From Amoebophrya sp. A120 (Eukaryota > Protista > Dinoflagellata): a stretch of DNA of 64,000 nt. The DNA is taken from contig CAJINV010000001.1 in assembly GCA_905178155.1 (NCBI GenBank), forward strand, positions 10,472,311 to 10,536,310. The letters are read 5' to 3'. The notes below the pieces were generated by a model that saw only the letters and a program-made list of their open reading frames with translations, did not search any database and was not told where the DNA came from. This document shows positions 1 to 64,000 of this stretch, piece by piece; position 1 is the stretch's first letter, and each line of letters begins with the position of its first letter. Both the position numbers and the translations under genes were made by a program.

Positions 1-286
1 TAGCGCGAATCGGGATCCTTTCGCCGTAGTATAATCAATCTGTGTTGCCCACCTGGTGTGCGCCCTCTGATTGGTGCTACTATACGGAACGAGTGCAAGA
101 GCCGGTCTGCCAAGGCCACAAACCTCCAGCACGCTGTTCTCCTCCAGCTCTCGCCACTTGATGTTGCGACTGCGTAGGAGGGTTACGTTTCGCCGGGCCT
201 CCACAGCCTCGCTGTCCGGCGGGTTGCTGCAAGTATCGCAGGGCTAAAGAGCGGGCGCCGTGTCTGTTTGAAACAAGAGCGGATCA

Positions 287-314
287 AATACAATACAATA
301 CAATACAATACAAT
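287..314. repeat. (CAATA)n microsatellite
   Basis: aata-caata-caata-caata-caata-caat read directly from the sequence. Confidence 0.9.
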
Positions 315-1236
315 TTTCGGCAATCGCGCCCCTGTCTAGGTCATTTATCGCTCTTCAACAATCTTATGACTTCTAGCCGGTGCCCTCGTGAAAAACCAAA
401 ATGAACGAGTGGTCTTGGAAGCTCAGCTTTCACTACTTAGAAAGATACTCTATTCCTACCTGATTCTTGTTGTAAAGGCGGCGCAACAGTACGCACTAAT
501 AAAGGCAAAGGACCTCTACAAGCACGCGTTGTGAGAACTGCCTGCTACGAGCTTTTACTTTGTCCCTACCTTTTTTTTGCACGAACAAAAATGAACATTG
601 TACGTAGCCACTATGTGGGTCCGTCCAAAGGACAGACGCAATGTGTTTTTTTATGTCCACGTGCATGTTCTTTCATCGCTCGGTGTCCGTCACGACTAGC
701 TGAAGTTCGGTTCTCCTTGTTCTCATTGTCATTTTACAAAAATAAAAAACAAAAATCTCAATCGGTAATTGCCTATGTTCAATCGTGATCGGTCTGAAGA
801 CAAGTTTGAAAAGCCAAGCACATTGGATCCATGTCTGTCTTGTTGCACAGCTTGCGGTTGCGTTTGTCGGTAAGAAGTAATATGAGAAACATTGTTGTTC
901 GCCTGCTTCGTCATTACAAGTTCGCGACTCGTCAAGCATTATCACAACGAAAAAAAAACATTGACTACACTGCCATAAAGGTAAAGCCTCAGAAGACTAC
1001 ATTTGTGTTTACGAGCCTGGTGCCCTACTGACTGATTGCCTCATTATTATTTCCCTTCACTTAACGAATGGCTGCAAACCAGCACGACAAACAAGGAGCA
1101 TGATGTATCCACTTCCACAACATCTTCAGTATAATTTCATGTCGCTACTTGCAAAGGAAAAGTAGCTGCTCCCTCAACATCAAAGTCCAGTCCTCGTTCG
1201 ACCCGCTGCCCGGCGGCGGGAGAACAATTATACCAA

Positions 1237-3254
1237 ATGGGCTTCAACATCGGCATAGGGACGCCCATGGGCACTCCGCGGTACGCATCCGCGACTTACC
1301 ATGCCGGGAGTACTCCGATGACCACCCCCCGCGGAGGTGGGGGCGCGGCCATGGTGCAGACGCCGCGGAGCGTTTCCGGCGCCATGACGATGCTGACGCC
1401 CAGGGTAAACGCGGCGGTGACCAGCGGCGCAAGTGTCTTCCAACAAATCGTCCTCCACCCGACGTGCTTGCTGCACCGACTCCCCATTTGCTCGTCCTCC
1501 GGATTCAACGTTTACCCACGGTCAAAATCCTTGCTCCCCGAGAAGGTGAAGGAAGAGAAGAAGCCCAAGGAGAAAAAGAAGAAACTCACTTTGAAATCCC
1601 TCGTGAAACTGACGATGATGTTCCGGCCCGAGATCCGGCTCTACTTCCGCATGAACGGCTACGACGCCGGCCCGCTCTTCCAGGGCCGGGTGTCCGCGCG
1701 GGAAGGCGAGCTGCGGACCGTGGGCGACATTCTCCGGGTCCTGCGGCAAAAACTGACCCGGAATGTGCAGGCGTACGTCGAGAAATTGAAAGAGTTATTC
1801 CCCTACGAGTCCTCCGCCGGGAGGACCACCATTGGCATGTACTCCGCGAAGGCCGAAGACATCATAGACGAAGACGCGGACATTACCTTCGTCGAGGACG
1901 ACGACACACCACCAAACACCGCCGGCGCGATGAATAACGCGAACAAGCAGGACGACGGGCAGGATAAGGACCACATCACGGTCGACCACATTGGCGGTGT
2001 GTACACCCTATGCAATGCAGAAGTATCGTACTAGTATAAATGGCATTACAAATTGGCGTAGCATTACAAATTGAATTTGTAATGCGGATTTGCCTTAACA
2101 AGAAGATTTGTAATGCATAAATGCCATTTTAGTACGATACTTTTGCAGTGCATACACACCGACGATCAAACTCTTCTACATGGTATCAAAGGCAAAAATG
2201 TCTGGGACTGGGTCTGGAAGAGCCAAACTTGTGATGCTGCATTTGGATGCTGAAAAAACCGGTATTGCATGTTCAAATTTGGCTACGCGGAGAGGGCATT
2301 TGTCATGCAGGACGCGCATCGATAGGCTTAGGCGCTCAAAAAATCTGTGATGCTATTGCATACATCAGAGACATCATGGATCATGGAAAATGTGCATGAC
2401 AAACTTCTCCTCTTCCAGACCCAGACGTTTTTACATTTGATACATGGTGTCGCCCAACGACATTGCGCACTTCGATTTGTACGCGTTCATCCCCCAGCGC
2501 GGTATCAAATGCAAAAATGTCTGGGTCTGGAAGGGTTGGAACTTGTGATGCAAACTCTGGAACACACAAAAATTTGCGTTGCATGAGCGCCAAAAGCTGT
2601 CCATTTCTTGGCACGCAAGTAGGAAGTTTCTCATGCGGGACAGGCATCAGGAGGCGTGCTCAAAACCTGTGATGCCATTGCCTGCATCAGACGCCACTTG
2701 CGTGATCCGAAATATGCATGACAAATCTCAGAATCTTCCAGACCCAGACATTTTTGCATTTGATACGCGGCAGACCGGTGCAAAAACTCCTCCTCCAGCA
2801 GCTCACCTACTACCCCTGGAACAAGCAGATCAAGCGGTTCGGGTGCGACATGCTCCCGCACCCGCCGGGGAGCCGGAAGATCCTGTTCGAAACACCCAAG
2901 CCGCAGAAGAAAAACATCGTGGTCAAGTTCCATGTGGAATCCGATTGGCAGGAACTGCAGCAGTTGATGCGGTTCCTGTTTGACGACAAGGTGAAAAAGC
3001 ACCAGCAGGAGCTGAAAGAAACACAGAAAACGTTCGCGGAGACGTATTTCAAAACCAAGTTGGAGCGAGAAGCGGGTGTGACGAAGGAGCTGATGCTGTT
3101 GTCGGAAAAGCTGTTGGAGAAAAATTGCGGCAACGTGCAATTGGGGTTCGGGGATTCCGTGAAAACGGACATGAACGAAAACATGCGGAAAATGTTCGAT
3201 TTGTACATCAAATCCAAGCAGGAAATGCTCTGGGACGTCAGTTTGAAGGCGTGA
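1237..3254 (+). CDS. Hypothetical protein interrupted by three introner elements
   Basis: ORF 1237-2008 joins micro-exons at about 2160-2183 and 2448-2502 and a final exon to TGA at 3254 when 151, 264 and 268 nt are removed. The joined protein reads ...GGVYTPTIKLFYMVSPNDIAHFDLYAFIPQRGRPVQKLLLQQ... Start codon uncertain; no family recognised. Confidence 0.75.
2009..2154. mobile_element. Introner A (TIR non-canonical intron)
   Basis: Left TATGCAATGCAGAAGTATCGTACTA matches the reverse complement of the right end, TATGCACTGCAAAAGTATCGTACTA (23/25). Flanks CACCC/CACAC. Removing 151 nt restores the frame. Confidence 0.85.
2184..2442. mobile_element. Introner B (main TIR family)
   Basis: TATCAAAGGCAAAAATGTCTGGG...CCCAGACGTTTTTACATTTGATA. 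TSD CATGG at 2179-2183 and 2443-2447. Removing 264 nt keeps the frame. Confidence 0.92.
2503..2765. mobile_element. Introner C (main TIR family)
   Basis: Perfect 31-bp TIR TATCAAATGCAAAAATGTCTGGGTCTGGAAG at 2503-2533 and 2735-2765. TSD CGCGG. Removing 268 nt restores the frame. Confidence 0.95.
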
Positions 3255-5049
3255 GCTGCTTTCGGGAAAATGTACGGAACAATCTTTTTGCGTTCTGTTT
3301 TTTGTGTTTTCTATTTACGCTTGTTTTGCATTCATTCTTCACTATTCATTTTCATCATTCACTGTTTGGCCTCTGCGTAGGCCGCTTCACTAGTGTCATG
3401 CCAGTATCCACCTAGTATTTCACTTTTACACTTATTGATTTATGATTTTCTTTCTCATGATTTTCAGTTTCTTCCATATTGATTTACGCTTCGTTTATCA
3501 AATGACGCATTTTTAGTTGTACGTGAGCGTGAAGTTCTTTTTTCAGCTTCCATGCTGACATAGTGTCTCTCTTGTACTTTTCGCAAATGCCCGATACTCA
3601 TACGGAGGATGGGAATGGGGCTACTACACACAAAGCGACCGCGTGATTTTCCGAGGCAGAAATTGTGCCTCCCGCGGATGACTCCTTCTGTCATGCCTTT
3701 TTCCACTTCCAAAAGCGGCAATCGTGAATTCCTGAGAAATTGAGAGTTCAAGCAGATTTGGGCTCTACTCATGAAGTAGATGTTGATTAGGAGACCTTTT
3801 TTAGTTTTTGTCGGTTTTTTTTCCCCGTGTCTGTGTGTTGTCGTCGGTCTCTTGTGGCCGTAGCGGCAAGTGCGAAAGAGTCATCACTTAACCATCGGTG
3901 ATTTCGTGAAAAAATGACGCACGAGGCATTCGATCAGGCCTGAAAATAAAAGAAACGCAACAACGCAAATGTATGAAGATATCATCTGTTACTAGACATT
4001 AGCTGCAAAAGCGCTTGTCTATCTATCCATAGCTGCTCTGGTCCCGCCAAGCATCATCAAAAGGATACGCTCGGTTTTTTTAAGTTTTCACATGTTGTAG
4101 CGACAACGAGAAATCCAAATCGACGTTCGGTGATAAAGAAAGAAATTTTTCGCACAGGAGCTGTGAAAGCACAAGAGCAAGCGAAGAAGTAAGTAATTTG
4201 TTCTCTGTTTCATCCAGTAACCTCAAACAAAAAACTTGTTCTTCATCACACCAGTCTTCGCAGTTTCTGCCCGCTCCAATTTGATTAGCCCCAATTCTAG
4301 CAGCGAACGAGCAAAATTGCAGCCCTGATAGACGGCTTACATCTTCGTCTAATGAACTTTCTATCTCGAATATCTTTCGCGCCATTCCGAACTTGAATCG
4401 GTTTTTTTGTGCAGTTCGAGGCGTAATTTCTAGAGCTTCGTATGAAGCGCGGGAAGAGACGCAACGCCGACGCCCACTAGTGATTTTCGCACGAGTCGGG
4501 CAGCGCGAGCAGTAAGAAAGGTCTTGTCTTCACATCTTTCAAACCGATCTTACTCCGGTTCAAGTTTCTAAAGCGTAGCTTTCACTCTACATTGTTCGCA
4601 CGCGGCTTTCAGGATTCACGTCAAGAACATGTTCTGTCAATAGTGTTTTGATGCAGCAAAAGAAGACGTTCAGTGACCACCAGGGCGACTAGCTTTAGCT
4701 GACATTTCACATTGAGAAAAAGAAAACATCTATCATCAACGAATTCCATAGCTGTAACAAGAAAAGCTGAAGACTGTAAAAGTCCAAAATCAGAAGTAAA
4801 AGCTATCACTTCTTGCTGTTCCCCTACTCGAAATCCACGACCCTTATCATCATTTGCATTCTTGTTTCAAAAGCGACATGGTAATTTAGAAAAAAAAGCA
4901 AAAATGTCGCATTACTGAAGTCTAGCCGCCTTTACGCCGGACGCTGGCATAGGACGCGAACTAAGCGACGACCTTTTTTGCAGCGTCCGCAGTACTAAAG
5001 ACCTCTGCACCACCAGCGACTCTTTTTGCCTTTCTTTCACGACGTCGAC

Positions 5050-8000
5050 ATGGAGCCAGGAATGGAAAGGAGCACAGGAGAGCGGGCACAGCTCACGACC
5101 GCGACAGAAATGGAAAACCCAAACGGGGACTCCACTGATGTGCCAACTTCTCCTTCTTCCGCTGGCCCGTCGGACGTTCAAAATGATGATGATGAGAATA
5201 ACAAGACCTGGGCGGAATTCTTCCACGACCTGGATGCCAACAATCTCGGCGTCGACCTCTCCGGCGAGGGAAATACCAAAGACATCAAGATTGTAGATGA
5301 AAATCGCTACGGAAAGAGTGGAGATCCAATGCATTCGCAACAGCGCCCTTACTGGGACGGCATTCCGGCTGACCAAGCCCTCTATTCCAACAAGTACGAG
5401 GGCGAAGCTTGTGGCGTCGGCGCGATCTGCAACTTCAAGTCGAAAGCCAGCAGGGAGATCGTGGAGGCCGGGAAGGAGATGCTGATCCGGATGACGCACC
5501 GCGGGGCGACCACCAGGCCGATGGACGGAGATGGTGCAGGCATACTGTGCTCCATTCCCGACCGGTTTTTTCGCGAAATGACCTACCGTGACTTTGTTTT
5601 GCCCCCCGCCGGTGAGTACGGAGTGGGCATCATCTTTATGCCGAGGACCGAGGAGAAACGGCACGATTGCAGGGTGTTGATCAAAAAAGTCGCGAAGAAG
5701 CTCGGGTTGAGCGTTCTCGGCTACCGGCAGGTGCCGACGGACAGCACACACCTGGGACAATACGCTGCATTCACGGAACCGCACATGAGCCAGATTTTCG
5801 TCGCCTTGGACGAGGATTACTTCGAGAGGAACCAAATGACGCTTGACACTGCGAGCGTCTACTCGGTCGGGCACACGCACGCAAGGCAGATCTCCGCGAC
5901 AAGACGGCCCGGGATCGACGCTATCTTCGAAGACGGGGGCTCCCACAGTGTCAAAGACGACGATGAAATCACATCCGCGCCCAGCCCCAGAGGACCGATG
6001 GCGGCAGGTTTGTTTGGTTCATGCTGTGCTAGTGTGTAGTTTTTTGAATTTGATGTTCGTTTCTATATCAAGGTGAAAAATACGAGTTTACGCATCTACC
6101 ACGACATCCAAAAAAATTCAATAAAACAAAGATATGGACCGTGCGAACAGTTTCCGGTCGATGCGTGGGCAGAACAACCGTCTGCGCACCTTGTCCGCGG
6201 CCAGTTCGAACACGAGAGCGGACCACGCGGAGAAGTGCAGATTGCTGGAACTGAAGCTGTTTCTCCTCCGCCGACTGGTGTCGCTCCGCGGGAAGGAACT
6301 GTACTTCTGCTCGCTATCCAACAACATCATCGTGTACAAGGGGCAGCTCGTCCCCGAGCAGCTCTTCCGGTTTTTCGAAGACCTCGAGGATCCGCGCTTC
6401 ACCTGCCATTTAATCGTGGTGCACTCCCGGTTTTCCACGAACTCCTTCCCGTCCTGGTCGCGCGCGCACCCGCACCGGGTGTTAGCGCACAACGGCGAGA
6501 TCAACACGTTTCAGGGGAACGTCAACTGGATCCGTGCTCGGGAGGCGGCCATGGAAGCCTATGGGTCGGACATTCTGGCGAAGACGGGGTTCAGCTCGCG
6601 GCATTTGTTCCCGATGAACGAGGACGTCGGGTCGGATAGCAGTTTTCTGGACAATGTCGTGGAACTACTGACCGCCTGTTCCGGCCGCGACATCGCGGAG
6701 GTGATGCTGATGCTCATCCCAGAAGCGTGGCAAAACGATCCGACCTTGACCCCGGAAAGGAGAGCCTTCTACGAGTACCAGGCCTGTGCGATGGAACCGT
6801 GGGACGGGCCGGCACTGGTGATTTTCACCGATGGACACCAGCTGGGAGCGACACTGGATAGGAACGGGCTGCGACCGGGGAGGTAGTTTTTTGGAGTTTG
6901 TGGTTTTTTGTGGATGATGAACGAGGTATTTTGATGTCCCCGTCTTGATGAACGGAATTTTTCCCGTTCTCAGTTTTGCTAGCTTCGTAGAAAAGACTAC
7001 GTGCCCGTTTATCACAGGTACTACATTACCCAAGATGACCGGTTAATCCTGGCTTCCGAGGTCGGCGTCGTGGATGTGGACCCGCAGCTGATTGTCAGCA
7101 AGGGCCGGCTGCAGCCCGGAAAGATTCTCCTAGTGGATTTTGACGAGCAGAGGGTGCTTCCGGATACCGAGCTGAAGGAGAAGTACGCCAACAAGTACGA
7201 CTACGTTGACTGGCTCCGAAACGTGCCGCACGTGAGCAAGCACTTGGAGAAATCCACGGAGAAGTCGAACAACTTGACTCTCATCTCCGACGCCCGCATT
7301 GTCGAGGAATTGCTCACCTCTTCCGAAGATTCCGATCTCGGTCCGACGCCCACCGGCCAGCACGGTGCGACCGCGTCCAGTCTGGACAAAAATCAACAGC
7401 TGCGTACCGTGGATTCGCACAGCAGTTTCGCGTCGGAGGCCGCTGCGGAAAAGCAGTGGTCGAGTATGGAAATCCCGTACCTAACGTTGTTCGGCTACAC
7501 GCACGAGAAGGTGGAAATGATCCTAGGCCCGATGGCGCTGTCAGGCGCGGAGGCCCTGGGGTCTATGGGAAATGATGCCCCGCTTGCTTGTTTATCCAGA
7601 CTTCCTCGGTCCCCCTTCGACTACTTCTACCAGCTATTCGCACAAGCGACAAACCCGGCCATCGACCCTCTGCGCGAGGCTAACGTGATGAGCTTGGAGT
7701 GCCCGATTGGGCCGGAGGGGAACTTGCTTCAGGTGAGCCCCCAGTCGGTCCGACACCGGTGCTTTCTCGACGAGCCGGTCCTCGATCCGGAACGCTTCCG
7801 GGTGCTGCAAAAGATGCCGTGCCTGGAAAGCTACGCGGTGTTGGACTTGACCTACTCCAGCACCAGCACACATGACGTTGGCAGGCAGCAGTGGAACCAA
7901 AAAGCGTTTGAAAACGATACGGTATTGGAATTACGGCTGGCGCAACTCTGTAACGAAGCTGAAGCCGCGATCAAGATCGACGGTGTGTCGATGTTGGTGC

Positions 8001-11000
8001 TTAGTCACCGCCTGACCAGCCCGGAAACCATACCGATCGCTTCCTTGCTTGCGGTCGGAATTCTGAACCAGTTTCTGGTAGAGCGGAAATTGCGCAGTGA
8101 GGTAAGTTGTATCTATCAGCACGACTGCATTTTCATTTTTCTTCCGCTTGCATTCTCTTTCTCTGAGTCACACAAAAATCACCACAACATACATCAACAA
8201 ACAGGTCGCTATCGTCGTGGAGGGAGGCGACTGCTTTGAAATCCATCACTTCGCCCTACTCCTCGGTTACGGCGCAGACGCCGTCTTTCCCTACATGGCT
8301 TACCTCGCGCTGCAGCGCTGCCGGCGACCGAAGTACACCCAGGACTTCAGTCTGGCGACCAAGATTGAAAATTACCGCCGCGCCGTGCATCAAGGCCTGC
8401 TGAAGGTGATGAGCAAGTGCGGCATCTCGTGCCTCCAGAGCTACAAGGGAGCGCAGTTGTTCCAGGCGATCGGGATCAGTAACAAAGTGGTAAACAAGTG
8501 TTTCACCGGTACGGACGTCGCCCTCCAGGGGGTCGGGTTTGACATCTTCCACTTGGATGCGGTCCGACTGCACACCATCGCGTTTCAGCAGATGCGGTTG
8601 CCCCCCCTGGTGGACGAAGAGTCCCGGGAGCTGCCAGACTGGGGCGAGTACCACTTCTATCGCACGAAAAAAGTGTTACAGTTACACATTTGTTGTCAAT
8701 TTAGCAACACAAATTTCTCGGCATGAGAGAGAAAACTTGCAATGCAGAAATCCTACGGGAAAACACCTATGAAAGGAGGCCCCTATCATGCATATCCGGC
8801 ATGACAGAGCTTGTCTGTCTTGCTTGGCCTGCAACACAGTGTGTAACTGTAACACTTTTTTCTCAGGATAACTTCCGCTCCGTCGGGGAGCAGAACGAGT
8901 TCCACATGAACTCCCCGTATCAAATGTAAAAATGTCTGGGTCTGGAAGAGTGCATGTTTGTCATGCTTGTCTGGCATGACTCTCAAATCTGTCATGCGCG
9001 TTACCCAAGAGCTCCATTTTTCTGCGATGCAGAAACGCAGTTTGTCATGCAGAATAGGCAACACCTAGAAGCTCAGAAACTTGTCATGCTGAGCCAGCAT
9101 TTGTGGCCTCATCATGAGACGACACCCAGCATCACAAGTTTCCAGACCCAGACACTTTTGCATTTGATACCCCGGACGTGATCGCGAAACTCCAGCAGGC
9201 GGCGAAGACGAACAGCACGAAAGCCTTCCGCACTTACGAGGAGTACCAGGACAAGATTTCGGAGCAGGGCGAGGTCCGCGGGCAACTGGAATTCGCGTAT
9301 CACGAAGACGGACCCTTGGACTTGGCCGAAATCGAGCCGGCGAGCGAAATCGTGAAGCGGTTCGTCACGGGCGCGGTCAGTTTGGGCAGCATTTCCGAAG
9401 AAGCGCACAAGGCGCTCGCGCTGTCCATGAACCGGGCCGGGTCCAGATCCAACACCGGGGAGGGTGGTGAGGAGTCGGAACGGTTCACCGCTTTGAAACA
9501 CTCCGGCTTGATCAAGGCCGGCGCCGTGGACTGGGAGGTGGAGAAAAACGACAGTTTCCGGTCGAAGATCAAACAGGTCGCCAGCGGGCGGTTTGGCGTT
9601 ACGACGCAGTATTTAGTGAACGCAGACGAGCTGCAGATCAAGCTCTCCCAGGGCGCGAAGCCGGGCGAAGGAGGGGAACTACCCGGGTACAAAGTGATCG
9701 GGAAAATCGCAGAGGTGCGGCAGAGCACCCCGGGAGTGGGACTAATATCGCCCCCGCCGCACCACGACATGTACTCGATCGAGGATGTCGCCCAGCTGAT
9801 CTCGGATTTGAAGCACGTGAACCCGGAGGCGCGAATTTCGGTGAAACTCGTTTCCCGCGTTGGCGTCGGAATCATCGCCAGTGGCATTGTGAAGGGGAAA
9901 GCGCAACACGTCACGATTTCGGGCGGAAATGGAGGTACCGGTGCCGCGAAGTGGACCTCAATTAAGCGCACGGGGTTGCCGTGGGAAATCGGGCTTGCGG
10001 AGACCCATCAGACTCTGAATCTGAATGGCATTCGGCAAAATGTGTGTTTGCAAACCGACGGGCAGATCAGAACGGCCCGGGACATCCTCGTTGCGTTCCT
10101 GCTCGGCGCCGACGAGGTTGCAATGACCACCGCACCGCTGATCACTTTGGGGTGCATCATGATGCGGAAGTGCCATTTGAACACCTGTCCAGTCGGCGTT
10201 GCGACGCAAGATCCGGAGCTACGTGCGAAATTTGACGGGCATCCAGAACACCTGATTAACTACTTGTTTCTTCTCGCGAACGAGGTGCGCCGCTACATGG
10301 CGCAGTTGCGGGTAACCTCGGTCAAAGAGCTGATCGGGCGTGCGGATTTGCTGCGACCGAGGCCGGCCACGTTTCAGAACCGGAAAACCGCGCAGTTGGA
10401 TTTCGAAGCGCTGCTCACTCCGGCTTGGACCATGAACAGCTTGGTCATGCAAGACCAGGCACCGCAACTACACCAGGAGACGATCGACCGCCGAGGCAGT
10501 CCGGCCGCGGCGGTCCGGCGCGGGACGCGTCGTGCTCCTGGGAACTACATTTGCTGCGGTGGGTCCGCGACGGCGGACGCGTTGGATCACTTCTTGGTGT
10601 CAAACTGCAAACCCCTGAAGGAATTCCAGCCGGCGCAGTCGTTCGGCCAGACACGTACTAGATGTGACTCAAATTTTGTCTCGTGCTGTTCATCTTTTGA
10701 GAGCTGTGTATTGTAATGGTAATATGCGACGCGTAGCGATTATATCAGTTCACATGATCAAGCAAGAGGGTTGCACACTCCGACACCAGGCTGGCTGCCC
10801 GGTGTCGACCAGCTTCGGCTGGGTCTCTGTCCTTTGTCCAGAAATACCGCATTGTCTTGGCTCGCCTAGATTTTGCGTTTTTTCGTCTCTTCGGTTCTCG
10901 GAGAGTGGATATTTGACGGAGGAGTGTCTCGATGAGAAAGCGAGGCGCACTTGTGCGCCTCAGGCCTTCGCTCTGGTTCTGCTTCGCAGTTCCGCCTTGT

Positions 11001-14000
11001 CGTTTCCGGCGCTGCCGATCCTTAGCGTGGATCAATGCAGTGCGCGGCAAGCAAAGAGCTCCGGTGGTCCCGTTGCCATTGAGCTGCCCAAGCCATGGGC
11101 AGGTCAGAACAGACGGCGTGCGCCTTGCCGTGTGCACGTAGCTCGGCCCTACCGAGTGCCAGGGCATTATCCTGACAGGGGATGATGTCCCGGTGGGAAG
11201 GAAGTTGTTGCGCAGCTCTCAGAGTGCGGAGAGAGAGTTCGCGTTCTTCGACTACCCTCCAGGCTATCTCCGTTCAGTGGTACACACACGTCGATGACGC
11301 GCTCTCGGTTCTCGCGAGCACCACTGGCCGGGGAGTGGAGAACCCGACTGCCCACGATGTGGGTGTAGCAGAGGTTCTTCACGCCGTTAGGGGCACAGGC
11401 CCGGCGTTATCTTGGCCTATTGGCCAGGCCCGCTATCGGCAAGACACATCGGAAAACAGCGCAGCTTCGTCTGCGGCCTGCCGCTCTGTGTGTCGCGGGC
11501 GCTTCGCGATTCTGCTTGTCGATGCACGCCGCGATGCGGCAGACATGCAGTAGCAAGGCGCTCGTCTGTCGTAAATGGATTCGCGCGAGCGGGGGCGCCG
11601 CGGTCCATTACGATGGGAAGGCCTCACTGAAGGCTGTGAAATAGCCACTGGTATCCTACTAGGGCGATGCCCGCAAGGTCCCTGTCACAGGGGTCCGGGG
11701 CCAGTGTAGCGGCAACCTACCGCAGCCGGCAAAAGATCGCGCCGACGGTCATAAGCCGGGGCTAAGTACAGACAGACACACAGGAACACGAGGCAAAAAA
11801 CAAGGCACCCCCGCGCCATGTATTTAGCCCCTGCCAATGGCAGGGGCCGCCCGATGGGCCGCATCACATACACACTACGATCTGACTACAAATAGAGTCA
11901 CCGAAACGAAACGCAATGGTCTGCGTGCCCGATGGGCACGCAGATATATTAAGTACCAGGGCCAGCCCTCACACCACACCGCCCAGCACCCTGGACGCGC
12001 AACCCCACAGCCCCGCAGGCGCGGCGGTTTGTAGCAGTGGGTCGCATGCCTGGGGCGCAGGTTATTGCTGGTGTGTGCCTTCGCCTGCGCGTGTGACTTC
12101 GATGACGTCGCCTGCGGGTGCTGGGGTGGGGTTGGGCGTCCGCGACGTCGTTGTTGCTGCTCTTCGGAGCTCGTGACGCCTTCGTTGCAGCTTCCACATG
12201 GATGCTTGCTTACATCTTGCAGGGCATGTTGTAGGTAGCACTTCGTGTGGAAGTATCAGGTGTGCTGACACGGAAGGAGAGCTGAGGAGCGTGGCCTATC
12301 GGCTTCGCGACTCCGTCCTTCGCTCCTCGGCGTCGGTCCGCCGGTGTTGATTGCTTGAATGCAGTCGACGCAGTCGAGGGGTTCAGCGGTTGGTGTGGGG
12401 GCGAGAGGGAGCGCTGCATAGATGCTCTTTTGCTTCTGTGAACAGGTTCGTTCTTCTCCTGCTTCGGGGTCTCCCAGGAGATCCTGACTCATCCAACGGG
12501 CCTGGGGACGCTTTTGTGGCCTTTGCGAAATTTAAACGAAACACAGCTACGACAGATAGCGTCTACTTACCGAGACGCGTGGTCGGTCGCGCAGTGCTTT
12601 GTGCTGCTTCCGCCACGAGAGGAGACCGCGGAACCCTCCCGGGCCTTACTTATTTAGTCACATTTGGGAGCACGCCCCCACTATCCTCACCCGGTTCCCG
12701 GGTTGTGTCGCGGGGATATGTCCCGGCACGATTCCACAAGCCTCGCTACTTTGCTACGCCGCCCCGTGCGCCCTGCTCTCTGTCCCCGACAGTGCGGGCT
12801 GCCCCCTTTGTTTAGTCGCATTTGGGGAAGATATTCGGCGGTCCCAGTCGCGCCTCGCGGCTTGGGCCACCTCTATGTCCGGGGCATGGCTCTGTGGGGG
12901 TCGAGAGCCTGGCTTGCATGGCCTGCTACCCGTAGCTCGTTGTGCCGGCCGGGTTCTCTCTTGGCTGCCATTGTGACTGTCGCTCGAGGTCTTGCGACTA
13001 TCACTGCGACGCGCTTCTGCACGTCATTCGCTTCCGTTGGTTGCGCGCGCGTTCACTCTATGGGTGAATTGCGCAGAGAAGGTGAAATTATATATAATGT
13101 TGCCTTCTGCTTCTTTGCGCTAGTAGAGCAAACCTTGACTGAAAACAACCTTGCAAACTAAAAAACTCAGATATCCACCAAGCCGAGCGTCGTATCCGTC
13201 CGCTGACGATCAGTCTCGTTCGCATCACCAATGAGCACCGCACCGTCGGTGCCATGCTGTCTTACATGGTGTGTCGATTTCAGGAGACTTTCAACGAGAA
13301 CAAGGCACTCGCTGCCGATACCATTCGGGTCCAGTTCCAGGGCCACGCTGGGCAATCGTTCGCAGCCTTCCTCATCACCGGAATTACCTTCGAACTTGAG
13401 GGCGACGCAAACGACGGCTGCGCCAAGGGACTCAGCGGCGGTCGCGTGATAGTCTACCCGCCGCAGATGTGCAGCTTGGTGCCGCACGAGAATATCTTGA
13501 TCGGAAACGCCGCACTGTACGGCGCGACCGGCGGTCAGGCCTTCTTTTCCGGTGTCGCATCCGAGCGGTTCTGCATCCGTAATTCCGGCGCCGTCGCGGT
13601 CGTTGAGGGCGTCGGCGATCACGGGTGCGAATACATGACGCGCGGGCTGGTGCTGATCCTCGGGAAAACCGGAACGAACTTCGCCGCCGGGATGAGCGGT
13701 GGGATTGCTTTTGTGCTGGATTTGAATCCCCAGAACGTGAATTCCCAGACCGTCTTCGTGGAAAGCATCACGGAAGAGGACCAGCACACGATCAGAAACT
13801 TACTGGAAGAGCACACGGAACTCACCAACTCGCAGATCGGAGCGGAGCTGCTAGCGCTACCGCCCAAGCAGCTTGCCCCTCGGTTCTCCCGCATTTTTCC
13901 GAAGGAGTACAAGAAGGTGCTGAAAGAAGCGATCGTCGAACACACGAAGGTCGGGTCGAAGCTCGCGGCGAAGATCCTCGATGAATTCGACAAGATGCGC

Positions 14001-17000
14001 AACCCGCTGCCGCATAAAAGGACAGACTTGTTTTCCTCCGCGTACCTGCAACACCTCAAGCCCTCCACCGCCTACGGCCAGGCAGGAATCCGCCGCAGCG
14101 TCGCGGGTAGCATTGGCCTCCCGATCGGCGGTCCGCTTCGGGAGGTCGGTGGCGTCGGAGTGGTAAAGTCCTCACTGAGCGCACTGGGGCTTGGAACCGT
14201 CACGGAAAACCGCGCAGTCATTTCCGGGGAGTACGACAGTCTGGTCTCCGCCGACGATCCTGCTGCGCGCTTCCGACTGGGGTATTCCCTCTGGCGCAAA
14301 AGCCCGGCGCCGGGCGGGAAGGACAGCAAACCCGGCGGGGGGAAAGTGCACTTACCGAAAGAGGAACGGGAGAACCTGCTCAACGGCCCGAAGTGGCGCC
14401 GGATTGAAAGGAAGCTGCGCGGCGAGGAAACCCCGTCGACGGCTGCCAGCTGTGACTCTAATGACGGAAGTCAGAATGAGAACGAACCAATAAAGGACGA
14501 CATGAATGACTCCCTCCAGCTGGACAACATCACGTTGCTGCCGCAGGGCTCCAACTCGGTCCCAGGCATCGCGGACTCGTCTGCCGGCGGAGGTACTAGA
14601 AGAGCCAGCACGTCCTCCGTGAATCTCGCGCTGGTTGCGAAGAGCAGTAGTGCGGCTGGGATCAACAAAGTGGACAAACTAGACCACCACCGGGATAGCA
14701 CCGACAGTTTGGAATTTCTGCAGAAGAAAGAAAAACCCACGAAAAAGAAGTATTTGCAAATCATTTCGGATGTCGAGGATATCATGCGCGGCTCGCATCT
14801 ACGAGCGGTAGCGGTTTCCGTTCCGACAAAGCGCAAGGGGTTCCACCTCTACGGACGGAAGACCGCCGGGTACCGCGATCCCAAAGACCGGCTCCTCGAC
14901 AGCGAGGAGATCTACGCTGGTGGGAAAGTGACCGCGTCGACGAGAGCACGGAACCTTGTCCGGACGCAGGCGTCGCGCTGCATGAACTGCGGAACACCCA
15001 CGTGCCAGTTCCCGAACCAGGGGGGCGGCGGGTGCCCGCTGGCCAATCGGATCCCGGTGTGGAACAGTTTGGTTCACGAGGAGGATTGGAAACGGGCGCT
15101 GGAGCGGTTGCTCGATACAAACAACTTCCCGGAATTCACGGGGACAACCTGCCCCGCCCCGTGCGAGGAGGCGTGCGTGCTTGGAATCAACGAAGGCCCG
15201 GTGACGATCAAATCGATCGAGAACGCGATTATCGAGAAGGGCTTCCAGATGGGGTGGGTCAGCCCCAAGCCCCCGGTGTTCCGGACCAAGAAGAAAGTCG
15301 TGGTCGTTGGCAGCGGGCCGTGCGGGTTGGCCGCGGCGCAGCAACTGAACCGAGCGGGTCACCAGGTCACGGTGCTGGAGCGAGAGGACCAGTTCGGCGG
15401 GTTGCTGTTCTACGGCATTCCAAACATGAAGTTGGAGAAGAGGAAGGTGGTCAGGCGAATCGACTTGATGCGCCAAGAGGGGATTACCTTCCACGCGAAC
15501 GTCGAGGTGGGCACGACTGTCAACTACGATTTGCAGACACTCTGTTCGGAGTACGACGCGGTGCTGTTCTCCACCGGCGCGAACGCGGCACGGAAGCTGG
15601 AGCGGTCTTTGCCCGGGAATGATTTGGGCAACATTGTCCAGGCCATGGATTTCTTGACGGACTCACAGAGGTATGAAAGCCAGCTGGCAGGCGTCAACAC
15701 GGATCCGCATAGTTTACCCGCTGCGGTTCTTTCCATCAGCACGAATTCATCCGCTACAGGAGCGAACAGACCGGGCAAACAGCAAGCTTCCGGTCCGTCA
15801 AAGAAATTCGATTGCGCAGACAAGGACATCATCGTGATTGGCGGTGGCGACACAGCGGTGGACGTGATTGGCACGGCGATAAGACAGGGCGCAAAATCGA
15901 TCACGCAATTTTCCCGGCGGCCGAAAGCCAGCGAAGACCGACCGGTTCACACCCCCTGGCCAAGCTGGGCCGATGTGTATCGGACCGATTATGCGCATGA
16001 GGAGTACATCGCGGCCACAGGGTCGGATCCGAGGACGTACGCGATCAAAACTCGAGAGTTCGTCCCGGACAGAACCGGAAAAGTAGTGAAGAAGGTCGTC
16101 GCGTTGCAGGATGTGCTGGACGCCGACGGGAACAAAACTGGAGAGGAGCGGTTGGTGGAGTACGATGCGGACTACGTCTTTCTCGCGATGGGCTTCGTTG
16201 GCAGTGAGAAGATCAAGTGCCCGGCCCAATCTGCGGTTTCGCAGTTGCGACCGAATCAACTATTCGAGCAGGAAGAAAGTTTGAATAGTTCCGCAAGTTC
16301 ACTTCCTGCGGTTTCGACCCCGCAGACGCGGTCAGCCAACGGGCACCAGATTTCAACTTCCGGTGTTACGACGCTGGCACAACTAAGCACCAACAATCCC
16401 AATCGCAAGGAGGAGCCGGTGGAGACCGAGCAGCAAGACCACTACTACCTCGGTTCCAACGTTTTTTTCGCGGGCGATTGCCGCCGCGGCGCGAGTTTGG
16501 TCGTCACCGCCATCGCGGAAGGGCGCGACGTGGCCAACCGGATCGATGAGTACTTGCTCGCGAAGGATTGTTTAAGGGGAGACTATTCCGGCCTGAAGTA
16601 CGGGGACGCGGCTCTGTTCAATCGCGGGCTGTCTGCCTTACCCCGGTGCATTCCGCTCGCGCAGAACCCGGCGCTTTACACGAGGTCCGACGTGTTAGAG
16701 TCGAACGAGCAGATCTACCGGAAAAAGAAAAAGATGAAGAAGCCCCAGATCTCGGACGGGTTCGAGCGCGGTTTTCTGCTGCAGGACGATCCTGCAAACG
16801 GCCTCGACAAGGAAGGGAACGAGAGTAAGCAGACCACTCCGCAAGGCTCGCCGCGGGCATTGGCGATCACCGACCGCGCTCGCTCCGCGGAGTCTGCAAG
16901 TTCCTTGACGGCAGTGTTGCCGCCGCTTGTCGAGCAGACCACGTCTCAAGCTGACGACAGTACCAGTCTACTCTCCTCCAAAGTGCGACCGGTGAAGGCA

Positions 17001-17357
17001 GTACAGATTCAGTTGAACCCGGTCGTATCCCCTACGACTCTCGCTGAGAAAGAAGAAGTGAACGAAGATCTCGAAAAGTCCAGGCCAAAGAAGAGAAAAA
17101 GACACAAGAAGAAGCACAATGACCGGAATAAAGACCCTGACGCTTCAGATTCAGACTCGTCGTCTTCGTCCGATTCTGAGGAAGAAAAAGGGCGGCATAA
17201 AGGACGAAAGCGCAACAAGCATCGGGATGCAGATCGTCGTGCAGACGAACAGAAAATACAGAACATGCTGATGGTTGGCATCGGTATTTCCGTCGTATCT
17301 AACATTGCTTTGGCGGGGCTATTGGCGTTCGTGTCTCTGAGGAGTACACGACGTTGA
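5050..17357 (+). CDS. GLT1: Glutamate synthase (NADH), fused large and small subunit, multi-exon
   Basis: GATase motifs ACGVG, HRGA, HSRFSTN, HNGEIN and MEPWDGPA; FMN-domain motifs [31 protein letters not shown] and [19 protein letters not shown]; GXGXG domain; small-subunit motifs [25 protein letters not shown] and IGGGDT. GT-AG introns at 6008-6131, 6883-7017, 8102-8204 and 10655-13170, plus introners D and E. Start codon uncertain. Confidence 0.95.
8658..8870. mobile_element. Introner D (distinct TIR family)
   Basis: Left TATCGCACGAAAAAAGTGTTACAGTTACACA; right reverse complement TATCCTGAGAAAAAAGTGTTACAGTTACACA. TSD ACTTC. Removing 218 nt gives [19 protein letters not shown]. Confidence 0.92.
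8918..9169. mobile_element. Introner E (main TIR family)
   Basis: TATCAAATGTAAAAATGTCTGGGTCTGGAA...TTCCAGACCCAGACACTTTTGCATTTGATA. TSD CCCCG. Removing 257 nt gives [16 protein letters not shown]. Confidence 0.95.
10655..13170 (+). other. 2.5-kb GT-AG intron of glutamate synthase with a GC-rich, probably mobile-element-derived insert
   Basis: Phase-1 donor C|GTACTA at 10655 and acceptor AAAAAACTCAG|AT at 13170 join FGQT-H-IHQAERR...[10 protein letters not shown]. It is more than 10 times longer than the other introns here. Confidence 0.75.
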
Positions 17358-19287
17358 CGAAGCAAACATGGGGGCGAGTCATTCTCATGTTGCTTTTTTT
17401 CTTCCACGACGACGACGTGAATTTTCTGTAGTACCACCGACGTTTCTCTTTCTACCCCTACACCGTGGACTACTTCATCTATTCTGAAGTTTCTTGTCAT
17501 CTCCACGCAGCCGACAATGACAACCATCAAAATACCAATTTTTTCCCCATCCGCGACGCAGTAATATTTGAAGGGTTCGAGTAGTCACGTTCCTGCCTCC
17601 TCAAGAACACTTCTCACCCCCGCAAGCACTTCATGCAGCGGGCGTTAGTTTGAGAGTTTTTTGTCTTGCGTTTAAACGAGGACAATGGCGCGACTTAAGT
17701 ACAACCTGTTTCCCCTCCCAATGCTATCACAGACACTAACCGGTACATATTGTATCCACTAGGACTAGCTATCTGAGCTTATTGTACTTGCGGTCTGCTA
17801 CGCAAGAATCAAACTTCTATCTGTATCGCACACTATTTTCATCATCTATAGCGCACGCGCTCGCGCTCACTTTTTCCATTTTTTCATCGCTAGCATCGAG
17901 GATGTTGGCAACACACGAAAACAAGTTTTATGATGCGCTCCTATACTCACTCGCTAGTAGCAGGTGTTGATCTGATCTCGACGAAGGTAGTTCTACCGAG
18001 GTTTTGTTGAGTCAGCGTCACCTCTTGTAGTTTCAATACACGCTTGACAGTATGAGATAATATTCACAGTTTCTGCATTCTTTTATCCAGGTGATAGATG
18101 AATGTGAAAGGCTGTATATCATATCATCACCTCTTTGTTGGGCTTCTTGTGAATCCTCCTTTTGATAAGTATTTGATTTTCGCTTGGTTTCACCCGCGCG
18201 CGCGCGCGGCCACCCTACGCTCACAGATGTACCACAATCCCTTCAAGCAGGTGTGCAGTGTACAAGTCATTTTTAGTTGATCATTGACCGCCTGCAGTGT
18301 ACTTCTCTCTCCAGTGCTACAAGTGCTTGCACCAAGAGAATCTGTTCTCGTAGATGCAGTCTGACTGTCGAGTATTTTCCGTGAACGCTGCAGGCTTCAA
18401 ACGATTTCAATATTTACGACATCGGAGTAGAAGAGGCATGAAGGACGATTGATAGTACGCTAATTATACCCTAAGATTGACACCACGACCTACAGCCCTT
18501 TGGTAAAGCGTAGCGCCAGCTACGTTCTGTATTTGATTTTTTTCTTCTACCTTCCAGAAGCTCGTTTTAAACTCTTCACACTTTAGTCGAAAAGCGACAG
18601 AATAGGAAACGAAGTATCACGACAGCCAATGCTCCTAGTACAAGCGAACTGAATGAATCGCCCCCGAGTCCGAGTCTGTACAAATGCTGTCGAAGAACAT
18701 CTCGCATCTCGAAGAGGATGAGGAAAAGCTACAATCTTGTACGAAGTAGTCTGTCCGTCGGTAAGAAGACAAAGAGGTGAAGTGAATATGAAAACCAAAC
18801 ACAGGAGGGAAGGGGAAGGCACTACTCCGGTTTCCATATGGTCTCGCAGGAAAATAAAATTTCGTGTTCGTCGTGATCATGCGAAGATCAGCTCGAATTT
18901 TGGCTCTCGGACGCATAGAAAATGAAAGATCTAGTACCGTACTATTTCTATTGGGGCGCTAATTTATTCGTCTGAAATATCAGTCGTTCTTCGTCTTCTA
19001 TCGCATCGTGTGCTTGCTCGAATGAACACGAAGCGAATATCGATCGACGATTTGCTAGCGCTTGGATGAGCGAGTGCAGCTTGGTTTTCCGAATGTTGCT
19101 GTTTATCTGAATCGTGAATTTACATTTAGCGTCTTGTCACCATACGATAGACCTCGATATCAAGTTGAAATTCGTTGGTTTTTTTGGTGTTGGTTAAAAG
19201 AAGTTTGCAACGAACCGCAGAGAACGACTTGGAACACGTCGACGATTCACATTGTGCAACTTCTACCCGACCGGGTAAAAATCAACC

Positions 19288-22200
19288 GTGAAAATGAGGA
19301 ACTGGGTTTTGTTGTTACCTGCATCTTCTGGGCCTACGATCCTCTCGTCAGCGAGACGCCACGTGGTAAAACTATACGATGAGGTGGACAGGAATCCTCC
19401 CGAGGAAACACGTCAGTGGCACCAGCAGCATCATGAAATGGATGCCGATGGGTCTTCATCCACGACGGCAACGCAGTCCTGGGCCGTGCCTGTGATGATG
19501 TTTGGCGGTCGTTCTTCGTTTCTTAGCACATCAAACCGTGATCTCGCTGGAGTGCCGGATGAAGAGGAAATTTCGATGCTGCACTCCTTGCAAAAAGAAT
19601 CCGAAGAGCACTTCCTGCAAAAAAAAGAGAAAAGAAGAAAACGGCGGGAGGAAAAAGCAGCTGCAAGAGCGGCGAGTGAGCAGCCGGCAGGAAAGGTGGA
19701 TCCTGTGGTCACTACAACGACAAATTCTACGACTACGTCCGCGCTGACCTTAGCTGCCGCCGCAGCTAGCGCAGAAAGCAAATTTGGTTCAGTGGGGGAG
19801 GGTGGAGAGAATAAAACAACTGCGGAAGTAGTTCTTCCTGATCAACAGCACCCCCAGCCGCAGTCCTTCACCGTCACTGTAACGACCACGACCGACGAGC
19901 TAACCGGAGGAAGATCCGTAACTGTGGATGCGGTGCCAGCTGATTCGGATTCCTCCTCCGGCGGAGCTTCCGACCACGAGCAGGAGGAGAATGAGAAACA
20001 AGAACCGCAACCACCAGCAAGGACAACAACCACTTCGGGGACAGGGGCTGATGGCAATGACGACATGACAACAGACGAGCTAGAGCAGCATGGTAGCTTG
20101 AACATCCTTCCGGTCGAGTCCAGCGCTTCTTCCTCGTCCAACGCTTTCGGAACAACGGCGTCAGCAGCTAAAAAAACGTCCTCCACCGCACCTCCTAGTG
20201 GCGCGACGGCGGCGCCATTTGGTCTCGATGATGAAGGAATTGGAGCATCTACTTCAGGATCCTCAACAACCGAAACCGTGTCGGCAAGAAGTTCGAACTA
20301 CAACAACTATCGCGATAGGACGCCCGCAAAGCTTGGTGCGTTGTCAACCGCCGCTCTTGTGGACACAATTTTGAATGTAACCAGTACGACAACGCTGGCT
20401 CCCGAGCTGGCTGAAAACATCAAGGCTACCATAATGCCAGAAGTGGACGCAGACGTGCTAGTGGGGAATGCGGAAGATGTTGCAAGTACCAAAGCAAAAG
20501 TGCCGGTAGTGGACGCGGAAATGAACCAAGTAGAGCAGGAGCCGATTCCCACGGTTGTCTTTGTAGATGCTGTTGGTGACGCAACAGAAACGGAAACTGG
20601 AGCAAAAGTAGTAACGCCGGAGCAAGTGCCTGCTCTCGAAGATCTCGATGAGGATCTAGAGCAGGAGGAGATTGAAGCGCAGAAGGCCATCGATGAAATT
20701 CGCAAACAACGGAATGGTCGGCCGTACATTCCTGGCGGCATGCATCCAAGTATCAGATCTACTTGCTTCGTGATGCCTGCTGCTGCTGGTCAAGGGGCTA
20801 TAAGTGTCTGTCAAGAATGGTATCAGTTCCAAACAGTTGAAGTGAGAAAGAGACACTGAGACATATTCTAATATGGAGTTGAATTTCATAATCATAAACA
20901 AAAAAACAGGCACGGCTTCATCGTCATCAAGAACATCGTCGTCCAGCGACACTTCGTCCGATCTGCAGGCTTCCCTGACGGTCCCCGATCGCTACATGTG
21001 TCGCCCGAAATTTGAGCTACCGAAGTTCTCCACGCTGCCGAAACCCGAAAGATTGCTCCGCCAGCGGTGGCTTTCGCTGAACCACTTTTGTCAGAATCTG
21101 CAGTTGGCACCAAATGCGGACATCCACTACCGTGTGTGCTTTGGCGAGGGCTTCACCGCGACAGACATGCGTTCGCAGGAGAGCATCCATTTCGGTGCGT
21201 TTCGCGACGACCTCGATGCCGAACTGCCAGTGAAATCAAAATCTGCGTCACAGCGCGGCGCATCAGGTATGATCAGTTCGTACCAACGTTTGAAACTCGT
21301 CGTAGAAAACAAGGAAAAGAGCAAGAAGGAAAGCAGCAGCAGTTCGGGGACTGAGAACAGCGCGAATGACAGTACCGCGGAACAAGAAGCGCCGAATAGT
21401 CCGCAAGGGCTTACCTACGAAAATCCCGGGGAATACTACTATTCGCAGCTGTTCTACACGCATCGAAAAAATGCGCACCCGCGATCCGAACCAGACCGCG
21501 TCGGCGCGGAGGTGCAGTGCTTCTGCGGCTCGGGAAGCGCCCAATTCTACTACTTGGACCTCATTGCGGATCAGGATCAGGTCCTTGCGAAGACGACTGA
21601 TACAACCGCTTCTGTGGTCGTCGATGAAACGAAAAATGATGAAAGTACATCATCCACGACCAATGCACAAAGTAGTACCAGCGGTCTGAACATCACGGAA
21701 ATCGAAGCTATCGCCGACATTGCGGACGAGGACGACATTGGCAGCTTGAAGCGAGAGCAGCACCGCTACCGGGTCGTGGCAAAGCTGACCCACCCGGTCT
21801 GCTGCAAGCACATCCACGCGGGGCAGTTACTCTCCGGGATCGACACGCCCATCAAAGCCACGGTGGAGAATGCGGCGGACGCGTTCGAGCGGAAAATCAT
21901 CGCGGCAAGTTTTTTCACGCGCCTGAAACTGGTTTTCGACAACCGCTTGTACGTGGTGCCTTACAACAAGGAGTCCGGGACCATCATCGAGTCTCTTCCC
22001 AGGCATTTGTTACTCCGCCGCTCCTCCTCCCGCATCGGAAACCCGCCGTCTGGTGGTGGCGGCTCCGCGGGCGGTGGAAAGCATTCCTACGGGGAGGTCT
22101 TTGGCGGTGTGAACATGGTGGCAGCTAACTTAGGCAGGAGTCGACACACGATCAACCGACACCCGGCCTTGCGGTACGAAATCACCGATTGCCCCGGGTC

Positions 22201-22978
22201 CGCAATCTACTTCGTCTGCCCGTTGTTTCCCGAGAGAGTTACGGAAGAAACCGGATCGCACACGCACATTGCGTTCATCACGGACGGATTTGAGCTGTCC
22301 GAGGAATTTCTGGGCGATTTCCCCGGGCAAGTGATCTTCGCCCCGGATTGGGTCGAGGATGAGGAGGAGGACAAGAACACATCCGAGGAGCATCCATTTT
22401 TTAAAATCACCGACATAGCCGGATTAAACCTTCATCAAGATGTTCCTGCTGGCTCTCCTTCTACAATCGCCTCCTACGACAATGACGCAAGTCTTCTTGT
22501 TTCCGAAGAAGACGCCACGTCTGCAGCAGTGATGTCGGGTGACGAGGAGAGCAATGGTAATGGAATGGCGATGATGAGCAAAAATGGAACAGAAATTGAA
22601 AATATTGACGCAAAGAACTCCACTGCAGAAGTAAAAACGTCAAATACTAATACAACGAGCAACAAAACCGAGGACGAGCTTCTGGAGGATGAGTACGAGA
22701 GACGATTAAAAGAACTCGACGCCGCGTTGGACTTCACAGAGGAAGAAAGACAGGAGTCTAGCGGCACGGGCGAAGAAGATGAAAATTCATCTTCCGGCAC
22801 AACATCGGCTTCATCTCCAAAAACTGCGTTTTCCAAGACCAGAAAAATGCGAAAGTGCCCACTCCCGGCGCACCGGGTGGAGCTCGTCATTACCAGCACA
22901 CTTCTCTGTCCCCACCCCCAGTTGCGCCCCGAACCGGCGCCAACAGTGGACATCGAGTGCAACTCATTTCCACGGTGA
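19288..22978 (+). CDS. Putative OS-9/erlectin-like (MRH-domain) ER lectin with long low-complexity inserts
   Basis: ORFs 19288-20859 and 20873-22978 can be joined by a GT-AG intron at about 20789-20909. Cys motifs YRVCFG, YYSQLFY, EVQCFCG and C-terminal VITSTLLCPHPQL...IECN resemble OS-9 family MRH patterns (recognised by eye). Confidence 0.55.
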
Positions 22979-24727
22979 CGAGAATGACAGCAGGATGTTT
23001 CGTCGGGCAGGGGCGAAAAGGAAAACCAAAAGCTCAAAGTTTTCACGAGGAAGAATTAAGATTTTTTACTTAACTTAGAAAAGGTATAGCTTGCATTTTC
23101 TCGAGAAATAATTAGAAATTTGAATCGATATGCTGTAACTATGTAACTTACGACTCACCTACCTATGTACAGGAAAATATGTTGAATTTGAAACAATTGG
23201 ATACCAAAATTAATTTGAGTAAAAGCGTAATTCCACTTAAGTCCCAGTCAACTCGCATCGTTGTGCTGCGTCATCTTCGAAAAACGTATACGTGATGTTA
23301 GCAACTCTATCATTTGTATCTTTGAGGCTCGAAAAATTGTTCAAAATACTTGTACAAGAAACTCGTTGCTGTACCTGTACGCCAAATAAACTGAAATTAA
23401 TCAGCGAGCGCGACCTACGCGGATCTACTACTTCTAAAGCTTTGCATTGCCCTACACAGTCCGTCTGCAAATCGTTTGCGAAGCACTTCTAGTATCAACT
23501 TATTTCTCTACTCTGTCGGACACCTAACGATCGATACCAATTGTTTTGGCAAACATGTACAACACTTACCTGGCACGCGGCGGAGACTTACGAATGTAAT
23601 AATTGAAAAATTGATTGACAAAAGCAGCTCCACCTCTAACTCTAGTTCCTTCTGCTTACCACAATGTATTGCAGCTATGGTCGCCAGCTTATTGACATTC
23701 ACGCAAAGATGTAAAAAAAGAAGTACGGCATTTCCATTTCCGATTGTGTGTGGGGAGGCCAGAAGATGTTGTTGAGATCGCGAATGATATGTTGAATCAC
23801 TGACGCCTCGGAGAGTTTGTCGATGGACGCCGTTTGATTTTGCCAGGTGCCCTGTAATCGGGTGTGCTTTTTGGCAAAGCTTGTTCTTCGCTAGCTATTC
23901 CCTGCTTGGTAGTCTTGGGTCTTGCTAGAGACGAGCAAGCATGCCAATTCAAAGTTGCCCACTCTTGTCAAACTGCAAATTGCGCACACACCTTTAACGA
24001 GAGATTCCGAAACAAGAAAAATTCAAGCACTCAAATTACCTGCAGCGACTTTCCCGGCGGTGTGCGCTCTCCATTGCACTTCGGTCCTCCAGTAGTATGG
24101 TTAGGTAGAGTTCAACTTCAAGCGTCTAAAAAAGTAGCCAGTGCTTCTCTTTACACCCTTTGTCGGGATGAAGAAATTTCAGCCTATTTGTCGTGTAGGT
24201 AGCACCACTCTCGTACGGATAAGACACAACAGAAACCAATTACCGACCAGGGAGTTCTTTTGTGATTCTTGACAATAAGTAGGATGCTGAAACAGTAAAA
24301 GGCAAACTTTCTTTCACTTTCTACCAAAGCGTCATAATTCTGGATTTTTGGAGGATTGGTGCAACTGACGCATGTGCACCGCTCTTTCTCTTTCAATGTC
24401 GTGAGTATGACAACGTCTAGTAGAGTTCTTTCAGAACAATATTTCCTTGTACAGCTGGTCAATTAACAAGTTAGCTTAACGAGTTTGAGTACGAGTACTA
24501 GCCAATTATATCAAAAACGAAAGGAATCTTCCTATGTTTCCTCTGGCACCACGCGGAAGTGGTAGTGGAAGAGGTTCATTTTGATCGTTCTTGGAAATAT
24601 ACGAACTTGGTGCAACGTACCACACAAATCAACCGATAGTAGTTTTTGCTTGGCGCGGAGAAAATTAAAGTTGCATTTGATTGCTTTTTACACGCGGGTG
24701 GACGAGGTTGTTTCTTAGACGTCGACC

Positions 24728-26719
24728 ATGGCAGCAGCTGGACCAGAATGTATAACAAGCGGGCCCACATGGGTGAAGCGCTTTCCCGGCGTTCCCGCAA
24801 CAGTTACACTCCATACGGTGATCGGGGGAAGGAAAAGCCAGGTACGGATCGTCCTAGAACAGCATGAAGAATCGCCGTGGCCGACAGCAAGCGGAAACCT
24901 TAACTTGTTCTCCGAAACATTTTCATTTATGCATTCAACTTAATATTCAGCATGATTTCCTTTAACTTTTTCATTTTCGCACGAATATCAATCTCACAGG
25001 AAGACCGATTTGTGGTGTGTCCCAAAGTGGCGCCACATTTGGAGAATGCGGCTTTTTTCGGTGTTTTTGACGGCACAGTGGGTGACTTCGCGAGCAATAA
25101 CGTAAAAGACATCGTGGTGCCAATGCTGCGGTCCACTCCAGAATACAAGCAGGTTTGAGAATTTTTCCTGGTTGTTTGTATGTCGCGATCATGCTTTGTG
25201 CACATGCAAAAATGTAAAATAGTAATGGTACAATGAGATGAATCATACGAATGCATACGCATGCACAAAGTGTTCCCGGACATGCTTGTTCTGCTTGATG
25301 CATCTTCATTTGCATGACGACACTGATCCCAAAGCCAAACATGATGAAACGCAGTTGGAGAACGCAACGGACGTTGTGAATCACGAGGAAGCAGTGGACC
25401 TGTTGAAGCGGAGTATGCGAAAAATGTATCACCGAAGTGACGAGGAGTTGCTGCGGCGGTGTGGGGAAAATGAAAAACACTACGCTGCCAGCACGTCTGT
25501 GACCCTACTGCTGTGGCAGGACCACATCTGCGTCGGTCACCTGGGGGACTCCCGCATCTGCTTAATCTACGTGACGGACGAGAACCTGAAACAAATCAAG
25601 GGCGTGCCTGCCGTACCCTCGTCGGACACCGATGCGCAGTCGGAAAACAGCAATCCAGTGCAACAGTCAGGCGACGAAAAGACCGGGGTAGCCAAAACAG
25701 GTAGGTCTTTTTTATGAATCGTTCTTGTTTCTCCGTAAGCTTTGAAGAATCCAGTTTCCATTTTCGTCAACTGAGAAGTGGAGGTCGCACAAAGGTTAAG
25801 GTTCATGATGGCATGGTTCAAAAACCAAATGGAGCTGTGTTTCGAAAGGTTTCTCGTAGATGCTGCGAAGGCGATGTGGAACTATTAAGTAGACGTCGAT
25901 TCTTTTTACACTTGTTGCACCGAATAAATCGCAGGTAGCAAGGAGGGTGTAGGTTACGTGGTGGACGCGCGATTTGCTGCGAGCGGGTCAATAAGAACGG
26001 ATAGCATCCCGGCAAGCAAAGTCGATGAGTTAGTGGAAGGCAACTTTGTCACCCAGGACCATAAGCCGGACCAGGCAGAGGAGAGGGCCAGAATCGAAGC
26101 TGCCGGAGGCAGCGTAGAATATTTGCATAACCACCAGGTACGACTCATGTTGAGCTTTCTCTTTTATTCCATTCATGACCATGATGATGTTCCCATGATC
26201 ATAGTGGTAAGCTGTCACAGGTGAAGATGGTCATTGTGTCTCCATCATGAAGACCAACAAGATAGAGACACTTGCATTGCTTAGATCGTTGCCACTGCTG
26301 TAGTTGCAGGGGGAGAAGTTACTTGTTTCAGTCTCCCGCGACAAAAAATAAAACAGAACAAGCCCTTCATACGCGGTGGTGATTTTCAGCAGAGAAAAAT
26401 GTTAGGCGAGTCTCCCATGCAGCTGCAGTACTCCCGCGCTTTCGGGGGCAAGGATTTGAAACCCTTCGGTCTGATCGGCGACCCCACCGTGAACTGCACC
26501 AAGCGGGAGCGGCAATTTGCAGGATTCGTGCTGGCCAGTGACGGGCTCTGGGACGTGATGACGGCGGACGTGGCCGCCCGGGTTTCCATGAAGGCCTGGC
26601 TGGAGGGAAAAAACCCGTCCGAGGCCCTGGTCAACGCCGCCCTGCACGGCAGCTGTGACAACATCACCGCGGTCTGCGTGATGTACGATACCATTGCGGG
26701 GGAACGCCCCTCCAGTTAG
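24728..26719 (+). CDS. Protein phosphatase 2C (PPM family)
   Basis: Motifs GGRKSQ|EDR, FGVFDG, GHLGDSR, TQDHKP, SRAFG, LASDGLWD and DNIT. GT-AG introns at 24842-24999, 25153-25354, 25701-25934 and 26138-26356. Confidence 0.93.
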
Positions 26720-29030
26720 AAGGAATCTACGTGGCGGATGGTGTACGATGAAATTGGTAAAAGAAAAATAAACTTCAGATGCCATAAGGAAGAAAAAGTA
26801 CTCGTACACACATGTTGATCTTCCTGAACCTGAGCCCCCACCCCGTTTTTGACTTACAAGAGCGTGAACGTCACTTATAATCGAACGGAAGCCCCCCGGC
26901 GCTCATAGAGCTTGTCGTGATCCTAAAAGTAAGAACTAACATACGCCGTTTTTTCATCACGCCAAAGATCACAGTCATGACCCCTTGTTCATTTCCAGCA
27001 CGACGTCATGATTACCTAAAAGAGCATCTAGATCGCTTTTTTGTGAAGTTGTAATAGTCACTGTCACACTACGATAGCATTGATTCATCTATTTTTCGAC
27101 CAAAAAGATGTAGTACTGATTTTTTCTTCTTCAAGCTTCAAACGCCTTTACTTTTACGATATGTCATTCACTGTGTTATATACGATATTGGTTGGTTGTA
27201 CTCTGCGAAAATAGACAGCACCCGAAATAGATATGTTTTCTGGTGTCAATCTCAAGCTCTTGCGCCAGAGAGTCATAGTTACATGGTCGGGGCTTGTTGA
27301 CCTCTCGATTTCTTTTTTTTTACAAGTCGATGTTACAATTTTCCCATGCGAGACCACAAGAAGTTACTTTGCACGCACGATTTTTTTGTCCGGCTAGTCC
27401 GACTATGGCTAGGGATTTCTTGTCAGGCTACGCATGCAGCCGTGAGCATTGGTATCACAAAAACGAGCGGGCCGTGTGCGTTTCCGCCTTTTTTTACACC
27501 AGGAGACGGACAGACTTTATTTTTAGAACAACTTGTACCGTATTGGTCAATAGTATTAGCCACTTTTTGTGCAACGGTTTCGCCGTGGTAACGTTAACGG
27601 ATAGAAAGGCAGACTACCTCGAGGAACTTTTGATAATGAACTCAAGCGAGCATACTGACACATTACCGAAGTTGTAATTGGAGTCTCTCGCTCAACGTCG
27701 ACCTGCATTGAATCCCAAGCGAGCGACGTTGGTTTGGATTCAAAATCTTCCTAGAAGACGCAGACGCAGGCACTTTCTCAGCCACTGACAAGGGCAAGCT
27801 TCATCAATCTCCAAAAGTATGAAGGAACTAAAGAGTCAAATCTTGTTCAACTTTTCTTTGTGTTCAAGCCATTCTAGGGAGAGTCGGGCGAGACATCTAC
27901 CGAGCAGCGTGACAGCATCTTCACGCAGATACGCAGGCGGGCAGGTTCGTTTCAGCTGTGACGCGCGGCCCATCAAGTCCCGGAGAACGTAGCGGCGCGG
28001 GTGTTGGCCATTGTGTTTTCCGCATCTGGCGGGTGCGGGAACCGGATAAATTTCGCGCGCCCACGCGCCCCGCGCGGGTAGCGCTTCGGGCGCATCTCGC
28101 CCGCGCCCGCCCGCCTTCCTGCTTGCCAAGGGGGGCGTCTTTTGTTTCTGTGCCGGGGCAGTTGGCCCCGGCCGATGAGCATCCTGGCGCAACACGAAGG
28201 CACGCCGGAGCCGCCGGCGCCACGCTTCCAGACAGGCTCGCTGCATTCCCCATCCGGATCAGAAACGCGGCGGCGGCTGGCCATGTTGAAGGACCCCGCG
28301 CCGCCCCGTCGCGCTATCTATATCTTCTAGCTGTGGCCTCTGTGCCGCGCGGCTGCCTGGCCCGCCCCCGCGGCCCGGCGCTAGCAACCGGGCCGGGGGG
28401 CGGCGGGGGCCCCGGTGCCCCTACGCGGCGCCCACGGTATTTCCCCCGGCCGGGCCCTTTGGGCCGCCGGTCCGCCGCGGCGGGCGAGGCCCCGAGCGGA
28501 GGGGCCGCCCCCCCGGGCTATTGTAGCCGCAGCGGGAGCGGGGGGGCGGGGGGCGCGGAGCCGTCCCCTTGGCCGCCCCCGCGCTGCGCGCGCCGCCGGC
28601 CGGGGGCGTAGGTACGAACGGGGGGCCAGGGGGGCGGGCGGTATTTGTTCCGGCCGAGGGCCCTCCTTCGCATGTCAATGTCTCCGAGGAACGGCATCGG
28701 GGCGAGCGGGCGAAGGGATGAAAGCGCGGGCGCGCGCCGCGAGTTTGGCGCGGGCCCGCGCCACGCACGCAAGGCAATCGGGCAGGGTCGCCGGGCCCAT
28801 GATGGCGCCCGCCGGTCGGCGCTAGCTTCGCCGGGTGGCCCGCCCCCCTTATCTCTTGCCCGCCGGCCACCGGGGATGGGAGGGTCCCGGGATCTGGCTC
28901 GCCGGCATGGCGGAAGTTACAACCATAACGGGGGGTCTACTCATCGGCTTCAGAACTTTTTGAAAACTTTTCGAAAACTTTTGAAAACAGAGAAAAGCGA
29001 TGACGCGAAACCACCAAGGTCCGACGCCCT

Positions 29031-29880
29031 TTTTTGGCGGCGTGCCGTCGTGTTTCGTGGTCATATATGCTGACCGATAAAAGGCGCGCGCGCTGCCGTC
29101 GGTCACACGTGAGCCACGGGCGGAATACTCTCCGCAGACTTGTAATCTCTTGCGCGCTTGAACAGCGTCGCGCGCCGCCCAAACAGGGCCGCGTCCTTGA
29201 TATATGTAGTCACGCATGACAAGGCTTTGATCCACCCCTTCGCGTTTCGCCTAGGGACAAACGCACTCGGTTGGCCGTGCTGTTTATTTGACCGCGGGAC
29301 AAACGCACTTGGGTGGCCACCCCCCCACCCGGGGCCAGCCCTCCTCCTTTTCGCCTGGCAGGGTCTAGGGTTTAGGGCTTGGCCCTCCTCCTTTTCGCAG
29401 GGCTTGGGTTTTGGTTTAGGGTTTGGGGCTTAGGGCCTAGGGCCTCGGTTCTCAGGCGCAGCGCGCCGGCCTTGAGAGGCGTGTCTGGAGAGGTCCAGGG
29501 GGTGCGCCCCTGCGCCGCGTTGCGTACGTTTGTAAACTCCACAAGAAAAAGCGGCGCAGCCGAAGAAGCAAGCTCTGACTTCTGTTACCTTTTTGGCGCC
29601 TGTGCTGACCCCAGGCACGGCGGCACGCCGCCAGAAAGGAGCGAGAATGCTGAGTCTTCAAAAAGTACAAAAGAAGCGCTACCCAGACACGAAGCAGGGT
29701 GGCACTGCCTGCGAAATAGGCAAAGCTCACGGCTCAGGTTTTGTAGTCTTTTTGGCGCCGTGCCGTCGCGTTTCGTGGTCATATACGCTGACCGATAAAA
29801 GGCGCGCGCGCTGCCGTCGGTCACACGTGAATCGCGGGCGGAATCCCCTCAGCAGATTTTTAATTTATTACGCGTTTGAA
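29031..29880 (+). repeat. Direct repeat pair inside the TIR element (about 29031-29160 and 29749-29880)
   Basis: Both copies contain GCTGACCGATAAAAGGCGCGCGCGCTGCCGTCGGTCACACGTGA, offset 718 bp. Confidence 0.9.
29360..29442 (+). repeat. Degenerate TTTAGGG telomere-like repeats
   Basis: AGGGTCTAGGGTTTAGGG...GGTTTAGGGTTTGGGGCTTAGGGCCTAGGG. Confidence 0.65.
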
Positions 29881-29902
29881 CGGCGTGCCGTCCTGTTTCG
29901 TG

Positions 29903-31210
29903 ATAGGTTTGGACCCCGGAGCCGGGGCGAAAAGTTGTATACTTTACATGCGACGAATAACGTGGGCGGTAACGTTATCCACGGCGGCACCGCGTAGGCA
30001 AAAAAGCGCGCTTTTTCAACTTTTGCTCGAATTCTGAGGCAAAACACGACCTGAGCGCCCATTTTGAAAAGTTTTTTTTTTGCACTTTTGGGCTATATGT
30101 GAAAAACCAAAACCGATGGCATGATGCCGCTTTTCTGGTCCTCGAAAAAACGAATCCCGAGCTAATTCCCGAAAAAAAAAACTTTTAAAAAACTTTTTAA
30201 AAACTTTCTTTTGGGGCACCAAAATCGTGCCGGTTTCAAGCAGAATCCGCCGCGGGGAGCTTCAAGAAGGGAGGCCAGAAAAAAAGTTTTTTCGGGGTTT
30301 TTTCGGGCTCGTTTCGGGCTCACCGAAATAGCACAGCAAAAAAGTCGCACTTTTTGGCCTCCGCCGTACCACCGTGCCAAAGTCAGCATTGCTCCAGCGC
30401 CGATGGTATGCTGGTGGTGTTTTTTTGTTATGTTTTGCCAATGCCGGCGCTTTTGCGTCTGAGTCAAGCTTTTGGGTTTTTTGGTAGTGCAAATAGCTTG
30501 GGCGATGACGGAAAAGCTAGAAGTTGAGTTTAGTGCTAGACTCTGGAAGAGCTGGAGTCGGAGTATGATACTGGATCACGGGGCATCGCTACACTTATTT
30601 CTCGGCTTGATTTCGTGATCATAGGTTTGGACCCGGAGCCGGGGTGGGCAACTGTATACTTTTTTACATGCGAAGAATACCGCTGGCGGTAGCATTATCT
30701 ATGCACGGCGGCGCGGCGTAGGGTAAAACGCGCGAGCTCTCGACTTTTGCTCAAATTCTGAGGCAAGGCGCGACCTTTGCGCCCATTTCAAAAAGTTTGC
30801 TTTGCGCTTTTTCGCTATATCTGGAAAATCAGAAGAAACCGACAGCATGGCGCCACTTTCCTGACCTTCAAAAAAAAACTCCCGAGCTGATTCTGGAAAA
30901 AAAAACTGCTGGAAAACTTTCCAAAAGCTTGCACATGGGGCACCAAAACGGTGCCGGATTCAAGCAGAAGCAGCAGCGGGGAGCTTCGGGAAGGGCGGCC
31001 AGATAAAAAGTTTTTTCGGGTTCGTTTCGGGCTCACCGAGGTAGCACTGTAAGAGCTTGCATTTTTTGGCCTCCACCATACCGCCGTGCCAAAATCAGCA
31101 CTGTTCCGGCGCCGCTGTTAATTATGTTGGTGGTGTTTTTTGTTATGTTTCGCCAATGCCGGCACTTTTGCGATGGAGGGGGTTCGCTGAGTCAAGCTGT
31201 TGGGGTTTTT
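29903..31210 (+). repeat. Diverged direct duplication of about 580 bp (about 29903-30482 and 30621-31210)
   Basis: Collinear anchors ATAGGTTTGGACCC, GGGGCACCAAAA, CGTTTCGGGCTCACCGA and CTGAGTCAAGCT, at offsets of roughly 720-730 bp. Confidence 0.88.
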
Positions 31211-32217
31211 GATGTTTGGCCTCCCTCTTTGATACTATCTACGAACAGAAAGCAAATCTTTTCGGTCTTTTGCCTTGACCAGGAAGCCCGCCGGTGTTGC
31301 AGGCTGAGCCACCAAGCTCGGCGCTGCCTCAACCTTCTCAGGTTCGGGCGTTTTTCACTGCGGCGGAGTGCGCAAACTGGGCACCCACGAAAAGCGCGGG
31401 ACCCCATCGGTCACACTGGAACCGCGATGGCATGCTGGGGCTCGATCTCGTGTTGGCCGTGCAGTCATTGGCCACGAAGTTGCGCGGCAGCTTCTTTGAC
31501 GAGCAGGCCGGCGGGAAATTCAAAGTCTTCGAAAAGTTTTTGAAAAGTTCTGCAAAGTTTAGCACAGACCCCCCGTTATGGTTGTAAGGAAGGAGCAATC
31601 AAGCAGGGTTGGGAGGAGGTGGGCCGGCCGCGCCTTTTGTTGGTTCTCCAGTCCACGCCCACCCGGCCTATTTACCCGCGGCCATATCTATGCTGGCCCG
31701 CCGTTTTTGCGTCTCCCCCCGGCGCTTGCGTTTTTTTTTCGGCGTTCGCGCCGGGGGCAGAAGGCGCGGGCGCGGCAGACTCATTGGCAGCCCCAGTTGG
31801 TTTTGGTTTTCTTGCGTGCGCGCGCCGCCCTCTTTGCCCGTCGCCCCGCCCCGCCGGAATGTTGGCAGGCTGGCTATCTCGCAGGCCATGGCATGTTCAA
31901 ATGGCATGTGGGCCTCTTCGCTGTTTTCGGATCAGCCAGCACCAGCAGACGGCTGCGCATTACTATTTACGCAAGGAGAAAAGCTAGCCAGCCGACCCGG
32001 TGGCCTTCGTCCGCGCTCCTCTATCTTACGGCTGTGTTCTATGTACTAGCAACCGTGACATGTCCATTCGCATAGCTTGTCTGTTTTGGTATTGGTGTTA
32101 CGACTCTGGTATTGGTTCGGCATACCAGCGGTTGCGCAAATGCAGGCGCGTAGCCTTTCTTTGTTTCATTCCTTCGTTCCCAATAACTCGGACTTTGAGT
32201 ATGATCTCGTTTGAGAT

Positions 32218-35073
32218 GTGCAAACCCAGAAGACGCAAGGCGCTATTGTAGGTCAAGTGAAGCCAGCAGGTCCTCTGCACGAATCAGATGTTGATCGACA
32301 ACATGTATCGAACAATGGAAAACCTCAAAAACTTCCCGTTTGCAAAATGGCCACTGTGCTGATAGAGCCAACAGCTATGGGGAGCTTTGGCGTGGGAGCG
32401 CGGCGGCCGACTGCGGCTGCCGGCAGCAACATCATAGGGAGTGTTTCGCAACGTGGGTGTGCGCGAATTCGTCATCAGCCTGATCAGAAAAGCGGGAGCT
32501 GTATCTTTGTTTGCGCAGTCGCCTCTTCTTCGTCCCTGCGGCGACAGGCACAGCGACTTTTTTTGCGCAACGCGTCCGCAAGCGGAAGAGGAAGAGCCGA
32601 CGTGCCCCCTGCCGCTCCCTCTCACGTCCTGCTGTCCCCGCAAAAAAATGCAGGAGTTGGTCTTCACCAGACGCAAGCGCTGAGGATGGAGGAGCAGCGA
32701 GTGCATGGTGACGTCGACACAGCCGACGTTCTGCGGAAGAATGAGCTAGTGCAAGCACCGCTGACGTGGCAACACGGGGGTATGGACTCAAACCAGCAAG
32801 GGACTGTGGACGTGCAAAACTCCTCTCCAGCAGTTGTCACTCTGTATGCCAATCCGATTTGTCGGCAGATGGACGCGCTGCTTCTAAGGGCCGCAACGCT
32901 AGACGACATTCTCTCTCTCCTCGTTTCCCATCGCGGCGTGCTGTTTGTGCACAATCTTGTAACGGCGTTAACGCAGCTGTCGAATCTCGGAAAGATGACT
33001 GGCGCGGAGAGAGTGCGATCTGAGTATGACGTGGATTTCTTGAGCAACGCACAAGTTACCAAAACGCTACACGACAGGAAAATCAACGAGTACTCGCCCG
33101 AGATCCACAGCCGACTTCTGCGCGACGACCGGTTTGAACTTTTGTTGCGTGACCTCAGGGACCACGTCCCAAAGATGCACGCGAGCGCGATCCTCGCAAT
33201 CCAAACAGCGCTGCGCTCGCTCGACCACCGACCGCTGCCATTATGGAGCCGGATGCTTGGGGTGCTGGGGCGCGGGAGTGTGGCAAGTCCGAGTCTTAGT
33301 TTTTCTTCTTGGGAGCAAGCTGGGAAGCAGGTCGCAAAAATCGAACTTGATACAGCTCCCATGGTATCTTTTCCTGATCACACTACTATAGCTGATGATA
33401 ATCCTTCCTTTCCGCACAACGATACCCCGACGGCGATCGCATTGCTGCAAAACTTTCAGTGGTGCGGATATTACGGAAGCAACCGGTTCTACCAGAACTG
33501 TGTCGCTCTTTTCCAACGGGAGCTCGTGACGTGCTCCATGGAAAACCTAACGAGAATAGCCGAATTCTACGCGAATCTGGATGCCTATGAGGCGGTCATC
33601 TTTCGCTTGGTCAATAGCAGAATAACTCAAATACTAGGCGAGGCTGATGAAGATGATGGGAAGACCGAGCTACCATCACGTTTCCATGCGCATTCTGAGT
33701 TTGAAAGCGAAATCTCCATCGAGCAGGCCTCACGGCTGCTGGTCGCTTGCACGAAGCACGCACAGCCGCGGCACGTGGAACGAGGCTGCTGGCTCCTGGG
33801 CGAGAAGGTGTTGCTGCCTTTTTTGGAGAGCCAGCCCCTAGGCAGAATGATCGTGCACCAGGGCAAACAGGATTATTCGCTGCTTTCTCAGTACTGCAAG
33901 GGCGTCCGCGCGCTGCGACAAATTGGGATCTGCATGCCGCGGCTATCCTCCGGTGTCCTACGTGTCGCCGGTTTTGCGTGTCGAGTGGAAAATCGAAGGA
34001 GGACACGTTCGATTCGGCCAGATATGGCCTGCGGCTTGCTGGAAACTGTGGGCTATTTCGGTGCTTGGACCACATCCGAAGCGGTCCAAGGCGGAAGTGC
34101 TCACAATGTTGCTGCGCCTGGTAAGAACGTTGACAACTCTAGAGGAACTTCTGTATTTGACATACAGTCGACCGCTTGCAAAGCGGCCCTAGACAGTCAC
34201 ATAGCGCCCTTGCTTCTCTACGTCGAGCGACACGTTGACCTGGTCACGGAGCAAGGTGCGATCGACGCGACATTTTTTCTCGCATCCGCCGGGGGAGAAA
34301 AAATCCAGCGATACAAGTACCTCTTACGCCTTCTGTTCCAGAAAATTGGACAAGGTACCATATGGGAAAGGCAGAAGCGGAAGGTGTTTACGCTTTTTCT
34401 CGCGCAGTGCCTGCAGTTCCCGCACTTGGATGCGCAGCTGCCGTCGCGCTGTTTGAACGAAGGGCTGCGCGCCTGGAGCCTTCACCGTACGGACAACAGC
34501 GAGTTGGCACAGGAGCTGTGCGGCCTGCTGGTCCAACAAGCGAAACAAAGACAGGCAGATGAGGCGGTTAGTAAAAATGGCAAGTCCCTGCCAGCTGGTG
34601 GTTTCAATCCAGACCGCTCTGTAATACTTCCAGAAGCAAACAGTGCCGAAGAGGCGAGCAAGAACGGAGGCGATGTGAGCATGAGCCACGGCGAGGAAAT
34701 AAAAACTCTTCCTGACCTAGACTTTTTCCTCGGCGCGCCTTCGGAAGTTGTCCTGCAGTATTACTTCGAAGACACTCCCTACACCGTCGACCTGTATTTT
34801 CCCCGTTTGCGCACCGGCGTGGTTTTCACAAACGAGATGTCCAGGTCCTTAAGCTCGTCGATACATGAAAAAGCGCAAACTACCTTCCCCGCGGGCGGAC
34901 ACCGGCTCCAGGCCGTGCATCTACGGGAGCGAGGGTATAACTTGCTGACTCTTCCAACAAGCGATTGGCGTAACATGAGTGCGGCTGAGAAAGAACTGAC
35001 TGCGGCACAGTTGTGGGAGAAAATCCGAAATCAGAAATTTGCCTCAGTCACTCCTACAAGTCCTTGCAACTAG
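32218..35073 (+). CDS. RAP-domain helical-repeat RNA-binding protein (probably organellar)
   Basis: Intronless 951-aa ORF, Leu-rich and helical, ending in a RAP-like signature: PYTVDLYFP...HRLQAVHLRERGYNLLTLPTSDW. Start uncertain. Confidence 0.7.
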   Translation: MQTQKTQGAIVGQVKPAGPLHESDVDRQHVSNNGKPQKLPVCKMATVLIEPTAMGSFGVGARRPTAAAGSNIIGSVSQRGCARIRHQPDQKSGSCIFVCAVASSSSLRRQAQRLFLRNASASGRGRADVPPAAPSHVLLSPQKNAGVGLHQTQALRMEEQRVHGDVDTADVLRKNELVQAPLTWQHGGMDSNQQGTVDVQNSSPAVVTLYANPICRQMDALLLRAATLDDILSLLVSHRGVLFVHNLVTALTQLSNLGKMTGAERVRSEYDVDFLSNAQVTKTLHDRKINEYSPEIHSRLLRDDRFELLLRDLRDHVPKMHASAILAIQTALRSLDHRPLPLWSRMLGVLGRGSVASPSLSFSSWEQAGKQVAKIELDTAPMVSFPDHTTIADDNPSFPHNDTPTAIALLQNFQWCGYYGSNRFYQNCVALFQRELVTCSMENLTRIAEFYANLDAYEAVIFRLVNSRITQILGEADEDDGKTELPSRFHAHSEFESEISIEQASRLLVACTKHAQPRHVERGCWLLGEKVLLPFLESQPLGRMIVHQGKQDYSLLSQYCKGVRALRQIGICMPRLSSGVLRVAGFACRVENRRRTRSIRPDMACGLLETVGYFGAWTTSEAVQGGSAHNVAAPGKNVDNSRGTSVFDIQSTACKAALDSHIAPLLLYVERHVDLVTEQGAIDATFFLASAGGEKIQRYKYLLRLLFQKIGQGTIWERQKRKVFTLFLAQCLQFPHLDAQLPSRCLNEGLRAWSLHRTDNSELAQELCGLLVQQAKQRQADEAVSKNGKSLPAGGFNPDRSVILPEANSAEEASKNGGDVSMSHGEEIKTLPDLDFFLGAPSEVVLQYYFEDTPYTVDLYFPRLRTGVVFTNEMSRSLSSSIHEKAQTTFPAGGHRLQAVHLRERGYNLLTLPTSDWRNMSAAEKELTAAQLWEKIRNQKFASVTPTSPCN

Positions 35074-35752
35074 AAGCTGAAGTACAAGTTCGATTTCCAC
35101 CCTAGAAACGCTTGCTCTTCCCCTCCCTCATCGCAAAAAATGCACAGCGTGACGAGCTCGTTTTGTTGCTTTTCGTGCATGTATGATTCAGCTGCTCATT
35201 CATAGAGAAGAACGAAAAATCTCAATTGATCTCAATTCCGTCCGACTTTCTTTTTGTCTGGTGCCAAAAAAATCTGTGTTGTTCTACTTGAGGCCACGTT
35301 TACATCAGTCGACATGTCGTGCATCGAAAGCTGTGATCACCTTCGCGCAGTCAAAAATCCTCAAAATAACGAAGTAGCGTCCACCTGAATCCGATCTCGT
35401 ATAAAATCTTCGAGCTTGGCACTTCGACTTCTCACCGTGATTTCATGTGCATGTCCTTTTCGCTCGTGACCAGACGTAGCTGCGGATCCAAAAGTGTATT
35501 GCATTGAAGTCAACTACACCAGTTTCAGGCCAAGCACAAGCTCTTGGCTTCGTGGCACAGAAGTGCAGCATTCGGATTCGGACTGATATTAACATGTAGC
35601 TCCTGATCCAAGTAGAGCTAAAGAGCTTAGTCTTCTGTCGTGGCCAAAAGCAAGAAGCAAGTAGCAGCGGCGTGCCAGCACCTGTTTTCTAAAGCTTCTC
35701 TTGACGGAACTGCGTTTACGTAAATAAATCGTATGCCTCACACACCACGTTC

Positions 35753-38700
35753 ATGATGAAACGGTCTCGGAAAGGCGGTGACTGCGACTTGCGTCAACCA
35801 ACTGCGGCACCGAGCAAGTCAGACGACGCGCACTCTGGGAACGGAAAACAGGCTCTTAACAGGGTCGCTGCTCGAGATCGCAACTATAATGCCACCTCGG
35901 CTGTGACATCAACTACCGCTAGAGGTGCGGCAGCGCAGGCCAATGCACTGCCAGCGCGCCGAAAAAAAGACAAGGACCAGCGAGAAAAAAAGCCGGCACA
36001 GATACTAGAGCAGCCTGACTCGTCTCGGCCCGAAGTGCGGCGGGAACAGCCTGTTAATCGTGGTCAGCAGCGAAGAAATTCAGGTTCTCCGAACAAGCAG
36101 CCAGATAGGCGCAGACTTGCGAGATCAAAATCGGAAACGGGTCGCTCGTCTGCGTCGTCGGATGAAGACAAAAACTCGTCCCCCTCCCGTGGTCGACACC
36201 GACCGGGCGTTCACAGAGTGGAACAAGCAAGCGAGGCGCGCAGGGTCGTGGAGCATGTTGTTCGGGAAAAGGAAACGAAAGCTCGGCGGATTTCGCCCCC
36301 ACCCGCGCCAAACCGTGGTGCGTGTCAGGGGGATAGGAGAAGGAGCGCAGGAGGTACAGATGGTGTAGTAGATCTTCCTGTTCGTCGCGATGTGCAGAAA
36401 GATGCACATAAGATGAAGAACCGTCCGCCTCCGCGCAAGAGGTCTTCGCCAGATGCGAGAGAGACAAGAAACCGAGCGCCACCGAGGCGAACAAGGGCTG
36501 CTAGCAGGCCATCGTCAACATCGTCCTCAGCACCGGAAAGTAGCGATGCATCAATTGTTTCTCGGAAAAATAAGGCTCCTGCTACACGACGCAACGTGGT
36601 TCGCGAACGAAGAAAGATGAATCGCAGAAAAAGTAGAGACACTTCCTCGGCCTCGGAAGCTGAGTCTGACGATCCTGAAGCTCCGGCTGCAACTAAGAAC
36701 AGTAGGAGGATGGGAACAAAGGCGAAAGGTTTTCCGACGATGAAAGCGAGAAGAGCGTCGTCTATGGAGCACGAAGAGAACGAAAGGCATGCTAGAGCAC
36801 GACGTGGAAGCACACCAGAGCAAAAAAGCGAAAAGACTGGACGGAACCGCAACGCTCACAAAAAAAGAGACGCCGTCGAAGGCCGCGCCGGCGGCAGAAC
36901 GAAACGGTCTAGGTCTCCGAAGGCTGCTCCAGAGAAAAAAGTTCGCGGGCGCCGGTCTTGCATGGGGCGCGAGCGTAGCAGAAGCAGAACATTGAAGGAA
37001 ACGACCACACGACGGGCAGCAGAGAAGGTCTCGTCCGCAGTAGACAGGAATACAAGAAGAAACTCTAGGGCCTCGCAGGGCAGGCGACCAGATCCCAAGC
37101 AACAACGAAGGAAGCCGCGGCAACAAACATCATCGTCCTCGGAGAAGGAAGAGCGAAGGCCGCAAGCAGTTGTTCACAAGCAAAAAGAAAGACAGGCACA
37201 GGCTAAGCAGCAAAACAAAAAGGATGTGCATGTGCTAAAGCCAACAAAACATCAGAAAGGAAGAAGCCGAAAGCGTCCTGCAAGCTCATCTTCTGATCCC
37301 GAAAACCGGTCTTCCGCTTCGGAATCTGTTGGGGAAAGGAACAAAGCTAAAAAGCTGGAAAGGGATGTTGGAAAGAATGCTCCAACGAAACGCAGAGATG
37401 ACCCGGAGGTCCTGACGCGACGGCGGGCAGTCCGCCGCAGAAGTGACAGCAGTGTTGGCGCGAAGCAGCAGTCCCCCGAAGTGCGCCGTAAGTCTGCAAA
37501 TGACAAGAAGGCTGGGGTGTCGGCGAAAGCGCAAAATTTCGACAAAAAGCGCAGGCTTCTAAACCGAGATGACAGTCGTGCTGATTCAAAGTCTTCCTCG
37601 AGGAGCGCCGCTCCACATAAGAAAAGCGCAAAACCTTCCTCGCAGCAGGCGGCAAGGGCAATGAAAACCGCAGTACAAAGTGGGGAGATTTCAAAGCAAT
37701 CGAGAAAGCAATCCGAAGAGGTAGACGATGATGACGTACAACACGCGGACGGCCAGGAAACCTCAGGCGAAAAAAGAGCAAAGAAACGTAAGACGGCGAG
37801 CGCCCTTGGCACAGAGGAGAATGACGCGCATCAGACCGCTACCGCACCTAGTTCGGATCGTGACGAAGCAAGCAAAGAAATGAGTGAGGCAAGGAAAGCG
37901 CAAGCTCATCGGCTGGCAAGTGCGCCGACCACGGCTGGGAAAATGACTGCAAACGATAATCTGGAACACCCGGGCACCGATGTTAAGAAGGAGTACGAGC
38001 AAGGGACATCCGATCCTGCTTCTATTTCCAAAACCCGCGAGGTTTCCGAGGGCAACGCTGGTCCGGAGGAAGAAAGCAAGGCTAGATGTGCGGAAGCAAA
38101 AGCGCAACCTGATCAACATCGTGCTGCTGAAGGAAACCCGCCGCCGCCATCAGAGGTCGCTGCTTCTGGTGCAGACGTACCAGGCGAGGCGAATGCGCAA
38201 GCAACAGTTGCCGCTGCTGAAGCAGCTGTGCCTCCGGCCGAGGTCATGCCATCAACTTCTACTAGAGCTGCTGCCCCGAAGCGAGACAACACCTATTTCA
38301 ACACGCTTCGCGAGCGCCTTCTGGCCTCGCGTATGAATCGTGCCAAAGCTGCAGCGCCGGGTCCTGATACCCCCGCTTCGAGGGAGCAGGTAGAAATCGC
38401 CGACGCCGGCACAGCCGCGGCGGGCGGCCAACAAGAGCCAGAAAAAGATGCACAGTTGCGAGCACAGAGGTCCATCGAGATGGTAACTACAGAGGAGAGC
38501 GGAACCTTCGAGGAGAAGCGCGACATGAAATTCAGAAGCGCTGAACATCAAGCCACGTCAGATGAAAGAGTGATACCTTGCGCGACAAAGAGTCGCGAAA
38601 ACGCCGCTGCTGAACGGGGGAAGGAACAGGGGAAGACTGGTACACGACAAGGCAGAAAACGTGCGCGAAGCAAATCTTCGCAGGCAGGGGACGAGAGCTC

Positions 38701-41700
38701 TAGCAGTTCCTCTGACAGTTCTAAATCTAATTCATCTTCCTCCAGCGGATCTTCGTCTGTTGCTTCGGAACCACGCAAGCAGAAAGAAAACAGAAAGCGA
38801 AGATCGCACCTAGAGGAGAAGGACCGGCAGGCGGAGGCACGGAAAGTAGTGAAGCAGGTGGCAAAAAGAAAGTCGCAAGAGGGGTCGAACCAAGCAACCG
38901 CTGATGAGGAAAGGAATCCTAGTAGAAGAGTGCCCACCCCGTCAGTGTCGCACACTACTAGGAAAAATCTGAAGCAAGCTGCCAATCCGATCAAGAGCGG
39001 AGAAGACTCCAAGCGTCGCAAGATCAGAGACGAAGATAAGGCTGAACGTCATGAAAAAGACGGAGGTCCTTCGGTCGCGTCCGCGCGCAAAGGCCCGAAA
39101 AAGTCCGCCAATCGCTCGTCCTCCACCGCGAGAAATCAAGAAAGCAGGCCCGAGGAGGAAAAAGGTAAAGGAAGCGATAGCGACGTTATCTCTGAAGACG
39201 AAAATCGGAAGCACAACAAAAAACGCCGCTCTTCTGCGACAGCACTAAACAAAGAAGGTTCGCATCAGGCACAGGAACGAAAACATCAAGAAGCCGCTCG
39301 CAGTAACAAGGCAGCTGGAGAGAAATACGGGAGAAGGCAAGCAGCTGTGTCTGACAAGAAATCGGGTTTTGGGAAGTGTGACTCTGCCAGAGCTGTCGAT
39401 GCCGCTGGCAAAACCGGACAAGGTCGAAGCTGCAGCCGTAGCAGTAAGGCTCTTACTCGGAATCATGGCAACAGAAGGAGGTCCAGAAATCGCAGTAGAA
39501 GCCGAGGACACGGGTGCAAAAAAGCGGACGTCGAACGACCCCGACAACAAAGACGAAGCGTGGCAGGCGGCGACCGCAATGATCCGCACAAAACCAGAAA
39601 TGAGAGTCGTACTGCTGCTACGAGGCGTCAGGCGCAGCAGCGCCATAGTCGCGGGCGCGATGTGAAGCGGGATCATGCCCGTAGTACGAGGCGCAGTACC
39701 GACAAGAAGCAAGGAGAAACGGAGGACGATAGGGGTCACCGAACGACACATGATAACACTGAAAGGCCGACCCAAAACACCAGAACTACAAGGGGAAAGT
39801 GGGATCAGAAGCCGGATGAGGCACAACATGGATCGCAGTCGCCGGCCCCTGCTCGCCTTCGCGTTCCCACTCCCAGACCAGACCCGGAGCGCTACGAAGA
39901 TGCAGAGGTCAAGAAAGGGCCAAAGAACGCATTGTTTACTTCCAATCCGATTTTTCGAGTGAAGTCTATCGATGCCCACTCTCTGCTGCAGAAGCAGCAG
40001 GCCAAAAATCACAACGCGGCGGATTCGTCGCAGCAGCCGTCGCATCAAGGCGGCTTTGTGGAGAAGCAGAACCAGAACCACGATCGAGTTCGAGGTCGTG
40101 GAGATAAAAATACCGGCGGGCCGCGCCGTTCCAACCAGCGTTCTTCTGCTTCGCGGAACTCGTCTGACGACAGTCACCACGACCAGAGCAAATCTGACCG
40201 ACGGAAGCGAAGTAAGAGCTCGTCCTCGCAAGGTGATGTGCCGCCCGTGATGCGGGGGCCCGGCGCGCGGGATTGCCACCTGCAGCAACGCACCATTCGT
40301 GTCGGGGCGAGTAGCGTCGCTGGGGACGACAAAAATGCCAGCGAGCAACGGCCGCCAGTGGTGGTCGAGATCAAGTCTAATCGGCCTATCGCATCAAAGT
40401 CCTCTGTGTCTACGTCTGCCGCACTGAAAAGTGAAGCGGATCTTCATCTTTTAGACGGTATCACCAGTGCAAACTCCCTCAACCGGAGTCAGAAGCAGCT
40501 CATGTTGCGAGAGCAAGCTTCCCACATGCAGCAGCAGAAAAACAGTTTGCACTCGTTGGGGGACCGGCCAGTTTTGAAGAAATCAGGTCTGTTCGAAGTC
40601 GCTGGCGGCCTGGAAAGTTTAGTACCCAGTAGCAGGTAAACGGAAAAGCAGCTCAGGATTTGTCGATCATTTTAGCTGCAGGCCTACGTCAGGTCAAGGC
40701 GAAGAGTTGATGTCCACTTCCAATTTTTTTCACACCCTTATAGAAGTCAAAACATCCAATGATGAAAAAGCTGAAGATGTATCGAACGACTTCACAGGCC
40801 CCACGTTGCTCCTTCGATTGATCATGCCGAAGTCGCTCACAACAGCGTCGGTCTTGTGAACAACCAAGGCCACGACGACCTGATCCACGTTCCCTGTGGC
40901 ATTCCTTTTATCGACGTGCGCATCCCGCTGGGGGCAAGAGCTTTCGCCATGGACCTTCTCTCTTCCCACGTGTGCTCCTGGCGCCGCGCATTCGAGAAGC
41001 AGACCCACTGCAGGTGCTTTTTAGACGCAACAGGTACGTCCGTCGTGATTGAAGCCCGCACAGCGAATGCGGACCTGGAAAAGTGGCAAAAGAAGGTGGC
41101 AGACATTCTGTTGCTTGACGTGAAAGAGCAACAGGGGTTGGTGATTGGCCATCCACCGGATTTTCAAAAAGTGAGAAGACGCAGCCTCGACCTCGGACAG
41201 GTACACAGCGGGAGCGGAACTTTGCAAGATCGCATCCGGTTGTCGGAACAAATGGTAAGCTTTTTGCGAACGCCGGAAAATGCCAAAATTGTCGAAGACC
41301 AATGCAGAGTGACACTTCATTGCGACCCTAAGAAGGACGACGTCTGCATCGTGGGCTCTGACGACCAGCGAGAAGCCGCACAAGCAACCCTGAAGCGCGT
41401 TGCGATTCAGGCACAGTGGGGCAGCTCGGAGCTCCGGCTGCAGCAGTTGCTCGTGCCAGCGTCTGAGCTGGTGACGAAAGATGGGTACGTCTTGCGTTTA
41501 TCTCCCATGACGGGAAAATTGCCGTTTTACAGCGGAACTTTGTCGATAGCGAAGCCCAAAATTTCCATCGGAAAGCACAGCAACGCGAAAACCTCCAGTT
41601 CTTCCCACGACAGTGAATCTGGTATCGATGTGTGCATTCCGGACGACGTGACGTCAGTGTCCCGAAACCACTGCGCGATCGAGTTTGACTTCAAAAAGGG

Positions 41701-41911
41701 AGGCGTTTACTTGATCGATTCCTCAACTAACGGAACTTATCTCAACGGGAAGCGCGCGCCGGAAAAAAAGCGGATCGCGCTCTGCCACGGCGACGAACTC
41801 TGTTTCAAAAACGCAGAGCAGTCTCAGAATGTCGACTCTTTGCAAGACATTAACTCATCTTTCAAGGACAATGAGTTTGGCTATATCGTCAATCTAGTAG
41901 CGACCTCTTAA
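35753..41911 (+). CDS. Large R/S/K-rich protein with C-terminal KH-like and FHA domains
   Basis: A 1628-aa low-complexity ORF joins ORF 40856-41911 through a phase-2 GT-AG intron at 40636-40797. FHA motifs ISIGK, VSRNHC, LIDSSTNGTYLNG and HGDEL; KH-like segment IVEDQCRVTLHC...VCIVGSDDQREAAQATL. Confidence 0.72.
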
Positions 41912-42438
41912 ACCGAAAGCTTCGAATGAACGACTGAAGTGATCTTCAATGAAAAAATGTTCAGATGAACACTCAGAGTTTCTAGGAAAGTACCAGGACG
42001 AAAGTAAGTAGACGAAGTATGCGCATTCTGGGCCCGTTTGACACGACAATAAACATCGACGCGCAGTCTCCGTAGTGCAAGCTCTGCCTTGTACCTGCCG
42101 GACAGTTGCAGACATTGCGTTCGATTTTCATTTTTCTTCAATGCCGACAAGATAGAAATGCGAATAACCGAGACGAAGGTGGAGCGATTTTCAGATAACA
42201 ACGAATAGTTGTCGTCTTGCAGTGAAAATACCTTTCACTGGCAGTTTGACGAGTTTGTGTTGGTGTCTTCTTGTCGCCGTGCTTTTGTTTGCTGTCTCAT
42301 TGACCGTCTGGTGGTATCCTCTCTTCATGGTCATAGATCGTCGATATTTGTTGCAGTTGCGAAGTTGACAAGAATCGTCACTCTTGGTACTTGATCTTGA
42401 CAACAAGCAAAGAGTCGCCCCTGTGTTATTTTTCAAAA

Positions 42439-45400
42439 ATGGCTGAGCCACCTGCAGACCCCATGATGGAAGAGGAGAGCCCAGCACCAGCAGTGGATAA
42501 ACATGAATCCGCGCCTGATGTGGTAGCAAATGCAAAAGGGGACGACCACGACGTAGTGGTGACGCCGAATCCTGCTGCCGTTTTGCGGTCACATTTGCTG
42601 GCCAATGGCGCAGAGAAACTCACGGAGTACGTCTGCGAGACCTTTCCGGAACCGAGTTCCTGCTGGTGGCTGTCTTGCATTGTCGGGACGCGGACGTTTG
42701 AAGAATCGATACTGGAGGACGAGACGACTGTGCTGTCCCTGGACGCGCTCGGGGTTAGCGACGACACCATTCTTACGGAGCAGGAGAAGGAGTCGAAGCT
42801 TCTGCAAAAAATCCGATACCTGCTGCTTAAGGACTCGGTGTCCACGACGGTAAGCGTAAGCGGAACAAGGCATGAAAATTATTTTCGTTTCCGCGCCATG
42901 CATTTTATTTTTCCATTTCAATTTCTACTTTGTGCAAAGAGACAAACATCATGATAAGTACATAGATAAGTACATTCATAAGTACTTATTAACCTACCTG
43001 CAAAGGTCCAGCACGGCTTTCGTGTGAGTGGTCTGGAGGCGCCGCGCGGCAGTTTTCGCGAGAAGTACTGGCCGCTGATGATTCTGAAGAAGTCCCACGC
43101 AGTCGACGCCTTTTTCACTGTTTTTCTCCGCCCCTGCATCCAGCACGACGAGGAAAAGCGGTTGTGTGTCGTGAGAAAAATCGTGGAAAAATTGAACGAC
43201 TTCTACACTGCACTAACCGCATCCGCCGAGGCTTTGAGCACGCTGGAAATTTTGAACTCCAGTGTTGTTATAACAGTGAAGGACCCCTGCAGCAGCCCGT
43301 TTAAAGATGAAAAAGCAACCGTCCTCGAAGCTTCCGCTCCCGAAAACGAGCCGGAGGTGTCGGTGAAATGGGTTTTGCTTCCGCCGCCCGAAGAACAAGT
43401 AGTTCTTTCAACAGCAACTTCACCTCCAGAGGTGGAGGACGGCGGGACCACCACAGCCGCGGAGAAAACTTCTTCCTCCAAAGAGGAAGTGGAACAAAAG
43501 CCAGCAGTTTCCCCACCTCCGCCGTCCTTATGCAAGAAAAAAAGGTTGTTAGTGTAAATTTGTGATGCACAACATGCAAATTGCTTGAGCCTGTCATGCT
43601 TGGCATGCATCTAAGGGTCCATTCAGCGGCGTTTTCCCGTACTATCTGCGCATGACAGGTTTTTGCTGTCATGCGGGAGATATTTGTCATGCTAATCCTC
43701 CAACAAAGTTACACCTACAATCTTTTTTTCCTGGATAGTCCTGTGCGATCGTGAACTATCACCCGGATTTGAAGCTGACGCACAAGCAAATGTGGCGGGA
43801 CGGGAATTCCGAGGACGGATTCGTCTTCGGTGTGCGCACGATCCGGGAGTGCTGGTCGTCCGTGCTGACCAAGCTCGATACGAAGTGGAAAGAGAAGCAA
43901 AGACGGTTAGAATTGAGAAGCAAAGCGGAGCAAAAGGCAGAAGCTGTCGCTGCAAGAAGTGCAGGTGGAGCTGCCACTGGAGTAGAACAAGAAGTATCAG
44001 CACAGGCTGGAGAGAACGAGGATGAAAAAATTGTCAAAGACGAAGAAAAGGACCTGGACTTCCTAGAGGCGGAAGGGGCTGTTATAGCGTCAAATTTGAG
44101 TTCTCCAGTGGAGCAAGCAGACGAGTTCTACGGCGACGAAGCTGCCGGGGACGTATTTGTCTCCGGAAACAACTTATTGGAGGAGAAAATGCGGGTCTAT
44201 GAGACCGATGTGTACTTCACAACGGCGACTGCGGCAGCGGTGTCCCCAAGCGGGTTGGAAGCAGCTTCCCCCGCAACGTCAGATGAAGATGCGAAAGAAG
44301 TAGGTTCGGCGACGAAACAGGATGGCGACGCTGGGAATAAAGCAGAGGCACTTGCAAGTAAGTTGTTTGTGGAAGTAGATCTTCCAGCTTCGGACGACAA
44401 AAAGGTCATGAAACTAGTGTCAGTTGGGAACTCTGACGAAGTGTTTACGTCGCAAGAGCCTGCAGCTTCGGGTGTGGTCGATGCTGTTGGTGAAACATCA
44501 GGTGCATTTTTGTTTTTCTAGTCAGTACCGAAGAAGCTTGCGCCATATTGTTTTTCTAGTCATTTGGTGTATAAACTCGTTTGAATCTTCCGCAGCTGCA
44601 TGCGTCACAGTTTGTTGCAGCTCACATTTAAAAATTTTACCAGCACAAAGCCTGAGTTTCTAAAATCACATCATCCTGCTCACCTCTTTTCAGCCCCTAC
44701 TGGTGAGAGGAAAGACTCGTCCCCGGAGCGCCGCGCTAGTTTGACTGCGGAATACCTGCGACAGACCTTCGAAGACCCGATTGGCCGCCCGATTTCCGAG
44801 TTGGCGTCCGAGTGGAGTTTCACGGAGTCCCGGGTAGCCATGCACAGCAGCCGGCCGAAGGACCGGGAAAGCATGCGGGCGTATTTGTTGCGCGTGAACA
44901 TGGAAAAACTGATGTTCTCCTCCGCGTCCGCCTACGCGCAAAGCCACCGCGACCCCCTAGACGACTTCGAAGAACTGATTTCCGAGGCCACGCCCGCGGC
45001 GGGATTTCGAAACACAGGGAACAATGCCCTCGGCTTGGAGAAAATTGTCGAGGTGGAGGAGGGATCTCCGCTGAGGGAATTACAGCAGGAAAAGGAAGTA
45101 GAGCAAGGAGAAAATCTCCTTGCAGACGACCAGCCGAAGCAAGCTGCTAGTAGCAGCAGCACGGCAGCGAAACTGGCCAACATGGTGAGCTTGAGCAGCA
45201 ACGAGTCTGTCATTCACACGCTTTCTTCTAAAGAAGACGCCCCGCCGCCGGTGAAGCAAACGACCGCTAGATCCTCGAGACGGGTGACACGGAAAGTCGA
45301 TTGGACGAAGCACTTAATGCTCAGTACTTTTATATGTCTGGCTTGTGGTCGTTCTTATTCTTTGTTGACTTCAGAATCTATCAGAACATGTAGTATGTCC

Positions 45401-48103
45401 TCTCGACTCGCATATCATGTGTGCTGTCCGCACTGTATCCTCCTCCCATCATCACCAGGTACGGAACTTCTTCCCAACCTCGTTCCGAAGAACCTTGAGG
45501 ATTTCCGGACGAAGACAAAAGTCGCCAAGATCGAGCCGAAGGAGGTGGATGCGAGGCCCCTCCTCGAACTGGCGAACAGCGGCAAGGCCAAGCTGACCTT
45601 CAACAGCTCCGAGTTCAACGAAAAATCCAAGAAGCTGGCCGCGGAGCGCGCCGCCTTGCTCCAGGGCCGGCGCGCGAGCGTCTGTGGCGCCGGCGCGGGC
45701 ACGTTGATCCTCTCCCGAGGACCGGCATCGATGATGAGCAACCCTCGCCTGCAGCAGCAACCGATGTCGGCCATCGACGAGGGCGACGACCAGGCGTCGG
45801 AGAAGACTTCCCCGATGAGTCCGTTGAAGAACAAGGCCGAAGAGTTGTCCGAGCCGCCGACCGTGCTCGTGAAGCAGGGCGGCGCTGTTGACTCGTTAGT
45901 GGTGGACGCGGTGGACAGTACGAACGGCATGATGATCCAAGGAGCAGAATCCGGTAGTAGTTGTACCAGTCCGGACGGAAAGCGGCAGTTCATGCGAGCG
46001 TCCCCTTCCTTCCACGATGTGTCCTCCAGCTCCTCGTCCGCGGCCGGGGATGAGGACGGCGCTTCGGATCAAAAACCTCCAAATGCAGGCGGGCGGAAAA
46101 AGCTTCCAAATAAAGCCGCTTCTGCCACGTCCTCGGCACGGGGAGCTGCAACAGGAGCGGTTCTGAAGAATCCGAACGTCGCCTCACTGTTCAAAATTCC
46201 GCTCAATGTCACCATGAGCCAGAAGCTGCTGCACGTGGACACACACGCACTGCAGTTGAACTACGCTCCGCGCACTTCGTACCAGAAGACCGGCGTGCTC
46301 ACGCTACGTCACAGTCCGCCGAAGGGCACGAATCCAAAGCGGGTCTCCGGGACCAAGCCGGGCATCAACCTCTCCGAGCTGCGCTTAATGAACCCTGCGG
46401 CTTTGCTCAAAACGGCTGCAGGGCCTGAGAAAAAGACCATCAAGGCTCCTCTACTTGGCGGTGTGAAGATTCAGCCGAAAGTCAGTGGAGCATTGCCATT
46501 GGACCCGGTCGTGCGAAATAGCAGTAAAGCGTCCTCGGATGCTGGTACCGTTCCGGTCGTCGACGAGAACGGGCAGAAGGTGCACAAGCATTCGGACCTG
46601 GTACAGGACTTGATGAATGTTGAGCCGGCGACTGAGCAAGAAGGTGCAACTTGTGGTCCTGGGGAAGGGAAAGATGAAAAGAAAAGTACGACGCCGAAAG
46701 ATGCTAACGCTGCTGAAAAAGAAAACAAAAACGTGGATGCCACTGCCACGTCGTCGTGGCAGAAAGAGCGGATCGCTGTTCTGCACAGCGCGGATACACC
46801 ATCAGTCTCAGTCCAGGAAATAGAGCCCGCGGATCCGAACAACGGAGAGACGCTGCCAGCTCCTGCAAAGAAGTTACCGAACAAAATGAAGTCCCCGAAC
46901 GCGACCCAAATCCCGAAACTGAAAATCCCGCCGCAGGGCTCACCGGTCTTCCTCGTCAACCAGAACGTCGACGAAGACGCGAGCGCCACTTCGCACTCTG
47001 AAGATATCAAATCCAGCGAGGCGGATGAAACGAACGTGACCTCAAAAATCAAAAAACCAAAAGCCGCCGTCGTTCCCCCAGCAGCACCGCAGAACGCGAA
47101 CATCCAGGCTTTACTGCAGCAACGCAATATGGAGTGTCTGAGCCAGCTGACACAGAAATCCGTCGGAAATTTGCAAGAGCTGCGTCGGCACAGCGTTTCG
47201 CTGGTGATGCACAGGGCCGCCACGGAAATGAAAAAGCGGAATTCGGGCTCGAATTCGAACCGTACCTCCCTGGCGTCGGTCGCAGAAGCGACCTCCGCGA
47301 ACACCACAACGATCAAAGCGACCAGGGCGGTCGCTTCTGGTGGCGGCCCGTCGGCCGGCACTCGCCGCATGCCGGTTAACTTGGTCACTCCTGGCCTCAG
47401 CGGAATCGTGCCTCCGCAACTCGGCAGCAGTAAAACCATGCTCGTCCAGAGCTTCAGCACGTCGAAGATTTCGACAACCACCGCGGAGGAGTCATCTGCG
47501 CGGAGTGAGAAAAAACCAGAACAAGTGACAGTGATTCCTACCAGCAGCCCGGTGCTGTTGCAGCAACCGCAGCTGCCCACAGTTCCAGGATTTTCTGGAT
47601 CTAAATCACCGATGTTCAATCGCACTACGCCACTGATTTCGCCCGTCGCCCCATTATCGTCTCCGCGTGTGAACGTCGTTGCAGGACCTGGAGCAGCCTC
47701 TTTTTTGTCGCCAAAGATGTCAAAGTCGCCAGTCGTCGGGACGCAATCAGGTTTGACGACCTCTGCGGCGAGCTGCCGCGCTGAGCAATTTGTGCAGGCG
47801 GACAGCCAAAGCAGCACCGGTTCCGGCAAAACGCCGGTTTCGGTCACCGCGACCGCGCGACCAGTTCCGATGACTTTGACAACGTCGAAAGGAGCGACCT
47901 CCCCGTTCTACGCTACTGGCAGTCCGTCACTGGTAAAAAGCGCCAGTACGCTGAAAGCCTCGCCTACCTTTATCCAAGCACCAAAAGTCGGAATTTTCAA
48001 TCCGCCGCAGCGGGGAAGCAGTAGTAGCTCGGGCGCATCAAATCCGATTGTTCCAGTGACGGCAAGTAAAGCTGTACAAGAGCCTGTTGAGAAAGCTGCG
48101 TAG
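42439..48103 (+). CDS. Large hypothetical, mostly low-complexity protein, multi-exon
   Basis: Frame-consistent GT-AG introns at 42850-43005 and 44502-44693, introner J, and a possible in-frame intron at 45324-45458. Confidence 0.7.
43529..43737. mobile_element. Introner J (distinct TIR family)
   Basis: Left TATGCAAGAAAAAAAGGTTGTTAGTGTAAATTTGT; right reverse complement TATCCAGGAAAAAAAGATTGTAGGTGTAACTTTGT (29/35). TSD GTCCT. Removing 214 nt links ORFs 43024 and 43751. Confidence 0.9.
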
Positions 48104-48961
48104 AAGTATGTCTTTTTGAAGTGGTTTTTTGCTGTGCCTGGGTCAACATAATGCATGAGTTGCTTGCGGGGCCGACAAAGATTATCGGTTGTGAGCCAAG
48201 TGATAGGGAAGCTACTTCACGTCAAGTGTAGTACCGGAGCCGTGTAAAAATCATTTTTCCAGGTTTTGAAATTGAGATTTCTTCCGTAGTTGTTCGCCGG
48301 GCTCGAAGTACTTGGAACTAGTATTCTTCTTGTGAAGATCATACGCATTTTTCGCCAACATGACTGACAGAATGTGAATGATCTTTCTACAGTACTTACG
48401 TCACAGCGGTTGCTTTACCCTATAATCAGCATCCTGAATCTATTGATCGCGATGGAAATACGAAGTAAGATGAAAGACGATTTGGATGTGTTACATGAAG
48501 AGCTTTTTCGACATGTGGAAAGCAGGGAAACCATGCGCTCGCAAATTGAACCATGTCATCATGACAATCAAGAGACGGGTCTCGTTCCTAGACTAAGAAT
48601 TTGAACTTTACTCCACCAGGGTGTTCTAGGAAGCAGTGCCGATCAGATGTAGATGGCCGTGGATCAGAACCATAGTAAAATCCAGAATGTTTGTTGATCT
48701 TATGTCTTTCCATCGCAAGCCAAAAGCTAAAGCAATCCCACCAATGCAGGCAACCCAACAACCAATTTCTTCCGTTTAGTCTTAGTGTTAGTGTTGAATG
48801 AAAAATAAGAACCACATAAGTACCTACCCATCTTTTCAGTATCACCCAGTAGTCCTCGAGGAATTATGTCCCAAGGAGGAGAATCAGAATCGCACGCAGC
48901 CTACTAACTCTCCTACATTTCATCTTCACACTACGACCCGTATTTGAATTATTAAAAAGCC

Positions 48962-49582
48962 ATGGCCTCCCTTTACAAGGAAATTATGCCGGCGAAGGCC
49001 GTCTACTGGGACCGAAAATCCGGGCTTTCCCTCGATCAGTGGAAGAAACAACTGGAAGTCTCCACGACGATTTATGTCGGGAACCTTTCCTTTTGGACGC
49101 AGGAAGAGCAGATTTGGGAACTCTTTTCCAAATGTGGCAATCTCGTCGCCCTCACCATGGGCCTGAATAAGTTTAAGAAACAGCCGTGTGGGTTCTGCTT
49201 CGTCCAGTACAGGACACATGAAGAGGCCGTCCGAGCCGTTCACGTGTTGAAGAACGCAAAACTCGACGGCAGGTCACTGACCGTCGACTTGGACGCTGTA
49301 GGTGTGACCGACGGGCGACAATACGGCAGAGGGGAGACCGGCGGGCAATGGCGAGACGACATGCGGAAAGGCTTTGACGCGCAGCGGGGTGGGGACGGGA
49401 AGGATTTGTTGAAGAAGGTCAACGGAACTGACGGCTGTATTTACACCGGGAAGAACTTCCACCGAGAAAACGCAGACGAGGACAAAACGAAAAAGAAGAA
49501 GGACGGCGACAAAAAAGATAAGAAAAAAAGACACAAAACCGACGACAAGGGGGAGAAGAAAGCAAAGCGACAGAAGACCTGA
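48962..49582 (+). CDS. NCBP2: Nuclear cap-binding protein subunit 2 (CBP20)
   Basis: RRM with STTIYVGNLSF.T.EEQI.ELFSKCG, MGL.K.KK.PCGFCFV.Y and GRQYGRG..GGQ.RD, which are CBP20 hallmarks. Confidence 0.95.
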   Translation: MASLYKEIMPAKAVYWDRKSGLSLDQWKKQLEVSTTIYVGNLSFWTQEEQIWELFSKCGNLVALTMGLNKFKKQPCGFCFVQYRTHEEAVRAVHVLKNAKLDGRSLTVDLDAVGVTDGRQYGRGETGGQWRDDMRKGFDAQRGGDGKDLLKKVNGTDGCIYTGKNFHRENADEDKTKKKKDGDKKDKKKRHKTDDKGEKKAKRQKT

Positions 49583-50623
49583 ATGATGTGACTCTTTTGG
49601 TGCATCGCTTATTTGTTCTCTGGTCGGAGACGTAGATGAACCGTCAACATTAGAGCTCAGAAGTAGCACAACAAACACGAGAAAGATTTAAGATTGTGAC
49701 AACGTCGGGTAAAACAAAGTTCTTTCTGCAGGTCCTCTGAACGACTCGTCTACCCCCGTTGCTCGCGTCTAGGTGTTCGCCTTTACCAGAGACTAAAGCC
49801 CTCCTAGTAGTCATCCATCGTGCATATGAAAATGGACGTGTGTATGTATGGTGAGTATCGAGAGCGAAGAGAGACTTTCTCCATAGCGAGCACAAACAAG
49901 AAACTACTTGTGAGCGATCATTTTTGAACGCAATCCGAAAATCTGGATCGTCTAGAAGGAGTTTGCCAACTGCAATCGGTGGGGAAAATCATGCTGAAAA
50001 TGGTTTTATCGTCTTCAACAGGAACCAACACAAGAATCGATCCCATTCAATATCGCGCCGTCCTCTATTACCCCCTGACTGTAGTAGTTTTCTCCTCGTA
50101 ATTATGTCTGCTCTTATTCTCTGGAAATAAATGTCGATCCGTGTCTGTGTTGTCGGTCTCGGTCGCTAAACAGAAAAACGCTATTTCCAAATCTGTCTTC
50201 CACTAAGAATCTGTCTTCTGTGCAGTAAAAAACGCAAGACTGGGTCTACCAGGGATGTTGTACGTAGGTGTTTAGCGCATCGCATGCTCGGCACTTTCAA
50301 GCACTAATATTTGTCTTCGCGCTTCTTCATCGTTTTGCGAGTAGGGTAAAAGTAAATCATATCAAAACCGAAGATGTTGTACCCTGACCCGTTGATCGTG
50401 TGGGCGTTTTGCATTGTACGCAGCCTCTTTGTTGTTCACTTGTCGAAATCTCCCCATCCCCATGACCAAGAAACTTCATCTTCGGCTACTAACACAAACG
50501 ACTTCAATCTCACGACGGGGTTTCAGTAGGTGATTTTTTTTCAACCCTTTGGGTAAGAACTTTCGTCGTCGTATACTACAAAAGTATTCATCTTGCTGTT
50601 GAAAACAAGAACCCTCCGAGAAA

Positions 50624-51277
50624 ATGGATAACAACGCAAGCGCACTATTTCGGGAGGGTCTGGAGACCGAGAAGCGCATGAGCTTCAAATGGATGCAGGA
50701 TATGGATTTGTCCGACGCCAAAGAGATCCCGACCGAGGTGCAGTACAAGTCCTCCAGCATCGCTGCAGAACCGTTCAAGAAGCACCTTGTCCAGGAAACC
50801 AAGGGCTTCAAGCCGCAAATCAAAAAGGAGAACTTCGAACGGGCCAAGAAATCTTTCGGCATGTGCAACAGCGAGTTGCCCTACGTAATGGCCCGTGACG
50901 ACCCGCGCCCACTGGCACAGTGCTTCCGGTATAGCGCGATTTGTTCATCTGGTGACGTACTATTCATGAAGATTGAGACTTACCACCAGTATGCTATCGG
51001 AAAGATGTGCTTCAGCTTCTTGCACAAATCTTCGTACCCTTCGCCGCTACTGAACGAGCTGAAGCACTCCATCCAAAAATTCATTTCTGTTTGAAATTAG
51101 AGTTGTCTTAACATAACAAAACCAAACTAAAACCATATCAGAACCGGTCGTGTGGGTGAGATGCAGATGAAGCAAGCACCACCAGCTTTGCGTCAGTCCG
51201 AGTACTACGGGAAACCCGATGCCACGGCGGGCTTCTACCGTCCCTCCGGCGCTTTCTACGCCGTCGAGGACAAGTAA
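50624..51277 (+). CDS. Small hypothetical protein, two exons
   Basis: Coding-like exon 50624-50928, GT-AG intron 50929-51141, then an exon reading R-TGRVGEMQMK...FYAVEDK to TAA at 51277. Confidence 0.65.
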
Positions 51278-52310
51278 AAGCAACGACTGCACGCGAACAA
51301 AACGAGTCATCACCTACCTCCTTTTTACTCGAATAAAAAAATGATCACGACACGCGCAGACTCTCACTACTAGACTTGCCTTTCAGAGCAGCACTGACTT
51401 GTATTTCCACAGTATCTTTTCGGTGAACTACAGATAGCACGGTGATGGAGTCTTGACGCCATGGGCCAGTGGACGGAAATGAAATAGTTGTCGTACGCAC
51501 TGGATACTACCAGAAACAAACAACAGCTACAGTAGAAGTTCAGCATTGTAAGATTTCTTGCAGTACCAGACGTTTCTTGTTATATGAATCAGAGCAGCAA
51601 AGTATAGCCTACCCGCGTCTTCGAGTATCAAGATTTGAAGAAGATTTTTATGAGCCGTCGACTACAGCTGCAGAGAATCAGTGTTTTGTTTGAGAAATCT
51701 TTCTGAACTGAGCTTGTCCGGCAGTGCAAGAACCGCAATCCCGGAATACCTAAAACTTGCTACCCTTTTCAATTTCAACATCACAGGTGCTGTTAATGAA
51801 CATTGATTTGCAACGACCTTTTCTACCTTCCAAGCTTTGGTGGGTTCACCACGGCGGAGGACAACCGCACGCAAGAAATGCGTCCCTGGAGTTCCCACTT
51901 TGACGCGTTTTCGCCTTTTATTCGAATGGAATCGTGATTATCGTGGTTCGCTGCACTTCAAAGAAAACTACTATCGTCCTAACTAAGTGCTGTCGCGATC
52001 GCTTCAAGTCGTCGTCTTCCTGCATCGCTATATCGAAATCGCACATCGTCATCGTCGTAGTAGTCGTTATCGTTTCCGAGAGTCAATATCAACAGTTTGG
52101 TTTATTTTGACAGGGGAAGAGGATCGTTGAAATCGCATATCTTATTCGTGTTTCTTTGGCGAAGCGGTGCATCATCTCAGTTTTCTGCACCTTGGAGGTG
52201 CTAATCTGTACAGAGATGAAACACTCAGGATTCCAAGATCAAGAACGTGAAGAAATCGAGCATGAGCTTCTTTGATTTAGTGTGAATATTAAGTACAGTT
52301 TTCCTCCATC

Positions 52311-55300
52311 ATGAGTAAGCCAAACTCTGGCAAGCAGGACCCGTTGTCCTACCGGAGCAGTCAGAGTCGCAACAAAGACAACCCATCAAGCTCGGAGAAA
52401 AGTTCCCAAGCCCCTTCGTTTCCCGCGACACCCGGGCTCCGCATCGTACCGTCGGGGCAGAATTACAGTGGTTCCTCTCTGCCACCAGGCGATCATGGCT
52501 CTTCCCTGCCCAGCGAGGCCAATATTTTTCTGCAGCACGTGGAGCCGCTGCAGGACCGCTTGGCAAGTGGCGAGCAGAGGGAAAAAGAACTGCAGGCCGT
52601 GGTGTCGAAAGACCCCGCCGGAGCGGGGGAGGAAGACGCACTTCTCGGCGGCACCGAACAAGATGAAGATACCAGTTTCAAAATGCCGCAGGAGTACTAC
52701 ATGGACCGGTGGTCTGTGGATCTGAACGTCGGAGACCGTATGCACAGCATGTTCAAGGACGCCGAGGCCGCGAAGCGGGAAGAAATCCTAGCTGAAACGG
52801 GACAAGAACTGTCACTGGCGGAATTGGCAGAAGATACCGATTTCCTTTTCCCTCCCAGCAAGGTGGGCATGGGAAAGATGTTTTTCTTCGTGTCCGGTGC
52901 CAAGGAGCGGTGGCGCTACATTGGCGGCGCGATGATCGCGCTTGTCGCGCTCGCACCATCCGGGCTGTCCTTCGTCATCGTGCAGATCCAGCTCGATAAC
53001 GTAGATGAAACGTTCGCGCGCCAGGACATCGGGAATGCAAACACGATGGCCGTGTCCCGGGCGGCAGCGAATCTGAACAAGGATCTGCAGTTGAACCAGA
53101 GTATCTGGGCCTTGGCGTGGCCACCGCTTCTCGGGCTAGTTTTCCTCGGAATCTGGACGATACTGATGGTGTACACCAGTTTTTACCTGTTCGAATCCGC
53201 GGCCGTTTTGCAAATTGCCCGTATTCGGCGCTTGTACCTGAAAGCGGTTTTGACCCAAGACTTCGCCTGGTTCGATGCGACGAACGAGCTGGAACTTCCG
53301 CAACAGATTCAGCTCGATATCGAGCGTATTCGATTGGCGTTTGGGTCGCGGTTGTGCATCGCCCTGCAGGCGCTCGGGCTCGCGATCGGGGCACTGGGCA
53401 TCTCGTTGATCAAAAACTGGATGTTGACCTTGCTAGTTCTCCCCGGCGTTGCGGCGGTCTACTTTTCCGCTGTGTGGATGCTGAACGTGAAGCAGGAACG
53501 GACCACGAAGTCCGATACCAGCTATTTGGAGGCCGCTACCATCGCGGAGGAGTGCTTTCGGAGTGTCCGGACGCTGTATTCCTTCACGTCTGAGAAACGG
53601 GAAGTCCAGGGCTACGCCGCGGCGGTCGACCGTTCGAAGGATGCCTACAAGACGACCGCGGTGAAAATGGGACTGGCGCTCGGATTCCAGGCCTCCGCGG
53701 TGTACATTTTCATTGCCATTGCGCTGTTCTTCGGGCGGTTGCAAATCTTCACGTGGAAAACTGGCCAGACCAGTGCGGGGGTGTTGGCGGTCATTTTTCT
53801 CGTCTTCAACGGACTGATCTATCTCCAGCAGGCAGCGGCTTACTTCGTCGTGTTTGCGGATTTCAAAATCAGTTTCGCAAACGTATTGTCGCTCGTCCGC
53901 AGCAGTCTGCGTTCCAAAATGGTTTTTGGCGACGAAACGCTGGAATTATCACCGGAGGAGCTGGAAGCAGTGCCGCACAAGCAGGTCGCCACCTACGCGG
54001 TTAAAAGACATTTGGAACAGCAACGGCTGCAAAAGAACGACGCTAGCCCCACAAGTAATCCTTCGTCGTCGAAGATAAAAATGTCGAAGAGCCCGCTGGC
54101 AGCTTCTCCGGTCTCGTCAACTTCTCTTGCCAGTGGGGGTGGGGGGGAAGGAGTGCACTACGCTATGATCGAGCGCGGGTCCGAAGCGGGAAAGAACAAG
54201 AAAAAGCAGGCGGACAACACGACGAGGGCGCTTGTCACGGAACTTCGACGGCTAACAACTGTCCTGGAGGTGCAGTCTGGTGTGATGAACAACATGTCCT
54301 CCGCTACGTCCTCGAAAACATCCAAGAAAACTAGTACTGCCTCCTCGCCTCTTTTGGGACCTTCGACGAAGCATTCCAGCACGAGCTCCAACAAAGCTTT
54401 CGAAGCCGCAGACGAAGACCTCCGCCGTGCCTACCTGCTGGAGTTTGATTTTTCTCTGGAGAAGCAAGTTCGCAAGAAGTGGGCGCCTTGGCTACGGGAA
54501 TCGACACCAAGTGACACAGTTGAGGCCTTGATTCCGCCAATCGACGACGAGGCTAGTACCTCTTTCTCTCCCCCTACCAGCAGCTCCACGGTATCGGGCA
54601 GCGGCTCGGGCGAAAGTCGGCGCACCTTCGACGACTTCCTTTGGCAGGTGCTGGGGTTGAAGATGGAGAAGATCAAAGTTCGCACCACGACGGATCTGCC
54701 TTCTCTCACCCTTTTCGTCGAACAGGTGCGACCGGACTCGCCGGCGGACAGAGCTGGAATTTCGGCGGGCTGTCGCCTGATTCAGTGGGACAACAAGGAC
54801 GTGGCTCTGGTGACGAGCAACTACAACAAATCGTCGCGCAAAAACCGCCCCCTCGCCACCGTCTCGGCCCCGAAAGGAGATTTTTACGCGGACGCAGATC
54901 ATCTTCCGCGTGACCAGCTTACCGGCCTGATTCGTGCGGACCCACACGTGCTGCGTGACTTGCTCGTGGAGAACCGCTCGCGCACGGTGCGGCTCTCTTT
55001 CCTGGACTCTACGGGTGTGACGCTCACGGGCTCCAACGTTTTGTTTGCGTACCCGACCCGCCCGGAGAAGACCGTACTTCGCGGCATGTCGTTCCTGATC
55101 AACGCGGGAGAAAAGGTGGCTTTCGTCGGTGGGTCTGGGAGCGGCAAGAGCACGGTGCTGCAGCTGCTGCAGCGGTGCTACTTCCCAGATGGCGGCAATA
55201 TTCAGATGAACGGATATCCGCTCAAAGAGATTTTCACACAAACATTTCGAAGCCTGGTTGGCGTGGTGTCGCAGGACCCGACGTTGTTCGGGTCGTTGAC

Positions 55301-58300
55301 CATTCGGGAAAACCTTCTTCTCGGCATCGACGACGGGAGTCGGCAAAAAATTTCGGACGACGCGATCCTTTCCATCCTCGACGTGCTCAAGCTGCGCGAC
55401 TGGGTGCAGGCGTTGCCGCAGGGCCTGGAATCCTCCGGCGTCTTCCTGTCCGGCGGGCAGAAGCAACGGCTGTCGATCGGACGCGCCATGCTCCGCAATC
55501 CGGCAATTTTGATTCTCGACGAAGCCACCTCCGCACTGGACATGGACTCCGAAAAACAGGTCATGGCCTGCGTCGACAGTCTCGGCCAGCCGTCTGCTTT
55601 ACTCGAGCCGTTTCACGCGGGTCTGCCAACTCTGCAAGCGGCCATGCAGCGACGTTACAAGGTCACCATGATCGTCGTTGCGCACCGGTTGTCGACGGTA
55701 TTTCGATTCTATTTGTTTTTGGATTTGAGAATTTGGCCCAAAACAAAGTACTTTTTCCAGCACCTAATTGATTCTGCAGAGGTGGTTTTTGTCATCTTCT
55801 ATAATCCTATTCCTACATACTCGGCTGCTCAGGTGGAGAATTGCGACAAGATTGTGGTGCTGAAGAACGGGCGCGTGAGTCAGTGCGGCACCCACCAGGA
55901 GCTCCTTCTCGATCCTCACGGGCTCTACGCTTCCATGGTGCAGCAGGGCGCCACTACAGAGGACCCCAAACAAACCCGTCGAGAAACGGCGCATAAAAAT
56001 CATCTGTTGAAAGGACCCTCGTCCGCACTGCAGCCCCCAGCGACGAGGCAACTCTTCCGCAAGGAGTCCGCGCAACTGGAACCATCTTTTTTCGTCACCC
56101 CGGATATGGGGCGGGCCATCATGGGCACGGGACTGCAGGACGGATACGCAGTGAACGTGAATCGCGGCTTTGAGACGGATGGCATGCTCACCAGTATGGC
56201 GCGGTCTCGCATGATGTACGGCTTGTTTGGCAAGGAACGCCGCGACACCGCGCCGCTAGACAGTCAAGTGGAAGACCGGGACAGTGCGAATCTTCGGCAA
56301 ACCCGAACGAGAAGGACGACCAACGTCGAGCCAGTGGAAGATAAGATTGCGGTGCCCTCGCCAAAGAGTAAGAGCAAGGACGGAAAACCGACTACTTCAC
56401 CGAAACTGAAGAAGAAGGATAGCAAGACGCGTAATTCAGATACAAAGTCCACGGGGGCCGAAGAGTCACACGCCCAGCAGTCGAGACTCAGTGGACAAAC
56501 GCCGCTCGACACATCAAATGCGGCCCAACAAGGATTGCTTTCGACGATGCTCGGGTTCGGCGAGGCGCCGAAGGAGAACGTGGATGACGTGTTTGGCGAC
56601 TTGGCTCCTCCGAGCACCACAGCAGCTGACAAATCGCCAAAGCGAGAAGGAAAGAGATCAATTGCGTCCATTTCGGGGGGACTTCACACCCGTCAGGAAA
56701 TCCAGCAGCAGCAGCAGCAGCAATTGCTCCCGGCCGATGATTTGCAGGACGCACCAGAGCAGCGACGGTCTTCAGGGCGGACCCAGCACGGTGTGGGGTT
56801 TCCGTGGTTCCAGCGAACTGGTGAGGGGGAAGCCGGTTTCTACAACGGATACGTTTACCAAGGCGATGAATTCTCAGATGACGAAGCTGATGAGACTAAC
56901 GCACTTCTGTTGACCAGCAAAGCTCCTACTCTGGGTCGTGGTCCAGACGCTCTACTCAGGACAAGCGCCACTTCCTACCGCGCGATCGACTTCGATGCGC
57001 GCGCCAGTGCGGCGGAAGCAGTTGCGGCAGAGAGTAGCAGTGATAGCGAGGAGGAGGATCCTGCGTATGACAGCTCGTCCTCGGCAAGCGTAGACGACGA
57101 GCGGCACTCACGACTGAGTTCCGGGACGATACAGGAGTCGGCCATGGAAGATGACGCTGCCCCTCGGTCCGCGCGGCGTAAGAAAAAGCAACCAAAAATG
57201 ACCGCGGCGGAGAAGCGGCTGGCACAAACCACTTTCAGTGGCTCATTGAAGCGACTGCTACGCGCGCCGTTCACCACGCCGCACGAGGTACGCGCGTTCT
57301 TGGTGCCGGCGATTCTTCTGAGCACGGGAATTGGCATCTGCCGCCCCATTGCGGCGTGGATTCTGTGCAAAACGCTCCTTTCCAACAAAGGCGTCCCCGT
57401 GGCAATAGAGCGCGTCGAGCAGGGGGTGGAAGTGGAGCGCAACCTGGGGATTTACACCACTGGACGAAGGTGGATGGACCTTGGCTGCATTGGTCTGGGC
57501 GGAATCGGCCTCACCCTGATTTTTCTCCTGTTCATGCAGCAATGGATTTACTACACGAAACTCATCACGCAAGTGCTCGCCCGGGTCCGCGCCCGCGTGT
57601 TTCGAAGCATAGTCACGCAAGAACTCCTCTGGCACGATTTGCCGGAAAACGCACCGGACAGGTAAGCAATTCTGCATCTAGTTTCCTCTTGAGTTCCGTA
57701 TGTTATTTCGGTTGGTGTGACAACAGAGGGTGCTCCTGTTCACATGATGCGCATAATCTAAAAATATTCTGCGGAGAGTTTATTGATTTTGTACGACCTA
57801 TGACCTAATCCGATTCCGAAAAAACAAAAAAACAGGTTGTGCAACTTACTGCAGCGTAGTTGCAATGCGTTTGTGGAGCTAATCCCCTGCGTGGGGAATC
57901 TGACACAAGACCTGGTGACCGTATTGGGGTCTCTCGGTGTTTCGTTCGGCCTCGCTTGGGAGATGAGTCTTGTACTTTTCTTCGCGATCATTGGAATCAC
58001 CGTTATGCTGTTCTGGCTAACCGCGACCTTTGGGGATCCCGGCCCGCCTTCCGTCGCAGAATTGACGACGCAAAAGTACGTGAGCGAGTCCATTTTTGCC
58101 GTGCGTGTGCTTCGTGGCTTAAACGGAACTGAGGAATTCTACTTGCGCTTCAAGCACATGGTGGCACAAGAACAGGAGGCCCAGTTGATCACGTCAAGAC
58201 GGCAGGCGATCGCAAGAGGGTTGACCGAGACTAGTCAGGCCTTGCTTTTTCTTACGGTGTCCGGTTTCGGCACGATTTTGATCGCCAAGGGCGTCAGCAC

Positions 58301-60268
58301 CGGGGTCGCGATTTTCACGGTCCTGTTCGTCTTCATCCTGATTGCCAGCAGCGGCGCGAACCTCGCTACAACCTTCGGCCTCATCGCGGAGGGGAAACGC
58401 GGCGCCGCGGAACTGTTTTTCACGCTGGACCGCAAGCCGATGATCCAGTACACCTACGCGGATCCAGTCAACATGGTCCCGGAGCCGCAGCGGTTTCGCA
58501 AACTCGCGCGAAATCAGAAGAAAATCAAGGACTTCGAGCAGATCCGGTTCCAAAACGTCCACTTTTCCTACCCATCCCGGCCAAAGAACCCGATTCTGCG
58601 CGGTCTGACCCTGGAAATCAATCGCGGCGACACGGTCGCTTTGTGCGGCCCCTCCGGTGGTGGCAAGAGCACGGTGATGCAGTTACTCCTCCGGTTCTAC
58701 GACCCAAACCAATTCGTGTCCGGTTTGTACAGGAAGGACCGAAACGTGCAGAAATACCTCCTCCACGGCTCGTTCGCGGGCAGAGTGGTTTTGAACAAAG
58801 ACGAGCTGGACCTGCGCACCGCCGTGGATTTAAAGTCCTGGCGGTCGATCATCGGATACGTGGGACAGGAACCGGTGTTGTTCGACATGTCGGCCTGGGA
58901 CAACATTGTGTACTCCCTGGAAGCCGAAGAACAGGCCAAAGTGACGGTAGACCAAGTGAAAGAGGTTATCCGAAGTAAAAATGTGCCCACCCCAGAGTTG
59001 TCATGCAGATTTGCGATTACAGGAAGATTTGTAATGCGCATCTCCTTGAGAGGCGTTTCCAATCGTGTTTTGCAATTTGTCATGCTGCAAACAGGATAAG
59101 CGCATGGATTTGTGATGCGGTTGTCGTTTCTAACATGCACTACGCTACGGACTGCAACCTGTCATGCGTGGCTCCCAAAACTTCTGGATTTGTGTTGCTA
59201 AGTTCCCATCTTGACCTTGGTGTGGGGACGTTTTTACATATGAAAGATGTCGCAAAGCAGGCCATGGTGGACTTCCTCGGCGAGGTAGCACCGCCACCGG
59301 CTTCTTATGGATTGTAAAAATGTCTGGGTCTGGAAAATTGCAACTTGTCATGCTGTCTTTGGATCCCAAAAAAATATGTATTGCGTGACCAGCAACAGGG
59401 GTCCAGTTTGTGTTACGCGGAGAGGGCATTTGTCATGCGGAATAGGCATCAGGAAGCCCTCTAAATATCTGTGATGCTAGATCATGCATTACATGAGTCA
59501 TGGATCATCTAAAATATGCATCACAAATCCCGGAATCTTCCAGACCCAGACATTTTTACATTTGATACTTCTAGCGCAGTTACAACTTCTCCCACCCCGT
59601 CCGGCGGGTTGCCGGGGTTCGAAAGCGCCGCTACTGGAGCGAGTAGCCCTTCCTCCCTCGGAGAAGTGAAGACGGCGGGGACAGCGGTCTCTGTTGACAG
59701 TGGAGCAGCAACTACAGCTACACCGCGGAAAAGTGCGGCGCAGGTGGGGTTCTACCCTTCTGGGGACATTATGATGGACAACATAACGTCTGAGGGCAGC
59801 AAGCAAACACCTACGTCTCCGGCGACCGGCGCAACCACCCCGTTCATGCCCTCCTCGTACAGTCAGCAGCCGCAAAGTGCGGAGGGCAAGAAGCCAGCCG
59901 AGATCGGGTGGCACACGCTACTCGGCACCCGGGCGTCGCTTCTCTCGGGTGGGCAGCGGCAGAGATTGTCCATCGCACGGGCGTTGTTGCGGAAGCCGCA
60001 GATTCTCCTGTTAGACGAAGCTACGGCGGCACTGGACAACAACTCGCAGAGGGAGGTACAGGCGGCACTGGACGCTTTGCTGCAAACGATGGGAAAACGC
60101 ATGACGGTAATCACGATTGCCCATCGGCTCTCGACAATTCGCAACTACAGCAAAATTTTAGTGATCAAGCAGGGAGCACTGGTTGAGCAGGGGAATCATG
60201 ACATGCTACTGCAACAGAACGGAATCTACGCCGGCTTGTACTACGCGTCGGTGGGAGACGAGCACTGA
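52311..60268 (+). CDS. ABCB (MDR/P-glycoprotein-like) full transporter, TMD-NBD-TMD-NBD
   Basis: Walker A GGSGSGKST and GPSGGGKST; signatures LSGGQKQR and LSGGQRQR; Walker B ILDEAT and LLDEAT; AHRLST twice; two hydrophobic TMDs. GT-AG introns at 55698-55832 and 57662-57835, plus introners G and H. Confidence 0.93.
58967..59245. mobile_element. Introner G (diverged TIRs)
   Basis: Left TATCCGAAGTAAAAATGTGCCCACCCCA; right reverse complement TTTCATATGTAAAAACGTCCCCACACCA (21/28). Flanks GAGGT/GATGT. Removing 284 nt gives DQVK(E/D)VAKQAMVDFL. Confidence 0.82.
59306..59567. mobile_element. Introner H (main TIR family)
   Basis: TATGGATTGTAAAAATGTCTGGGTCTGGAA...TTCCAGACCCAGACATTTTTACATTTGATA. TSD CTTCT. 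Removing 267 nt keeps the frame. Confidence 0.93.
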
Positions 60269-61158
60269 AGATGCAGATGGATCTTGGTCCTACGACGGCT
60301 TCGGAAATTGAAGAACAAAAGCTTGCTCTCTCAGATGAACTTCTTCAACTTACTTCCAAATTCTTTAACACATTTCGATTTCTCTTTCGTAATCCCAATC
60401 TACTAAATCATTTCAAGCTTCGCCTTGTGTGCGTTGAATGAACTTACACCTACAACTTAGCTAGCAGTGACAAATTGTTTTTGTACAGGATCGGAGGACC
60501 TCGCAGTGTTTCAGTTTCTTCTCCACCTGTGCATCACCTGTAAAATGCGAACGTGCAGTTCATCGGCTTCCTGTATCTTCCAAGAAACGAAGAAACGAAT
60601 GTAAAGCAATGGATTTATGGCTGAACTTCAACATGATTGAGAAGAATATGAAGAATATGTATCTAGCCTTTGTACGACAATATGAGCGCCATGAACCAAT
60701 GCAACGTCCGGATTCGATTAGAGGAGACCAATCTGGTGTCTGGCGACAAGTTCCAACATTGTGACCGTCCTACGTGTTTTTTTGCGTTGCACTTATCGGT
60801 CAAGGTCATCTTTTTTTCTGTGTGTCACTTGAGCTCGAGAGGAACTGCGTGAGTTAGTGCCTGAGTGTTTTTTTTTTTCGATGCGGATTTGAAAAGCAAG
60901 TACTTATTTTTTTTTCCGAGCGGTCTCTTTCGCTTTTTTTCCGCTTCTTTTCACACTTTGTCTCAACTTACTGTTGGAAACAAACAATGTTTGTCCACCG
61001 AAAGTCTCCTCGCTCTTGTCTTGTTGATTCTGCAAGTTTAGAGTTTTGTGATTGTGAAAAAGGACAGCTATCATCACTATCCGCCTTTCCTCACGCAGAA
61101 TTTTGTAAACTACTTCTTTTTTCTCCCCGAAAGTAAGACCGATCAAAAACCAAACAAG

Positions 61159-63232
61159 ATGGAGCGCAGCAACATGAGGAATCAGACGGTGGCTGTCGCC
61201 GGGCGACAGTTCAACCCGCTGGAACAGGATGAGTCGGTGCTCCGCAAGGGCGAGCGTTCCAACACTTTGCCGACCAGTTTCCGTCGTGGTGATTTGGAAA
61301 TCAAGGAAGCCGACTTGAAGGACCTCGAGCAGCGCCAGGCAGCGTTGAAGGGTAATAACTCCGATTTAGCCTCATGTCAGTGCATCTTGTCTTGCGTGAC
61401 ACTTCTCCTTCTTCTTCATCACATTCCGCGTCGAAAATGATTTGTGCTACGCTCGTCGCGCTCAAATTCAAGAGTGCATATGCATCGAAAATCAAAAACT
61501 AAATCAGGTCGTCAGCGACGTGGGTCTATCAACTTGACGAAGGTCGATGAGAAGGACATGGCACACTACTGGGAAGAATGCAAGGACATTGACCTGCACT
61601 TGCACGGCAAGCTCTCAGCAATCCAATCTGACAACGTCCCTGGCGCTGAGCGGGAGGCTGTGTTGTACAAGCTGAAGGTAGAAATCGAGCTTCTTGTTTC
61701 AGATTCCTTTAGCCACCGTGACCGTTCCTAATGCTGAAATATGCAAATGTTCTTCACCTTCATCATCCAACAGGAGCCGAAGCTGCTGCAGGAGAAGTAC
61801 AAGTTTATCTACTCCTGCGTGAAGGGTGCCAAGGGCTACAACGACACAACCCCGAACCAAGACAACTTCTCCTACACCGTCTTCCAGGGCTGGGACATCA
61901 TCATCATCATGGACGGTCACGGTCCCTGCGGGCACCGCGTCTCCGCGCGCTGCGTGCAGACCATCGCCTTCTACCTGTGCACGAACTTGAAGTGGGGAAA
62001 AGGTATTGCAGCAAGCTTTTCATCTATGACTAAATCCACATCATCAGCAGATTATCCTGCTGTTTTGTACGTGTACTGCAAATCTTCAAAATTAATGCGA
62101 GTGCGACGCAAACAAGCGCCCCCGACACCGACACACAACATAACACAAAAATGCTCTTCCGAAACTCCACAGACATGAAGGGCGCTATGAAGGACGCGTT
62201 CGCCAAGGCTTCCGAAGACGTGCTCGCGTACGCCATTGAAAACGATATTGACGTGCAAGCCTCCGGATCCACCTGCGTCATGTACATGCACAACGGCGAG
62301 CAGTACTACACGGCGAACGTCGGGGATTCCCGGGCGGTGATTGGATACGAGGGGGAGAAGGAAGTCGTCTTCGAAACCGCGGACCACAAGCCGAACTCGC
62401 CGGAAGAAAAGAAACGCATCGAAGCGAATGGCGGTGAGATCAGAACGCTGCGCTACGACGACTTCACGGTGGACCGTATCTTCGTCAAGGGCTGCGACTT
62501 ATCAACTGCAAAAATGTCTGGGTCTGGAAGCGTCGGGGCTTGTCATGCACATTTTGCATGACCCGTGAGGTCTGTGATGCTGGTGCAAGCATCACAGATT
62601 TTTTGAGAGCTTCTTGATGGTGATTACGCATGAGAGCTGCCCTCCCCGCGTGCCAAGAACTGACTCCTCTTGCTGCTTATGCAACACAGACATTTTTAGA
62701 ATCCGCAGACAGCATTACAAGTTCCACTCTTCCAGACCCAGACATTTTTGCATTCGATACGACTACCCCGGTCTCTGCATGTCCCGGTCCTTCGGGGATG
62801 AGTGCGTCAAGGGCTGCGGTGTCACCTCCGAACCGGAAGTCACCGGACCAACCAAGGTATCTTTAGGGTAGCGGTGATGGTGGTACTTAATACATAGGCT
62901 TTCCGACTCATCATTTGCTCGTGTCGTAATCTTATCATCCCACGATTACGAAAGTTGTCGATTTATTACAATAAAACGTCTACTGTCGAAACAAAAAACA
63001 GCTCGACCTCTCCCGCAATCCGTTCCTGGTGATCGCTTCCGATGGTGTGTGGGAGTTCATCGAGAGCGCTTGGTGCGTGAAGGCGATTGTGAAAAAGCTG
63101 TCCCAGGAGCCGGCCGAGCGAATCATGCAGAAGCTGTCCAAAGAGGCCCGGCGGCGATGGAAACAGGAAGAAGGCGAGTACTGTGACGATATTACGGTCT
63201 GCTTCATGCAGATGAACCGCCATATGAAGTAA
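61159..63232 (+). CDS. Protein phosphatase 2C (PPM family)
   Basis: Motifs PNQDN, MDGHG, SGST, ANVGDSR, DHKP, MSRSFGD, IASDGVWEF and DDIT. GT-AG introns at 61352-61507, 61678-61773, 62003-62172 and 62857-63001, plus introner I. Confidence 0.94.
62500..62759. mobile_element. Introner I (main TIR family)
   Basis: TATCAACTGCAAAAATGTCTGGGTCTGGAAG...CTTCCAGACCCAGACATTTTTGCATTCGATA. TSD CGACT. Removing 265 nt gives RIFVKGCD-YPGLCMSRSFGD. Confidence 0.95.
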
Positions 63233-64000
63233 ATTCGCGTACTAACTATGTAGTCGGTCGCTATTCTCCTCTACTTCAGCCCGTTTCGGAAAGAATTCGC
63301 TCCGCCGATATGTCGAATGACAATGCTCTGGTATTCCACCTTGCAGTTTTGCTCTTATTTCTTCCTGTTGGATTTCTATGCGTTGCTTGAAAGAGCGGGT
63401 CGTCACAGTAAAAAAAGTTTGACTTGTTAGGTGATTCATTAACGAAGGTGTCATGTTTTTGGTATAACAGTTTGATTCAGATTCTAAACTTCAACTTGTA
63501 AACTCAATTTCGTTGCTTGTACTATGTATTGCGTGCAAAATTCGTTTCACATAAATTGAAATCAGTGAAGAATGTAGCCTATCTGACAGCAGTAGAGTAA
63601 GTCGAAAATCGCAGAGGATGGAAAACATCACCTGCTGGGGTGCTGTGGAAGAAATTTTAAATTTGTAGCCTTGCATAGAAATCGGATTTACAAAGCATGA
63701 ATAGTGAACTCCAGCATATTCCCGTAGATGTAGTGCGCTCCGTTTCATCGAGCCTGTTGTAGGTGTACAAAAAGACAAACGAAAATAAGTTTTAAATGGT
63801 TTGGTGTCATTTTGGGAAAAGATCAAAAAGGTAAAATGATGTGTCATGATAACGGAAGCGAAAAGCCGCCCTCGTTCCGTCGCGGAAGGAGCTGGTTCTT
63901 TCTGTGCGTCCCCTCGCCGCGTCATTCGCTCCCATTCACGCGTCGCTCTTGGTCCTAACGAGATGATTTCAAGAGTTTGATATCGATCCATTCGATGAGA

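Follow-up and report, generated by a model that had tools for sequence, protein, structure and literature searches.

Terminal inverted repeats and the position of the cut in non-canonical introns of Amoebophrya sp. A120

How are insertions without the usual splice dinucleotides removed from the transcripts of conserved genes, and what in the insertion sets the position of the cut? The question is raised by nine short elements with terminal inverted repeats (TIRs), each flanked by 5-nt direct repeats, that interrupt five reading frames in the window, by which we mean the whole 64,000-nt stretch of Amoebophrya sp. A120 DNA analysed here. That the removal mechanism is unresolved, as the earlier note on this DNA remarked, is stated in PMC7789003 and PMC11282704, and our search found no later mechanistic paper on Amoebophrya.

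Nine elements and their host genes

The features are as follows.

1135..3254, plus strand: host gene 1, about 479 codons once the elements are removed; no Pfam match
2009..2154, plus strand: introner 1, 146 nt, mostly palindromic; repeats CACCC/CACAC; in host gene 1
2184..2442, plus strand: introner 2, 259 nt; repeat CATGG; in host gene 1
2503..2765, plus strand: introner 3, 263 nt; repeat CGCGG; TIR 30/30; in host gene 1
4999..17357, plus strand: fused NADH glutamate synthase (GOGAT) gene with four GT-AG introns and introners 4 and 5
8658..8870, plus strand: introner 4, 213 nt; repeat ACTTC; in GOGAT at GEYHF/R
8918..9169, plus strand: introner 5, 252 nt; repeat CCCCG; in GOGAT
42982..44521, plus strand: reading frame hosting introner 6; no Pfam match, about 441 codons open after removal
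43529..43737, plus strand: introner 6, 209 nt; repeat GTCCT; basis for removal, the frame only
52293..60268, plus strand: ABCB-type transporter gene, A120 model GSA120T00005306001
58967..59245, plus strand: introner 7, 279 nt; repeats GAGGT/GATGT; in the ABCB-type transporter gene
59306..59567, plus strand: introner 8, 262 nt; repeat CTTCT; in the ABC transporter gene
61159..63232, plus strand: PP2C phosphatase gene, A120 model GSA120T00005305001
62500..62759, plus strand: introner 9, 260 nt; repeat CGACT; in the PP2C gene

Recomputation returned the coordinates, termini and 5-nt repeats as originally described. All nine elements start with TAT and eight end with ATA (AAA at 58967), and the repeats are perfect at seven sites, with a single mismatch in CACCC/CACAC and in GAGGT/GATGT. 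The TIRs measure about 25–31 nt, with 18–25 identities over the first 25 nt and 21–30 over the first 30, and the signature of Farhat 2021 (TAT, seven variable nucleotides, at least three A) fits 16 of the 18 ends, the exceptions being the left end at 2009 (AGAA) and the right end at 58967 (TTT). An unbiased scan of the window for TIR plus repeat gave 75 loose matches, which included all nine elements and no additional TAT element; three block-shuffled windows gave 19–23 loose matches each, of which 0–1 combined a perfect repeat with at least 16/22 TIR matches and 0–1 started with TAT. Folded in context, two elements reached z = -8.3 and -6.4. The predicted terminal stem pairs have probabilities near 1 at nearly every position from about 9 to 18 in all nine elements; in introners 1, 4 and 7 the prediction is weak for the outermost 1–8 pairs. 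Rfam gave 0 matches in the window.

Short, without coding capacity, bounded by TIRs and flanked by a target-site duplication (TSD) of constant length, the elements display features of MITEs. Related copies stand at 67–77% within the window and at up to 95% in a related assembly, and summed contig depth over the elements is well above that of the flanks. Introners 3, 8 and 9 belong to one family, in which introner 9 runs opposite to the other two. The repeat is 5 nt long in 163 of 198 end pairs that were chosen without using the repeat, 4 nt in one and 6 nt in none.

The host genes GOGAT and PP2C are conserved and otherwise intact, with 55–64% and 85–90% identity to homologues, respectively. 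The PP2C sequence equals A120 model CAD7926638.1, also across the introner 9 junction, and the PP2C proteins of A25 and Ameob2 are colinear at the protein level across the 62500 site; over 139 aa, the product of the ABC transporter gene and the A120 protein CAD7926636.1 show 100% identity. None of the comparison loci overlaps unique DNA of the window. Retention of any of the nine elements leads to an in-frame stop within 3–55 codons.

Removal from transcripts and the position of the cut

As the earlier note had predicted, junctions delete exactly the element plus 5 nt: this segment is absent from spliced RNA-derived contigs at six of the nine sites. At introner 1 the contig joins 2008 to 2160, with the left repeat retained; at introner 2 the contig span between the aligned pieces is 74, identical to the predicted 74; removal of introner 3 is likewise borne out. 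Introners 4 and 5 are jointly missing from an 11,152-nt contig (492, predicted 492), and introner 9 is bridged by an explicit joint, 62494–62760 (skip of 265), in a contig that also has four GT-AG joints. The public gene model drops element plus 5 nt at two more sites, 58967 and 59306, and public gene models already remove three of the nine elements. For introner 7, A120 model CAD7926636.1 reads QVKE/VAKQA, hence retains the left repeat copy. RNA coverage is zero at introners 7 (four runs) and 8, as it is over the ABC transporter gene in four of four runs, so that transcription there was not seen in these runs. The raw RNA runs X10–X12 gave zero reads across the junctions examined, with the coverage of X10 mainly at 15384–18000, and 7, 0 and 0 reads in a second mapping of X10, X11 and X12. 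In 73 raw reads an element end is joined to foreign sequence, and unspliced copies therefore exist.

The proposition that taking out element plus 5 nt restores the frame in nine of nine cases holds and gains from the RNA contigs and homologues, but the frame alone cannot fix the value: removal of +2, +5 or +8 nt is indistinguishable by frame, and in host gene 1, where three shifts combine, every k from 0 to 7 leaves the frame open. The +5 value is drawn from the homologues together with the RNA contigs. In PP2C the homologues support it with the motif KGxDYPGL exact, in GOGAT +5/+5 removal gives the best mean bits, and among relatives the +5 class (mod 3) scores highest at 54 of 62 confidently coding sites. 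Removal by an ordinary spliceosome at cryptic sites nearby would find frame-keeping GT/GC-AG pairs within 9–39 nt (summed shift) of every cut. Such sites would alter lengths and residues, yet element plus 5 nt is matched exactly at six sites and the conserved motifs are exact; scarcely credible overall, this explanation is refuted where RNA exists and is left possible only for 43529 and the ABC pair.

No register of GT-AG or GC-AG occurs in any of the nine elements, in agreement with the initial claim for GT-AG, although the best registers named there left out GT-TA (43529), GT-AT (58967), TC-AG (43529) and a single AT-AC (2184). Across 129 relatives selection for splice dinucleotides is not detectable. 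GT-AG is possible at six of these sites (4.5–5.9 expected) and G[TCA]-AG at 13 (13.3–15.4 expected), and no register is enriched. U12 introns were considered and rejected, AT-AC being possible in one of the nine elements and at background rate among the relatives (5/129, 3.9–4.9 expected); the minor spliceosome is reported absent. Orientation to the host gene is 36:28 in the main family, and within the window both orientations are removed (2503, 62500).

The mismatched target repeats provide built-in markers for where the cut really falls and render the question of mechanism more testable. At both of them the left copy is kept, the basis for the register being one RNA contig (2009) and one gene model (58967). 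The transcript at 2009 passes over a perfect alternative repeat, ACACC/ACACC, and leaves room for just two registers, 0 and -1, so that the homology used is 1 nt at the most. With the left copy kept and the perfect repeat ignored, the cut is taken to follow the hairpin and not the repeat, and the suggestion that the repeat shares in guiding excision finds no support in the form given. Introners 1 and 4 are removed despite their weakly predicted outer pairs, so the predicted base of the stem is not, by itself, the ruler. Repeat mismatches number 21 among 164 oriented relatives (6/3/4/5/3 at positions 1–5); these come without RNA and thus do not fix the register. Mismatched repeats mark about 12–15% of copies, which would probably amount to thousands across the genome.

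The same transcript bears on the idea that the joins are reverse-transcriptase slippage over a repeat-flanked hairpin (falsitrons), with insertions that truly disrupt their genes. All RNA data used here come via cDNA, and the falsitron signature, as described in PMC8240250, is a hairpin with short direct repeats, accounting for up to 70% of cDNA reads. Slippage at 2009 would, however, be expected to run over the perfect ACACC (-153 nt) or to reproduce the right-hand repeat; in the contig the change is -151 and the left copy stays. Retention would place a stop in nine of nine cases, yet the conserved genes are otherwise intact, and such introns number 29,850 in A120 by the Farhat count (PMC7789003). 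Slippage is very improbable as the source of the joins; it may inflate the apparent efficiency of removal.

Excision could instead occur from DNA in expressing cells, in the manner of internal eliminated sequences in ciliates or of transposons excised somatically, and the TIR and TSD anatomy is indeed that of a transposase substrate. The precise loss of one repeat copy would be an unusual transposase footprint. In the DNA-like run, contigs run out of unique exon sequence and on for about 30 nt inside the elements, with no fork at the repeat (900–2038, 2742–8686, 9146–10751); contigs lose rare variants, and a minor, stage-specific excised fraction could escape them. We consider excision from DNA very improbable, less so only than the use of cryptic splice sites. 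The earlier reading is supported in that the elements are MITE-like, have TIRs and a duplication of constant length (5 bp), and are removed scarlessly, at RNA level and independently of splice dinucleotides.

A predicted stem as a proposed ruler

Our preferred reading, on which we are evenly poised between acceptance and doubt, is that the A120 introner elements are likely non-autonomous DNA transposons, the predicted RNA stem of which would act as a ruler for a modified, probably U1-less, spliceosome. It builds on the observed TIRs, on a repeat of constant length (5 nt), on the occurrence of many copies in both orientations, on the loss of element plus 5 nt, and on the left repeat copy that stays (at one site by RNA, at one by gene model). 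From the 2009 joint, the 5' cut coincides with the stem base or precedes it by 1 nt, and the 3' cut lies 5 or 4 nt beyond. A trans-supplied DDE transposase with staggered cutting may have created the 5-nt repeat; since the two unpaired tails would add up to 5 nt in every case, removal could be scarless wherever an element inserts. The -1 register would put the TA(T) of the TIR at +2/+3/+4, like the GTA donors of the host (7/8 of the canonical donors with RNA support), and in this register +1 and the acceptor dinucleotide would be unconstrained. Against a spliceosomal ruler, the terminal stem would bury the usual branch-point region. U1 is undetected in A25 and A120 according to PMC7789003, and the canonical-intron Amoebophrya strain ex Karlodinium has U1 (PMC12005148).

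The same elements and hairpin ruler might also be served by a spliceosome-independent endonuclease–ligase, or another separate machine, convergent with the nonconventional introns of Euglena. The absence of a dinucleotide constraint from both ends at 129 sites, the orientation-independent removal and the burial of the 3' 30 nt in the predicted stem all favour such a route, although we know of no candidate enzyme. In Euglena, fixed 3- and 5-nt spacers around the terminal pairing determine splicing (PMC12501133) and the excised introns are non-lariat circles (PMC11282704). What speaks for the spliceosome is the agreement of TA(T) with the host GTA donor in the -1 register, the parallel between U1 loss and the occurrence of such introns across Amoebophrya strains, and a report of spliceosomal TIR/TSD introns in Fritillaria. 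Removal by a separate machine is a possibility that we hold tentatively. Slightly more doubtful is a general, sequence-blind route that would accept every TAT..ATA transposon hairpin whichever way it points, cut at a fixed stagger whose tails add up to the 5-nt TSD, and so make each insertion harmless; it may be non-spliceosomal and Euglena-convergent, and the 52% single-phase bias would then come from a hidden rule on the exon side, with no target motif to be detected.

That bias, a single codon phase holding 86 of 164 relatives (52:25:23), is left unaccounted for by the ruler model. Candidate causes gave nothing in single-base bias, and only a weak YR excess (44 and 42 vs 34) among YR/RY/SS/WW steps; splice dinucleotides gave none, with AG at repeat positions 3–4 found 15 times vs 9 (p = 0.055, uncorrected among 13 tests). 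A target-context classifier reached an AUC of 0.48–0.56, and element length mod 3 was 70/58/59. A codon-phase bias without target motif is hard to reconcile with the proto-splice-site account of phase bias.

As to the mobilising enzyme, 133 of the 228 ORFs of at least 190 aa at the comparison loci were scanned against Pfam, with neither a transposase nor an integrase among them, and no transposase was found in A120 by Farhat 2021 (PMC7789003). The only long TIR pair, of 2,618 nt, considered as an autonomous element, proved by eye to be a gene with seven short elements. The multi-copy insert in the 10655–13170 intron was likewise rejected as mobiliser, having neither TIR nor LTR and no matches in Pfam (5 fragments), the Atlas or the comparison loci. 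The TIR pattern had 0 matches in viral contigs.

Relation to known introns and transposons

Among transposons, IS3EU/GingerRoot and IS481EU resemble the elements in their TA..TA or TNT..AYA termini and short TIRs, but differ in the TSD, which is usually 6 bp for IS3EU/GingerRoot and 4, 15 or 25 bp for IS481EU, compared to 5 here (PMC10045372). The A120 elements have TA..TA termini and 0/198 pairs with a 6-bp TSD; kinship is a lead only, and no membership is assigned.

Euglenid nonconventional introns are alike in terminal pairing, lack of GT-AG, fixed stem-to-cut spacers that are longer on the 3' side, and a proposed MITE origin (PMC12501133, PMC11282704). They differ in having CAG/CTG and 3- and 5-nt spacers (PMC12501133), as opposed to TAT/ATA and 0–1 and 5–4 nt here, in circular products that were shown, and in a lineage unrelated to Amoebophrya (same sources). 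The termini of the nine elements lack CAG at +4..6 and CTG at -8..-6, and the terminal stem is present as a prediction. The nine elements thus appear to work like Euglenid nonconventional introns, of which they are not members.

Introners of Polarella, Aureococcus and Micromonas are also MITE-like, carry TSDs, become introns, sometimes in both orientations, and show phase bias (10.1101/2020.10.14.339549, PMC11282704); one Polarella class has phases of 51:23:24 (10.1101/2020.10.14.339549), near the 52:25:23 of the A120 relatives. Polarella-type introners carry or recruit G[TCA] and AG, which explains their phase bias, whereas no recruitment is detectable here. The absent dinucleotide constraint sets the A120 elements apart from all spliceosome-recruiting introners.

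Closest are the A120 introners themselves. Farhat 2021 (PMC7789003) describes TIRs with TAT-N7-AAA, direct repeats of 3–5 nt (5 bp in the Fig. S19 legend), non-canonical ends, a hairpin model, a mean non-canonical intron length of about 240 nt and many families. The nine elements come from the same organism and show no difference in kind: they have TAT ends, a repeat within 3–5 nt, removal with non-canonical ends (RNA at six of nine sites) and repetition in the genome. In that account the inverted repeats are 8–20 nt, the direct repeats variable and the border undetermined, as against TIRs of about 25–31 nt and a uniform 5-nt repeat here; the mismatched repeats narrow the border. Figures S19–S25 of Farhat may already show some of these points. 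Gozashti et al. 2025 classify A120 families as TIR DNA transposons of unknown superfamily at mostly non-canonical sites (PMC12130899). Their lengths of about 150, 208–214, 252–261, 278 and 320 nt and TIRs of about 25–33 nt (19 of 58 A120 rows) coincide with the size classes here, and their automated TSD calls are 2–5 nt compared to 5. Novelty was therefore overstated in the earlier note, with class, TAT signature, 5-bp repeats and hairpin model all published for A120 (PMC7789003): the intron class is already known for Amoebophrya A120, and its discovery is not new. The additions of this study are a cut read as following the hairpin and not the repeat, the lack of dinucleotide selection with both orientations among 129 relatives, and the single-phase bias.

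Introners of the window and their host genes

Nine introners, named here by their start positions, lie in five genes of the window:

2009, 2184 and 2503: gene 1
8658 and 8918: glutamate synthase gene (GOGAT)
43529: a gene of its own
58967 and 59306: ABC transporter gene
62500: PP2C gene

Re-reading of the window sequence reproduced the coordinates, termini and 5-nt target repeats (TSDs) that the earlier note had assigned to all nine, and its observation on splice sites also held, with neither GT-AG nor GC-AG among their equivalent registers. The terminal 25 bases of the terminal inverted repeats (TIRs) are identical at 18-25 positions. A whole-window scan for inverted ends with flanking repeats returned 75 loose matches including all nine elements, compared to 19-23 in each of three block-shuffled controls, where strong or TAT-starting matches numbered at most one each. 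Elements 2184, 2503, 8918, 59306 and 62500 constitute one family (67-77% identity), with 62500 inverted relative to the other four; of 25 copies of the motif TTGT[CGA]ATGC in the window, 24 are internal to elements.

Of the five host genes, two lack a Pfam match; the others encode a fused glutamate synthase, a PP2C and an ABCB-type transporter. The nearest named relatives of the PP2C exon are Amoebophrya proteins (85-90%), and CAD7926636.1 (Amoebophrya sp. A120) is 100% identical over a 139-aa ABC stretch. Every long ORF and every Pfam-matched gene of the window (1-64000) is on the + strand, forming a unidirectional cluster. Other features are as follows:

10655-13170: 2,516-nt GT-AG intron of GOGAT with a ~2.4-kb multi-copy insert and related transcripts
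25226: second PP2C fragment
27900-31200: GC-rich tract (72% at 28001-29000), with no Rfam match in the region
29360-29440: degenerate telomere-like TTTAGGG units
29031/29749, 29976/30700 and 30173/30897: ~720-nt direct repeats, 75-88% identity
40775: FHA protein
48956: RRM protein

The insert has a summed DNA-contig depth of 300-800 vs ~42, minus-strand frames broken by stops and a palindrome at 13077-13108. Neither Pfam nor Atlas matched it, and it lacks TIRs and LTRs; by eye, the frames look faintly integrase-like.

Removal from transcripts

Retention would introduce an in-frame stop in all nine cases. Removal of element plus 5 nt restores the frame, as had been claimed, but frame by itself also permits +2 and +8; the choice of +5 comes from homologues. 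PP2C relatives read KGxDYPGL, in support of +5, and the GOGAT region scores highest with +5 at both elements (76 spanning homologues among 120).

RNA-derived contigs bear out the +5 removal for six of the nine elements. At 62500, the joint 62494-62760 skips 265 nt (260+5) in a contig that also has four GT-AG joints. A 2,024-nt contig matches 1023-2008 without difference, continues with letters from 2160 on and picks up again at 2766; loss of all three gene 1 elements, each with 5 nt, accounts for the 74 letters that separate its pieces. In an 11,152-nt GOGAT contig, the 492 letters between pieces equal the prediction for one GT-AG intron plus 8658 and 8918 with 5 nt each, a check of the sum only. 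The ABC gene has zero coverage in all four runs, and its public gene model drops both elements with 5 nt each. Sequencing run X3 is of RNA type by the tool's guess only, but GT-AG introns are absent from its contigs. No junction is spanned by a raw read. Run X1 behaves like DNA, with even depth across introns and spacers alike; regarding empty-site DNA, its contigs enter elements without a fork at the repeat, though rare empty sites may remain. In run X10, 73 raw reads carry an element end fused to foreign sequence and thus represent unspliced copies from another locus. Separately, X10 raw RNA reads begin abruptly at 15384-15407, within the GOGAT coding region, with an adaptor-like loose end that we take to resemble a template-switch oligo; they are likely truncated cDNA.

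Position of the cut and codon phase

Perfect repeats leave at least six equivalent registers per site. The repeats of element 2009 mismatch at position 4, and the transcript retains the left copy, placing the 5' cut at the TIR (register 0) or 1 nt upstream (register -1); the 3' cut then falls beyond the other TIR, by 5 or 4 nt respectively. One base away lies a perfect ACACC/ACACC repeat whose use would remove 153 nt; the transcript does not follow it. The proposal that the repeat guides removal is not supported at 2009, where the perfect offset repeat is bypassed and the left copy of a mismatched pair kept. At 58967 the gene model likewise retains the left copy (E, not D), which allows registers -2 to 0. 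Cut geometry thus appears to be determined by the element ends rather than by repeat homology. This also counts against the joins being artefacts of RT slippage, whose hallmark, a hairpin combined with a repeat, is described in PMC8240250. In register -1 the intron begins N-TAT; canonical donors read GTA in 7/8 RNA-supported GT-AG introns of the window, the 6883 donor being taken one base left of its printed index. These eight introns (6008-63001) have A/C-rich 3' tracts, e.g. AAAAAACAG, not polypyrimidine.

A TIR-pattern search that covered 13 of 64 parts gave at least 155 stretches in at least 153 loci (484 kb), the listed loci sharing one assembly prefix, that of a related assembly. The elements there are at most 95% identical to those of the window, and no locus overlaps unique window DNA; terminus conservation is circular, since loci were picked by TIR pattern. 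Among 198 short end pairs chosen regardless of the repeat, the 5-nt repeat is perfect in 163 and has at most one mismatch in 187; a 4-nt repeat occurs in one and a 6-nt repeat in none. Removal of +5 mod 3 scored best in 54 of 62 confidently coding sites (of 185 with enough flank). In three loci (L026:4313-4770, L053:570-1051, L054:3861-4492) TIR pairs span 457-631 nt and have perfect 5-nt repeats; these may be nested or longer family members. At L072:2993-5610, seven introners (by eye) are crowded into 2.6 kb of a single gene whose exons measure ~50-170 nt.

A relaxed search yielded 261 elements, 164 with assigned orientation; the main family occurs in both orientations (36:28). Splice dinucleotides are under no selection: the 129 oriented sites whose repeats are perfect and whose flanks are clean could supply GT-AG in 6 cases (4.5-5.9 expected) and any 3' AG in 66 (63.8-64.8 expected), and repeat position 5 is G in 40 (38-40 expected).

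The repeat covers codon positions 3,1,2,3,1 at 86 of the 164 oriented sites (52%, p = 1.3e-6), the remaining phases at 41 and 37. The phase caller made 76 correct calls out of 77 among 200 trials (123 gave no call), control phases 0/1/2 are without similar excess (25/25/27 and 36/25/39), and ORF-only calling put 29/50 in the major phase. Minor phases are uneven by called strand (12:23 and 29:14; major phase, 43 per strand), suggestive of either chance or occasional mistakes in strand calling. The nine window elements divide 4/3/2. No base, step, splice-dinucleotide or classifier signal in the related-assembly elements explains the bias; a distributed, weak target preference could still underlie it at n ~145. 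Read in register -1, the bias amounts to an excess of phase 0, as also seen in Polarella introners. The Polarella excess has been attributed to recruited splice bases in the account of bioRxiv 10.1101/2020.10.14.339549.

Relation to known systems

The nine-element observation stands as the earlier note described it, and elements of this kind had been reported before. Farhat 2021 (PMC7789003) counts 29,850 non-canonical introns of repeated type in A120. Their inverted repeats begin TAT + 7 nt + AAA and their direct repeats measure 3-5 nt; the paper also gives a hairpin model and reports no U1. Amoebophrya strain ex Karlodinium is described with U1 present and canonical introns (PMC12005148). 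The literature searched gave no later Amoebophrya study of mechanism, register or phase, although subscription papers or the Farhat figures could contain one. The register clue, the phase bias and the lack of selection on dinucleotides advance the open question of removal modestly.

Removal is very probably an RNA-level cut measured by the hairpin. A modified U1-less spliceosome would perform it, on what we judge an even balance of probability. A separate, Euglena-like machine is a more doubtful agent. Euglena introns have spacers of 3 and 5 nt (as given in PMC12501133) and circular excision products (according to the review PMC11282704); on our reading, the spacers may add up to an 8-bp TSD. 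Mobilisation of the introners would likely be cut-and-paste by a DDE transposase supplied in trans. No transposase turned up in 133 of the 228 ORFs of the related-assembly loci; Gozashti 2025 (PMC12130899) mentions A120 TIR elements with integrase-like ORFs, a candidate mobiliser. IS3EU/GingerRoot elements, as portrayed in PMC10045372, have TA..TA ends alike, with a TSD of usually 6 bp compared to 5 nt here.

Follow-up and report, generated by a model that had tools for sequence, protein, structure and literature searches.

Families of short inverted-repeat introns in Amoebophrya sp. A120 have in common a conserved, regularly spaced internal word that may be a DNA-level protein-binding site

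The window, a stretch of 64,000 nucleotides of the Amoebophrya sp. A120 genome analysed here as a whole, is eukaryotic, and the genes examined in it lie on the plus strand and carry ordinary GT-AG introns. Nine elements of 146-279 bp (Table 1) were found by scanning for inverted arms with flanking direct repeats, no terminal sequence being assumed, and they coincide with the places given in a first-pass annotation of this DNA; the other rows of the scan were weak (≤18/24), many of them of low complexity. All nine begin with TAT and finish with ATA, except G, whose right end has decayed. Their arms extend over ~30 bp, with 18 to 24 of the first 24 bases complementary in each element. A 5-bp target duplication flanks every one of them, exact in seven of the nine and matching at four of five positions in A and G. 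Taking out each element together with one copy of the duplication restores the open frames of the hosts, which encode a glutamate synthase, an ABC transporter, a PP2C phosphatase and, in two cases, proteins without Pfam match. In seven of nine cases the element plus duplication is not a multiple of three and would shift the frame if retained. Being short, non-coding, multi-copy and bounded by arms and target duplications, the elements have the hallmarks of MITEs. A search of Rfam gave no matches at gathering thresholds. A 2.5-kb interruption of the glutamate synthase gene, considered as a further element of this kind, was rejected, as it is a GT-AG intron with another repeat inside.

Table 1. 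Inverted-repeat elements of the window and two direct motif pairs within them (positions counted from the first nucleotide of the window).
Feature	Position	Strand	Length	Family	Duplication	Description
Element A	2009..2154		146 bp	F2	CACCC/CACAC	four outward-facing motifs
Direct motif pair in A	2078..2116	+				31 bp start to start
Element B	2184..2442		259 bp	F0	CATGG	four motifs
Element C	2503..2765		263 bp	F0	CGCGG	three exact motifs
Element D	8658..8870		213 bp	F3	ACTTC	glutamate synthase gene; one exact motif site, facing opposite to most of those in J
Element E	8918..9169		252 bp	F1	CCCCG	five motifs
Direct motif pair in E	8959..8997	+				31 bp start to start
Element J	43529..43737		209 bp	F3	GTCCT	five motifs; 31-bp pair 43561/43592
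Element G	58967..59245		279 bp	F4	GAGGT/GATGT	ABC transporter gene; five motifs, all in one direction; 31-bp pair 58999/59030
Element H	59306..59567		262 bp	F0	CTTCT	five motifs; reverse pair 32 bp, 59486/59518
Element I	62500..62759		260 bp	F0	CGACT	PP2C phosphatase gene; 32-bp pair 62541/62573; motif pattern reversed relative to B, C and H

These elements resemble the introners of A120, repeated non-canonical introns with inverted arms and direct repeats at their boundaries. As given in the portion of the text available to us, Farhat et al. (2021, PMC7789003) describe A120 introners as ~240 nt long, starting with TAT followed by seven variable bases and at least three A, with inverted arms of 8-20 nt, direct repeats of 3-5 nt, insertion into co-oriented genes and no internal transposase, and divide them into ~1,954 families. 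Sixteen of the 18 element ends in the window start with TAT and an A-run in the same manner, and the terminal grammar proposed in the first-pass annotation, TAT(C/G)-N4-(G/A)-N-A-run, was thus already known from the published arm pattern. The available sections of Gozashti et al. (2025, PMC12130899) give A120 family lengths of ~106, 149, 209, 234, 252, 260, 278, 305 and 320 bp, which the family lengths obtained here (109, 150, 209, 235, 253, 262, 280, 308 and 321) match; there the families were handled singly, mostly as TIR DNA elements with unassigned superfamily and varying duplication lengths, and those sections name no internal motif common to them.

Six of the nine elements (A, B, C, D, E and I) are cleanly missing from spliced transcript contigs, the hosts of J, G and H having no RNA cover. 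The contigs come from runs X1, X2 and X3, which represent one sample and whose run type is guessed. One X1 contig joins position 2008 to 2160 and retains the upstream duplication copy of A, as can be told because the two copies differ; it carries 74 nt between 2008 and 2766, made up of 24 and 50 nt of exon, so that A, B and C are all gone. The second X1 record has 492 nt between 8099 and 9170, matching the departure of D and E with one duplication copy each, and in all three runs a joint at 62494-62760, with five ambiguous letters, skips 265 nt containing I. The X1 contigs also lack the canonical introns, and the removed elements have no GT-AG ends. Taken alone, these contigs would be compatible with skipping by reverse transcriptase, but the open frames need the excision, and removal must therefore happen in the cell. 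In run X6, the summed contig depth (which is not a copy number) reaches 2x10^4 to 5x10^5 on element bins versus ~45 on the flanks, indicating that the elements are highly repeated.

The interiors of the elements hold the word TGTN(A/T)TGC (TGTNATGC/GCATNACA), with 36 matches in the 2,143 nt of the elements versus four in the remaining 61,857 nt. Dinucleotide shuffles of the window elements (2,000 of them) gave a mean of 0.79 matches and a maximum of 5. The first-pass annotation had noted an internal motif repeated in both orientations, and all of its placements are present as listed: GCATTACAAA at 2043 and 2061 and TTTGTAATGC at 2076 and 2107, all in A; TTTGTCATGC in B, E (twice), J, G and H; TGTGATGC in B, C, J, G, H and I; and GCATGACA in B, C, D and J, with one further copy outside the elements at 29214. 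Its expectation that the motif is enriched over introns was likewise borne out, with no match in eight canonical introns (1,137 nt, approximate borders) where ~19 would be expected at the element rate. A and G have in common a 40-nt module with two sites that is 85% identical.

Using the arm of the B family as bait, we retrieved 148 stretches of the public contigs JACKZZ01, corresponding to 142 loci and 797 kb including overlaps, a sample biased toward the bait family; the same arm had no match in viral contigs. Identity between the window elements and their closest counterparts in the loci is 84-95%, similar to that among the locus copies themselves, and the elements thus belong to the same system. 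In the loci 361 elements were called (359 non-overlapping), with an exact 5-bp repeat in 294 of the 361 where a minimum of four matching positions in five had been asked. Together with the nine window copies this makes 368 elements, 341 of which fall into 15 interior families of at least three members; the 27 in smaller clusters were excluded from the family tests. This clustering revised the earlier grouping in two respects: D and J, kept apart in the annotation, have homologous interiors and form one family, and E, placed there with B, C, H and I, constitutes a separate interior family.

Among calls made free of any assumed grammar and having an exact 5-bp repeat, 268 of 299 show TAT at both ends, and for other direct-repeat lengths the ends are scattered or internal. 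The A-run is less widespread: outside the bait TIR type, the strict grammar is matched by 232 of 360 ends, and in four families with arms devoid of an A-run it is matched by none of the 60 ends. Of the proposed terminal grammar, TAT therefore stands and the A-run is not universal; TAT ends and the 5-bp duplication alone are general across families. Similarly, the arms of each element had been described as complementary, which holds for the nine window elements but not along the whole arm, as positions 4-8 are often non-complementary (0.42-0.79; z 0-2.6 against within-family shuffles, hence no better than these). At positions 9-28 the arms show a small excess of covariation over within-family shuffles, which subfamily structure and the calling threshold can produce and which we do not count as evidence. 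With overlaps removed, motif density is 11.6/kb in called elements, 11.4/kb in element fragments and 0.29/kb elsewhere in the loci, the latter matches likely representing missed elements, and at least one exact copy occurs in 358 of the 368 elements.

A de novo search of the element interiors, which the annotation had proposed, ranked one word at the top, the gapped 8-mer TGT.ATGC, found in all 15 family consensuses; its wider form is (T/C)TGTN(A/T)TGC, A-rich on the 5' side. The motif could be a neutral relic of one ancestral element, multiplied by internal duplication and module swapping, or be kept only because it extends the RNA hairpin, and some observations are of the kind this would produce: the module common to A and G, weak residual similarity between some families, and pairing of motif with motif in the predicted folds of A, I and B. 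When the motif is masked, only one pair of families out of 105 exceeds every one of the 150 shuffles, so that the motif survives where the interiors otherwise no longer align. Several masked pairs reach z ~4, however, and together with the A/G module this indicates that deep common descent contributes and that the families are not independent samples. The annotation had named descent without excess conservation as the outcome that would speak against a binding site, and this is not what we found. In 11 families with at least six copies (327 elements), conservation is 0.947 in the core columns of the motif versus 0.799 in other interior columns, and only 0.754 at the N position, which drifts within the word; the excess is significant in each of the 11 (permutation p 0.0002-0.027). 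It persists among G/C and among A/T columns and with CpG removed, and neither base composition nor CpG explains it. Such position-specific excess conservation largely refutes the relic, and the word keeps its spacing across spacers that cannot be aligned. For the hairpin, the consensus sites of F4 all face one direction and allow no forward-reverse pairing, and the arms show no G-U excess. We regard this origin of the motif as very improbable. From the sequence comparisons, a common ancestry of the families is plausible, although old, and the motif word is under constraint.

The sites are also arranged in a regular manner. Same-direction neighbours lie 31-33 bp apart in 23 of 47 cases (null mean 1.85, maximum 10 in 20,000; maximum 12 for the best 3-bp window), a spacing present in 14 of the 15 families with visibly different spacers; seven further same-direction neighbours lie 92-97 bp apart. 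Three turns of B-DNA measure ~31.5 bp. Inverted pairs with a gap of 7-8 bp, counted with one mismatch allowed per site, occur 13 times in 10 families, against a best-window maximum of 10 in 10,000 null draws. The distance from the element end to the first site is 32-34 (8 cases), 41-47 (12), 53-56 (3), 61-63 (2) or 70 bp (1), clustering at ~10-bp steps (p ~1e-4 against two nulls, the families being related); this test used 26 of 29 first sites, the three at 81-109 bp being excluded, and the period is poorly resolved, being significant from 9 to 13 bp.

Whether such a site is read on DNA or on RNA bears directly on its role. A codon model called the host strand for 197 of 322 family members tested, with agreement within loci in 145 of 150 cases. 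Relative to the host gene, 105 elements have the same and 92 the opposite orientation, and even F4, whose sites all face one direction, splits 12/9. On the sense strand of 224 elements, 37 carry the forward word only, 39 the reverse word only and five neither. Mismatches in the arms comprise 167 G-U versus 187 A-C on this strand, an absence of G-U excess that gives no sign of selection on RNA pairing. The presence of the motif on either strand, the missing G-U excess and the helical-repeat spacings together favour a DNA-level protein over an RNA excision factor. The annotation had suggested a common site for a transposase or for a dedicated excision factor: the sequence data support the common protein-binding site as a prediction, with the DNA-level protein preferred to the RNA factor.

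A dedicated excision factor, recruited by the motif through RNA or through DNA during transcription, with host selection maintaining the word, would nevertheless account for part of the data. Removal is exact and needed, given that seven of nine elements are frame-shifting and that transcripts lack six of nine, and U1 snRNA was not detected in Amoebophrya according to the portion of PMC7789003 available. Moreover, motif damage is 0.057 in elements with mismatched duplications versus 0.054 in those with exact ones (p 0.67), showing no rise with this weak proxy of age. A motif serving movement only should decay after insertion, and the absent rise thus counts against a role in mobility only, as does the predicted RNA fold of A, in which each of the 32 motif bases is paired with a base of another motif. 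Against an excision factor, a reader of single-stranded RNA would have to recognise both the word and its reverse complement to cover the forward-only and reverse-only elements, five elements carry neither form, D is removed despite its single exact site, and helical spacings are unexpected for an RNA site. Motif damage is also about equal in elements called coding (0.053) and not called (0.057). We consider this explanation unlikely. Both functions might be joined if the motif-binding protein defined the introns on DNA, the arms being held together and the element with one duplication copy being omitted during or just after transcription; we judge this improbable. If true, the spread and the removal of tens of thousands of introns that lack splice signals would both be the work of one factor, bound to DNA and indifferent to strand, which might be a domesticated transposase.

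The reading that we prefer, and hold to be rather probable, is that the elements are non-autonomous, MITE-like DNA transposons functioning as introns, whose motif is a predicted double-stranded DNA site for one mobilising protein, a transposase or a helper, acting on all families. Several protein subunits would occupy sites that face the same side of the helix, 31-33 bp or about three turns apart, with the first bound site ~33, 43 or 54 bp from the element end, and could also bind the inverted pairs 7-8 bp apart. The bound subunits would bring the two element ends together, and the enzyme would cut at TAT and insert with a 5-bp stagger. Copies that have lost their sites would no longer spread, and this would account for the persistence of the motif in elements whose arms and interiors diverge. 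Removal from the mRNA would probably take place as a distinct step, with the terminal hairpin and the duplication as guides. A precedent for the binding step is found in Arabidopsis, where, according to the part of PMC1636448 available, Lemi1 proteins bind cooperatively to subterminal motifs of the Emigrant MITE. Emigrant elements are likewise short, non-autonomous and provided with repeated internal motifs, and binding by a partner protein is known for them. On the other hand, Emigrant is, as far as that text goes, one MITE family sharing its ends with its partner, whereas at least 15 families with differing arms, all intron-like, are found here, united by nothing more than TAT, the 5-bp duplication and the internal word.

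Several observations count against a mobilising protein. Many of the sites lie mid-element and not in a subterminal position. Neither the window nor the 797 kb of loci yielded an autonomous element or a transposase, be it among long TAT...ATA candidates or among the unpaired ends listed: the long candidates for an autonomous partner were rejected, their longest open frames spanning 85-151 aa, and the two longest candidates (6.2 and 10 kb, at locus L062) each seem to consist of two distinct short elements. Farhat et al., in the portion of the article available, also report no transposase in A120 and reject a general transposase-driven mobilisation (PMC7789003). The motif might instead be the site of a DNA-binding or chromatin protein of the host that is not a transposase but, by bending or protecting the element, aids its copying. 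Such a protein would fit the spacing and the use of both strands as well as the mid-element sites, and it would fit the absence of a recognisable transposase, both in our data and in the available text of PMC7789003. Yet a host factor ought to have sites of its own, whereas the motif shows no enrichment outside the elements of the window (four matches in 61.9 kb), and we hold this possibility to be unlikely.

For the mobilising enzyme that we favour, an integrase-like DDE protein would be a guess by analogy, based on the 5-bp duplication and on one published A120 family that has TA ends and is homologous to an integrase region. In the sections of PMC12130899 available, this family, fam38, has a 5-bp TSD, TA/TA termini and homology to a Copia/Gypsy region; it is annotated as Ginger in the supplement, whereas the main text describes it as without Ginger homology, termini or TSDs. 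Ginger elements themselves, DNA transposons with a Gypsy-integrase-like transposase, have TGTNR ends, arms of 40-270 bp and mostly 4-bp duplications in the part of PMC2836005 available. Our elements differ from Ginger in their TAT ends; their arms measure ~30 bp, and their 5-bp duplication fits only TDD-4 and TDD-5 of the same source.

While the kind of element is already known, the motif, being shared, conserved and regularly spaced, and the uniform 5-bp duplication appear to be new. The uniform duplication, the internal motif, the spacing rule and the arms of ~30 bp all set our elements apart from the A120 introners as described in the available published text. The internal word TGTCATGC was not found in the Amoebophrya introner and transposase literature or supplements searched, a search that covered the accessible text, and the available portions of PMC9860276 and PMC11282704 mention no internal motif. 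Collectively, the uniform TAT end, the 5-bp duplication and one spaced word suggest that many families constitute one system that depends on a single protein. The spread of the Amoebophrya introners and the manner of their removal are both acknowledged as open, and the motif with the uniform duplication makes an open question testable. As a practical matter, the spaced word provides a bait for pull-down, a target for mutation in reporters and a better annotation signature for these introns.

The perfect inverted ends of the 2,671-bp element are 22 bp long and start TTACAACC, and its surroundings are GC-rich. Inside lie repeats of ∼720 bp and, near 29360-29440, telomere-like runs of TTAGGG; TGTN(A/T)TGC, the internal word common to the introner-like elements, occurs in the element once in exact form. 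The element carries no long open frame (the longest of the region has 232 aa), and it found no match among L001-L142, the 142 loci from public contigs JACKZZ01 retrieved by a scan with the B-family arm. A long frame is likewise absent from the longer elements of the bait family, i.e., those with the TIR type of element B, which measure 481-1,031 bp in four of these loci and are probably nested insertions.

Features in the window and in the public loci
Feature	Position	Description
Inverted-end element, 2,671 bp	window 28917-31587	inverted ends, 5-bp duplication GGAAG
GT-AG intron, 2.5 kb	window 10655-13170	glutamate synthase gene; skipped in X1 (spliced transcript contigs)
Transcript contig, 2.8 kb	window 48748-51803	spans RRM gene (48962-49582) and next gene
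Longer bait-family elements	L040:571-1051, L041:3862-4492, L057:10001-11031, L064:11024-11995	ends and duplication intact

The glutamate synthase intron is filled from about 10720 to 13095 by a repeat that lacks frames >188 aa, whose relatives are transcribed and whose summed contig depth in run X6 is roughly ten times that of the flanks. Read-through may account for the contig over the RRM gene and its neighbour, as may a long UTR; such a contig is not in itself proof of a single transcript.

In family A (window 2009-2154), TAT starts are nested within the arms, at left-arm positions 1, 16, and 27, and the motifs point outward, in contrast to most families. Families whose arms differ, such as the bait family and family A, draw on one small set of recurring variants in the first ten arm bases (positions 4-10) in L001-L142. 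This recurrence hints at an exchange of ends between families.

Follow-up and report, generated by a model that had tools for sequence, protein, structure and literature searches.

Why do introners in this part of the Amoebophrya sp. A120 genome lie beside one another, separated by micro-exons, while exons of several kilobases elsewhere in the same DNA are empty? The window analysed here, a stretch of 64,000 nucleotides, was searched with a motif-free scan for a 5-nt direct repeat (TSD) combined with inverted ends (TIR), followed by a profile scan trained on the output. Applied to 559 kb of reversed sequence as a control, the profile made 2 false calls. Together the scans located nine elements (Table 1), to which BLAST with family members added none. 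In all nine, 14–20 of the first 20 nt are complementary between the two ends; the 5-nt TSD is perfect in seven, with one mismatch in A and in G; and the end motif TAT-N7-AAA is present at 16 of the 18 ends, with G-right and A-left deviating by one base. A TAT start was found in 264 of 283 strict candidates from the window and related loci by the scan that assumed no motif. The elements are MITE-like in being short (146–279 nt), with a TIR, a TSD and many copies: their best hits among related loci reach 83–95%, and thousands of contigs from DNA run X6 align to related copies. An Rfam search of the window gave no match.

Published introners of A120 have inverted repeats, short direct repeats, a TAT-N7-AAA end, a length of about 240 nt, repeated occurrence and non-GT-AG removal, as described in the text of Farhat et al. 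(2021, PMC7789003). The window elements are like these in ends, repeats and removal, and their host protein is an A120 protein. The nine elements are thus known TIR and 5-nt-TSD introners of Amoebophrya A120. The host genes of B-C, H and I all lie on the + strand, but introner I has the opposite orientation to B, C and H. The right end of G starts with TTT, and the mismatch between the copies of its TSD falls on a third codon position, giving Glu or Asp.

Table 1. Introners, micro-exons and the A-B-C host gene, in window coordinates.
Feature	Coordinates	Body	Strand	Description
Host gene of A-B-C	1237..3254		+	CDS exons 1237-2008, 2160-2183, 2448-2502, 2771-3254; 444-aa protein
Introner A	2004..2159	2009-2154 (146 nt)	.	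150-nt family; TSD 2004-2008 / 2155-2159, one mismatch
Micro-exon 1	2160..2183		+	24 nt; present in RNA contig
Introner B	2179..2447	2184-2442 (259 nt)	.	262-nt family; perfect TSD
Micro-exon 2	2448..2502		+	55 nt, not a multiple of 3; present in RNA contig
Introner C	2498..2770	2503-2765 (263 nt)	.	Family and orientation as B; 32-nt perfect TIR; perfect TSD
Introner D	8653..8875	8658-8870	.	In glutamate synthase gene; RNA joint 8652-8871
D-E micro-exon	8876..8917		+	42 nt, in frame in glutamate synthase; present in RNA contig; open when joined to neighbours
Introner E	8913..9174	8918-9169	.	RNA joint 8912-9170
Introner F	43524..43742	43529-43737	.	Isolated; predicted from sequence scans
Introner G	58962..59250	58967-59245	.	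In ABC transporter gene; right end decayed; TSD 4/5; predicted from sequence
G-H micro-exon (predicted)	59251..59305		+	55 nt; gene model on element-free sequence
Introner H	59301..59572	59306-59567	.	Predicted from sequence scans
Introner I	62495..62764	62500-62759	.	Isolated; predicted from sequence scans

The initial annotation had given TIR-to-TIR gaps of 29 (A-B), 60 (B-C), 47 (D-E) and 60 nt (G-H), and all four were exact on re-scan; these gaps contain both TSD copies, so that the exons left in the mRNA measure 24, 55, 42 and 55 nt. The scans also confirm that seven of the nine elements have a close neighbour and that A/B, D/E and G/H each join different families, while B and C belong to one family without being each other's closest copies. 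When nine points were placed at random on the 38,259 nt of predicted CDS, four or more gaps of at most 55 nt arose in 0 of 200,000 trials, and given the per-gene counts the joint chance of the window's gaps is about 3e-6. The window stands at the high end: in a related assembly, a neighbour lies within 55 nt for 100 of 340 elements and within 100 nt for 182, leaving 158 elements with no neighbour at that distance. The empty multi-kilobase exons are also there, but are partly due to real differences in load from gene to gene (dispersion 3.4).

Once spliced, the A-B-C gene translates exactly to P0003, which is A120 protein GSA120T00005321001, and an NCBIfam search of the 444-aa product found no match. 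With the A25 ortholog the alignment runs ungapped through both micro-exons, indicating that micro-exons 1 and 2 are old coding sequence cut by separate insertions; captured or element-derived micro-exons are ruled out by the same colinearity. Because every element carries its own 5-nt TSD, neighbours represent separate insertions. D-E lies within a glutamate synthase gene and G-H within an ABC transporter gene; protein searches for other-strain fragments at G-H and at D returned nothing informative, and P0004 stops before the D-E micro-exon. The glutamate synthase gene is interrupted at 10660-13150 by about 2.5 kb of GC-rich, apparently non-coding sequence, in which two ORFs gave no Pfam match. 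Since the ORF at 13143-17357 bears GXGXG, Fer4_20 and Pyr_redox_2 domains, this glutamate synthase is a fusion of large and small subunits with a CDS of about 9 kb. Elsewhere, window positions 28000-32000 are very GC-rich (72% at 28-29 kb) and then carry repeats spaced about 720 nt apart, with a 31-nt inverted pair at 28951/31522; Rfam has no match to the stretch.

For spacing statistics on a larger sample, a metagenome pattern scan yielded 144 loci, all from assembly JACKZZ01, a fragmentary set sampled around one family's end, in which no locus overlaps the window's genes. In DNA run X6, which contains 92% of the window's sampled words, contigs match locus L056 of this assembly with 3–22 differences over pieces of 264–591 nt, across two L056 close pairs; the alignment of X6 and X1 to L056 is crowded by repeat copies and few pieces are usable. 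These matches indicate that JACKZZ01 comes from a close relative, with at least some of its sites in common. The spacing set consisted of 63 merged loci of at least 2 kb (557 kb, 385 elements), while 67 shorter merged loci were used only in family, target-site and orientation counts, and 36 unresolved and 53 edge-cut remnants were left out of the element set. A gene model trained on element-free sequence, which recovers the RNA-confirmed introns and the 444-codon gene, places 347 of the 385 elements in predicted CDS (52% of the sequence) and 38 outside it.

The JACKZZ01 elements fall into length classes near 112, 150, 210, 255–265, 280 and 312–322 nt. Hardly any element is nested in another: 96 kb of element sequence contain a single outer candidate, itself doubtful. 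Elements of the short class (<125 nt), most of them of one motif, cluster less often (2 of 9, p 0.09). The densest gene model, L056:7940-12020, carries 14 introners in 1,137 nt of CDS (12 per kb); its product, judged by eye, presumably resembles a bacterial-type sugar-nucleotide dehydratase.

In this sample the elements obey a spacing rule that is real and general in the lineage, the mechanism behind it being what we infer below. The initial annotation had predicted a peak near 60 nt and had set uniform random placement beforehand as the outcome that would count against it. A peak was found at 31–70 nt, with its highest bin at 61–70 nt. Before the element set was extended to 385, 60 of 288 gaps in the 63 loci measured at most 60 nt, where uniform placement yields 22.4 and never more than 41 in 2,000 trials. 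Shuffling within genes gave the same picture, with 96 gaps of 31–80 nt against 39.0 expected (maximum 61 in 3,000 trials), an excess of about 2.5-fold, and a hole below it, with 3 gaps of at most 20 nt against 19.7. The excess at 31–80 nt is present inside single exons (93 versus 37.5), including sparse ones (20 versus 5.7), and in genes with fewer than three elements per kb (34 versus 9.6). It also appears with perfect-TSD elements only (57 versus 21.8), without the densest locus (84 versus 32.6) and without elements matching the search pattern (65 versus 28.8), and is weak in the 23 genes that contain exactly two elements (4 versus 2.2). All-pairs density reaches 2.2 times expectation at 41–80 nt, with ratios of 0.71–1.16 and no second peak near the nucleosome distance at 141–300 nt (11–18 pairs per bin); nucleosome-length phasing was rejected on that ground. 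Of the 23 chains, nine cover over 150 nt of original sequence and the longest reaches 310 nt, more than a single fixed linker could hold. The gaps follow no helical period (best p 0.27; p 0.08 at 10.5), the target-site base profile is flat, and the younger-looking partner has no 5'/3' polarity (33 of 72).

Canonical introns separate the two parts of this rule. At 31–80 nt, canonical junctions numbered 43 of 172 against 34.8 expected (ratio 1.2, p 0.06), compared with 93 of 186 against 37.8 for element pairs, although the GC content of canonical introns and elements is equal (0.425 versus 0.428). Plain accessibility arising from base composition is thus not supported; the initial annotation had raised chromatin accessibility as an explanation. 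The hole, by contrast, also occurs at canonical introns (9 versus 18.5, p 0.005). Because canonical introns have the same hole with little of the peak, we take the hole as a likely lower limit on exon size, and the greater part of the peak as specific to elements.

Orientation adds a further constraint. Elements occur in both orientations relative to the gene. The 11 close pairs that join members of one family, B-C among them, are without exception direct. Inverted pairs of this kind numbered 0 against 6.7 expected (p 0.0004; within loci 0 against 5.3, p 0.005), whereas direct ones are not in excess (10 versus 6.5, p 0.11). This combination suggests that selection removes arrangements in which a long stem would enclose the micro-exon; alternatively, the missing inverted pairs could reflect assembly, library or short-read loss.

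What, then, places a new element at this distance from an old one? A candidate signal lies inside the elements themselves. The motif TGT(A/C/G)(A/T)TGC, which was picked by eye, occurs in 333 of 340 elements at 13.6 per kb against 0.84 per kb (16-fold over background), at about 30–49 and 70–79 nt from each end, and is common to families whose cores cluster separately. As tethering would have it, the 100 bp around element-end motifs receive more insertions than expected; elements with more copies of the motif are no likelier to have a close neighbour (rho 0.04, p 0.48). Tentatively, and as something close to an even call, we propose that new introners pile up 31–80 nt from a resident of any family through an end-bound protein that tethers the incoming insertion complex. 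One mobilising protein would bind the TAT-N7-AAA ends and the subterminal motif of any resident and capture flanking DNA, so that each new element would offer new hot flanks and chains would grow. Selection on splicing would then remove exons shorter than about 20 nt, as the shared hole at canonical introns suggests, together with inverted same-family neighbours, whose long stem would trap the micro-exon. The order of insertion in the tethering model is a presumed one, and the age proxies are noisy.

A resident element may instead alter local chromatin, with a nucleosome or DVNP positioned or excluded so that a band 30–80 nt from the ends lies open without any protein tether. We regard this as possible, though rather unlikely. 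The peak is linker-sized, family-blind and symmetric, introners of many species favour predicted linker DNA in the account given in the text of PMC9860276, and nearest-neighbour gaps within exons are scarce at 151–200 nt (4 versus 15.9). Against these points, no further peak in all-pairs density appears around 200 nt, little attraction is seen at canonical introns that match the elements in GC and are similar in length, and the gap is independent of the length of the neighbour (rho 0.06).

Selection after a flat pattern of insertion is improbable as the source of the peak. Here, clustered elements would be spliced better through shared recruitment of a non-canonical splicing factor, and so survive. 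Such a process accounts for canonical introns failing to attract, and the hole and the absence of inverted pairs both bear the mark of selection on splicing; however, the share of elements with a close neighbour runs, from the youngest class to the oldest by noisy age proxies, 32/58, 44/80, 52/90, 31/59 and 23/53. As clustering does not rise with apparent age, survival bias is weakened, and nearly half of the elements, the 158 of 340 noted above, persist with no neighbour within 100 nt.

Slightly less credible still are fixed hot zones in genes, defined by sequence or chromatin and hit repeatedly whether a resident is there or not. The overdispersed gene load would fit such zones, as would an occupied site that another family has taken. 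P0001, from a 3.1-kb contig, hardly differs from the host protein as far as C's junction and reads through the positions of A and B, which are absent or spliced there; beyond the junction its sequence is that of a 150-nt-family element, whose first 100 nt it follows from the second base on. In P0001, C's exact site (window 2498-2503) is therefore held by the 150-nt family and not by the 262-nt family. Given the flat target preference, such a same-site coincidence is unlikely by chance (a rough estimate is about 3 sites in 1,332 nt per insertion), and this single case hints at replacement of a resident introner. Hot zones are nonetheless hard to reconcile with the lack of a target-site base preference, with chains that extend up to 310 nt in regular steps of 30–90 nt, and with a density that peaks away from zero rather than at zero and has no period.

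Finally, local hopping or tandem duplication of a neighbouring copy, which the uniformly direct same-family pairs might recall, is very improbable, as the same family occurs in 14 of 100 close pairs against 25 of 150 distant ones, none of the 100 close pairs is at least 90% identical, direct pairs are not in excess, the TSD differs for each element and the ages of partners are uncorrelated (rho -0.02). Since close neighbours are not copies of each other, local hopping fails, and the initial annotation was right to set tandem duplication aside. Its broader proposal, that insertion is directed next to existing elements, holds beyond gene- and exon-level effects, whereas local hopping and plain accessibility from base composition are not supported.

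Close neighbours with matching ends also raise the question of how the correct ends are chosen on removal. Introners A to E are each removed singly in the contigs of RNA run X1 and the micro-exons are retained; the contigs also lack three GT-AG introns, and their long exons lack no other letters. DNA contigs contain the elements, which makes excision at the DNA level unlikely. Position 4 distinguishes the two TSD copies of A, and it is the left copy that remains in the RNA, which places the cut at the first T of the TIR or one base before it; the A intron ends in the right TSD and has no GT-AG. In run X8, about 90 RNA reads share one unspliced element end (at window 8918-8949) joined to a single non-window flank, with no exon coverage here, and represent one transcript with a retained introner. 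The exons received no coverage from the raw RNA reads of runs X8–X10.

In the B-C pair, the left TIR of B and the right TIR of C are near-identical, as the initial annotation had noted in suggesting that they could pair and skip the micro-exon. At equilibrium the predicted fold of B-exon-C does cross-pair these two ends, and likewise B-right with C-left; own and cross duplexes sum to equal energies (-95.5 own, -95.8 cross). Even so, among the joints listed (15 of 17) in the RNA contigs of one run, which drop rare forms, none links B-left to C-right (2183-2771). Skipping micro-exon 2 would shift the frame and stop the protein at residue 330 or 337. A-B, D-E and G-H are predicted to pair within themselves, and a cross-wise fold is predicted for 20 of 137 close pairs (locus plus strand). 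B with the exon alone, and C once B is gone, are each predicted to fold end to end.

Equilibrium hairpin strength alone cannot choose the ends. Because the RNA keeps the exon despite a cross-paired equilibrium fold, ends are likely paired during transcription: B would close on itself before C exists, and skipping would stay minor. The suggestion that removal must choose the nearest partner gains indirect support of this kind, from the contrast between the cross-paired fold and the retained micro-exon. Matching between TSD copies could add specificity to the choice. Selection for frame-preserving micro-exons was rejected, as micro-exon lengths have no multiple-of-3 bias (remainders 0, 1 and 2 in 35, 29 and 36 of 100) and pairs with matching TIRs have no frame bias (4, 4 and 4). 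A single putative protein could serve both insertion and removal, tethering insertions 30–80 nt off, swapping the family at an occupied site (as in P0001 at C) and closing elements on the nascent RNA, a notion that we consider doubtful.

Introners of Micromonas and Aureococcus (Huff et al. 2016, as summarised in PMC9860276) are reportedly MITE-like, with TIR and TSD, canonical splice sites and insertion that follows nucleosome linkers. As far as the available accounts go, the window elements resemble them in being MITE-like with TIR and TSD, in precise removal and in position-biased insertion, and differ in having non-canonical ends, a bias measured from other elements and no second peak at the nucleosome distance. 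For A120 itself, the text of Farhat et al. reports that no transposase was found (PMC7789003), while the accessible text of PMC12130899 assigns the introners to TIR transposons and describes ORF-bearing families. No mobilising enzyme came to light in the present analysis, whose element scans reached 450–1500 nt. The nearest parallel to the proposed tethering is Sleeping Beauty, for which PMC4786924 reports an excess of insertions within 100 bp of the binding motif, near sites like the element's own ends; that system is engineered, in human T cells, and concerns chance motifs, whereas the present case is natural, cross-family, inside exons and known from sequence alone. Euglenid nonconventional introns, as presented in the text of PMC11282704, are alike in that TIR base-pairing joins non-canonical ends, often with TSD-like repeats, but belong to an unrelated lineage with another end motif, and no spacing rule was seen described in that text.

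Within the main and supplement text of PMC7789003 we found no analysis of spacing, clustering, exon size, orientation or skipping. Nor was the spacing rule found in the introner literature surveyed or in the texts of PMC7789003, PMC9860276, PMC12130899 and PMC11282704; Huff et al. 2016, Roy et al. 2023 and supplementary figures or datasets may bear on it. Within this literature, the elements are known and the spacing is a new property of a known element class.

The spacing rule, consisting of a hole below 20 nt, a peak at 31–80 nt and no inverted same-family neighbours, makes testable both the choice of position and the removal of tens of thousands of non-canonical Amoebophrya introns. It implies that intron gain is not independent across sites, and it provides an empirical minimum exon size for this splicing system, for which pairs of the B-C type are ready-made reporters of mechanism. 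If, as is likely, residents draw in the next insertions, intron gain would be self-seeding and a source of micro-exons. If one protein did play both roles, self-seeding intron chains would shred exons into pieces of 25–70 nt in an organism that reportedly has no U1 snRNA.
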